NCBI RefSeq assembly: GCF_000007985.2 | Contig: NC_002939.5 | Span: 3,510,001 to 3,542,000, forward strand | Direction of reading: 5' to 3' | DNA: 32,000 nt | Source: Geobacter sulfurreducens PCA | Lineage (GTDB): Bacteria > Desulfobacterota > Desulfuromonadia > Geobacterales > Geobacteraceae | In this document: positions 1 through 32,000 of the stretch, piece by piece | Layout: each line of letters starts with the position of its first letter | How positions within the stretch are numbered: position 1 is the first letter of the stretch | The notes under the pieces: model-generated | The model's database searches: none | Told to the model about the DNA's origin: nothing | Seen by the model: only the letters and a program-made list of their open reading frames with translations | Program-made: the position numbers and the translations under genes

Positions 1-1
1 C

Positions 2-640
2 GACGTGGTAGCCACTTTGGAACAGGGATACGCTTCCCTCAAGGACCTGCAGGCATCCTTCACCCAACGGACCGAAATGGCGGCGGTCAAGCGGTCCCAG
101 ACCGGCTCCGGCGAGCTGTTCATCCGCAAAGGTGCCGGCGACCGGGCGCTCTTTCGCTTCAACTACGTCAAACCGTCCCAGCAGATCGTCTCCAACGGCA
201 AGACCGTCTGGTACTATCTGCCCGAGAACCGGCAGGTCATGACCATGGATGCCTCTGCCCTCTTTGCGGGCGGCGGGGGGGTCGCCCTTTCCTACCTGAC
301 CGGCATAGGCCAGATATCGCGCGACTTCGCCGTAAGCTTTGCGGGCAACGGACGCGACGCCAAAGGGAACCACGTCCTGGACCTGGTGCCCAAAAAACAG
401 GGCCAGGCCTTTGCCCGGCTCCAGCTCACCGTTTCGGCCAAGGCGGTCGAAGAGTACCAACGGGCGGGCAAAGCCACGGTACCCTTTCCCATCGTTTCAT
501 CTGTTGTGGTTGACCAGATGGGGAGCCGCACGTCCTTCGAATTCTCGAAAATACGGGTGAACCGTGGGCTGGCCGGTTCTCTCTTTACATTCAAGGCTCC
601 TGCCGGCGTTGAGGTAATCCAGGCACCGGGAGTCAAATAA
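2..640 (+). CDS. LolA-like outer-membrane lipoprotein carrier / lipoprotein-sorting protein (5' end probably outside the window)
   Basis: The frame is open from the window edge to TAA at 638-640. The listed ORF starts at an internal GTG (5) and has no signal peptide, so the true start is probably upstream. The sequence (..[29 protein letters not shown]..) resembles LolA-fold proteins by eye. Confidence 0.6.
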
Positions 641-660
641 CATTATTCAGGGAGGAAACT

Positions 661-1146
661 ATGCCCTCATTCGACATCGTCTCGAAGGTGGAAATGCAGG
701 AGGTCGACAACGCGGTGAACCAGACCGTGAAAGAGATTTCACAGCGCTACGATTTCAAGGGAAGCAAGTGCGAGATCAAGCTGGAAAAGGACGCCATCAA
801 GCTGTTGGCCGACGATGACTACAAGCTCAAGGCAGTGGTCGACATTCTCCAGTCCAAGTGCATCAAGCGGGGAATATCCATCAAATCGCTCCAGTACGGT
901 AATGTGGAACCGGCATCCGGCGGCATGGTGCGGCAGGCGGTCGATATCCAGCAGGGTATCTCCAAGGAGAAGGGAAAGGACATCATTGCCGTCGTCAAGG
1001 AGTCCAAGCTCAAGGTTCAGGCGCAAATCCAGGATGACCAGGTGCGGGTGACCGGCAAAAACCGCGACGACCTCCAGGATGTCATCAAGCTTCTCAAGGG
1101 AAAGGATCTGGGGGTGGAACTCCAGTTCGTCAATTTCAGGGACTAA
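661..1146 (+). CDS. yajQ: YajQ/UPF0234-family nucleotide-binding protein
   Basis: 161-aa ORF beginning [10 protein letters not shown] and ending LQFVNFRD, which are typical YajQ termini. GGAGG at 651-655 lies 5 nt before the ATG. Confidence 0.9.
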
Positions 1147-1158
1147 CGAGGGGATTCA

Positions 1159-2502
1159 GTGAGTAACGCAAAAGAAAAAGTCAGCATGGTCAGCCTTGGC
1201 TGCCCCAAAAATCTGGTGGATGCAGAGGTAATGCTCGGCCGCCTGGCAAAGGACCGCTACGAGATCACCACCGATGAGCGCGAGGCGGACATTATCATCG
1301 TCAACACCTGTTCCTTCATCAAAGAGGCGAAACAGGAGAGCATCGACACGATCCTCGACCTGGCCGACCGGAAACAGGACGGCCGCTGCCGGCTCCTCAT
1401 TGTGACCGGGTGCCTCCCCCAGCGCTACCAGGAAGAGCTGGCCAGGGAACTGCCCGAGGTGGACATCTTCGTGGGCACCGGCGACTATCCCCGCATCGCG
1501 GAGATCATCGAGGAGAAGAGTTCGCGGCCGGAGCAGCTGCGCTATATCGGCGACCCAAACTTCGTATTCGACGAAAGCCTCACGCGCCTCAACTCCTCCC
1601 CGGCCTACACCGCCTACCTGAAAATCGCCGAGGGATGCTCCAACTGCTGCTCCTACTGCGTGATCCCGTCTCTGCGGGGAGCCTTCCGCTCCCGTCCTCT
1701 GGAGAGCGTCCTCGCTGAGGCCCGCTCCCTCGTGGCCGGCGGGGCGCGGGAGATCAACCTGATTGCCCAGGACATCACCACCTACGGCCGCGACCTGCCC
1801 GGCGCACCCTCCCTGGAGACCCTCATCCGCGAACTGGCCGCCATTGACGGCCTCGCCTGGATCAGACTCCTCTATGCCTACCCCGACGGTATTACCGACG
1901 GCCTGATCCAGACCATCAAGAACGAACCAAAAGTCTGCAAATACCTGGACCTGCCCATCCAGCACATCAGCGACCCGATCCTGAAGCGGATGAACCGCCG
2001 CAGCACCGAGCCCCAGATCCGGGAGCTCGTGGCCAGGCTGCGGGAGGAGATCCCGGACATCGCGCTCCGCACCTCCCTCATCGTCGGCTTCCCCGGTGAA
2101 ACGGAAGAGGACTTCCGCACGCTCCTCCATTTCGTGGAAGAAGCCCAGTTCGACCGTCTCGGCGTGTTCTGCTATTCACGCGAAGAAGGGACCCCGGCCG
2201 CGGAGATGCCCGACCAGGTCTCCGAGCGGGTGAAGCGCGAGCGCTACAAAAAGCTTATGAAGGCCCAGGCTCGGGTATCTTTCAAGCGGAACCGCCGGCT
2301 CATCGACACGGAAGAACAGGTCATCGTGGAAGGATACAGCGAGGAGACAGAGCTCCTCCTGAAGGGACGCTCCTCCCGCCAGGCGCCCGACATCGACGGC
2401 CAGGTCTACATCACCGCCGGCAACGCCAACGTGGGTGACATCGTACGTCTTCGGATTACCGATTCCTCCGACTACGATCTCATCGGCGAGATCATCTCCT
2501 GA
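1159..2502 (+). CDS. rimO: Ribosomal protein S12 methylthiotransferase RimO (radical SAM MTTase)
   Basis: N-terminal MTTase motif [11 protein letters not shown], radical-SAM CxxxCxxC (CSNCCSYC) and a C-terminal TRAM-like domain. GTG start at 1159 with GAGGGG at 1148-1153. An in-frame ATG 9 codons downstream is an alternative start. Confidence 0.9.
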
Positions 2503-2621
2503 CCCTGCCTCCCGCGGGCCGGCGGATGACATCTGACCGGCCCGCGTCCAGCACCGCTCACTCGGCATTTCCCCGTATACTCACCGGCAAAGGCTGATCG
2601 GCATTCAGGCCCGCTTTTTGC

Positions 2622-2649
2622 TTGACTTCAAAAAAGTTTTCGGTATCAT
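2622..2649 (+). promoter_or_regulatory. Candidate sigma70 promoter for the dksA-like gene (TTGACT-N16-TATCAT)
   Basis: TTGACT at 2622-2627, a 16-nt spacer, then TATCAT at 2644-2649, about 45 nt upstream of ATG 2694. Confidence 0.45.
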
Positions 2650-2693
2650 TTCGTGGCTCTTGAGGCCGGAAAATCAGCAGAGGGAGATAGTAA

Positions 2694-3113
2694 ATGATTG
2701 AAAAATCTGAGGAAATGAAGGCTCTTCTCGTCAAACTCAAGGATGAGACCCTTCAGGAGATACACAAGGCGATGCGTAGCGGCTCCGAGAATGCAGGGGG
2801 CGAGCCCACGGGCGACATCTACGACCAGGCGTCCAGCGAGCGCGACCGGGAGCTGGGACTGCTTCTGAGTGACCGGGAGCGGGACAAGCTGCGCAAAATC
2901 GATGAGGCCCTCTTGAAGATCGAGGACGGAGAATACGGCATCTGCGAGGAGTGCGAGGAAGAAATCCCCCTGGGACGCCTCAAGGTCATGCCTTTTGCAC
3001 GCTACTGCGTCAAGTGCCAGTCGGACATCGAAAAGATCCAGGCCCAGACCCGCCGTTTCGAGGAAGAGCGGGCGTATCGCGAGATCGCCTTCGGCGAAGA
3101 AGAAGAGGCCTGA
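2694..3113 (+). CDS. dksA: DksA/TraR-family C4 zinc-finger RNA-polymerase-binding regulator
   Basis: 139 aa. Coiled-coil tip motif DxxDxA (DIYDQA) and a four-Cys zinc finger CEEC..(17)..CVKC. AGGGAG Shine-Dalgarno at 2681-2686. Confidence 0.8.
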   Translation: MIEKSEEMKALLVKLKDETLQEIHKAMRSGSENAGGEPTGDIYDQASSERDRELGLLLSDRERDKLRKIDEALLKIEDGEYGICEECEEEIPLGRLKVMPFARYCVKCQSDIEKIQAQTRRFEEERAYREIAFGEEEEA

Positions 3114-3136
3114 CAGCCTCTCGAGCGGACCGAGAG

Positions 3137-3167
3137 AAAAAGGGCGCTGCCGACAGCGCCCTTTTTT
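3137..3167. terminator. Bidirectional rho-independent terminator between the convergent dksA-like gene and gpmI
   Basis: Perfect 9-bp stem AGGGCGCTG (3141-3149) / CAGCGCCCT (3154-3162) with loop CCGA. It is flanked by AAAA upstream and TTTTTT downstream. Confidence 0.8.
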
Positions 3168-3206
3168 GTCGCCTCTGACCTGGGAGTCAAAATACCGCCA
3201 CAACCA

Positions 3207-4748
3207 TCACTCGGTAGCGACCAGCAAGCTTTTCCCCGTCATCTCCGGCGGCTGCGGAATCCCCAGTAACCCAAGCATGGTCGGCGCGATGTCGGCTAGG
3301 GTCCCGGGCCGCAGTCGTGCCCCTTTCCGGGAATCGTCCACCAGGATGAGTGGTACCCGTTCGTTGGTATGGGCGGTGTGGGGACCGCCGGTCTCGTCCA
3401 CCATCATCTCGGCGTTGCCGTGGTCGGCAGTTATGATCAGTGCCCCCCCCTTTTCCAGCACCGTTGCCGCCACCCGGCCCACGCACTCGTCAACCGTCTC
3501 GATGGCGCGCACGGCGGCATCAAGGATGCCGGTGTGTCCCACCATGTCGGCATTGGCGAAATTGACCACCACCACATCGTCTACTCCCTCGTCGATCCGC
3601 TTCAGCAGCGCATCGGTCACGAGCGGGGCGCTCATTTCCGGCTTCTGGTCGTAGGTGGCCACTTCCTTGGGAGAGGGGATCAGGATCCGCTCCTCGCCGG
3701 GAAACGGCTCTTCCACGCCGCCGTTGAAGAAGAACGTGACGTGGGCATACTTTTCGGTCTCGGCGATCCGCAGCTGCCGGAGCCCGGCCCGGCTCACCAC
3801 CTGGCCCAGGATGTTGGCGAGGCTTTCGGGGGGGTAGGCCACGGGGAGCGGAAAGGTGGCATCGTACTCAGTAAGGCAGACATAGGAGGCGAGGCGGGGC
3901 CACGGTGAACGATCGAAGCCGGCGAAGGCGGGGTCCGTGAGTGCCCGGGTGATCTCACGGGCCCGGTCCGAACGGAAATTGAAGCAGATAAAGCCGTCCC
4001 CGTCGGCGAGAAGTCCGAGTGGGCTGCCGTTAGGGGCGATGACGGCCGGCTCAACGAACTCGTCAGTGACACCGGCACTGTAACTCGCCTCGATGGCCGC
4101 AGCCGAGTCCGGACGGTGCGCCCCCTCACCCTTGACAATGGTGTTATAGGCCCGCTCCACCCGCTCCCAGCGATTATCCCGGTCCATGGCCCAGTAGCGC
4201 CCCATGACCGTGGCGACCCTGCCGAAGCCGATCCGGCCGATCTCCGCCTCCAGCTCGGCCAGGTAGCCCGCACCGCTGCTGGGCGGGGTGTCGCGGCCGT
4301 CGAGGAAGGCATGAACGAACACGTCCTTCACCCCCTGACGCCGGGCCAACTCAATGAGGGCATAGAGGTGCGTGTTATGGGAGTGGACTCCCCCGTCGGA
4401 GAGGAGCCCGCCCAGGTGCAGCCTGCCGCCGGCAGCCTTGACGCGGGCCATGCAGTCGAGAAGCACCGGATTGGTGAAGAAGTCGCCGTCGTCGATCGAT
4501 TTGGTGATGCGGGTCAGGTCCTGGTAGACCACACGGCCGGCGCCGATGTTCAGGTGGCCCACCTCCGAGTTCCCCATTTGGCCGTCGGGAAGCCCCACAG
4601 CCATGCCCGACGTCTCCATCTCCACCGAGGGGTACTCGGCCATGAGGCGGTCCATGGCCGGGGTCCGGCCAATGGCCACGGCATTATTGGAAGGGTCGGG
4701 ATTGATCCCCCACCCGTCGAGGATCATGAGCACGAGCGGTCTGGGCAT
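3207..4748 (-). CDS. gpmI: 2,3-bisphosphoglycerate-independent phosphoglycerate mutase
   Basis: 513 aa. Contains [22 protein letters not shown] and ITADHGNAE, which are signature motifs of the iPGM family. Confidence 0.95.
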
Positions 4749-4766
4749 TGCTCCTCCGTGACAGGA

Positions 4767-5228
4767 TTAGTGATGATAGGGTTCGTTGCCGATGATGGTG
4801 AAAGCCCGGTAGATCTGCTCCAGCAGCACCACCCGGACCATCTGGTGGGTAAAGGTCATCCGCGACAGGGCGATGACCCGGTCGGCCCGGCGCCTGAACT
4901 CGTCGGCAAAGCCGTAGGCCCCGCCGATGGCGAAGGCCAGTTCGGGTACCGCCGTGTCCCGGCAACGGGAGATGTAGGCGGCGAATTCCGGCGAAGTGAG
5001 CTGATCGCCCCGCTCATCCAGAAGGATCAGGCGTGAGGTGCGGGGAACGAGCTTGTCGAGCCGCTCACACTCCCGAGCGCGCATGGCCTCGGCCGCAGCG
5101 CCCTTTTCATCCCGCGCCTCGCCGATCTCCAGGGGAGCATAGCGTCTCACCCGGCCGGCATATTCGTCAATGCCGCGCCGAACCCACTCCTCCTGGGTCT
5201 TGCCGACCCAGAGCACGCGCAGTTTCAC
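4767..5228 (-). CDS. rlmH: 23S rRNA (pseudouridine1915-N3)-methyltransferase RlmH (SPOUT)
   Basis: 153 aa starting MKLRVLWVGK, with an IGGAYGF segment and a C-terminal GNEPYHH typical of RlmH. It occupies the conserved position after rsfS. Confidence 0.9.
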   Translation of the reverse strand: MKLRVLWVGKTQEEWVRRGIDEYAGRVRRYAPLEIGEARDEKGAAAEAMRARECERLDKLVPRTSRLILLDERGDQLTSPEFAAYISRCRDTAVPELAFAIGGAYGFADEFRRRADRVIALSRMTFTHQMVRVVLLEQIYRAFTIIGNEPYHH

Positions 5229-5265
5229 GGCGCTCCGACCCCGGCCGGCACGGAGAGGGCGAGGA

Positions 5266-5667
5266 TCACTCCCCTCCCCCTTCCTTCCCTTCCCACAGGT
5301 ACTCCGCGGGAATCGCCACCTGCCCGGCAGCGGACCAGAGGCCGTCCAGGTCGTAGTAGGAGCGCAGTTCCTCCCGGAAGATGTGGACGATCACGTCACC
5401 GTAGTCGATCACGATCCAGTTCCCTTCCCGCAGCCCCTCCATATCGATGACCTTGCCGTACTTCTTGAGCCCCTTCTTGACCGAATCGGCAATGGCCTGG
5501 GCCTGCTTGTCCGAACGGCCCGTGGCAAGCACCAGATAGTCGGCAATGGACGATATCCGGCCGATCTCGAGGACCTTCACATCAAGGGCCTTCTTGTCGA
5601 GGGCGAAGCGGGCGCACTGGAGCGCGCGCTCGAGGGGAGTGAGCGTGAGTTTATCCGTCATGGGCAT
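5266..5667 (-). CDS. rsfS: Ribosome silencing factor RsfS (iojap-like)
   Basis: 133 aa with DYLVLATGRSDKQAQAIADSV and WIVIDYGDVIVHIF segments typical of RsfS. It overlaps the nadD stop by 17 nt. Confidence 0.9.
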   Translation of the reverse strand: MPMTDKLTLTPLERALQCARFALDKKALDVKVLEIGRISSIADYLVLATGRSDKQAQAIADSVKKGLKKYGKVIDMEGLREGNWIVIDYGDVIVHIFREELRSYYDLDGLWSAAGQVAIPAEYLWEGKEGGGE

Positions 5668-6301
5668 AGATCCTTTGTTCGTTGATGTAGCGCTCCACCG
5701 CCTCCGGGACCAAGTACCTGATCGACCTGCCGAGGCGAGCGAGTCCGCGGATGGAACGGGACGAGATGTCGAGGGGGACGCCGGCCAGCCAGTAGACCGA
5801 ATATCCCGAGCGATGGGCGAGCCGTTTTTCCGCGGGATAATAGCAGAATTGCGCTGTTATGGCAACCGGCAGCGCCGCGAGCAGGTCCGCCGCTTCGGCT
5901 CCGGGGCGGGCCGCCACCACCAGGTTGCAGGAGGCGAAGATCGCCTCGTAGTCGTACCAGGAGCCAATGTCGAGGAACGAGTCGCTGCCGATGATGAAAA
6001 AAAATTCGTCCCCCGGATACTCCTCTTTGAGAGCCCGGATCGTGTCGACGGAATAGGACTTACCCGGTCGCCCCCCCTCCATGTCCGACACGGCAAAGGC
6101 GTGGTTGTCCGCCGTGGCGAGCCGCACCATGGCGCAGCGCGTCTCAAAGGGGACTTCCCCCTCCATGGCCTTGTGGGGCGGGGACGCTGCCGGAATGAAC
6201 AGAACCCGGTCCAGGGCAAAGGTGTCCCGCACCTCCTCCGCGATGCGGAGGTGAGCCACGTGCACCGGGTTGAACGTGCCGCCGAGAATGCCCGTTTTCA
6301 T
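5651..6301 (-). CDS. nadD: Nicotinate-nucleotide adenylyltransferase
   Basis: 216 aa. N-terminal GGTFNPVHVAHL nucleotidyltransferase motif and a C-terminal ISSRSIR motif. Confidence 0.9.
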   Translation of the reverse strand: MKTGILGGTFNPVHVAHLRIAEEVRDTFALDRVLFIPAASPPHKAMEGEVPFETRCAMVRLATADNHAFAVSDMEGGRPGKSYSVDTIRALKEEYPGDEFFFIIGSDSFLDIGSWYDYEAIFASCNLVVAARPGAEAADLLAALPVAITAQFCYYPAEKRLAHRSGYSVYWLAGVPLDISSRSIRGLARLGRSIRYLVPEAVERYINEQRIYAHDG

Positions 6302-6332
6302 CCCTTGCCGGCCTCCGGGTCCCTGCCCCCGC

Positions 6333-7589
6333 TCACGGCCTCACCTGTCCATCGCCATAGACGATGAACTTGGTCGTTGTCAGATCCTCCAGTCCCATGG
6401 GGCCGAAGGAGTGGAGCTTGGTGGTGGAGATGCCGATCTCGGCACCGAGCCCCAGTTGGTTGCCATCGGCAAATCGGGTGGAGGCATTGACCAGCACAGT
6501 GCTGGAGTTCACCTCCCGGATGAAGCGCTGGGCATTGTGATAGTCGCGGGTGACGATGGCCTCGGTGTGGAGCGAGCCGTAACGGTTGATGTGGGCCACG
6601 GCCTCGTCCAGGTCGTCCACCACCCGGACCGCGAGGATCAGCTCCAGGTATTCGGCATGCCAGTCGTCCTCGGTGGCCTTTGTGGCCTGGGGCACAAACT
6701 GGCGGACGCAGTCGTCGCCCCTCAGCTCCACCTTCAGCTCGATGAGGGTCTCGGCAATACGGGGGATAAAGGTCTCCGCAATATCCTTGTGGACCAGGAG
6801 CGTCTCCAGGGCATTGCAGACCCCGGGCCGCTGGACCTTGCCGTTGACGATGATCTTTTCCGCCATGTCGAAATCGGCATCCGCGTCCACGAAAACGTGG
6901 CAGACCCCCTTGTAGTGCTTGATGACCGGGATGCGCGAGTTCTCGACCACGAAACGGATCAGACTTTCGCCTCCCCGCGGGATGATCAGGTCGATGAACT
7001 CCTCCTGCTTGAGCATCTCCAGAACCCCCTCGCGCTCGGGGAAGGGAACGACCGACAAGGCCGCAGCGGGGATGCCCGCCCGCTTCAGTTCTTCCCCGAG
7101 GATGCGGGCGATAGCCAGATTGGAATGGATCGCTTCGGAGCCGCCCCGCAGAATGACGCTGTTGCCGCTCTTGAGGCAGAGAGCCGCGGCATCGGCGGTG
7201 ACGTTGGGGCGCGCCTCGTAGATTATCCCGATGACCCCCAAGGGAATCCGCATCTTGCCCACACGGAGGCCGTTAGGGCGGGTCCACATCCGCGTCACCT
7301 CCCCCACCGGGTCGGAGAGAGCCGCCACCTCACGTAGGCCGTCGGCCATGGCCTTGATTCGGGCCTCGTTGAGCATGAGCCGGTCGAGCATGGCGGTCGA
7401 AAGCCCCTTGGCCTCGCCCGCTTCCAGGTCCTTCCGGTTTTCCTCAATGAGCTGGACGGTGTTCCTGACCAGAGAACCGGCCATGGCCAGGAGAAGCTCG
7501 TTCTTGGCGGAGGCGGAAAGCTTCGCCATGGCTATTGCGGCCTGGCGGGCGTCGGCGGCGATGTTTCGAATCTTTTCGGCGATCGACAT
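6333..7589 (-). CDS. proA: Gamma-glutamyl phosphate reductase
   Basis: 418 aa aldehyde-dehydrogenase-fold protein with a catalytic Cys context [12 protein letters not shown] and conserved ProA length. Confidence 0.95.
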
Positions 7590-7860
7590 GTCAAACCCCT
7601 CCCTTGCGGATTCAGCTGTTGATGCTGTGGCAGGACACTAATTTCTACGTTGTCACCTTTGGTTCGGCTCTGTGGGAAGAGGGCCGGCGGCTCCCCCTCC
7701 GAAAAACCCAAAGCGTCACCTTCATAACTCTGATGAGCTTGAACAGATCATTGAGCCGATTTCCCATCGAACAGGCTCCCCACTTTTTGCGGGAGTTTTT
7801 TCTCCGGGAAAGCCCCCGGCCCCCTTACGGGACGTTTGGATGAACTGTGACAAAAGGGGG

Positions 7861-8982
7861 CTACAGCACCACAAGATTGTCCCGGTGGATGATCTCGTCC
7901 CCGTACTTGTAGCCGAGGATGGCCTCGATCTCGCCACTTCGATGACCGAGGATGCGGGTGATCTCGTCATGGGAATAGTCTACGAGCCCCCGGGCGATCT
8001 CAGTGCCGTCGGTGCCGCAGACCCGGACGCAGGCGCCCCGGTCGAACTTCCCCTCGACCCGGACCACCCCCGACGGTAGCAGGCTTTTCCCCTGGCGGGC
8101 AAGGACCGTGCGGGCGCCGTCGTCCACGATGATTTTCCCCGACGGCCTCAGAGTATGGGCAATCCAGTGCTTGCGCCGGTTGAGGCTCTCCTTGCCGGGG
8201 AGGAACAGGGTCCCCACCTCGCGGCCGGCAAAGGCTTCGGCCAGCAGGGACGGATTCCTGCCGTTGAGCATGAGCGTCGGCACCCCGAACTGGCCGGCCT
8301 TCTTGGCCGCAGCCAGCTTGGTTACCATCCCGCCCGTGCCGACGGTGGAACCGCTGCCGCCGGCAGCCCGTTCCATCTCCCGGGTGATCTGCCGAACCAG
8401 GGGAATGAGCCGCGCGTCGGGGTTGGTACGGGGATTCGCCTCGTAGAAACCGTCGATGTCGGTCAGGATCACCAGCAGATTGGCCTCGGCCAGGTTGGTG
8501 ACCAGGGCGGAGAGGCTGTCGTTGTCGCCGAACTTGATCTCGTCGAAGACCACAGTGTCGTTTTCGTTGATGATCGGGATCACCCCGAAGGAGAGGAGGG
8601 TATCAAGGGTAGCCCGGGCGTTGAGAAACCGTCCCCGGTGGGCCAGGTCGTCGCGGGTCAGAAGGATCTGCGCCACCTTGTGGCCGAAGGGCTCGAAGGC
8701 CTCCTCGTAGGCGTGCATGAGGCGCGACTGGCCGATGGCCGCCGCCGCCTGCTTCTGGGGAATGCTCCGGGGTCTGCCGTCGATGCCGAGCTCTTTCCGC
8801 CCCGCGGCAACGGCGCCCGAGGAGACGATGATCACCTGGCGGCCGCTGGCGCGCAGCTCGGCCACCTGGGCGGCGATGCTGCCCATGAGGGGCTTGTTGA
8901 GCCCGTTGTCCCCACAGGTGAGGACCCCACTGCCGATCTTGATGACGATCCGCTTGACCTTGGAGAGGATTCCGCTACGCAT
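7861..8982 (-). CDS. proB: Glutamate 5-kinase (amino-acid kinase domain plus PUA domain)
   Basis: The conserved protein begins at [22 protein letters not shown] (ATG at 8982, 373 aa). The 94 additional N-terminal codons of the listed ORF overlap obg and are Arg/Gly/Pro junk. Confidence 0.9.
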
Positions 8983-8990
8983 AGCGCCGT

Positions 8991-10007
8991 CTACCACTCC
9001 TCCTCGTCCTTGCCCCAGAGGGAGCGGGCGATTTCGTCGAGCAAAGGGGAAATCCCCTCGCCGGTTGCGGCAGAGAGGGGAAAGACCGCAAGGCCCCGCT
9101 CCCGGAACCAGGGGAGCACCGCAGGCAGATTCTCTCTCACCGCCGGGAGATCCATCTTGTTGACCACCACGATCTGGCGCTTGTCGGCCAGCTCGGGACT
9201 GAAGAGGGCCAATTCCCGGTTGAGGGCCTCGTACTCGCGAATGGGATCGCGGTCGGGCATCCACGAGAGGTCGAGCACGTGGAGCAGCACGGTGGTCCGT
9301 TCAACGTGCTTGAGGAAGCGATGGCCGAGTCCCGCCCCCTCGGAGGCCCCTTCGATGATCCCCGGAATGTCGGCGATGACAAAGGAACGGTAGTTCTTGT
9401 AAGGAACCACCCCCAGGTTCGGCTTCAGGGTGGTGAACGGGTAATCGGCGATCTTGGGTCGGGCCGCCGAAACACGCGTGATGAACGAAGATTTCCCCAC
9501 GTTAGGGAAACCCAGAAGCCCCACATCGGCCAGGAGTTTCAGCTCCAGCCTCAGCCACCGCTGCTCCTCGGGCTCGCCCGGCTGGGCGAACTTGGGCGCC
9601 CGGTTGGTGGAGGTGGCGAACCGCGCGTTGCCCTGGCCGCCCCGTCCCCCCTTGAGCAAGACGATTTCCTCACCGGCCGTCACCAGGTCGGCCAGGATCT
9701 CGCCGGTTTCCGCATCCTTGATGATGGTACCCGGCGGGACAGGAATGACCAGGTCCTCACCGCCGGCGCCGTGGCGGTCCTTGCCCATGCCGTTCTTGCC
9801 GGAGCCGGCCTTCAGGTGGGGCCGGTAGCGCAGGTCCAGCAGGGTGGACAGGTTCGAGTCGACCCGGAAGATAACGTCGCCGCCCCGACCGCCGTCGCCA
9901 CCGTTGGGGCCGCCGAAGGGAATGAACTTTTCCCGGCGGAAAGAGACGCAGCCGGCGCCGCCGTGACCCGACTGAACGTGTATTTTTACTTCATCGATAA
10001 ACTGCAT
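8991..10007 (-). CDS. obg: GTPase Obg/CgtA
   Basis: 338 aa. Gly-rich Obg fold ([10 protein letters not shown]), G1 [10 protein letters not shown]3 [10 protein letters not shown] and G4 NKMD. Confidence 0.95.
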
Positions 10008-10040
10008 GGCTTCCCGTGAAATGCGTGAAATGAAACAGAG

Positions 10041-10049
10041 ACTATAGCA
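10041..10049 (-). promoter_or_regulatory. Candidate extended -10 promoter (TGCTATAGT on the minus strand) for the obg operon
   Basis: The reverse complement of 10041-10049 reads TGCTATAGT (TGn plus TATAGT). It lies between the upstream terminator and the obg ATG. No good -35 element is present. Confidence 0.3.
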
Positions 10050-10069
10050 GAATTCGTCAGGTGGCGGGC

Positions 10070-10098
10070 AAAAAAAATCGGCAGCGTCGGCTGCCGAT
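10070..10098 (-). terminator. Rho-independent terminator of the triheme cytochrome gene
   Basis: Perfect 9-bp stem ATCGGCAGC (10077-10085) / GCTGCCGAT (10090-10098). On the minus strand it is followed by a run of 8 T (10070-10077). Confidence 0.8.
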
Positions 10099-10142
10099 GG
10101 AAAGGAGTGGGGAGTCGGTCCCCGTGGCGTGTTCGATCTGAC

Positions 10143-10781
10143 CTACTTGACGTGACAGGTGAGACAGAGGGCGCTGCGGTAATCCTCCACCGCCAGATGC
10201 ATGGGGCGAGGATTGAGCATGTTGTGGCAGGTAAGGCAACTTACGGTGCCGTCAAAGAGCATGAGCGACTGTTCCACCAGGGCCGGGTCCCTGAAGCCGC
10301 GTCCCGATGCGGCGACCTGGGCATAATTCATCCCCATGGGATGGGTTTTCATGGGGGAAGCGGTCTGAACGCTCTGGGCCGTGAACCCGCCGGTCGACAC
10401 GCGAGTTATCCGCTGTGCCGCCTCCACCGGCGGCGCGCTGACACCATCGTGGCAGCCGAGACAGGCAGTGGTGATGGTATCGGTACGGGAGGCGACCGGC
10501 TCATGGTAGCCGGCGTCGAGCAGAGTTCCGAAAATGGCGAAACCCTCGCTCTCGTCTTCAACGGCGTCAACCGCTGCCGTCCGGGTGGAGTAAGAGGCAT
10601 CGGCAGCCGTGGCAACCATGCCGATATAGCCGGCCCGCATCTCGGGGTCGACCAGTTGGGTCGAGAAGGTGCAGACGCCCCGGCTGATAGCAGCCTCGGC
10701 AGCAATGGAACCGGCAGCAACCAGCGCGAAGGCTGAAATCAGACTGACCAGGTGACGTAGTGTTCCGCTCGACCAGACCAT
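10143..10781 (-). CDS. Secreted triheme c-type cytochrome
   Basis: Three CXXCH motifs (CLGCH, CLTCH, CLTCH). Start chosen at ATG 10781 (MVWSSGTLRHLVSLISAFALVAAGSIAAEA, a signal peptide), with GGAGGAG 6-7 nt upstream. The listed ORF extends 12 codons further. Confidence 0.85.
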   Translation of the reverse strand: MVWSSGTLRHLVSLISAFALVAAGSIAAEAAISRGVCTFSTQLVDPEMRAGYIGMVATAADASYSTRTAAVDAVEDESEGFAIFGTLLDAGYHEPVASRTDTITTACLGCHDGVSAPPVEAAQRITRVSTGGFTAQSVQTASPMKTHPMGMNYAQVAASGRGFRDPALVEQSLMLFDGTVSCLTCHNMLNPRPMHLAVEDYRSALCLTCHVK

Positions 10782-11269
10782 GGGGGACTCCTCCGTGAAA
10801 TGCCTGCAATGGACCACATTACAAGGGGAGTGCCGATTCTTTAATTACTGCAAATTTTGTTTTAACAATTTGAAATCATTACAATTTAAAACCCTGACCA
10901 CTCCTCCCCTCGACCTCGTCATTTCACATATTACTGTTCAACGATTGAACAGCTGATCCGAGAACAGAAACAACAGCCCCCAGAGCCCCTGTTTTTCAGC
11001 ATCTCGGAATGGCCGGACAAATTGTGCAATTTGTGAACATTTTGTATAAAAAATTCTAATTAATATTTCAAACTATTCGGAATTCCTTATTATTAAGATT
11101 CGTTATGTTCGGATAAATAATTTTATGCTTGCTCTTTACTGCTGTTTTTTGTTGTATGAGGTTAAAGCATCATAACAAAAGACTAACACAGGCTATTTAA
11201 TGGACACATGGCCGGCACCGACCGGCACTGAAACCACCCGCAACAGGACGTTGAGGGAAGGGGGTGGCA

Positions 11270-12466
11270 ATGACAAGGCCGAGCATCATGCGCAGACGAG
11301 CCGCGCGGTACGACCGGAAGGTCCCCCTGTGGATCTGCGGTGACACCATGGAGAGTTTCCGCTCCATGTCACTCAACATTTCTTCTCACGGTGTATTCTG
11401 CCCGGTTCCCCGGGGGGTCGACATCAATGACCGGGTCATGGTGATCGTGGGAGTACCCTTTGCGGAGGGAGATGCGGAGGGGGTCGAATGCGAAGGGGTT
11501 GTGGTCCGCACGGAACCGGCACCAACCACTCTAGGCGCCGCCATCCAGTACGCAGCCATCAATTTCCGCAACGTCCCCCGCGAATCAGCCTACCTGATCC
11601 GCGACTATCTGACCGGCTCCCAGCTGCGGTGCGACGAGCAGCGGAAACCGGAACTCCGCCGGCACCCCGAGATGCCCCCGGTCTGCTGCGACGTGCCCTG
11701 CGTAGATCGTGACACCGTTGTCCAGCAGCACCGCCAGCGCACCGAACGGATGGCATTTCTGCGGGACGTGGCCTCGCGCTTGGCTCCCGCGATCAAGGAC
11801 CGACTCGCCGGTGTGTCCGGCGCGCTTCAGATCCTCTCGGAAGAGACGCTCCCCCCCTCCGTTCCCGACGGCATCTACCGCGACATTTTCGAAGAGATAG
11901 CAGCCCTTGACAAACTGGCCGACACCCTGGCCCGCTACCACCGGCCGAGTCTCCCCCTGTTCAGCTCGACCAAACTTGAGCCGGTTGTGGAACGGGCACT
12001 GGAGACGGTGAAGGAAGTGCTGCAGAGCAAGGACATCGAGATACGGCTGCATCCGGGTGCCGATCTCCCCATTATTCAAGCCGATGAGGTACTGTTGACC
12101 CAGGCATTCGCCGCCCTGTTCGAAAGCGCGGCTGACACCATGAGCCGTGGCATGCTCACGGTGCAGTTCTGCTCGGGAACTCCCCGGTGCGACTGCCCGG
12201 AATGCGCGTGCGAGAAGGGCGCCAACTGCATTAACGAACACGTGAGCGTTCTGATCAGCGATGGGGGGACGGGCACGGCGCCGTTTTCTTTCGATCGGGC
12301 GCTGACCCTGTTTCCTGCCGTGAGCGGAGCCTGTTGCGGCAACGGACTCCCCTTTGCCCACCAGGTTATTGACCAGCACGAGGGATTTCTTTACGTGGCC
12401 AGCAGTCAAGCGAGCGGCTCAATCTTCGTGGTCGAGCTGCCCCGTTATCAGAGCGAGGTATGCTGA
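11270..12466 (+). CDS. Cytoplasmic PilZ-domain protein fused to a degenerate histidine-kinase-like (DHp plus HATPase_c-like) module
   Basis: PilZ c-di-GMP motifs RxxxR (RRAAR) and NxSxxG (NISSHG) lie about 22 aa apart. A DHp-like segment ERMAFLRDVASRLAPAI has Ser where the H-box His is expected. The ATPase-like region has a G1-like DGGTG and a G2-like GNGLPF but no obvious N-box Asn. No transmembrane segment is visible. ATG 11270 is preceded by GAGGGAAGGGGG. Confidence 0.75.
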   Translation: MTRPSIMRRRAARYDRKVPLWICGDTMESFRSMSLNISSHGVFCPVPRGVDINDRVMVIVGVPFAEGDAEGVECEGVVVRTEPAPTTLGAAIQYAAINFRNVPRESAYLIRDYLTGSQLRCDEQRKPELRRHPEMPPVCCDVPCVDRDTVVQQHRQRTERMAFLRDVASRLAPAIKDRLAGVSGALQILSEETLPPSVPDGIYRDIFEEIAALDKLADTLARYHRPSLPLFSSTKLEPVVERALETVKEVLQSKDIEIRLHPGADLPIIQADEVLLTQAFAALFESAADTMSRGMLTVQFCSGTPRCDCPECACEKGANCINEHVSVLISDGGTGTAPFSFDRALTLFPAVSGACCGNGLPFAHQVIDQHEGFLYVASSQASGSIFVVELPRYQSEVC

Positions 12467-12468
12467 CA

Positions 12469-13974
12469 ATGAACAGTCACCGGATTCTGGTAGTCGACGA
12501 TGAAAAGCTCATCTCGTGGTCCATTTCCACCATGCTCGAAAAGGCGGGGCACAGCGTTGCCACGGCCGCATCGGGGACCGAGGCGCTCCAGAAGTTCCAG
12601 AATTTCCGCCCCGAGGTCGTATTGCTCGACATCAGTCTTCCCGACATGAGCGGACTTGAGATCCTCGCCCGGGTCAAGGAAGAGAACGAGGACGTTACGG
12701 TCATCATGATTACCGCCAACTCCAACGCGGACGAGGCGGTGACAGCCTTCCAGCGCGGCGCCGACGACTTTTTCGGCAAGCCGTTCTGCCTGGAAACCCT
12801 GCGTCACGTGGTTGACAAGGCCCTGGAGCGGATGAAGCTCAAAAAAGAGGTGGATATCTTCAGGCGCGAACGACGCAAGAAGGGAGATTTCGACCAGCTG
12901 GTGGGGCGTTCCTCCAAAATGGTGGAGGTATTCAAGCTGATCAACGTTTGTTCCCGCACCGATGCAAAGACAGTCCTGATAACCGGTGAGAGCGGTACCG
13001 GCAAAGAGCTGGTGGCCCGCGCCGTCCATCTGCACAGTGCCCGCTCGGACCGGCCCTTCATCGAAGTCAACTGTGCCGCAATCCCGGAAAACCTTCTGGA
13101 AAACGAGCTGTTCGGTCATGAAAAGGGCGCCTTCACCGATGCGTCCCGCAAGCAGAAGGGTATTTTCGAGCTGGCCGAGGGGGGAACGGTCTTCCTGGAT
13201 GAAATCGGCGACATGCCGCTGCAGATGCAGGCCAAGCTTTTGAAAGTAATGGAGACCAAGCGGTTCCGGCGCCTGGGGGGGGAAGACGACGTGGAGGCCG
13301 ACGTACGGATCATCGCCGCCACCAACCAGAACCTGCCCAAGATGGTGGCAGACGGCGGGTTCAGGGGCGACCTCTTCTTCCGCCTGAACGTCATGAACAT
13401 CCGCCTGCCTCCGCTCAGAGAGCGGAGCGAGGATATCCCGACCCTGGTAAGCTATTTCATCCGGCGGCTCAACGACGAGTACGGCCGCTCGGTGGAGGGG
13501 ATCAGCGATGACGCGCTGGCCACGCTGACCGGGCACAACTGGCCGGGCAACGTGCGCGAATTGCGCAACTCCGTTGAACGGGCAATGATGCTGGAGCCGT
13601 CCAGAACCCTCAGCCTTGGCTGTTTTACCGACGATTTCCAGTACGGTGGAGGGGCCGCCGAATCTTCACCGGTCCCGGCTGGCTCGATCGCCAGCGATGC
13701 GCCGGGGACCCTTTCCATCCGGCTCCCCTCCGACGGGCTCTCCATCGAAGAGGTAGAAAAACAGCTCATCATCCTGGCCCTGGAGCGGACCGGCGGCAAC
13801 CAGACCAAGGCCGCCCAGTACCTCAAAATGACCCGCGACACGCTGCGTTACCGGATGAAAAAGTTCGGCCTCTCGGAAAGCGGCTGGCAAGACGACGCCG
13901 GTGACGACAAGGAGGGGGAACTGGGCGTGCCCAGACGGACTGAACGGCCGACCACCACGTGGCGCACGCTCTGA
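12469..13974 (+). CDS. Sigma54-dependent response regulator (NtrC family: receiver, AAA+ and Fis-type HTH domains)
   Basis: Receiver residues are intact (VVDDE, LLDISLPD, MITAN, GKPF). Walker A GESGTGKE and Walker B FLDEIGDM are present. The sigma54-contact loop is a GAFTDA variant of GAFTGA. C-terminal HTH QTKAAQYLKMTRDTLRYRMKKFGL. Start at ATG 12469 (GAGG 10 nt upstream); ATG 12460, which overlaps the upstream stop, is an alternative. Confidence 0.9.
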   Translation: MNSHRILVVDDEKLISWSISTMLEKAGHSVATAASGTEALQKFQNFRPEVVLLDISLPDMSGLEILARVKEENEDVTVIMITANSNADEAVTAFQRGADDFFGKPFCLETLRHVVDKALERMKLKKEVDIFRRERRKKGDFDQLVGRSSKMVEVFKLINVCSRTDAKTVLITGESGTGKELVARAVHLHSARSDRPFIEVNCAAIPENLLENELFGHEKGAFTDASRKQKGIFELAEGGTVFLDEIGDMPLQMQAKLLKVMETKRFRRLGGEDDVEADVRIIAATNQNLPKMVADGGFRGDLFFRLNVMNIRLPPLRERSEDIPTLVSYFIRRLNDEYGRSVEGISDDALATLTGHNWPGNVRELRNSVERAMMLEPSRTLSLGCFTDDFQYGGGAAESSPVPAGSIASDAPGTLSIRLPSDGLSIEEVEKQLIILALERTGGNQTKAAQYLKMTRDTLRYRMKKFGLSESGWQDDAGDDKEGELGVPRRTERPTTTWRTL

Positions 13975-13983
13975 GAGGGGACC

Positions 13984-15426
13984 ATGTTCCGCCTGCTTTT
14001 TGCCATAACCATCCTGCTGGCCCTGTCTCTGCCAGGAACAGCCCTGGCGCTCACCTGCACCATCAAGGGGTGCCACCCGTTCCTGCAGGACCTGAAGAAC
14101 CTCCACGCGCCGGTCAAGGAGGGGAAATGTCTTTCCTGCCACGTTCAGAAGGAAGAGATGCATCCCTATCCGGGACTGAAGGCGTTCGAGCTGAAGGCGA
14201 AAGGAGTCGACCTCTGCTACCTCTGCCATGACAAGCTGGCCATGGGCCCCGTGGTCCACGGGCCGGTCAGGGACGGCGACTGCACCGCCTGTCACCGCTA
14301 TCACGGGGCTTCCGGCCCCAAGCTCCTTGACATGGGCGAGGACCAGACGGCGTTCTGCACCGGCTGTCACGACGAGGGCGAGTTCCGGCGCCACTATCAG
14401 CACGGGCCGGCAGCGGTCGGCGACTGTACGAGCTGTCACACCCACCACAGCTCCACGGAGAAAAAGCTCCTCAAGGAGCAATCCCGACAACTCTGCCTCT
14501 CCTGCCATAATGACTTCGCCCAGACCATGGCTAAGGCACCCCGGGTCCACCCGCCGGTGAGCAACGATGCCTGCACCTCGTGCCATAACCCGCACAGCTC
14601 GGCAAGCCAGTTCGTACTTAAGGAAAAGATGCCCGACCTCTGCTATGGCTGCCATTCGGCCATGGCCACCAAGGTCCCGAACGTCAAGGTGCCCCACAAG
14701 CCCATCAGCCAGGCCAAGAGCTGCGGCAGCTGCCACTCGGCCCACTTCTCCCCGGCCAAGGGGCTGCTCGCCGTGGACCAGAAGAATCTCTGCCTCGGAT
14801 GCCACGGTCAGGACGGCCTCCACTCAAGCAAAGTATTCCGGGAGTATTCGGGACTGCCGCTGGTAAACATGAAAAAAGCCCTGGACAAAAAATCCCAGCT
14901 ACACGGCCCTATCAACGATGGTGCCTGCGCCGCCTGCCACTCGCCCCACGGCAGCGACAATTTCCGCATGCTGGTCAAGAGCTACCCGGCTCCCTTCTAC
15001 GTGCCGTACAAGGAAGGGCTCTACGACCTCTGCTTTTCGTGTCACGACAAGAGCATGCTCAAGTATCCCGACACCACGCTCTATACCAACTTCCGCAACG
15101 GCAAGCAGAACCTCCATTACCTCCACGTGAGCGACAAGCGCAAGGGAAGGACCTGCCGGGCCTGCCACGACGCCCACGCCGTCAACGGCCGGAAGCTGAT
15201 CGGCGCCGATGGGGCCGTGTTCGGCAAATGGAAGATCCCGACCCGATTCAAGACCACGGCCACGGGCGGGAGCTGCGCCCCCGGCTGTCACCGGCAGTTG
15301 TCCTACGACCGTGAAAAGCCGGTTTCCTACACGCCCCAGAAAGAAGCCCCTAAAGACGCGACGAAAGAGGTCCCCCAGACACCACCCCCGACCAGCGACG
15401 CCGCTCCTTCCGGCCAAACGAAATAG
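13984..15426 (+). CDS. Periplasmic/secreted multiheme c-type cytochrome (13 CXXCH)
   Basis: Signal peptide MFRLLFAITILLALSLPGTALA. 13 CXXCH motifs in repeated H.P(V/I)..G.C..CH..H units, plus CTIKGCH and CAPGCH variants. Pro/Thr-rich C-terminal tail. It starts 9 nt after the regulator's stop. Confidence 0.9.
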   Translation: MFRLLFAITILLALSLPGTALALTCTIKGCHPFLQDLKNLHAPVKEGKCLSCHVQKEEMHPYPGLKAFELKAKGVDLCYLCHDKLAMGPVVHGPVRDGDCTACHRYHGASGPKLLDMGEDQTAFCTGCHDEGEFRRHYQHGPAAVGDCTSCHTHHSSTEKKLLKEQSRQLCLSCHNDFAQTMAKAPRVHPPVSNDACTSCHNPHSSASQFVLKEKMPDLCYGCHSAMATKVPNVKVPHKPISQAKSCGSCHSAHFSPAKGLLAVDQKNLCLGCHGQDGLHSSKVFREYSGLPLVNMKKALDKKSQLHGPINDGACAACHSPHGSDNFRMLVKSYPAPFYVPYKEGLYDLCFSCHDKSMLKYPDTTLYTNFRNGKQNLHYLHVSDKRKGRTCRACHDAHAVNGRKLIGADGAVFGKWKIPTRFKTTATGGSCAPGCHRQLSYDREKPVSYTPQKEAPKDATKEVPQTPPPTSDAAPSGQTK

Positions 15427-15657
15427 GTTTCTCTCCCGCCGTCGGACTGACTCCGCGCCAGCCCGGCCCCCCAGACAAGGGGCTGGGCTGGGCGATTTGC
15501 CTCAGCCTCCCCGCACCGCTCTGCGTGAATTGCCCCGTATTGCCCTGTCGCATGCCACCGCGAGATCCGTTTACACTTTTTCCGCCCTCGGCTTAAGCCA
15601 GATAACACGGGCACTTGAAAGCCGCCACCTGCCGTAACCCTGCCGCCCGCCGCAACT

Positions 15658-15674
15658 GGGGCATATTTACTGCA
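15658..15674 (+). promoter_or_regulatory. Candidate sigma54 promoter (GGGCAT-ATTTA-CTGCA) upstream of the protease gene
   Basis: GG at 15660-15661 and GC at 15672-15673 are separated by exactly 10 nt, matching GGCA..N..TGCA of TGGCAC-N5-TTGCA. An AT-rich tract follows. The element lies about 135 nt upstream of ATG 15810. Confidence 0.5.
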
Positions 15675-15809
15675 TATTCGAATATCTAATTTAATTAAAA
15701 CTTTCACGCAATGACGCATGCAGTGCTGTACGCTACTCCGGTCGGGAACAGGCACCTGCTGCATGCGGCACCCAGTGAAGGCCACTGTGATGGACGAAGG
15801 GGGCAGGTG

Positions 15810-18800
15810 ATGAAACTGAGGCGATGTATCGCGTCGCTGGCGACCGTGGGGATGCTCGCCATGCTGTTGGTCCAGGCGGAGCCCCGACAGGTCACGGGCA
15901 GCGGCTATAGCGCGGAGACCGGCAAGAGACAGCGGCCGGCCCCCAAAGAATCCGGGTCGGCAGACAAGGCAATACGAAAGCGATGGCTCGTCCAGTTCAA
16001 CGGTCCGGTCCGGCCTGAGCAGCGACGGCAGTTGGAGGCGCTCGGCTGCCGTATCGGCGATTACATGCCCACGAATGCGTTTGTTGCGCTCATGGACGAC
16101 AAGGCGGCCAAAAGAGTTGCCCTTCTCTCATTCGTCGAGGACATCACCCGATTTGCACCGGCCGACAAACTGGTGGGCACGGCGCGGAAGGACCTGACGG
16201 CGGCACCGACGTCCGAGATCCGGATCCGGAAGGTGCTCCGGGTGGACGACCCCGCCGACCGGGCAGCGGTCATTGCCGCCACCCTGCGGGGAAATGGCCG
16301 GATACTGAACGTGGGTGCACGCACCATTACCGTGGAGGTACCGGAGGAGCTGCTCGCCCCCCTTGCCCAGCAGGAGGAGACAGCCTGGATCGGCGAGGTC
16401 GGGGAGTTGCGGCTGCACAACAGCGATGCTGCCTGGGTGGTACAGACCAATGAGGTCGATAATCGTACGATCTGGGAGAAGGGAATTACCGGCGCGGGGC
16501 AGATCGTCGGTATCGCCGACTCGGGGGTCGACTACGACATGCCCTGGTTCGCCGATCCGAACGGCGCTCTTCCCGGGCCGGGACACCGCAAGATCGTGGG
16601 GTACGACGCCACTCTGGGAGACAACCACGATGTGGCCGACGGCCACGGCACCCACATCGCCGGGACCATCTGCGGCGACCGGGGGCCCGGCATGCCCGGC
16701 AACGGCATTGCACCCGGCGCGCGCATCCACGTCCAGGACCTGGTCGGCACCGACGGCACGCTGACCGGCAGCCTGGAACTGGAAACCGTGCTGAAAAAAG
16801 CCTATGACAGCGGAGCCCGGATTTTCAACGGTAGTTGGGGGGTCGATAGCGGGAACTACGACGCCCTCGCCGCGGCCCTTGACGACTTTTCCTGGCGGCA
16901 CAAAGATTTCCTGGCCGTGTTCGCCAACGGCAACGGCGGCCCGGCGGAGCAGACGGCAACCAGTCCGGCCATAGCCAAGAACGCCACCAGCGTAGTGGCA
17001 ACCGGCAACGGAACCGATGCCGCCACGGTCAGCGCCGAAAGCAGTGTCGGCCAGGCTCCGGATGGCCGTGCCAATCCGTCGGTGGGCGCTCCGGGCCAGG
17101 GTGTGGTCTCGGCTCGCTCCGACGGCCTTCTCGGCAGCGGCAACAGCGGCACCATGGCCATGTCGGGCACCTCGGTGGCAGCGGCGGTCACCTCGGGAGC
17201 AGCCGCGCTCATCCGCCAGTACTTTACCGACGGCTTCTTCCCCACCGGCAGCCCTGTCGCCACCAACAAGCTGCAGCCCTCGGCAGCACTGCTGAAGGCA
17301 GTCCTCGTGAACAGCGCCGAAGCGCTCCTCTCGGACGACCCCGGCGACTCGTGCCCCTCGAAGAGGGGCGGCTGGGGGCGCCCCAAACTGATCAACACCC
17401 TCTTTTTCAACGGTGACAGCCACTCCCTGGAAGTAGTCGACGGGGGTACAGGGCTGGAAACCGACGGCGTCTGGCAGCGGCTCTACTTCTCCCCCGGCGG
17501 CAGAAGGCTCAAGATCACACTGGCCTGGACCGACGCCCCGGCGGCACCCGGTGCCACGTCCCCTCTCACCAATGACCTGAATCTGGTGGTTGTCGCACCG
17601 GACGGAACGACCTACCTGGGCAATGATCTGAACTGTTCCCACGGCGACTATGAATCACGGACCGGCGGTTTCTCCGACAGGGTCAACGTTGAAGAGCAGG
17701 TGGTCATCAAGCGGCCCGTGGCCGGCACCTACCTGGTCAAGGTGATCGGCGCCAGCATTCCGGTGGGTCCCCAGCCCTTCGCTCTGGTAATGACCGGGGT
17801 CACCGGGGTCACCTCGGACGGCCGGATCGCCCTGACCAACAGCACTAACGGCACCCTGGAGGCGCCGGGACAGGTGTCGGTCATGGTGACCGACCGGGAT
17901 ATCAACCGCGATGCCTCAGCGATCGAGACCATGACGGTGGACCTGCTCGGCGAGACCGAGAGCAACCCGGAGCAGGTGGTCCTCACCGAAACCGGCCCCA
18001 ATACCGGGACCTTCACCGGCACCTGCCGGATCGCACTCGGCGGCACCGCCATCCATGACAACGGTGCGCTGGAAGCGCGCCATGGCGAGACGATCAGCGC
18101 CCGCTATACCGATGAAATCAACCTGAGCGGCTATCCCCGCCTCGTGAGCGTGTCGGCCCGGATTGTCGACAGCGTGCCGCCGACGATCTCGGCGGTTGGC
18201 GTCGGAGCCCAGCTCTCCGAAACCTCGGCGACCGTAGCCTGGACCACCGACGAACCCGCAGACTCGAAGGTCAGCTACGGCTCTGACGGCTCCCTGGGTC
18301 TCAGTGTCATCGACGGAGCCTTTGTCTCGAACCATCTCCTGGCACTCTCAGGTCTGTCGGAAGGACAGGACTATTTCTTTTCCGTCACCTCATCCGACGC
18401 CGCCGGCAACGTCTCCACGGATACCAATGGCGGCAACAACTATACCTTCCGCACCGCCAGCCTCCCGCCGTCCCTGGAGGTCTTTTGCTCGGCGGAAAAC
18501 AACGAGACCTATCTCCCGACGGTCAGGGTCTTCGGCACCGCCACCGATCCGGCCGGAATCGACCGGGTGACGGTCAACGGCCAACCAGCCGTCTGGCGCG
18601 CCACCGATGGCTACTACGAGGCCACCGCCTCCCTGGTGCCCGGCAGCAACACCATTACCGTAATCGCGACGGATACGCTCAACAACCCGGCCGGGCAAAC
18701 CCTGACGGTCAACAGGACCCTGCCCCCCTTTGATCTGCTCGTGACGTCGGTCGTCTCTACCACGAACCTCCTGCCAAGCTCGGCCATCAGGGTGGACGGG

Positions 18801-21800
18801 ACGGTGCGGAACGAAGGCACCGCGGATGCCCCGTCGGCGGAGGTTGCCTTTTACCTCTCCCGCGGCGGGGCTGCCGCCGGCATCCCCCTCGGCAGTATCC
18901 CGATCTCACCCATCCCGGCGGGCCAAAGCGGCGCAGTTTCCTTCACCGCCAGCTTGCCTCCGGAAGTCGTACCAGGAGTTTACTTCATCGTCGCAACCGT
19001 CGACCCCGCCGACCAGGTGGCCGAAGCCCGGGAGGACAACAACTCCCTGACCGGCAATCCGGTTACGGTGGGCCGCCCCGATCTGGTACCGCTGACGGTG
19101 AGCAACACAACCCTCATGTCGCCGGGAGGCACCATTTCGACGAGCCTGTCGGTGCGCAACGACGGAGCCGCCAGCGCACCCGTTTCAACAGTCGCTGCCT
19201 GGCTTTCGGTCGACACGAACCTCTCCGGCGACGATATCCTGATCGGTACCGCCCCCGCCGCCGCTCTGTCTCCCGGCGCGTCAACCACGGTCGGCATCAG
19301 CGGCGTCCTCCCGCCAGGCATCCAGTCGGGCACCCTGAACATTATCGCGGTCGTCGACGCCTTGGGTGAGGTGGCAGAGGCGGACGAAAACAATAATCGG
19401 GCAACCGGGCAGCCTCTTACCATCGGCACGGCAGAACTATCCGTGACTACGGTAACGATGCCGGCCAGCATTGTCCGGGGCTCGACCGCCTCCGCCACCG
19501 CAACCGTCGCCAATACGGGTCACTATGCAGCAACCGGCGTGCGCGTCGGCGTCTATCTCTCGTCCGACACCGCCATCACCACCTCCGACATGTTTTTGGG
19601 GAGCGGCGTCATTGCATCCCTGGAACCCGGGGCATCGGCGCCGGTGAGCATACCAGTTCCCATAACGGACATCGTTGCCGCGGGGACATGGTATGTGGGC
19701 GCCGTGGTCGACGATCTCGGGATGATCGCAGAATCCGACGAGGGCAATAACGCCCTGGCCGGCAATCAGGTCGAGATCCTGGCGGACGGCCTTGACCTGA
19801 CCGTTCAGGGTGTGACCGCGCCAGCCTCCGGCACCACCGGTCAACCGGTCACCATTACGGCAACGGTTGCCGCCACCATGCCGGCGGCGGCATCCGCGGT
19901 CCAATTCTTCGTCTCGCGTGATCCGGTCATAACCAGCGCCGATACGTATCTGGCCACCAAGGCGGTCGGCTCCTTCGGCGCCGCAGGCGCACAGACCGTC
20001 ACTGCCACCGTGACGCTTCCCACGACGCTGACCAGCGACACCTGGTATCTCGGTGCCATTGCCGACGCCTATGGAGTGATTACCGAAATCAATGAAACCA
20101 ACAACGCCTCTGCCGGCCGTGCCATTACGGTTAACGGTCCCGAGCTTGTCGTGGAATCCCTTACTTCCGCCTCCGACACGGCTTACACGGCGGGCACCGT
20201 CAGCCTGGCCAGCACCATCAGGAGCATGGCCGGCGCCGCACCCACCCACCGGGTAGAGTTCTATCTCTCCACCGACCCGGCAATCACCACCTCCGACATT
20301 TACCTCGGCTACCGCACCGCGTCCCTCCCCGCGGGGGGAAGCAGCACGGCGACCACAATCCTGACGATCCCCCGCTACCTGACCGGGGGAGACTATTACA
20401 TCGGTGCCATCGCAGACCCCGGCAACGTCATTGCAGAGGCGAACGAGAACGACAACTCCCTGGGCATCCCCCTGCACATCATCGGCCCCGATCTCCAGGT
20501 AGACGGCCTGAGCCTCCCCGGCAGCGCCCTGTCAGGGGTCCCCCTCACCATTTCCAGCCGGGCATTTTCGACCCAGGGCGGATCCGGAAGTTTTACGGTC
20601 GACTTCTACCTTTCCTCAGACCAGACCATTACTACCGGCGACGTGTACCTTGGCCGCCGCACGGTGAGCAGCCTGGCTGTGGCCGGAGCGAGCACCGCAA
20701 CGGCCACGGTGACGATTCCGAATTACGTCTTCACGGGCCGCTATTACGTGGGCGCCATCGTGGACCCCTACAATTACGTGAAAGAGGAAACGGAGACCAA
20801 CAACTCGACCGGGACAGACCAGGCAGTCGCCGTGGAGGTAACGGGTGCCGAACTGGCACTAGCGTCTCTCTCGGCACCGGCCTCGGCCAAGCCCGGCGAA
20901 ACCATCGCCGTGGTCAACGCCCTTGCCACTACGGCAGGCTCGGCGCCCTCATCGTACATGGAGTTCTACCTGTCGACCGACAGCATCATCACCGCGGCCG
21001 ACCGCTATCTCGGAGGCCGCACCGTCTCAGCCCTGCCCGCGGGGGGGGCCAACAACGCCGCAACCGGCCTGAAGGTTCCAGCGGACATCCTGCCCGGGAC
21101 CTACTACCTCGGCGCCGTGAGCGACCCCTACAACACGGTCAGGGAGGCCAACGAGGCTGACAACACCCGAACCGTGCAGCTCACCGTCACCGGAAGGGAT
21201 CTGACGGTCGAGGCACTGAGCGGGCCGGCCGCCGCCCTCGCGGGGGCGACCATCGGAGTCGCCAATGCCGTGAAGAGCGCCGGCGGCGCAGTGCCGGGCT
21301 TCGATGTCACCTTCTACCTGTCGCGCGATGCCGTCATAACCCGCTCAGATGCCTACCTGGGGACCCGCTTCGTATCCGGCCTGGACATCGATGGCGCGAA
21401 CACGGTGACTACCACCCTCAAGCTCCCCAATGATCTGGAGGGCGGACGCTACTACCTGGGTGCCATCGTCGACGGTGGCAACCTGATCCCCGAGACCGAC
21501 GAGAGCAACAACGCATCGGCTGCGGCCCCCATCGACCTGGTTGGCGCCGACCTCGCGGTCTCGGCGCTGACCGCGCCGGCTACGGCCAGTGCCGGCGAAA
21601 CGATCTCCGCCCAGGTGATCGTCACAACCCGTGCCGGCGGCTCTCCTTACTCGCTCGTTAACTATTACCTGTCAACCGACGAGACTGTCTCGCCAGACGA
21701 CATCTATCTGGGAGTATCCACCATACCTTCACTGGGCCCGGGCGGCGGCGCCACTGTCGGCAAGTCGGTGAAACTGCCCGCGGACATGGAGCCGGCAACC

Positions 21801-21902
21801 TACTACCTGATTGCCGTTGCAGACCCTGCCAATGCAGTGGCAGAGGCGGATGAAACCAACAATACCTCTCAACCGCGCGCCATTGCGGTGACTGTACCCT
21901 AA
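15810..21902 (+). CDS. Giant secreted subtilisin-like (S8) serine protease with beta-sandwich/Fn3-like domains and nine C-terminal CARDB-like repeats
   Basis: Start at ATG 15810 (MKLRRCIASLATVGMLAMLLVQA signal peptide, AAGGGGG Shine-Dalgarno). I9-like propeptide. S8 catalytic triad contexts GIADSGVD, GHGTHIAGT and SGTSVAAAV. P-domain-like segment, an Fn3-like segment (TVAWTTDEPADSKVSYG) and an Ig-like segment, then nine ~117-aa repeats. 2030 aa in total. Confidence 0.9.
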   Translation: MKLRRCIASLATVGMLAMLLVQAEPRQVTGSGYSAETGKRQRPAPKESGSADKAIRKRWLVQFNGPVRPEQRRQLEALGCRIGDYMPTNAFVALMDDKAAKRVALLSFVEDITRFAPADKLVGTARKDLTAAPTSEIRIRKVLRVDDPADRAAVIAATLRGNGRILNVGARTITVEVPEELLAPLAQQEETAWIGEVGELRLHNSDAAWVVQTNEVDNRTIWEKGITGAGQIVGIADSGVDYDMPWFADPNGALPGPGHRKIVGYDATLGDNHDVADGHGTHIAGTICGDRGPGMPGNGIAPGARIHVQDLVGTDGTLTGSLELETVLKKAYDSGARIFNGSWGVDSGNYDALAAALDDFSWRHKDFLAVFANGNGGPAEQTATSPAIAKNATSVVATGNGTDAATVSAESSVGQAPDGRANPSVGAPGQGVVSARSDGLLGSGNSGTMAMSGTSVAAAVTSGAAALIRQYFTDGFFPTGSPVATNKLQPSAALLKAVLVNSAEALLSDDPGDSCPSKRGGWGRPKLINTLFFNGDSHSLEVVDGGTGLETDGVWQRLYFSPGGRRLKITLAWTDAPAAPGATSPLTNDLNLVVVAPDGTTYLGNDLNCSHGDYESRTGGFSDRVNVEEQVVIKRPVAGTYLVKVIGASIPVGPQPFALVMTGVTGVTSDGRIALTNSTNGTLEAPGQVSVMVTDRDINRDASAIETMTVDLLGETESNPEQVVLTETGPNTGTFTGTCRIALGGTAIHDNGALEARHGETISARYTDEINLSGYPRLVSVSARIVDSVPPTISAVGVGAQLSETSATVAWTTDEPADSKVSYGSDGSLGLSVIDGAFVSNHLLALSGLSEGQDYFFSVTSSDAAGNVSTDTNGGNNYTFRTASLPPSLEVFCSAENNETYLPTVRVFGTATDPAGIDRVTVNGQPAVWRATDGYYEATASLVPGSNTITVIATDTLNNPAGQTLTVNRTLPPFDLLVTSVVSTTNLLPSSAIRVDGTVRNEGTADAPSAEVAFYLSRGGAAAGIPLGSIPISPIPAGQSGAVSFTASLPPEVVPGVYFIVATVDPADQVAEAREDNNSLTGNPVTVGRPDLVPLTVSNTTLMSPGGTISTSLSVRNDGAASAPVSTVAAWLSVDTNLSGDDILIGTAPAAALSPGASTTVGISGVLPPGIQSGTLNIIAVVDALGEVAEADENNNRATGQPLTIGTAELSVTTVTMPASIVRGSTASATATVANTGHYAATGVRVGVYLSSDTAITTSDMFLGSGVIASLEPGASAPVSIPVPITDIVAAGTWYVGAVVDDLGMIAESDEGNNALAGNQVEILADGLDLTVQGVTAPASGTTGQPVTITATVAATMPAAASAVQFFVSRDPVITSADTYLATKAVGSFGAAGAQTVTATVTLPTTLTSDTWYLGAIADAYGVITEINETNNASAGRAITVNGPELVVESLTSASDTAYTAGTVSLASTIRSMAGAAPTHRVEFYLSTDPAITTSDIYLGYRTASLPAGGSSTATTILTIPRYLTGGDYYIGAIADPGNVIAEANENDNSLGIPLHIIGPDLQVDGLSLPGSALSGVPLTISSRAFSTQGGSGSFTVDFYLSSDQTITTGDVYLGRRTVSSLAVAGASTATATVTIPNYVFTGRYYVGAIVDPYNYVKEETETNNSTGTDQAVAVEVTGAELALASLSAPASAKPGETIAVVNALATTAGSAPSSYMEFYLSTDSIITAADRYLGGRTVSALPAGGANNAATGLKVPADILPGTYYLGAVSDPYNTVREANEADNTRTVQLTVTGRDLTVEALSGPAAALAGATIGVANAVKSAGGAVPGFDVTFYLSRDAVITRSDAYLGTRFVSGLDIDGANTVTTTLKLPNDLEGGRYYLGAIVDGGNLIPETDESNNASAAAPIDLVGADLAVSALTAPATASAGETISAQVIVTTRAGGSPYSLVNYYLSTDETVSPDDIYLGVSTIPSLGPGGGATVGKSVKLPADMEPATYYLIAVADPANAVAEADETNNTSQPRAIAVTVP
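18720..21899 (+). repeat. Nine tandem, diverged CARDB-like domain repeats (period 348-360 nt) inside the protease gene
   Basis: Repeat starts (xDL/xEL) fall at about 18729, 19080, 19434, 19794, 20142, 20490, 20850, 21198 and 21549. The shared pattern is V.N.G...A....V.FYLS.D..IT..D.YLG...V..L..G.......V.IP......G.YY.GA..D..N.V.E..E.NN. Confidence 0.8.
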
Positions 21903-21918
21903 CAACCCTTATCCTGAA

Positions 21919-21954
21919 CGCAAAAGAGCCCGGCCCCGGTCGGGCTCTTTTGCG
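21919..21954 (+). terminator. Rho-independent terminator after the protease gene
   Basis: Perfect 14-bp stem CGCAAAAGAGCCCG (21919-21932) / CGGGCTCTTTTGCG (21941-21954). Its GC core GAGCCCG/CGGGCTC is followed by TTTT. Confidence 0.8.
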
Positions 21955-22142
21955 TCCCCCCCAGAGAGTCTGGTGCCCCTGAGTGATTTCACCCGCCCAC
22001 CCTCAAAGGTGGTGGAAATCCCCCGACCGGAAAGCCATCGGTATTTACGAAGAGCAAACGGCCCATTTCATGACATTCAAATAAAGCAATAATTTCAAAT
22101 TATTAAACCAAATATTTAAAAATATAAATTCATCACCATAAA

Positions 22143-22158
22143 TGGCACCGGCGTTGCT
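22143..22158 (+). promoter_or_regulatory. Consensus sigma54 promoter TGGCAC-CGGCG-TTGCT
   Basis: TGGCAC at 22143-22148 and TTGC at 22154-22157 are an exact match to TGGCAC-N5-TTGC. The element is immediately preceded by an ~80-nt very AT-rich tract (22060-22140) and lies about 150 nt upstream of the tetraheme cytochrome start. Confidence 0.8.
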
Positions 22159-22296
22159 ATATATCTGACAAAGCCTGCCAAGCGGGGTCCTTTGGGGGAA
22201 GGGCACCAATTCATTACATGCGGGCAACAGATTCGAATGAACGAAGAAGGGGAAAGAGAGCTGAGCACTGTAATTCAATTTAAGGCAGAGAAAGGA

Positions 22297-23091
22297 ATGA
22301 ACATCATGAAAAACAGAATTCTTACCGTAGTCTGCGCCGCCGCCCTTTCCGCAGGCGCCTTGGCCGGCGTGGCCCTCGCCAAGCAGACCTACACCCCGGG
22401 AACCGGCGTGTCCAACTCGCCGCACAACATCAACAACGTGGTAACCAACGGTGACGAGTACGGCCGGGTCTGTGCCTACTGCCACACCCCGCACCATGCC
22501 ATCGTCAGCGGCGCCATTGCCGAGTACAACCCGCTCTGGTCCCACCAGGTGAACGAAGAAACCTATACTCCCTATGCATCCCGGACCTTTGACGGCGGTT
22601 CTGTCGACAACATGCAGTCCGACCCGCTCGTCGGTCCCAGCCGTCTCTGCATGAGCTGCCATGACGGCGTCATCGCCGTAAGCCAGCACTATGGAACCGC
22701 TCCGGCTGCGGGCAACGGCTCCGCCGCCGTGGGTGACAACTGGAACGAGATCAGCGTCGGCGACCTCGCTTTCGGTGAAGGCCTCACCAACGATCACCCG
22801 ATCGGGTTCGATTACGATGCGGTTGCCTCGACCGACAAAGGGAACGGCACCCTCGGCTCCGGCATCAAGGCTGCCAACACCCAGTTCTCCGTGACCCTGG
22901 CCGGTACGGGCGTTAACTATGCCGGTACCCATGACCGGAAGATCTCCGATCTTATGTACAACAACGGCAGCAAGAACATCATGACCTGCGCCAGCTGCCA
23001 CGACGTACACAACAACGAGAACCCTGAGGACTACCTCCTCATTAACAAGCAGGCCGGCTCCCAGATCTGCCTCACCTGCCACAAAAAGTAA
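22297..23091 (+). CDS. Secreted tetraheme c-type cytochrome
   Basis: Four CXXCH motifs (CAYCH, CMSCH, CASCH, CLTCH). Signal peptide M(NIM)KNRILTVVCAAALSAGALAGVALA. Start is ATG 22297 or ATG 22306, the latter with better spacing to AAAGGA. The listed ORF start at 22192 is upstream of any signal peptide. Confidence 0.85.
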   Translation: MNIMKNRILTVVCAAALSAGALAGVALAKQTYTPGTGVSNSPHNINNVVTNGDEYGRVCAYCHTPHHAIVSGAIAEYNPLWSHQVNEETYTPYASRTFDGGSVDNMQSDPLVGPSRLCMSCHDGVIAVSQHYGTAPAAGNGSAAVGDNWNEISVGDLAFGEGLTNDHPIGFDYDAVASTDKGNGTLGSGIKAANTQFSVTLAGTGVNYAGTHDRKISDLMYNNGSKNIMTCASCHDVHNNENPEDYLLINKQAGSQICLTCHKK

Positions 23092-23103
23092 CCGGCACTA
23101 TTC

Positions 23104-23119
23104 CGGCACTACTGTTGCA
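23104..23119 (+). promoter_or_regulatory. Candidate sigma54 promoter CGGCAC-TACTG-TTGCA, with an overlapping weaker copy at 23093-23108
   Basis: GG at 23105-23106 and GC at 23117-23118 with a 10-nt gap; only the first T of the consensus is missing. It is part of a direct repeat CCGGCACTA x2 (23092-23100, 23103-23111). Confidence 0.4.
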
Positions 23120-23123
23120 ACAG

Positions 23124-23157
23124 AAAAGGCCGCTGCCTTGTCGGGCAGCGGCCTTTT
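23124..23157 (+). terminator. Rho-independent terminator directly after the tetraheme cytochrome gene
   Basis: Stem AAAAGGCCGCTGCC (23124-23137) / GGCAGCGGCCTTTT (23144-23157) with a 6-nt loop. The 10-bp GC core is followed by TTTT. Confidence 0.8.
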
Positions 23158-23239
23158 CACCAACACAATCATATAAAAACCGTAATAATACGAATTTACA
23201 ACTGGTTATCATCCTCCACCCTATTCCGAGGAGGTTTTC

Positions 23240-24478
23240 ATGAAGCCGCGTTTCGCCGTAGCCCACCGTCCTTTCACACAAGCTGCCCGGCTGTTCCTGC
23301 TCTGTTCGCTGCTCTGGATCAGCGGATGTGCCGGTAAAACCGGCACTGCGGGAAAGACCTTTTTTCCGCCGCCTCCCAACCTGCCCCGGCTCCAGTACCT
23401 GATGGGGATTGCCAACTCGACCGATGTGGAAGGGAAGGATTCATCGTTTTCCCTCTTCGGGGGATTGGCCGAGCAACGCGAAAAGATCCGCTACATCGTG
23501 AAGCCGTACGGCATTACCGAGGCCGGCGGCAAGCTCTACGTGAGCGATGTGGGAACCGCCCAGATCGTCGTCATCGACCTGCCGGGCAAAAAATTCGAGC
23601 TGCTCAAGGGGGCTGCCGGACCTGGCAAGCTGACCACTCCGGCCAACGTGGCCGTGGACAAGGACGGCTTCATCTACGTGGCCGACGCGGGCCGGAGAGA
23701 GGTGGTGGTATTCACGCCGGAAGGCGATTTCCTCAAGGCCATCGGCGGGGACCGGGACATGAAGCCCGTGGATGTGGTCGTTAGCGGCGACCGGGCCTTC
23801 GTGCTCGACATCAAAAGCAGCGATATCAAAGTGTTCAACGTCAAGAGCGGCCAGTATCTCGAAAGTTTCGGCACAGCGGGCGGCCCCTTCGAGCGGCTCG
23901 CCATGCCCATCAACCTGGCCATGGACTCCAAGGGGTTTCTCTATGCCACCAACGGGGTCAGCGGCAGAGTCCTCAAATTCGACCGGGACGGCAACCTGCT
24001 GCTCTCCTTCGGCCAGATGGGTGATGGCTTCGGCCAGTTCGCCCGCCCCAAGGGAATCGCGGTGGATCCCACCGGACTGATCCACGTGGTTGACGGCGGA
24101 CATCAGAACGTTCAGCTCTTTTCGGATACGGGACGCCTGCTCCTCTTCTACGGCGACGCGGGCAAGGATAGCACCGCATCACTGAATCTCCCGGCAGGGA
24201 TCGCCTATTCCACGGCCAACCTGGAGTACTTCCAGAAAATGGCGGACTCTTCCTTCAAGCTGGACGGCGTGGTGTTCGTCACCAACCAGGGGGGGAAAGC
24301 GAACAAGGTGGCCGTGTACGGGTACGGCAAACGCGAAGGGATCGATTACGAGCAGGAGTACGAGAAAATCCGCAAGGAACTGGAAGAGCGTGCACGGAAA
24401 GCCCGCGAAAAGGAGGCCCAGGAGGGGAAGAAGGCTGGCCAGGCCGAACCCAAGGCTGCGGAACCCGCCGCGAAGTAG
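23240..24478 (+). CDS. NHL-repeat six-bladed beta-propeller lipoprotein with a charged Lys/Glu-rich C-terminal tail
   Basis: Lipobox LLWISGC. Repeated P.G(I/V)A(V/M)D..G.(I/L)YV.D......(V/I).(V/F) blades. GAGGAGG Shine-Dalgarno at 23228-23234. The tail reads EKIRKELEERARKAREKEAQEGKK. Confidence 0.85.
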   Translation: MKPRFAVAHRPFTQAARLFLLCSLLWISGCAGKTGTAGKTFFPPPPNLPRLQYLMGIANSTDVEGKDSSFSLFGGLAEQREKIRYIVKPYGITEAGGKLYVSDVGTAQIVVIDLPGKKFELLKGAAGPGKLTTPANVAVDKDGFIYVADAGRREVVVFTPEGDFLKAIGGDRDMKPVDVVVSGDRAFVLDIKSSDIKVFNVKSGQYLESFGTAGGPFERLAMPINLAMDSKGFLYATNGVSGRVLKFDRDGNLLLSFGQMGDGFGQFARPKGIAVDPTGLIHVVDGGHQNVQLFSDTGRLLLFYGDAGKDSTASLNLPAGIAYSTANLEYFQKMADSSFKLDGVVFVTNQGGKANKVAVYGYGKREGIDYEQEYEKIRKELEERARKAREKEAQEGKKAGQAEPKAAEPAAK

Positions 24479-24499
24479 CCTGATGAGGCGCGCATCGGC

Positions 24500-25087
24500 A
24501 TGAGAAGGTCTGTTGCTGTGATATGGCTGTTGCGGGTGGGGCTGGGTGCCCTTGCACTCTGCCTGACCGCCTGCGACCCCGTGGTGCGCCACAAGACCCT
24601 GTCCACCATCTTCGACGGGGTGCCGACGCTGCCGCCCACTGACGAGTACTGCGTCGACTTCGCCCGGCAGTATCACCAGGAACAGTTGGGACTGGCCAAA
24701 GTGGAGGTCAAGGAGGAAGGACCCAAGGGGTCCACCCACCTGCCCTACGGCGAGAAACGCTGCGCTGACTGTCACGGCTCCGACAAGGACAAGAGCGGCG
24801 GGTTGGTGGTGCCCAAGCAGGAACTCTGCTTCAAGTGCCATCCCGGTTTCCTCAAGGGCGCATTCCAGCATGGGCCTGCAGCCGTGGGTGATTGCCTCGC
24901 CTGCCATCTCCCCCACGCCGCGCCGAACCCGGACCTGCTCGGAGCGCCGCGGGACCAGATATGCGGCCGCTGCCACACGGAAGAACGGCTTACCAACCGG
25001 ATGCACGACCGCCTGAAGGACAGCAAGATCGCCTGCGTCGAGTGCCATGACCCCCATGCCAGCGACGCCCGCTATCTGCTGCGCTAG
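24500..25087 (+). CDS. Pentaheme c-type cytochrome lipoprotein
   Basis: Lipobox LCLTAC. Five CXXCH motifs (CADCH, CFKCH, CLACH, CGRCH, CVECH) in 195 aa. Confidence 0.85.
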   Translation: MRRSVAVIWLLRVGLGALALCLTACDPVVRHKTLSTIFDGVPTLPPTDEYCVDFARQYHQEQLGLAKVEVKEEGPKGSTHLPYGEKRCADCHGSDKDKSGGLVVPKQELCFKCHPGFLKGAFQHGPAAVGDCLACHLPHAAPNPDLLGAPRDQICGRCHTEERLTNRMHDRLKDSKIACVECHDPHASDARYLLR

Positions 25088-25096
25088 GCACCGGCC

Positions 25097-27130
25097 ATGG
25101 AACTATGGGGAAATGCAGCGAGGGGCCCGATAGGCGGTGGCATACGCATTGCCGCCGCGCTCATGGTGCTGCTCGTGCTGTCCTTCCCCTGCCCGGCCGA
25201 CGCGGCACGGCTGACGCTGTTGCGCTTCGGCAAGCTGACCCAGAACATCAGCCTGGGGTATGAATTCGATCAGCAGTCGAGCCAAAGCGACGGGGGAACC
25301 AGCCTTGACTCCACGTCCCACCGCTTCGACGAGCGTTATCGGGCCGCGTTCCGCTATGCTGTCCTCTCTCCGCGATTGTTGAACGGTTCCGTCAGGGTCG
25401 GCGCCAACCTCGAACAGGAAAACGAAGAAACCACCAACCGTTCCGCCTCCGACGGTTCGAGCCATCAATTGGAGTACAACGTAAACGGCACCTGGTTCCA
25501 GCGCAGTTGGTATCCGGTCACCTTCTTTACCTATCAGCAGTACAACAGGGTGCGCCAGGCATTCACTCCCTCCTACGACATCAAGACCGACGGCGTCGGC
25601 GCGACCCTGAGCCTCCAGAACAACTACGTACCCACCCTGTTCAACTACAGTCTCCGCTCGAACGCTACGTCGGGGGCAGGAGCCGACACGGAGAACACCA
25701 TCGAAGCCTTTCTTCTGTCGTTCTCCCACAACTACCGGAGCCTGTCCAACGCAACGCTGTCGCTGTCCCTCAACAAGAGTGACACCGTCACCAAGGGAGA
25801 GGCAACGACAACCTCTTCGGACACGCGCAGCGTCGTGTTCAAGCATCTGCTCAATCTGGGGACCACCGATCTCACCCGCACCCTCAACACCCTCGCCAGC
25901 TACGTCGACGAGACCGGCACGGTCCGGAATCACACCCTGGAGTTGAACGAAAGTCTCGACTGGTGGGTGGGCAAGGCGCTCCAAACCCACGCAATCTACA
26001 TTCACCGCGACCGCACCTTTGCCGACAGAAAAACGGTGGAGGACAGCGGGGTCGGCTGGATTCAGCATCGCCTCTATAAGAGCCTCACTACCCGCCTCGA
26101 CCTGCGGGGCAAGAACACCACCTTCGACAACAACGGCTCCATCACCGAGATCGGTGGCGGAGGAACCATCGACTATGAAAAAAAGCTGCCCGAAGAGAGC
26201 AGCCTGCTGGTGGGGGTGGGCTACAATTACGGGATCACCGACAACAAACTGGGCGCCGATGCCCTGCCGGTAATCAATGAACAGACCACGGTGCCGGACC
26301 TTCCCCCCTACGAACTTGTGATGGGACAATTGGACGTTAACCCCGACAGCATCGTCGTCCGCAACCGGGAACGGACGTTCATCTACACCCCCGGCACCGA
26401 TTACCAGGTTGTGACCGATGGCCGCGAGACCCGGATCGTCTTTCCGCAGATCCCCACGGTCGGCCCGTTTCCGATCACCGCGGGAAGCATCCTCTCCATC
26501 GATTACGAATACCGGATTGCCCCCTCCATCACCTATAGCCAGAGCGTCTATACCGGCTACGCTACCCTGTCGCTCTTTCAGGAGCGGCACCGCTTGTTCG
26601 TGCGAATCACCGACAGCAGCCAGGACGTCCTGGAAAACCGCGGGGCCGGGTCCCCTCAGCTCAGCGACTACCGGACTCTCAACCTGGGGTTTGAAAGCCG
26701 TCGGGAGTTCCTGAGTTACGGTGCTTCGTACCTCCGCATCGATTCGGACATCAACCCGAGCCAGACCTTCGAGGGCTACTCGCGCTACGTGCGCTCCTTC
26801 GGCCGGGACCTGGTGCGACTGAACCTTCGGGAGCGCTATACCCTTCATGACAACGGGGATGACCGCACGGAGTCCAGCTACACCAATACCCTCAACCTGA
26901 CGGGGGAATACCTCCGTCCGGTCACCAACTGGGCGACCATGCGCCTGATCGGGGACTACCTGATGGTGCGGGGACGTTCTCCCAGCGATGAAGTGAGTGC
27001 TTCGGTCGAGCTCAATGCCCAGTTCGGACGAACCGAACTGTCCCTCTTCTCGGAGCTGGCCTGGAAGTTTTTGCCCCAGAACACGAACCGCAGCACTGCC
27101 ATCAGGCTGCAGATCAGCAGGTCGTTCTAA
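25097..27130 (+). CDS. Large outer-membrane beta-barrel protein (porin-like), 677 aa
   Basis: N-terminal hydrophobic signal ending PADA-ARL. Long runs of alternating polar/aromatic residues rich in Y/T/N/S/R. C-terminal ...RLQISRSF with a terminal Phe, as in the OMP beta-signal. It starts 9 nt after the preceding cytochrome gene. The start codon is uncertain because no clear Shine-Dalgarno is present. Confidence 0.7.
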   Translation: MELWGNAARGPIGGGIRIAAALMVLLVLSFPCPADAARLTLLRFGKLTQNISLGYEFDQQSSQSDGGTSLDSTSHRFDERYRAAFRYAVLSPRLLNGSVRVGANLEQENEETTNRSASDGSSHQLEYNVNGTWFQRSWYPVTFFTYQQYNRVRQAFTPSYDIKTDGVGATLSLQNNYVPTLFNYSLRSNATSGAGADTENTIEAFLLSFSHNYRSLSNATLSLSLNKSDTVTKGEATTTSSDTRSVVFKHLLNLGTTDLTRTLNTLASYVDETGTVRNHTLELNESLDWWVGKALQTHAIYIHRDRTFADRKTVEDSGVGWIQHRLYKSLTTRLDLRGKNTTFDNNGSITEIGGGGTIDYEKKLPEESSLLVGVGYNYGITDNKLGADALPVINEQTTVPDLPPYELVMGQLDVNPDSIVVRNRERTFIYTPGTDYQVVTDGRETRIVFPQIPTVGPFPITAGSILSIDYEYRIAPSITYSQSVYTGYATLSLFQERHRLFVRITDSSQDVLENRGAGSPQLSDYRTLNLGFESRREFLSYGASYLRIDSDINPSQTFEGYSRYVRSFGRDLVRLNLRERYTLHDNGDDRTESSYTNTLNLTGEYLRPVTNWATMRLIGDYLMVRGRSPSDEVSASVELNAQFGRTELSLFSELAWKFLPQNTNRSTAIRLQISRSF

Positions 27131-27154
27131 CCGAGCGGACGAAAAGGAGCACAC

Positions 27155-28252
27155 ATGGAGCAATCAGTCCCGGCACGCGGCACATCCCCTGCACGCCGGC
27201 TTGCGACCGCGGCCAGGCACTGCCTGGTCCTGGCCGTGGCGAGCATCCTGGCCGCCTGCACGACCATTACGGCCGTAACACCGAACGAACCGGAGCAACG
27301 GCTGGTCTGGCCGGGACCGCCGCTCCAGCCGCGCATCGAGTGGGTGCGCGAAGTCTATAACCAGAAGGGGCTCGGGGTATCTCCCGGGTTCTGGGGCAGG
27401 ATCGCGCGGTTCGTACTGGGCGAGAAGGAGGAGCGATTCATTCGTCCCCACGGAATTCTGGCCGATGAACAGATCTTCGCCTTGGTCGATTCGGGCGCCG
27501 GGCGAGTGCACCTGATTGATCTGAAGCGAGGGACCTATCGGCTGCTGCCGGAGGAAGGCAAGACCCCGATGGTCTCACCCATCGGGATAGCCCGGGACAG
27601 CCGGGGAGCGATCTATGTAACCGACTCCGGCACCGGCCTGATCCACCGCTTTTCCGACGACGGCGACTCTTTCGTCGCGCTGGACCTCCGCCCGCTTCAC
27701 CGCCCCACCGGCATCGCCTTCAACCCGGTAACGGGCCTGCTGTACGTGGCGGAAACCGGCGCCCACCGGATCGTAGCCTTCGATTCGGCGGGCAAGGAAA
27801 CCCTGCGCATTGGCGGGAGCGGCATGGAGCCCGGCGCCTTCAACTTCCCCACCGACCTGGCCGTGATGGCCGATGGACGCCTTCTGGTAACCGACTCCCT
27901 CAACAGCCGGATTCAAATCTTCACGGCAGACGGGAAGCCGGCGGGAAGCTTCGGCGAGGCCGGGGATACTCCCGGTCGCTTCACCCGCCCCAAGGGGGTC
28001 GCAGTGGACAGCGAAGGGCATATCTACGTCTGCGACAGCCAGCAGGACATGGTTCAGATCTTCGACGAGACGGGCCGGCTGCTCCTGGCCTTCGGCGACA
28101 AGGGAAGCCTCCCCGGCCAGTTCTGGATGCCTTCCGGCATCCATATCGCCAATGACATGATCTATGTCTCCGATACGTATAACCAGCGGGTACAGGTCTT
28201 CCGCTACCTGAAGGAAGAGCCCTGGGGGCAGGACCCCCACACCCCCGACTAA
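27155..28252 (+). CDS. NHL-repeat six-bladed beta-propeller lipoprotein
   Basis: Lipobox SILAAC. Six recognisable blades (PHGILAD, PIGIARDSRGAIYVTD, PTGIAFNPVTGLLYVAE, PTDLAVMADGRLLVTD, PKGVAVDSEGHIYVCD, PSGIHIANDMIYVSD). AAGGAG Shine-Dalgarno at 27144-27149. Confidence 0.85.
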   Translation: MEQSVPARGTSPARRLATAARHCLVLAVASILAACTTITAVTPNEPEQRLVWPGPPLQPRIEWVREVYNQKGLGVSPGFWGRIARFVLGEKEERFIRPHGILADEQIFALVDSGAGRVHLIDLKRGTYRLLPEEGKTPMVSPIGIARDSRGAIYVTDSGTGLIHRFSDDGDSFVALDLRPLHRPTGIAFNPVTGLLYVAETGAHRIVAFDSAGKETLRIGGSGMEPGAFNFPTDLAVMADGRLLVTDSLNSRIQIFTADGKPAGSFGEAGDTPGRFTRPKGVAVDSEGHIYVCDSQQDMVQIFDETGRLLLAFGDKGSLPGQFWMPSGIHIANDMIYVSDTYNQRVQVFRYLKEEPWGQDPHTPD

Positions 28253-28263
28253 AGGTGGACACC

Positions 28264-29994
28264 ATGGCAGCACGACCCATGATAACGGCACTGGTCTTCT
28301 TCCTGGGAACGGCGGCCCCGGCGGCGGCCCTCTCTCCCTCCCTGAGCGTGACCGATTCTCACAACCGCCACAACCTGTCCGTAAGCGGCCCGGGGCTCAC
28401 CGGTGCGACCCGCGCCTCCACCGAAGAGCGGGTCTGCATTTTCTGCCATACGCCCCACCACGCCACGAGCATAACCCCCCTCTGGAGCCGCGAGTTGTCC
28501 AGCGCGCTCTACACCCCCTACGACTCGTCGACCCTCAAGGCAATCCAGAAACCGGGCCAGCCTACCGGCGCATCCCGTCTTTGCCTGGGGTGTCATGACG
28601 GCACCATCGCCCCCGGCATGCTCTCGGGGGGCAAGATGATCGCGGGGCTGCCGACCCTGCCCACGAATGTGCGCTCGAACCTGTCCACTGATCTCTCCGA
28701 CGACCATCCCATTTCCTTTCCCTATGCCGGATCCATCTCGGTCGCCGCCGTGCTCCGGCTGCCGGCCGAACTGCCGCCCGAAATCTCGCTCGAAGACGGC
28801 AGAATCGAATGCACCAGCTGCCACGATCCCCACAAGGACCGCTACCCTCCGGCTGATCATCCGCAGAAATCGGGGAAATTCCTGGTGCTCGACAACAACA
28901 ATTACTCGGCCCTCTGCACCGCCTGCCACAGCCGCGCCGGGCTCACGGAGGGCGCCCACTACCTGCCGGGCGATCCCTGCGAAAGCTGTCACCAGGTCCA
29001 CCGGGCCGATCAGCCGGCACGGCTGCTGAAGGGAGCCAATGTGCAGGAGACCTGCGTCCTCACCTGCCACAACGGAACCGGCACGGTGGAAACATCCGGG
29101 ACCGACATCCGCTCCGCATCGGTCTTCGGCAAAGCTCATCAGACCGGCCGGCTCGTTCTTTCCGGCAGGCACGACGCCGACGAGAACCCCCTCGACTTCG
29201 AGCCGTCACAGCCGCACGTGGAGTGCGTCGATTGCCACAATCCCTGCATCACCCGTCATGAATCAACACCTCTTGCTTCGCCGCCGACGCTGAACGGCCG
29301 GCTCGTAGGGGTTACCATCGCCAAGTCGCCCGACGGCATCAAGACTTACGCCGACAGCGAATATGCCATCTGCTACAAATGCCACGGCGACCGGAGTTTC
29401 GTGCCCCCGGCCGTGCCCCGCAGGGTCCAGACCGGTGACCAGAGCCTCCGCTTTGCCCAGGAAAACCCCTCGTATCACCCGGTATCGGCGCCGGGCAAAG
29501 GGATGAGCGTGCCAAGCCTGCGCTTTGAAATCGTCGGGTTCAGGCCCGCTCGGACCCTCTCCATCTCAAGCCTCATCTACTGCACCGATTGCCATTCGAG
29601 CAACAAGGGCAGCAAGGTGGGGGGGAGCGGCGCATCCGGACCCCACGGCTCCGATTACCAGCCAATCCTGATGGACCGCTACGAGCACGACACCTATCCC
29701 CTCGCCTATGCCGAGAGCAACTACTCCCTCTGCTTCCGTTGCCATGACCAGACGATTCTGCTGGACCCGGGCCGATCGGCGTTTCCGCTCCACCAGTCCC
29801 ACCTGGTCAACCATCAGGTACCCTGCTCAGTCTGCCACGACCCCCATGGCGTTCCCCTGGTTCTGGGGGGCACCACGGCTGCAAACAGCCACCTGATCAA
29901 CTTCGATACCCGCTTCGTCACCACCGGCAGCTATGACTCTCCGGGTCGCAGCTGCACCGTGAGTTGCCACTCGGCCAACCCGAGAACCTACTGA
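28264..29994 (+). CDS. Secreted multiheme c-type cytochrome (10 CXXCH plus 2 CX3CH-like motifs)
   Basis: Signal peptide MAARPMITALVFFLGTAAPAAA. Ten CXXCH motifs plus CVLTCH and CTVSCH. The first ~200 aa parallel the tetraheme protein at 22297. ATG 28264 is preceded by AAAGGTGG; GTG 28255 is an alternative start. Confidence 0.85.
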   Translation: MAARPMITALVFFLGTAAPAAALSPSLSVTDSHNRHNLSVSGPGLTGATRASTEERVCIFCHTPHHATSITPLWSRELSSALYTPYDSSTLKAIQKPGQPTGASRLCLGCHDGTIAPGMLSGGKMIAGLPTLPTNVRSNLSTDLSDDHPISFPYAGSISVAAVLRLPAELPPEISLEDGRIECTSCHDPHKDRYPPADHPQKSGKFLVLDNNNYSALCTACHSRAGLTEGAHYLPGDPCESCHQVHRADQPARLLKGANVQETCVLTCHNGTGTVETSGTDIRSASVFGKAHQTGRLVLSGRHDADENPLDFEPSQPHVECVDCHNPCITRHESTPLASPPTLNGRLVGVTIAKSPDGIKTYADSEYAICYKCHGDRSFVPPAVPRRVQTGDQSLRFAQENPSYHPVSAPGKGMSVPSLRFEIVGFRPARTLSISSLIYCTDCHSSNKGSKVGGSGASGPHGSDYQPILMDRYEHDTYPLAYAESNYSLCFRCHDQTILLDPGRSAFPLHQSHLVNHQVPCSVCHDPHGVPLVLGGTTAANSHLINFDTRFVTTGSYDSPGRSCTVSCHSANPRTY

Positions 29995-29999
29995 GATAC

Positions 30000-30028
30000 C
30001 CCCCAGAATCGCCCGGCGGTTCTGGGGG
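30000..30028 (+). terminator. Strong GC hairpin (terminator-like, weak U tract) after the 10-heme cytochrome gene
   Basis: CCCCCAGAATCGCC (30000-30013) pairs with GGCGGTTCTGGGGG (30015-30028) with one G-U wobble, followed by ATTT. Confidence 0.5.
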
Positions 30029-30188
30029 ATTTCCCCCGTACCCCCCAGAAACATAGGGTGAATATACCCCACTCCCCCCCGTTTTCCTGTCCATTGGCTC
30101 TTCACCATTAGTCCACAAGATTTACGAATATTTTATATATCAAGACGTTTCGCGGTTTTATCACTTTTTTGCTCATATTTATTCGCCG

Positions 30189-30204
30189 AGGCATGATAGG
30201 TGCA
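30189..30204 (+). promoter_or_regulatory. Candidate sigma54 promoter AGGCAT-GATAG-GTGCA
   Basis: GG at 30190-30191 and GC at 30202-30203 with a 10-nt gap, the same GGCAT..TGCA form as at 15658. Preceded by an AT-rich tract containing TATCAAGACGTTT (an IHF-like near match, 30138-30150). It lies about 217 nt upstream of ATG 30421. Confidence 0.4.
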
Positions 30205-30420
30205 ATTTCATATGTGCTCTCTTCCCCAGACCGGCAGTTATCGGACTACTTCCCGGCCGTCCCCCCAGACGCCCGATGAAGCTCCGGTGCTGGCCGGAAC
30301 CATTTGCACGGCGGATTCGGGACACTGACACCCGCCACCGGCATCGTAACGCGCCCTCTCGACACGGGACCACCGTGCGGCAGGGTGCGCGAACCCAACC
30401 ATACGCGAGGAGAAAGGTAT

Positions 30421-32000
30421 ATGAAGAGAAACCGGAGACACCCGGCCGCCGGCCCGGTGCTGATCTCGGGAGCCGCACTGATAGTGGGGCTTGCCAGCGG
30501 ATCGGCAACGGCTGCCTATAACGCGGCCCACAAGGACATCGTCCTGAAGAATGCGGCGGGATCTGCCATCAAGGCAACCGACACCGTCAACGCCTTCAGC
30601 ATCAAGAACACCTGCTTCGGCACCGCCGGCTGCCATGGCGACACCAATGCCGGCGGCACCCTCAGATTCAGCTATGACGACATCGAGCGCCACTCCTACC
30701 ATGCCCAGCTCGGTGCCAATGAAATTCGCGGCTGGAACCCCTGGAACCCCGACTCTGCCGACGCCTTCCGCAAAGGAGCCGGACCGGTGGGTAAAAACTG
30801 GGTCCAGAGCCCCGGCCACGTGGGCTCATGGTGACCGCCTTCCGCTCGCCAGTTGGCGAGACTGTACAATGACGGCGCAGGAACCGCCTACGACTCGGCA
30901 AATGCCAAGTTTATCGACAACCTCTTCGGCTGGACCAACTACCTCGCGGGCACGAAAAACCTGAACGGCGCCTTCGAGCCGTTCAACTTCGGCTCGGCTG
31001 CCGGATTCAAGAGCAAGGTTGACAACTCCCTTGCGGGCGAAATGCGCGACTGCGGTGAGTGCCACGTCGGCGGCGGTCTGATGGAGTACATGAGCAATAC
31101 CATTCCGACCAGCGACTACACCGGCGGCGTCAGCTACGACCCCGCCAAGCGCACCTCCTATCGCGATGTGGTCTTCGGCGGCCTCTTCACCGCCTTCAAC
31201 GCCCTCATCGACGTCTTCAACCCCGATCCTGCCCGGCGCGGCGACGTGGTCATCAACGACTACGCCCAGACCGGCGTCATGGAGATGGATTGCCTCATTT
31301 GCCACTTTGAAGGTTATGACTGGGAGAAGCGGAAGGAAGCCGTCCGCAAAGGTGAATTCGATGCCTCCCGCGCCCTCGGCTCCGGCCTGGCCACCTCGGC
31401 GGCTAGCGGCGTCCAGGTAACCTACGACACTAACCTGGTCAAGACAAATGCCAGCGGCGATCTGGTTGTGGACCTCTCCGCCAAGCTGAGCCCGGTCCCG
31501 CCGGCCGACAACTGCGCCTCTTGCCACCTGTCCCAGTACAACGTCGACTGGAAGAAGCGCGGCGACATGTGGATCGAAGGCACTGAAGCCCACTACGGCA
31601 TCGGCTGCATGGGCTGCCACCAGCGCAAAGACGCGGCGAGTCCCACGGTCGGCACGAGCGGCCTGGTGAGCAGCACCACGCTCGGTCTCTGCGACCCGGC
31701 CAAGGGTGGCGCGTCCCCCTTCGACGCCATGTGGAACAAGCTCGACAAGTCTCAGTTCAAAGAGTGCGTGGACTGCCACGCTCCCACGAGCACGCCGACC
31801 TACGACACCTACAATGCGCCCAACCCGGTTTCAGCTCACGCAATCAAAGGGCTGACCGACAAGATCGCCTTTGATAAGGACGGCAACTCGGTAAGCCACA
31901 TCGAACTGATCGACTGCTCCGCCTGCCATATCAGGAAGTCGGGCTTCACCGGCGGCGCCTTCGTCGACGGCACCGGCGCCGATGAAGAAGGCCGCCTGGC
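30421..32000 (+). CDS. Large secreted multiheme c-type cytochrome interrupted by one in-frame TGA (30832-30834); 3' end outside the window
   Basis: ATG 30421 with GAGGAGAAAGG Shine-Dalgarno and signal peptide MKRNRRHPAAGPVLISGAALIVGLASGSATA. The same frame (frame 1) has no other stop from 30421 to 32000 apart from the TGA at codon 138. Downstream of the TGA are six CXXCH motifs (CGECH, CLICH, CASCH, CMGCH, CVDCH, CSACH) and no start codon or Shine-Dalgarno for a separate gene. Confidence 0.7.
30845..30860 (+). other. SECIS-like hairpin 10 nt downstream of the in-frame TGA
   Basis: CUCGCC (30845-30850), loop AGUU, GGCGAG (30855-30860): a perfect 6-bp GC-rich stem. The loop starts 16 nt after the UGA and has G at its second position. 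Confidence 0.35.

Follow-up and report, generated by a model that had tools for sequence, protein, structure and literature searches.

The window analysed here, a stretch of 32,000 nucleotides from Geobacter sulfurreducens PCA, contains the genes GSU3214–GSU3228 beside obg, as identified by exact protein look-ups (AAR36604 for Obg, GSU3213; AAR36608–36619 for GSU3217–3228 of the cluster). Upstream of 10.1 kb all the genes are of the housekeeping type (LolA, DUF520, RimO-like, iPGM, RlmH, RsfS, NadD, ProA, ProB and Obg), confirming the claimed switch to accessory content at this point. The G+C content of the cluster shows no distinct difference from that of its flank. The window has no tRNA, and neither transposase nor integrase was seen among its ORFs assigned and scanned, in agreement with the original prediction. 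The parts which that prediction listed were also recovered: six c-type cytochrome genes with at least 41 CXXCH motifs, two NHL beta-propeller lipoproteins, a 677-aa outer-membrane barrel, a 2030-aa secreted S8 protease, a PilZ-kinase-like protein and an NtrC-type activator. All the cluster genes, promoter-like elements and hairpins described below lie on the plus strand, except GSU3214.

The cytochrome genes carry exactly 3, 13, 4, 5, 10 and 6 CXXCH motifs within the window (41 in total), and GSU3218, GSU3226 and the last gene's N-terminal piece have CX3-5CH variants in addition. GSU3214 (10143–10817, minus strand), a small cytochrome with three motifs, is convergent with obg; similar genes adjoin the cluster only in the orthologous loci L011 and L016. 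GSU3218 (13984–15426), with 13 motifs, a signal peptide and no lipobox, is probably periplasmic; its relatives include MtrA (PDB 6r2q_A, E = 4e-14) and, in the omcE locus, GSU0615 (E = 3e-82). The 5-haem lipoprotein GSU3223 (24500–25087, lipobox LTAC) is related to MtrA as well (6r2q, E = 4e-11). GSU3226 (28264–29994) has 10 motifs, a signal peptide and no lipobox, and its N-terminal 135–200 residues are OmcE-like (7tfs_A, E = 1.5e-16).

The 677-aa barrel protein, encoded by GSU3224 (25097–27130), has a signal peptide and ends in Phe. AlphaFold predicts with good confidence (pLDDT 89.6) an all-beta fold of about 30 long strands that also includes a small insert (residues 400–465). The model resembles large outer-membrane barrels only, the top TM-score being 0.42, to MtrB. 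No family match was found in Pfam or NCBIfam and homology to MtrB/PioB is not detectable, while the profile of the protein matches 1413 representative sequences. In the sequenced strain CP010430 an IS element lies within the barrel gene, and the system is therefore dispensable in culture. The barrel gene is flanked by those of the propeller lipoproteins GSU3222 (23240–24478, lipobox ISGC) and GSU3225 (27155–28252, lipobox LAAC), the latter paralogous to GSU0617 of the omcE locus (E = 5e-49). Since the gaps within GSU3222–3226 are just 9–24 nt, these genes are taken as one operon.

Comparison with Geomonas, a Desulfuromonas MAG, metagenome contigs, and Verrucomicrobiota and Nitrospinota MAGs revealed a core retained in the same gene order in about 20 loci. 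This core comprises the 13-haem MtrA-like cytochrome, an NHL lipoprotein, the 5-haem lipoprotein, the ~30-strand barrel, a second NHL lipoprotein, the 10-haem cytochrome and the 4-haem cytochrome. Order and haem numbers (13, 5, 10, 4) are complete in most of these loci, the Verrucomicrobiota and Nitrospinota MAGs having variant forms, and a very large outer cytochrome, here GSU3227/3228, usually accompanies the core. The cluster is thus real, accessory and widely conserved. Because gene order is retained in loci of several phyla, it is old and not recently mobile, as had been proposed.

Other genes do not share this conservation. GSU3219 (15810–21902) encodes a secreted S8 peptidase of 2030 aa from the ATG at 15810, with a Peptidase_S8 domain (1.4e-39) and nine CARDB stretches; its DSG/HGT/GTSVA motifs fit the D/H/S triad pattern. 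It is limited to G. sulfurreducens strains and L010, and is missing from all other orthologous loci. GSU3216 (11264–12466) fuses a PilZ domain, in which the two c-di-GMP motifs (RRxxxR and NxSxxG) are present, to an AtoS/ZraS-like kinase core in which the canonical phospho-accepting H-box histidine is not recognisable (VASRLAP stands there). In L011 and L012 no PilZ-kinase gene was noted next to the orthologous cluster, and only weak kinase-type matches occur upstream of the cluster in L005, L019 and L021. The original prediction had treated both genes as signature parts; being missing from all more distant orthologous loci, they appear instead to be lineage-specific insertions outside the conserved system. 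The region is a composite of a conserved core and these later additions of the G. sulfurreducens lineage.

Such a patchwork could mean that there is no single system and that unrelated cytochrome, protease and regulator genes lie side by side near obg. The absence of the protease elsewhere, of GSU3216 beside most orthologous loci and of GSU3214-like genes outside L011 and L016 fits that view, as do the separate promoters and terminators of each unit. However, core order and haem numbers are retained across phyla, promoter type and upstream palindrome are common to the core genes, and the cluster cytochromes are co-induced (PMC4070692). For the core genes this explanation is contradicted, and as a whole it is very improbable; it is plausible just for GSU3214, GSU3216 and GSU3219.

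The NtrC-type response regulator GSU3217 (12460–13974) is a sigma54 activator with receiver, AAA+ and HTH_8 domains, and its GAFTGA loop reads GAFTDA; the regulators adjoining the orthologous clusters carry GAFTDA in L011 and GSYTDA in L012. A perfect sigma54 -24/-12 element, TGGCACCGGCGTTGCT (22143–22158, 11/11), precedes GSU3221 and is kept before its orthologues in L010, L011, L005 and L001; in L004 a weaker match lies 578 nt away from the orthologue start. The 22143 element and CGGCACTACTGTTGCA (23104–23119, 10/11), located between the GSU3221 stop codon and the terminator hairpin, are the top two matches in the 32 kb, both intergenic. The element at 23104 recurs solely in L010, the closest relative, and its predicted transcription start (~23130) coincides with the base of the terminator-like hairpin. 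The score of 8/11 reached by the weak GGGCATATTTACTGCA (15659–15674, upstream of the protease gene) and by AGGCATGATAGGTGCA (30189–30204, 216 nt before the ATG) also occurs 27 times within coding sequence, and by sequence alone these two sites are no better than chance. The former recurs solely in L010; the latter has counterparts at matching distance in L010, L001 and L011, so the putative promoter of the last cytochrome gene appears moderately conserved.

The predicted wiring thus ranges from strong (22143) and good (23104) to moderate (30189) and weak (15659). The single sigma54 regulon originally proposed is only in part supported: the 22143 element is conserved and that at 30189 moderately so, 23104 is good in sequence yet shared just with L010, and the 15659 site is at chance level by sequence. 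Conserved palindromes lie ~120–165 nt upstream of the sigma54 elements and are candidate activator-binding sites: GTGGAAATCCCC (22012–22023; consensus GGGGAWWTCCCC), 131 nt upstream of the 22143 element, and GGGGATTTCCCC (30025–30036), 164 nt upstream of that at 30189. The strong hairpins said to close the units are indeed present (z -4 to -8.6), and no shuffled sequence folds equally well. A terminator-like hairpin at 15457–15493 (-34.4 kcal/mol, z -4.6) closes the GSU3216–3218 unit, and a terminator hairpin at 21918–21955 (-30.8 kcal/mol, z -6.6) lies 3´ of the protease gene. Another, 3´ of GSU3221 (23123–23158; -32 kcal/mol, z -8.6, short T tract), may be either a terminator or an attenuator before the GSU3222–3226 operon. 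The hairpin 3´ of GSU3226 (30000–30032; -25.5 kcal/mol, z -4.1) overlaps the palindrome GGGGATTTCCCC with its 3´ arm.

The tetrahaem cytochrome GSU3221 (22297–23091) is a full-length homologue of OmcE (PDB 7tfs_A, E = 3.6e-17), with all four haem motifs and several more histidines aligned, a homology that the original prediction had missed. The 7tfs_A sequence is G. sulfurreducens AAR33949, whose context (a PpcA-like gene, ResB, CcsA, two cytochromes and NHL) fits that of GSU0618, which is OmcE. Three protein types are paralogous between the two loci, and the omcE locus is a reduced paralogue of the GSU3214–GSU3228 cluster. OmcE is a known 'nanowire' cytochrome, and filament formation by its relative GSU3221 is a possibility.

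This link raises the alternative of an export or assembly machine, in which GSU3221 (and the large outer cytochromes) would depend on the barrel and the two propellers for secretion, folding or anchoring as a surface filament, and the module itself would carry no electrons across the membrane. A parallel would be the osc operon, proposed to provide channel-like and other accessory proteins by which OmcS nanowires are secreted and shaped (Shen 2025, cited in PMC13194489). GSU3221 is expressed singly, from a strong, conserved promoter of its own and ahead of a strong hairpin, which fits an abundant structural subunit; the ~30-strand barrel is large, and an NHL lipoprotein is found in the omcE locus too. 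However, the operon's own two multihaem cytochromes, with strictly conserved haem numbers, and their MtrA-like partner are needed by a conduit and not by an exporter. Genes for an ATPase, a chaperone or a prolyl isomerase are absent and the filament is hypothetical, making export unlikely.

GSU3227 and GSU3228, separate in the public annotations looked up, can be read as one gene (30421–32000, running off the window) with a signal peptide, one haem motif, an in-frame TGA and then at least 6 CXXCH motifs. The full read-through product, as in L009, has 1135 aa and PKD domains. The TGA (30832–30834) is a candidate selenocysteine codon, and the hairpin CUCGCC-AGUU-GGCGAG (30845–30860), starting 10 nt beyond it, a candidate SECIS element. 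The UGA, the flanking motif W-U-[PS]PS[AL]RQ and the SECIS hairpin are kept in 8 genes. Selenocysteine at this position is indicated by the conservation of the in-frame TGA and by covariation in the hairpin that follows it; the interruption had also escaped the original prediction.

Selenocysteine is normally catalytic. The selenocysteine cytochromes, of which G. sulfurreducens has two genes of this type here, could thus act on sulfur, selenium or another small redox substrate, as does MccSep (ExtKL), a selenoprotein that reduces polysulfide; the barrel–cytochrome module would serve as their electron supply or let the substrate in. The MccSep cluster was formerly classed as a conduit, and its selenocysteine has a similar G-U-P context. 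This reading is improbable, however: the downstream large cytochrome is not of the Sec type in L005, L021 and L023, and the core module is therefore independent of the selenoprotein. GSU3227/3228 shows no sequence similarity in the PDB to the solved MccSep or other enzymes, and the reported inducers are iron-oxide minerals, not sulfur (PMC4070692).

Kato et al. 2013 (PMC4070692) described GSU3216–3233 as a cluster of co-induced cytochromes, up 2–8 fold with hematite and magnetite, and three cluster cytochromes changed in expression in an ihfA-1 mutant (PMC7962754). The locus itself is therefore not new. It was rightly called uncharacterised in that neither a functional study of GSU3214–GSU3228 nor genetic, biochemical or localisation work on its proteins was found in the literature, but it had already been noticed. 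What is new is the core gene order across ~20 loci, a barrel family without a Pfam or NCBIfam entry, the OmcE link, the graded sigma54 wiring, the lineage-specific status of the S8 protease and PilZ-kinase, and the indication of selenocysteine.

The best explanation, with a rough probability of 0.5, is that the cluster encodes a porin-cytochrome-type outer-membrane electron-transfer system wired to an OmcE-like cytochrome. Electrons would cross the periplasm via GSU3218 and pass the outer membrane through GSU3226 and/or GSU3223 in or on the barrel, although the choice of a cytochrome inside it, if any, is a guess. The two propeller lipoproteins would scaffold the complex. The extracellular contact or terminal reductase would be GSU3221 together with the selenocysteine cytochromes that carry PKD domains; GSU3221 may be polymerised, with the OmcE-like end of GSU3226 as a possible nucleus. 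Sigma54 promoters would drive GSU3221 and GSU3227/8, with the neighbouring NtrC-type regulator as their activator, probably via the candidate GGGGAWWTCCCC sites.

Signal peptides, lipoboxes, haem counts and the confident barrel model, which give the cluster the build of an outer-membrane cytochrome system, support this conduit, as do the MtrA relationship of GSU3218 and GSU3223, the OmcE homology of GSU3221, the recurring gene order and haem numbers, the conserved GSU3221 element, the upstream palindromes, the GAFTDA/GSYTDA variants, and the mineral induction and ihfA-1 change cited above. Against it stand the barrel's TM-score to MtrB and lack of detectable MtrB/PioB homology, the CP010430 insertion, the two of four sigma54 sites at chance level, the 23104 start at a hairpin foot and the missing phospho-accepting histidine of GSU3216. 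Cytochrome deletions in the possibly related NHL-cytochrome clusters of D. ferrophilus had no Fe(III)-oxide phenotype.

The claim that the cluster is unlike known conduits holds in that curated-library models gave no Mtr family membership, nor that of ExtN/ExtO, the sole Ext models with any match. A propeller beside cytochromes is no rarity, however: an NHL lipoprotein likewise accompanies the cytochromes of the omcE locus, and NHL proteins and multihaem cytochromes also occur together in the Uet and D. ferrophilus clusters. The proposed conduit is modelled on MtrA/MtrB, in which the cytochrome lies within the barrel; here, the MtrA-related GSU3218 and GSU3223 are found together with a barrel closest in shape to MtrB.

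We read the cluster beside obg (GSU3214-GSU3228), with a probability of about one half, as a porin-cytochrome-type outer-membrane system, a paralogue of the omcE locus with OmcE-like and selenocysteine cytochromes at its end. Exact-sequence look-ups identified Obg as AAR36604, the regulator, cytochromes, NHL proteins and barrel as AAR36608-36616, and the last two gene pieces of the window as AAR36618 and AAR36619. This numbering is consistent with the published locus tags, which cover the two-component genes GSU3216-3217 and the cytochromes GSU3218, GSU3221, GSU3223, GSU3226 and GSU3228 (PMC4070692). The window differs from strain CP072789 at 14 of 14,846 bases. To the left of 10.1 kb, the genes are housekeeping ones (LolA, DUF520, a RimO-like enzyme, iPGM, RlmH, RsfS, NadD, ProA, ProB and Obg), and between the RimO-like gene and gpmI (2503-3206) there is just one minus-strand ORF, a doubtful one of 185 aa.

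Every element listed for the cluster in the original prediction was found in the window. The six cytochrome genes carry 3, 13, 4, 5, 10 and 6 CXXCH motifs, 41 in sum, and both NHL propeller proteins (GSU3222 and GSU3225) have lipoboxes, as does the 5-haem GSU3223. The secreted S8 protease is GSU3219, which contains nine CARDB stretches and matches the motifs of the D/H/S triad, while the NtrC-type activator is GSU3217 (Sigma54_activat, E 2.5e-69). The PilZ-kinase-like protein, GSU3216 (11264-12466), combines a PilZ domain bearing both c-di-GMP-binding motifs with an AtoS/ZraS-like kinase core. The usual histidine of its H-box is replaced (VASRLAP), with the ATP-binding boxes and PilZ motifs intact; GSU3216 may be an atypical signalling protein or a pseudo-kinase. 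The strong hairpins proposed to close the units are present 3' of GSU3218, GSU3219, GSU3221 and GSU3226, and the window is free of tRNA genes, as had been stated. No compositional break was detected in the window. A recently acquired island was rejected on the unremarkable G+C content and the synteny of the locus in relatives, though an integrase lies near the cluster in the orthologous locus L011.

The cluster has appeared in expression studies. Seven cytochromes of GSU3216-3233 were induced 2-8 fold on hematite or magnetite (Kato et al. 2013, PMC4070692); on our reading of the sequence, two of these seven would be halves of one selenoprotein. GSU3218 has been linked to a mid-potential pathway, and GSU3228, GSU3232 and GSU3233 changed in an ihfA-1 mutant (PMC7962754). 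GSU3214 was down-regulated in the biofilm of a csrA mutant and has been reported to be induced on Fe and Mn oxides. A literature search for a deletion or biochemical study of the cluster found none.

The barrel GSU3224 matched no Pfam or NCBIfam model, and a word-indexed search returned only five relatives. A GSU3224 profile run against 1.84 billion representative proteins gave 1413 matches at E<=1e-3, of which 947 reach E<=1e-10; nearly all of the matches are full-length proteins of 640-690 aa. The AlphaFold model built on a 50-sequence alignment (pLDDT 89.6, pTM 0.72) predicts about 30 long beta-strands and a small insert around residues 400-465; it supersedes an earlier model from six sequences, which had a pLDDT of 58.8 and gave meaningless matches only. 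A Foldseek search with the later model found large outer-membrane barrels only, with MtrB (6r2q_B) at the top TM-score of 0.42 and LptD at 0.35. Because no family matches, the model is confident and Foldseek leads to large barrels only, GSU3224 is predicted to be a large outer-membrane barrel of a family without a name, in the size class of MtrB and outside the MtrB family. An initial genome scan with barrel patterns found nothing. The 50-sequence alignment proved too heterogeneous to derive patterns from, and patterns from a 12-sequence alignment, used instead, returned just four genome loci, with the G. sulfurreducens genome not among them. Strain CP010430 has its barrel gene broken by a DDE_Tnp_1 transposase gene (locus L008, 8146-9219), and only a fragment of 178 aa remains; this strain can therefore do without the system.

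As judged from its sequence, GSU3222-3226 has a porin-cytochrome architecture: the barrel, the signal-peptide 10-haem cytochrome GSU3226 and the 5-haem lipoprotein cytochrome GSU3223 are encoded in one operon, with gaps of 9-24 nt. In a PDB search, GSU3218 (E 4e-14) and GSU3223 (E 4e-11) match chain A of 6R2Q, which we take to be MtrA, though it is oddly labelled in the result table. None of the cluster proteins passes the curated cut-offs for MtrB_PioB, DmsE-family or OmcA/MtrC-family membership. For the MtrA/DmsE-family model TIGR03508, GSU3218 reaches 124.6 bits (cut-off 192.2) and GSU3226 43.7 bits, both below the cut-off, and the sole match to the OmcA/MtrC-family model TIGR03507 is GSU3218, with 42 bits (cut-off 209.3). 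The porin-cytochrome reading would imply an electron path through these proteins and locations for the cytochromes along it; one of its two main rivals would have the barrel and propellers serve export and assembly.

The order 13-haem cytochrome, NHL protein, 5-haem lipoprotein, barrel, NHL protein and 10-haem cytochrome is kept in about 20 loci, fetched through the barrel or the last cytochrome. A 4-haem gene lies directly before or after the conserved block. In the orthologous loci L011 and L016, the gene next after the 13-haem one is the 4-haem gene; in L004, L005 and others, it is the first NHL gene. Genome-derived loci with this order come from a Desulfuromonas MAG, a Geobacter MAG and Geomonas oryzae, and MAGs of Verrucomicrobiota and Nitrospinota have variant forms of it. 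The loci of two distant barrel-family members also show this order, as do eleven metagenome contigs that measure 9 kb or more, three of which are variant forms. Haem numbers (13, 5, 10 and 4) are almost invariant among the loci with the full order.

The accessory genes are distributed differently. The S8 protease, originally proposed as a component of the system, is restricted to G. sulfurreducens strains and the closest relative (L010). Since it is missing from the other orthologous clusters, GSU3219 cannot be required by the conserved system; it was ruled out as a core component and is unsuitable as a marker of the system in metagenome surveys. The PilZ-kinase is largely limited to the G. 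sulfurreducens lineage. A NtrC-type regulator adjoins the cluster in L011, L016 and a further orthologous locus, L012, and lies near it in L004 and L018. Glycosyltransferase genes follow the cytochrome genes in L002 (14452-18797), where they include an STT3/PglB-type oligosaccharyltransferase, and in the omcE locus (L014, 13196-17828); glycosylation of surface cytochromes is possibly linked to these loci.

The relationship to OmcE was found in the PDB search, where residues 31-265 of GSU3221 align with residues 18-232 of 7tfs_A (E 3.6e-17), a chain of what we take to be the OmcE filament. The aligned motifs (CHTPH, CMSCHDG, NDHP, CxSCHxVH and CLxCHKK) comprise all four haem motifs and extra histidines, and the N-terminus of GSU3226 matches the same chain (E 1.5e-16). 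The 7tfs_A sequence is that of G. sulfurreducens AAR33949, whose gene is the sixth after one for a 91-aa PpcA-like trihaem protein, with ResB, CcsA, two cytochromes and an NHL gene between them. Because this context fits GSU0612 to GSU0618, 7tfs_A was assigned to GSU0618, which is OmcE (PMC13194489). With 7tfs_A so identified by genomic context, the alignment indicates that GSU3221 is a full-length OmcE homologue, which may form filaments.

Furthermore, the similarity extends to the neighbourhood of omcE (GSU0615-GSU0619). GSU0615 is a paralogue of GSU3218 (E 3e-82), the NHL lipoprotein GSU0617 one of GSU3225 (E 5e-49), and OmcE one of GSU3221 (E 2.5e-21), which makes three protein types; OmcE also matches the N-terminus of GSU3226. 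However, the omcE locus has a single propeller and lacks the 5-haem lipoprotein, the 10-haem gene and the selenocysteine cytochrome. A sigma54-like element, TGGCGTGCTGGTTGCA, is located 77 nt upstream of omcE (L014, 9908-9923), as in the cluster, which suggests that OmcE-family genes could generally be driven by sigma54. The gene beside omcE, GSU0619 (L014, 10878-13121), encodes a 747-aa protein that has a signal peptide, ends in FF and matches no Pfam domain. This protein is possibly a further outer-membrane barrel; no relation to GSU3224 is detectable, and the GSU3224 barrel-family profile did not detect it.

The last gene of the cluster, which starts at 30421, first encodes a signal peptide and a single haem motif. 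An in-frame TGA follows at 30832, and beyond it the frame runs on through at least six CXXCH motifs within the window. The part after the TGA has c-type haem motifs, yet it lacks both a start codon and a signal peptide. The signal peptide is on the upstream piece, and the downstream part would be unable to function alone. All 18 database homologues begin just past the TGA point. In a comparison of eight genes from six organisms or contigs, including a second G. sulfurreducens copy 6 kb downstream, the stop codon was TGA at the same position in every gene, with W before it and [PS]PS[AL]RQ after it. A candidate SECIS, a 6-bp hairpin with the loop AGUU, AGUG or AGGU, starts 10 nt after the TGA (30832-30860 with the codon). 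Its cells are 97.9% paired, compensatory changes occur in three of the six pairs and covariation exceeds that of all 500 shuffles; the single-sequence fold energy is unexceptional (z -0.6). It is probable, on this comparative pattern, that the TGA at 30832 is a selenocysteine codon read as a stop in the public records consulted, where GSU3227 and GSU3228 stand as separate proteins of 137 aa and 991 aa.

The second split pair lies about 6 kb past the window end (L009, a locus reaching beyond it, 19573-21098), downstream of a divergent PAS/HisKA_3 kinase and a GerE-type regulator. It consists of 121 aa, the TGA and 1063 aa, with the context W-U-SPSLRQ and the hairpin TTCGCC-AGGT-GGCGAA, and its first piece is recorded as a 121-aa protein. 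From the AAR numbering, we infer that this pair is GSU3232 and GSU3233.

G. sulfurreducens makes the selenoprotein MccSep (PMC13510729), so the machinery for selenocysteine exists in this organism, and selenium could be incorporated into GSU3227/GSU3228. MccSep (GSU2937-2936, ExtKL), a polysulfide reductase, is likewise a multihaem cytochrome whose coding sequence contains an in-frame UGA in a G/W-U-P context and a SECIS-like hairpin, and which for a long time stood in annotations as a pair of genes. It is periplasmic and has five haems and U325 near its C-terminal part, whereas GSU3227/GSU3228 would have 1135 aa, with the selenocysteine at residue 138 followed by seven CXXCH motifs and PKD domains. 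No sequence similarity between the two was detected. A 2007 stop-codon survey found MccSep and not the GSU3227/GSU3228 gene, and a literature search under GSU3227, not exhaustive for earlier publication of its selenocysteine, found nothing. PDB sequence searches with the selenocysteine cytochrome and with GSU3214 gave nothing useful. The second main rival to the porin-cytochrome reading is a catalytic role of the cluster centred on these selenoproteins. If read-through occurs, the gene would found the second multihaem selenoprotein family after MccSep, and the gene models of GSU3227/3228, the inferred GSU3232/3233 and their homologues would be corrected.

The original prediction had also placed a sigma54 element before each structural unit. 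A generic GG-N10-GC search was uninformative, and GG-N10-GC sites across the 32 kb were scored against TGGCAC-N5-TTGCW. The elements at 22143 (11 of 11 positions) and 23104 (10 of 11) stood up as the top two in the 32 kb, both intergenic, but those at 15659 and 30189 reach just 8 of 11, like 27 sites within genes. In L010, L011, Geomonas and Desulfuromonas, the GSU3221 orthologue has such an element 147-254 nt upstream, and elements are found at matching distance before the last cytochrome gene in L010, L001 and L011. Sites 23104 and 15659 recur only in L010. Transcription starts are predicted close to 22169, 23130 and 30215. The 23104 element precedes the GSU3221 hairpin. Because the start predicted from it falls at the foot of this hairpin, expression of GSU3222-3226 may come instead from an attenuator that is partly read through. 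An Rfam scan found no RNA family in the window, and the long leaders are therefore without a known riboswitch. The GSU3217 loop reads GAFTDA, a variant of GAFTGA that is shared by the neighbouring regulator in L011; the one in L012 reads GSYTDA.

A palindrome, GGGGAWWTCCCC, is a candidate binding site for the NtrC-type activator, on which these promoters would then depend. It is located at 22012-22023, 131 nt upstream of the 22143 element, and at 30025-30036, 164 nt upstream of the 30189 element, with four matches in the window against 0.55 expected. In relatives, it occurs at 14933 in L010 and at 6777, 6807 and 15037 in L011, 120-165 nt upstream of sigma54 elements, and 176 nt at the selenocysteine-cytochrome gene of L011. 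The exact 9-mer ATTTACGAA has only two copies in the window (22043-22051 and 30120-30128), each between the palindrome and the sigma54 element; this pairing of two promoters is post-hoc and could be chance, and no site is claimed. Another 9-mer, CCCCCCAGA, is present at 15467, 21957, 29999, 30041 and 30261 on the plus strand and at 29862 on the minus strand. These six copies compare with 0.83 expected, no shuffle reached six, and the five plus-strand copies lie in intergenic regions of the cluster. CCCCCCAGA is present in L010, has a single minus-strand copy in each of L011 and L016, and was not found in the omcE locus or L012.

A more ambitious reading, which we consider unlikely as a whole, joins these lines. 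The core set (13-haem, NHL, 5-haem, barrel of about 30 strands, NHL, 10-haem and OmcE-like tetrahaem) would form a previously undefined multi-phylum outer-membrane machine that wires the periplasm to an OmcE-type polymer and nucleates it; in Geobacter and relatives, it would end in a new family of selenocysteine multihaem cytochromes, catalytic rather than purely conductive. G. sulfurreducens is the model of extracellular electron transfer, yet this cluster has been noticed only in passing in expression studies, through seven annotated cytochrome genes (GSU3218-GSU3233) that conductive iron minerals induce, and its barrel family has about 1400 representative sequences and no database name. The roughly 20 conserved loci, including MAGs of other phyla, together with the barrel family and the omcE paralogy, make a defined, testable unit, which bears on how cytochromes of the OmcE type get to the cell surface and are connected to it, and on the role of NHL propellers beside cytochromes.

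Several known systems resemble the cluster in part. OzpA is an S8 protease that matures the neighbouring cytochrome OmcZ; here too, a subtilisin-family protease gene lies beside genes for outer-surface cytochromes, but GSU3219 is far larger than OzpA and has the nine CARDB stretches. MtrCAB/PioAB-type complexes share a large barrel, a periplasmic paired-CXXCH cytochrome and a lipoprotein cytochrome with the cluster, which adds two NHL propellers and has a barrel of about 30 predicted strands, compared with 26 in the MtrB structure. The porins of the Geobacter Pcc conduits are much smaller, with about 20 strands, and these conduits, compared by their descriptions, have neither propellers nor an OmcE-like subunit. 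Nevertheless, OmaB-OmbB-OmcB, ExtABCD and ExtEFG follow the same logic of a periplasmic cytochrome, a porin and a lipoprotein cytochrome in an operon (PMC9070056, PMC9769857).

Finally, two systems combine cytochromes with propellers. The Uet cluster of Ca. Tenderia and Gallionella, compared by its description, has a barrel (UetC), two NHL proteins (UetH and UetI) and several multihaem cytochromes in a conserved order, but its cytochromes are of trihaem c7-type and undecahaem kinds, it includes a cupredoxin and a prolyl isomerase, and it has been proposed for electron uptake. The D. ferrophilus clusters DFE_0448-0451 and DFE_0461-0465, widely detected in metagenomes via FeGenie models, also set multihaem cytochromes beside NHL propellers; by their description, they differ in that no porin is reported and cytochrome deletions had no Fe(III)-oxide phenotype. 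NHL proteins adjoining cytochromes have thus been described for Uet and D. ferrophilus, and also for omcS and G. metallireducens.

Follow-up and report, generated by a model that had tools for sequence, protein, structure and literature searches.

Five closely spaced genes of Geobacter sulfurreducens PCA raise the question of what two beta-propeller lipoproteins, two multiheme cytochromes, and a very large beta-barrel do together at the cell envelope, and whether these five genes are the whole of the system. We examined the genes within a 32,000-nucleotide stretch of NC_002939.5 (positions 3,510,001 to 3,542,000), here called the window, and compared them with other loci, which carry labels between L001 and L049.

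Gene content of the locus

The five-gene block lies on the plus strand at positions 23240 to 29994 (Table 1), and we infer that it corresponds to GSU3222 to GSU3226. An initial annotation had described five tightly packed genes of these types, and its coordinates, heme motifs, lipoboxes, and NHL domains all agree with ours. The gaps of 21, 9, and 24 nt were confirmed, as was a last gap of 11 nt, which becomes 2 nt if GSU3226 begins at GTG 28255; ATG 28264, with the better Shine-Dalgarno sequence of the two, is the more probable start. No terminator-like sites were found on the plus strand within the block, and the spacing suggests that the five genes may be cotranslated in fixed stoichiometry. 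Lipoboxes are present in both propellers and in the pentaheme protein. The signal peptides of the barrel and of the large cytochrome are of the ordinary kind, without a lipobox.

TABLE 1 Features of the locus, in window coordinates
Feature	Inferred gene	Position	Strand	Length (aa)	Basis or remark
Sensor kinase-like protein, PilZ and HATPase_c		11264..12466	+		Pfam; overlaps start of response-regulator gene
Sigma-54-dependent response regulator		12460..13974	+		Pfam: receiver, Sigma54_activat, HTH_8
Multiheme cytochrome	GSU3218	13984..15426	+	480	13 CXXCH, 1 CX3CH, 1 CX4CH; signal peptide
S8 subtilase, nine CARDB repeats		15711..21902	+	2063	Pfam
Sigma-54 -24/-12 promoter element TGGCACCGGCGTTGC		22143..22157	+		154 nt upstream of GSU3221
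OmcE-family tetraheme cytochrome	GSU3221	22297..23091	+	264	PDB sequence search
Intrinsic-terminator-like GC-rich hairpin, short U tract		23123..23158	+		Strong; between GSU3221 and five-gene block
NHL beta-propeller lipoprotein 1	GSU3222	23240..24478	+	412	Pfam NHL; lipobox ISGC
Pentaheme lipoprotein cytochrome, MtrA/DmsE type	GSU3223	24500..25087	+	195	5 CXXCH; lipobox LTAC
Outer-membrane beta-barrel (UniProt Q747P1)	GSU3224	25097..27130	+	677	Signal peptide; AlphaFold2 model
NHL beta-propeller lipoprotein 2	GSU3225	27155..28252	+	365	Five NHL repeat matches; lipobox LAAC
Large secreted cytochrome	GSU3226	28255/28264..29994	+	579/576	10 CXXCH and 2 CX3CH
Terminator-like hairpin, weak U tract		30000..30028	+		Just after GSU3226
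Giant cytochrome (start)	GSU3227 + GSU3228	30421..32000	+		Runs past window end

That two NHL propeller lipoproteins are interleaved among the other genes is borne out by Pfam NHL matches with E values of 1e-16 for GSU3222 and 6e-37 for GSU3225. The two are paralogues with 29% identity. In GSU3222 the lipid anchor is followed by a conserved FFPPxPxxPR motif, and the C-terminal tail is charged. The closest solved relatives of GSU3225 are the NHL domains of TRIM71, Thin, and Brat, which are nonenzymatic binding modules. A role for NHL proteins in such a setting had been called not established, but NHL or beta-propeller proteins have already been reported beside outer-surface cytochromes (Gmet_0556, GSU2505, D. 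ferrophilus DFE_0451/0463, and UetHI), and elsewhere NHL proteins are required for such cytochromes or associated with them.

Both cytochromes of the block resemble known electron-transfer proteins. GSU3223 matches the DmsE family (E value of 1.7e-14) and chain A (MtrA) of the Mtr complex structure 6R2Q (E value of 4.2e-11), and all five of its heme motifs are kept in every orthologue. In GSU3226, the N-terminal region (approximately aa 25 to 227) is an OmcE-like tetraheme domain homologous to the OmcE filament subunit 7TFS (E value of 1.5e-16), followed by eight more heme motifs that are partly DmsE-like; orthologues keep a 10+2 or 11+1 heme pattern.

The barrel, GSU3224, ends in SRSF and has no match in Pfam or NCBIfam, and thus carries no MtrB/PioB or other family signal, although its family comprises 1,401 representative clusters. 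An AlphaFold2 model built from a 141-sequence alignment is an all-beta barrel (mean pLDDT of 93.7, pTM of 0.80). DSSP assigns it 28 to 30 long strands; the loops are short at either end of the barrel, and a single conserved domain is inserted at approximately aa 385 to 476. The barrel had been proposed to be larger than those of known conduits, and this holds against the 26 strands of MtrB and the roughly 20 of Geobacter porins. Foldseek returned only generic large barrels, the top TM-score being a weak 0.41 to MtrB (6R2Q_B), with LptD and FimD/PapC among the other neighbors.

Regulation and additional members

Treating the five genes as the whole unit drew its boundary too short: the OmcE-like gene, its promoter and hairpin, the 13-heme cytochrome and regulator, and the giant cytochrome belong to it too. 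GSU3221, which has a signal peptide without a lipobox and lies 148 nt upstream of the block, matches the OmcE filament 7TFS_A (E value of 3.8e-17) and 9YUQ (E value of 1.5e-15). The four CXXCH motifs and four extra heme-ligand histidines are invariant between OmcE and both GSU3221 and the N-terminal domain of GSU3226, and by sequence GSU3221 is a candidate filament or surface subunit. OmcE-like tetraheme proteins are widespread: a family search with GSU3221 gave 1,472 matches, and among nine relatives examined for gene neighborhood, two (L041 and L043) are solitary, without the module.

The sigma-54 element is preceded by an AT-rich stretch. All 9 loci searched have a TGGCAY-N7-TGC element 148 to 229 nt ahead of the OmcE-like gene, and in none of them does such an element precede the first NHL gene. 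Between GSU3221 and the block, the 89-nt stretch holding the strong hairpin (23092 to 23180) folds at -38 kcal/mol (z of -6.2), and an equivalent hairpin occupies the same place in L001, L038, L039, and L040, that is, in 5 of 5 loci with the present one. The 66-nt stretch holding the second hairpin (29995 to 30060) folds at -29.3 kcal/mol (z of -3.1).

Farther upstream, the response regulator probably activates the cluster, and its orthologues occupy the corresponding place in L001, L039, L040, L042, and L044; adjacency suggests that the sensor kinase-like protein may also have a role in the cluster. GSU3218 is the conserved first member of the module, its orthologues preceding the OmcE-like gene in L001, L038 to L040, L042, L044, L045, and L049. 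The subtilase that separates the two here is found in this genome only and is missing from that place in all other loci examined.

Downstream, the large cytochrome gene is followed by that of the giant cytochrome in L001, L038 to L040, L042, L045, L047, and L049 as well. Overall, the giant cytochrome comes after the module in 9 of about 10 complete loci; in L044 the module is complete and the giant cytochrome is missing. Its orthologues are approximately 1,190 aa long with a C-terminal PKD domain. Within GSU3227/3228 we observed an in-frame UGA at 30832 to 30834 and a SECIS-like hairpin at 30845 to 30860, and the UGA is present in every locus that has the giant cytochrome.

Conservation and expression

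The ordered module, six to eight genes in constant order, is found in at least 10 independent loci, including distant genomes, down to approximately 23 to 27% barrel identity. Because the identical order recurs in this many independent loci, the arrangement is not due to chance. The barrel is the fastest-evolving member, with 27 to 34% identity where its partners keep 42 to 56%. An unrelated nutrient porin as the identity of the barrel was excluded because of the conserved synteny.

GSU3218, GSU3221, GSU3223, GSU3226, and GSU3228 are co-induced by hematite and magnetite, and the giant cytochrome shows the strongest induction of the set, 8.1-fold with hematite (PMC4070692). We did not find GSU3222 to GSU3226 among the named conduits in the searched literature.

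Comparison with known systems

The architecture had been presented as a departure from known conduits. It is not unprecedented, because the published minimal omcE nanowire cluster has the same combination of an OmcE subunit, two beta-propeller lipoproteins, two multiheme cytochromes, and a large beta-barrel, the last interpreted by the authors, putatively, as an anchor or a pore for secretion (bioRxiv 10.1101/2025.10.22.684050). This component list is shared with omcE clusters of Desulfuromonadia (the GSU0618 region of G. sulfurreducens and D. soudanensis WTL), and sequence homology to the 31 canonical omcE loci compared (L005 to L035) extends to four of the five component types: the NHL proteins with E values of 1e-45 to 1e-59, the OmcE subunit at approximately 1e-18, GSU3223 with the 8-heme cytochrome at approximately 1e-17, and GSU3218 with the 9-heme cytochrome at approximately 1e-70. 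The barrel is the exception. Its length here is 660 to 690 aa versus 705 to 780 aa in omcE clusters, no homology between the two is detectable (hhalign probability of 7.8%), and the barrel HMM found nothing in the 31 omcE loci. The gene order also differs, with the subunit first and the barrel in the middle here, whereas omcE loci run from cytochromes through NHL, OmcE, and an optional second NHL to the barrel. Moreover, the small cytochrome has five hemes rather than eight, the 12-heme protein with its fused OmcE-like domain is lacking in canonical omcE loci, and the present locus comes with a sigma-54 regulator and promoter of its own, a different chromosomal neighborhood, and a selenocysteine-type giant cytochrome downstream.

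Resemblance to the Shewanella MtrCAB complex (6R2Q) lies in a short-looped large barrel, an MtrA/DmsE-like cytochrome, and a larger outward cytochrome. In contrast to MtrCAB, the inner cytochrome here has 5 hemes (10 in MtrA) and is itself a lipoprotein, the outer cytochrome has neither a lipobox nor an MtrC fold signal, and the two propeller lipoproteins and the OmcE-like subunit are additional. The extracellular cytochrome of a classic Mtr/Pcc conduit is a lipoprotein; here the lipobox is on the small MtrA-like cytochrome and not on the large one. The Pcc and Ext conduits of the same organism (OmaB-OmbB-OmcB, ExtABCD, ExtEFG, and ExtHIJKL) share the logic of a barrel with periplasmic and outer cytochromes as well as a response to extracellular acceptors. 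Their barrels are predicted to have approximately 18 to 22 strands, and a lipoprotein serves as the outer cytochrome. To our knowledge, no report places two NHL propellers or an OmcE-like subunit in any of them.

Other systems resemble the locus more loosely. The osc (OmcS-companion) assembly cluster of G. sulfurreducens (Shen et al. 2025), together with the NHL protein GSU2505, is similar in gene content: a filament cytochrome gene is joined by an outer-membrane component resembling a channel and by a beta-propeller protein, the concept being that nanowires are mounted in a porin-like manner. OmcS is unrelated to OmcE in sequence. The Uet clusters (Tenderiales and Gallionella) and DFE_0448-0451/DFE_0461-0465 of D. 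ferrophilus also pair multiheme cytochromes with one or two NHL-repeat propellers, and Uet includes a beta-barrel, UetC, a likeness in gene content. Their cytochrome sets differ (in Uet, tri-, tetra-, and undecaheme proteins plus a PPIase and a cupredoxin), and no OmcE-type subunit has been reported in them. By analogy only, chaperone-usher pili also place the major-subunit gene first behind a strong promoter, followed by a hairpin and then by lower-expressed assembly genes that include a large outer-membrane barrel, the type represented by FimD/PapC. There is no sequence relationship and no PapD-type chaperone here, and the present subunits are heme proteins that must fold in the periplasm.

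Possible roles of the module

We lean toward the reading that the five genes form the central part of a conserved outer-membrane module for electron export, controlled by sigma-54 and of the OmcE-cluster type, which G. sulfurreducens carries as a second, divergent copy. The response regulator would fire the sigma-54 promoter, and GSU3221 would be made in excess, with read-through of the hairpin yielding less of the five machinery proteins, as in pilin/usher operons. The pentaheme lipoprotein would feed in electrons from the periplasm, and the barrel may not only provide the site of exit or anchoring but also ensheathe a heme wire. GSU3226 would sit in or pass through the barrel with its OmcE-like domain outside, from which electrons would reach GSU3221, polymerized or surface-bound. 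The two propellers may lie in the periplasm, against the inner side of the outer membrane, as scaffolds for docking or chaperoning. Several observations count against this reading. OmcE-like tetraheme proteins are widespread and in L041 and L043 stand without the module, homology between the two types of barrel is not detectable, and an Asp directly after the lipidated Cys of GSU3223 would mean retention in the inner membrane if the E. coli rule applies. Moreover, what cytochrome filaments do physiologically is a matter of dispute (PMC11077965).

A plain porin-cytochrome conduit is possible but doubtful. GSU3223 would then fill the barrel like MtrA, GSU3226 would be an MtrC-like surface reductase, the propellers would be scaffolds, and GSU3221 would be a soluble or loosely bound tetraheme shuttle that forms no filament. 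The likeness of GSU3223 to MtrA and DmsE, the ranking of MtrB as the top structural match of the barrel, and induction by iron-oxide minerals all fit such a conduit, and the barrel would need a protein filling because its loops are short and it has no plug. However, MtrC, OmcB, and ExtC-type partners are lipoproteins and the large cytochrome is not, the barrel match is both weak and without family signal, and a 5-heme wire of approximately 35 to 40 Å (an estimate from MtrA geometry) would barely span the membrane. Such a conduit would also leave unexplained why an OmcE-family subunit, with a strong promoter and a terminator of its own, is always present and why the large cytochrome bears an OmcE-like domain. 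The conduit logic of the initial annotation stands in its outer-membrane electron-transfer character and its MtrA-like pentaheme protein, but not in its large cytochrome, which has no lipobox, and it missed the OmcE-like parts.

It is unlikely that the barrel and propellers instead move the giant selenocysteine-containing GSU3227/3228 to the surface or anchor it there, as a catalytic terminal reductase (e.g., one that acts on sulfur or polysulfide, or on a different chalcogen or mineral species) supplied with electrons by the other cytochromes. PKD domains are typical of surface proteins, the giant cytochrome is a near-constant neighbor with its UGA always present and the strongest induction of the set, and the same organism offers a precedent in MccSep (GSU2937-2936), a catalytic multiheme selenoprotein and polysulfide reductase. 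Yet L044 keeps the complete module without it, GSU3227/3228 showed no similarity to solved structures, the MccSep family included, and a folded protein of approximately 130 kDa is unlikely to pass through even a 30-strand barrel. That the genes are unrelated neighbors, a nutrient or other porin, NHL-fold enzymes of the lactonase or amidating-lyase kind, and cytochromes merely sharing an operon, is very improbable. The propellers do have weak Pfam matches to the SGL/gluconolactonase, arylesterase, and Vgb lyase families, but these are below or near threshold and generic for six-bladed propellers, whose best matches here are nonenzymatic NHL binding domains, and the constant gene order across distant loci argues against mere cohabitation.

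This Geobacter gene set probably carries electrons out of the cell. Its component list was already known from the OmcE cluster, from which it departs, among other features, in its different, very large barrel.

Components of the gene block

The window comes from Geobacter sulfurreducens PCA. Three products of the five-gene block match deposited proteins exactly, and the 677-amino-acid barrel falls in a cluster that includes the PCA sequence AAR36615.2 (UniProt Q747P1_GEOSL), a match by cluster rather than by exact look-up. The cytochromes of this region have been listed as GSU3218, 3221, 3223, 3226, and 3228 (PMC4070692), which fits the order of cytochrome and noncytochrome genes in the window. 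Combined with the AAR36613-36616 matches, this pattern leads us to refer to the five genes by the putative tags GSU3222 to GSU3226, and to their neighbors as putative GSU3221, GSU3227, and GSU3228. The five open reading frames proposed in the initial annotation are all present at the coordinates claimed, separated by gaps of 21, 9, and 24 nt as described. The last gap is 2 nt from a GTG at 28255 or 11 nt from an ATG at 28264, the latter having the better ribosome-binding site. The heme counts also agree, with 5 CXXCH motifs in the 195-amino-acid GSU3223 and 10 CXXCH plus 2 CX3CH motifs in the 579-amino-acid GSU3226. Both NHL proteins and the pentaheme protein carry lipoboxes; the signal peptides of the barrel and of the large cytochrome are ordinary ones. 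No terminator-like sites were found on the forward strand inside the block. Spacing this tight would allow translational coupling, though it is no proof of it.

Overlooked in the initial annotation was GSU3221, which lies 148 nt upstream of the block and encodes a 264-amino-acid protein with four CXXCH motifs. Among PDB sequences, it matches the OmcE filament 7TFS_A (E value of 3.8e-17) and 9YUQ (E value of 1.5e-15). The latter, annotated only as a putative multiheme cytochrome with 16 chains, is in our reading the OmcE bundle of D. soudanensis. Residues ~25 to 227 of GSU3226 match 7TFS and 9YUQ at E values of 1.5e-16 and 2.7e-16, and this N-terminal domain is homologous to GSU3221 itself (E value of 5e-20). 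When OmcE and two of its orthologues are aligned with GSU3221, the GSU3226 N-terminal domain, and relatives, four CXXCH motifs and four further heme-ligand histidines are invariant; four CXXCH motifs and four extra histidines have been described as conserved among OmcE homologues (bioRxiv 10.1101/2025.10.22.684050). No lipobox is present in GSU3226 or in any of its orthologues.

Features of the locus and of related loci (positions refer to the window unless a contig is named)
Feature	Position	Strand	Description
S8 subtilase	15711-21902	+	2063 aa, nine CARDB repeats; between the 13-heme cytochrome and OmcE-like genes
Sigma-54 -24/-12 element	22143-22157		TGGCACCGGCGTTGC; 154 nt upstream of the OmcE-like gene
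GSU3221	22297-23091		OmcE-like tetraheme cytochrome
Terminator-like hairpin and U tract	23123-23158		just 3' of the OmcE-like gene
GSU3222	23240-24478	+	NHL1 lipoprotein; exact match AAR36613.1
GSU3222 C-terminal tail	24340-24478		~50 residues rich in Lys, Glu, and Ala (…KIRKELEERARKAREKEAQEGKKAGQAEPKAAEPAAK)
GSU3223	24500-25087	+	pentaheme lipoprotein; exact match AAR36614.1
Second perfect sigma-54 consensus match	25138-25152	+	TGGCATACGCATTGC; within the first 60 nt of the barrel gene
GSU3225	27155-28252	+	NHL2 lipoprotein; exact match AAR36616.1
Giant cytochrome gene (GSU3227/3228)	30421 to window end (32000)
In-frame TGA	30832-30834
SECIS-like hairpin	30845-30860		CTCGCC-AGTT-GGCGAG, AGUU loop; starts 11 nt after the TGA
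TGA, metagenome contig L001	15818
TGA, Geomonas nitrogeniifigens L038	17598
TGA, JGI contig L039	18879
TGA, Desulfuromonas MAG L040	20455
TGA, MAG L042	20569
TGA, metagenome contig L045	14380
TGA, metagenome contig L047	8397
TGA, metagenome contig L049	14363
Module-like set, Chitinophagales MAG L037	1127-11812

Conservation of the module

Nine additional independent loci, reached through relatives of the barrel and of GSU3221, carry the module in the same order. This order is a sigma-54 response regulator (scored only where the contig reaches), a 13-heme cytochrome, the OmcE-like tetraheme cytochrome, NHL1, the pentaheme lipoprotein, a barrel of 660 to 690 amino acids, NHL2, and a 10- to 12-heme cytochrome. 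These loci belong to Geomonas nitrogeniifigens (L038), a Desulfuromonas MAG (L040), two further MAGs (L042 and L044), a JGI contig (L039), a metagenome contig (L001), and three distinct metagenome contigs obtained from distant barrel representatives (L045, L047/L048, and L049). Contigs L004 and L046 hold partial copies. Two other OmcE-like relatives (L041 and L043) stand alone without the module, so the tetraheme family is wider than the module. The barrel is the fastest-evolving member, retaining 27 to 34% identity where its partners keep 42 to 56%.

A similar ordered set occurs in a MAG of the Chitinophagales (Bacteroidota; L037), which encodes a sigma-54 regulator, an 8-heme cytochrome, an NHL protein, an OmcE-like tetraheme cytochrome, a 558-amino-acid barrel-like protein, a second NHL protein, and a 630-amino-acid 10-heme cytochrome with an OmcE-like N-terminal domain. 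The barrel-like protein ends in RRPF and has no match to the GSU3224 family or to that of the omcE-cluster barrels. Replacement of the barrel component may have occurred more than once.

The subtilase gene is inserted in G. sulfurreducens only and is absent from all other loci examined. Because a subtilisin-like protease is required for the OmcZ nanowire to mature, the position of a protease beside an OmcE-like subunit may be no accident.

Comparison with omcE clusters

GSU3221 and the five genes together have exactly the published composition of the omcE cluster. For comparison, we fetched 33 loci with the 7TFS sequence, 31 of them from Geobacter and related Desulfuromonadia. The canonical order is a 9-heme cytochrome, an 8-heme cytochrome, an NHL lipoprotein, OmcE, an optional second NHL protein, and a barrel of 705 to 780 amino acids, the last considered a putative secretion pore or anchor (bioRxiv 10.1101/2025.10.22.684050). 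The propellers of these loci are homologous to those of the window (E values of 1e-41 to 1e-59), their 9-heme protein to the 13-heme GSU3218 (E value of ~1e-70), and their 8-heme protein to GSU3223 (E value of ~1e-17). Like the omcE cluster, the locus has two accompanying multiheme cytochromes, GSU3223 (5 hemes) and GSU3226 (10 + 2), plus GSU3218 (13 + 2) upstream. A gene for a large outer-membrane barrel is likewise part of both, as judged here from an AlphaFold2 model. We had expected GSU3224 to belong to the omcE-cluster barrel family; however, a hidden Markov model (HMM) of the GSU3224 family had zero matches in the 31 omcE loci, and profile-profile comparison of the two families with hhalign gave a probability of only 7.8% (E value of 0.0044), which ruled this out. 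The chromosomal setting also differs. The omcE locus lies between purHDE/resB-ccsB and tRNA-modification/ffh genes, whereas the upstream genes in the window are lolA, a DUF520 gene, a radical-SAM methylthiotransferase-like gene, and genes for iPGM, an aldehyde dehydrogenase, an amino-acid kinase, and obg. The nonhomologous barrel and the different context argue for a separate, divergent system rather than a duplicate of the omcE locus.

The barrel, the pentaheme lipoprotein, and the propellers

GSU3224 has no Pfam or NCBIfam match and no solved relative detectable by sequence. Word-indexed protein searches returned five relatives, with the single sequence and with a 141-sequence profile alike; an exhaustive HMMER search returned 1401 representative clusters (50% identity) at an E value of ≤1e-3, 207 of them at ≤1e-30. 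Among the best 150 matches, most are near full length, at roughly 620 to 700 amino acids. A scan of genome contigs with barrel alignment A1 found no encoded relative, in a collection in which G. sulfurreducens never appeared. AlphaFold2 run on five sequences gave an unusable model (pLDDT of 60), which was replaced by a 141-sequence run that predicted an all-beta barrel (pLDDT of 93.7; pTM of 0.80). By DSSP, the model has 28 to 30 long strands, and the loops that join them are 2 to 7 residues long on both faces. Only one domain is inserted, at residues ~385 to 476; it holds several residues that are nearly invariant in the family, and there is no N-terminal plug domain of the kind found in TonB-dependent receptors. 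From the PDB, Foldseek retrieved large barrels of a generic kind only (TonB-dependent receptors, LptD, MtrB, and the ushers FimD and PapC), with every TM score below 0.42. The highest score, 0.41, was to MtrB of the Mtr complex (6R2Q_B) and is itself a generic match. GSU3224 is thus no close relative of any solved barrel.

GSU3223 is related to MtrA (6R2Q chain A; E value of 4.2e-11) and to the DmsE family (E value of 1.7e-14, below the family cutoff). An aspartate directly follows the lipidated cysteine (C-D-P-V/T...) in four of the six GSU3223 orthologues tabulated and also in L042 (seen in the window, L001, L004, L039, and L042). In E. coli, aspartate at this position directs retention in the inner membrane, a rule that may not hold in Geobacter. 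Under that rule, the proposed topology would change, and GSU3223 would be an inner-membrane-tethered donor rather than an insert of the barrel.

Both propellers match Pfam NHL and carry lipoboxes, in line with the initial annotation. They are paralogues (29% identical) whose best solved relatives are the NHL domains of TRIM71, Thin, TRIM2/3, and Brat, all binding modules; matches to enzyme families are weak. The view that no role was established for such proteins holds for their mechanism but not for their association with outer-surface cytochromes. Reported cases of such an association are Gmet_0556 of G. metallireducens, GSU2505 of G. sulfurreducens, and the NHL proteins of D. ferrophilus and of the Uet cluster. 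The charged tail of GSU3222 is missing from GSU3225 and may be variable, as NHL1 orthologues range from 366 to 488 amino acids.

Regulation

A sigma-54 element equivalent to that of the window lies 148 to 229 nt upstream of the OmcE-like gene in all nine loci compared (window, L001, L038 to L040, L042, L044, L045, and L049), and none of the nine has such an element before the first NHL gene. The terminator-like hairpin behind the OmcE-like gene was present in all five loci tested, and the 89-nt stretch that holds it in the window folds at -38 kcal/mol (z score of -6.2). Together, the element and the hairpin suggest high expression of the tetraheme subunit and attenuated expression of the five-gene machinery. 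In the simplest reading, a single promoter would drive surplus expression of the first gene, with read-through supplying the five genes behind it, by analogy with pilus operons, in which the gene for the major subunit precedes that for the usher. Microarrays showed GSU3218, 3221, 3223, 3226, and 3228 to be induced together by hematite and magnetite (PMC4070692). The second sigma-54 match, inside the barrel gene, is probably due to chance; a looser pattern has 10 matches in the window, with ~6 expected.

A candidate selenocysteine-containing cytochrome downstream

The giant cytochrome gene downstream of the block is interrupted by an in-frame TGA, and gene callers split it into products of ~140 and ~1030 amino acids, the second without a signal peptide. 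Across all nine orthologues, the TGA is retained together with its flanking peptide (...GK(N/S)WVQxxGHxGxW-U-PPSxRQL...) and a hairpin. The hairpin stem shows paired changes in three loci, reading CTCGAC...GTCGAG in L038 and L040 and GCGCC...GGCGC in L042. The missing downstream signal peptide and this ninefold conservation rule out a coincidence of two adjacent genes. GSU3227 and GSU3228 (putative tags) are, from these sequence features, probably one new selenocysteine-containing multiheme cytochrome of ~1190 amino acids, the length of its orthologues, which have a PKD domain. Membership in the MccSep (GSU2937-2936) family was rejected, and the protein has no similarity to any solved structure.

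Proposed function and alternatives

We favor, with modest confidence, the view that the block forms an outer-membrane module of the OmcE type, its barrel serving as the exit or anchor point and as the sheath of a heme wire. In this scheme, GSU3218 and periplasmic carriers would hand electrons to the MtrA-like GSU3223, which would relay them via the barrel to the 12-heme GSU3226; the OmcE-like domain of GSU3226 would then deliver them to GSU3221 at the cell surface. The propellers would dock or chaperone the cytochromes. The folds, homologies, synteny, and regulatory elements behind this scheme come from the present analysis; its topology, contacts, polymerization, and electron flow are inferred. 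The principal alternative, advanced in the initial annotation, is a plain porin-cytochrome conduit without a filament, which we regard as possible though somewhat unlikely. As in Mtr/Pcc conduits, the barrel is predicted to be wide enough to sheath a cytochrome, with ~28 to 30 strands and short loops in GSU3224, and the earlier claim that it is larger than the barrels of known conduits holds. An MtrA/DmsE-type cytochrome gene adjoins the barrel gene in both systems, but GSU3223 has 5 hemes rather than 10. Conduit barrels belong to the MtrB/PioB or OmbB families, whereas GSU3224 gave no Pfam or NCBIfam match to them. The extracellular partner of a conduit is a lipoprotein multiheme cytochrome; here the lipoprotein is instead the small cytochrome.

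That the downstream giant cytochrome is the real cargo strikes us as improbable. Unrelated functions, such as a nutrient porin with NHL enzymes, are very unlikely given the synteny and the nonenzymatic nature of the best propeller matches. An extension of the favored OmcE-type module would make conduit and nanowire one continuous machine with GSU3226 as the base or tip adaptor, a proposal that we consider doubtful. The N-terminal domain of GSU3226, with all heme ligands kept, would copolymerize with GSU3221 as its first or last subunit; its eight-heme tail would thread the 28- to 30-strand GSU3224 and touch the MtrA-like GSU3223, with the pair of NHL lipoproteins loading subunits from the periplasm. 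Workers on OmcE report that they cannot find such an adaptor in omcE operons.

Implications

The kind of system is already known from the omcE cluster and from porin-cytochrome conduits. In the literature searched, no paper treats GSU3222 to GSU3226 as a unit, the tags appearing only in expression and SNP tables, and we did not find this variant described, with its unannotated barrel family, OmcE-domain fusion cytochrome, and own sigma-54 control. How cytochrome filaments exit the cell, how they are anchored, and where electrons enter them have been named as open questions (bioRxiv 10.1101/2025.10.22.684050). The locus is a compact version of the OmcE-type system, strictly conserved and under separate regulation, in a genetically tractable model organism. 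Three expected parts are recognizable by sequence: an MtrA-like input wire, a wide barrel, and an OmcE-domain fusion protein. The barrel is predicted to be wide enough for a folded cytochrome, and the fusion protein could join wire to filament. If conduit and nanowire do form one machine, a cytochrome filament would for the first time have a defined anchor in the cell envelope and a defined point of electron entry, encoded by an unannotated barrel family of ~1400 clusters. If the module is only a conduit, it would still widen the known size range and composition of conduits. A large family of outer-membrane barrels gains a name and a context, and G. sulfurreducens, for which the literature searched names the OmcBC and Ext conduits, gains at least one further candidate route for electrons at the outer membrane.
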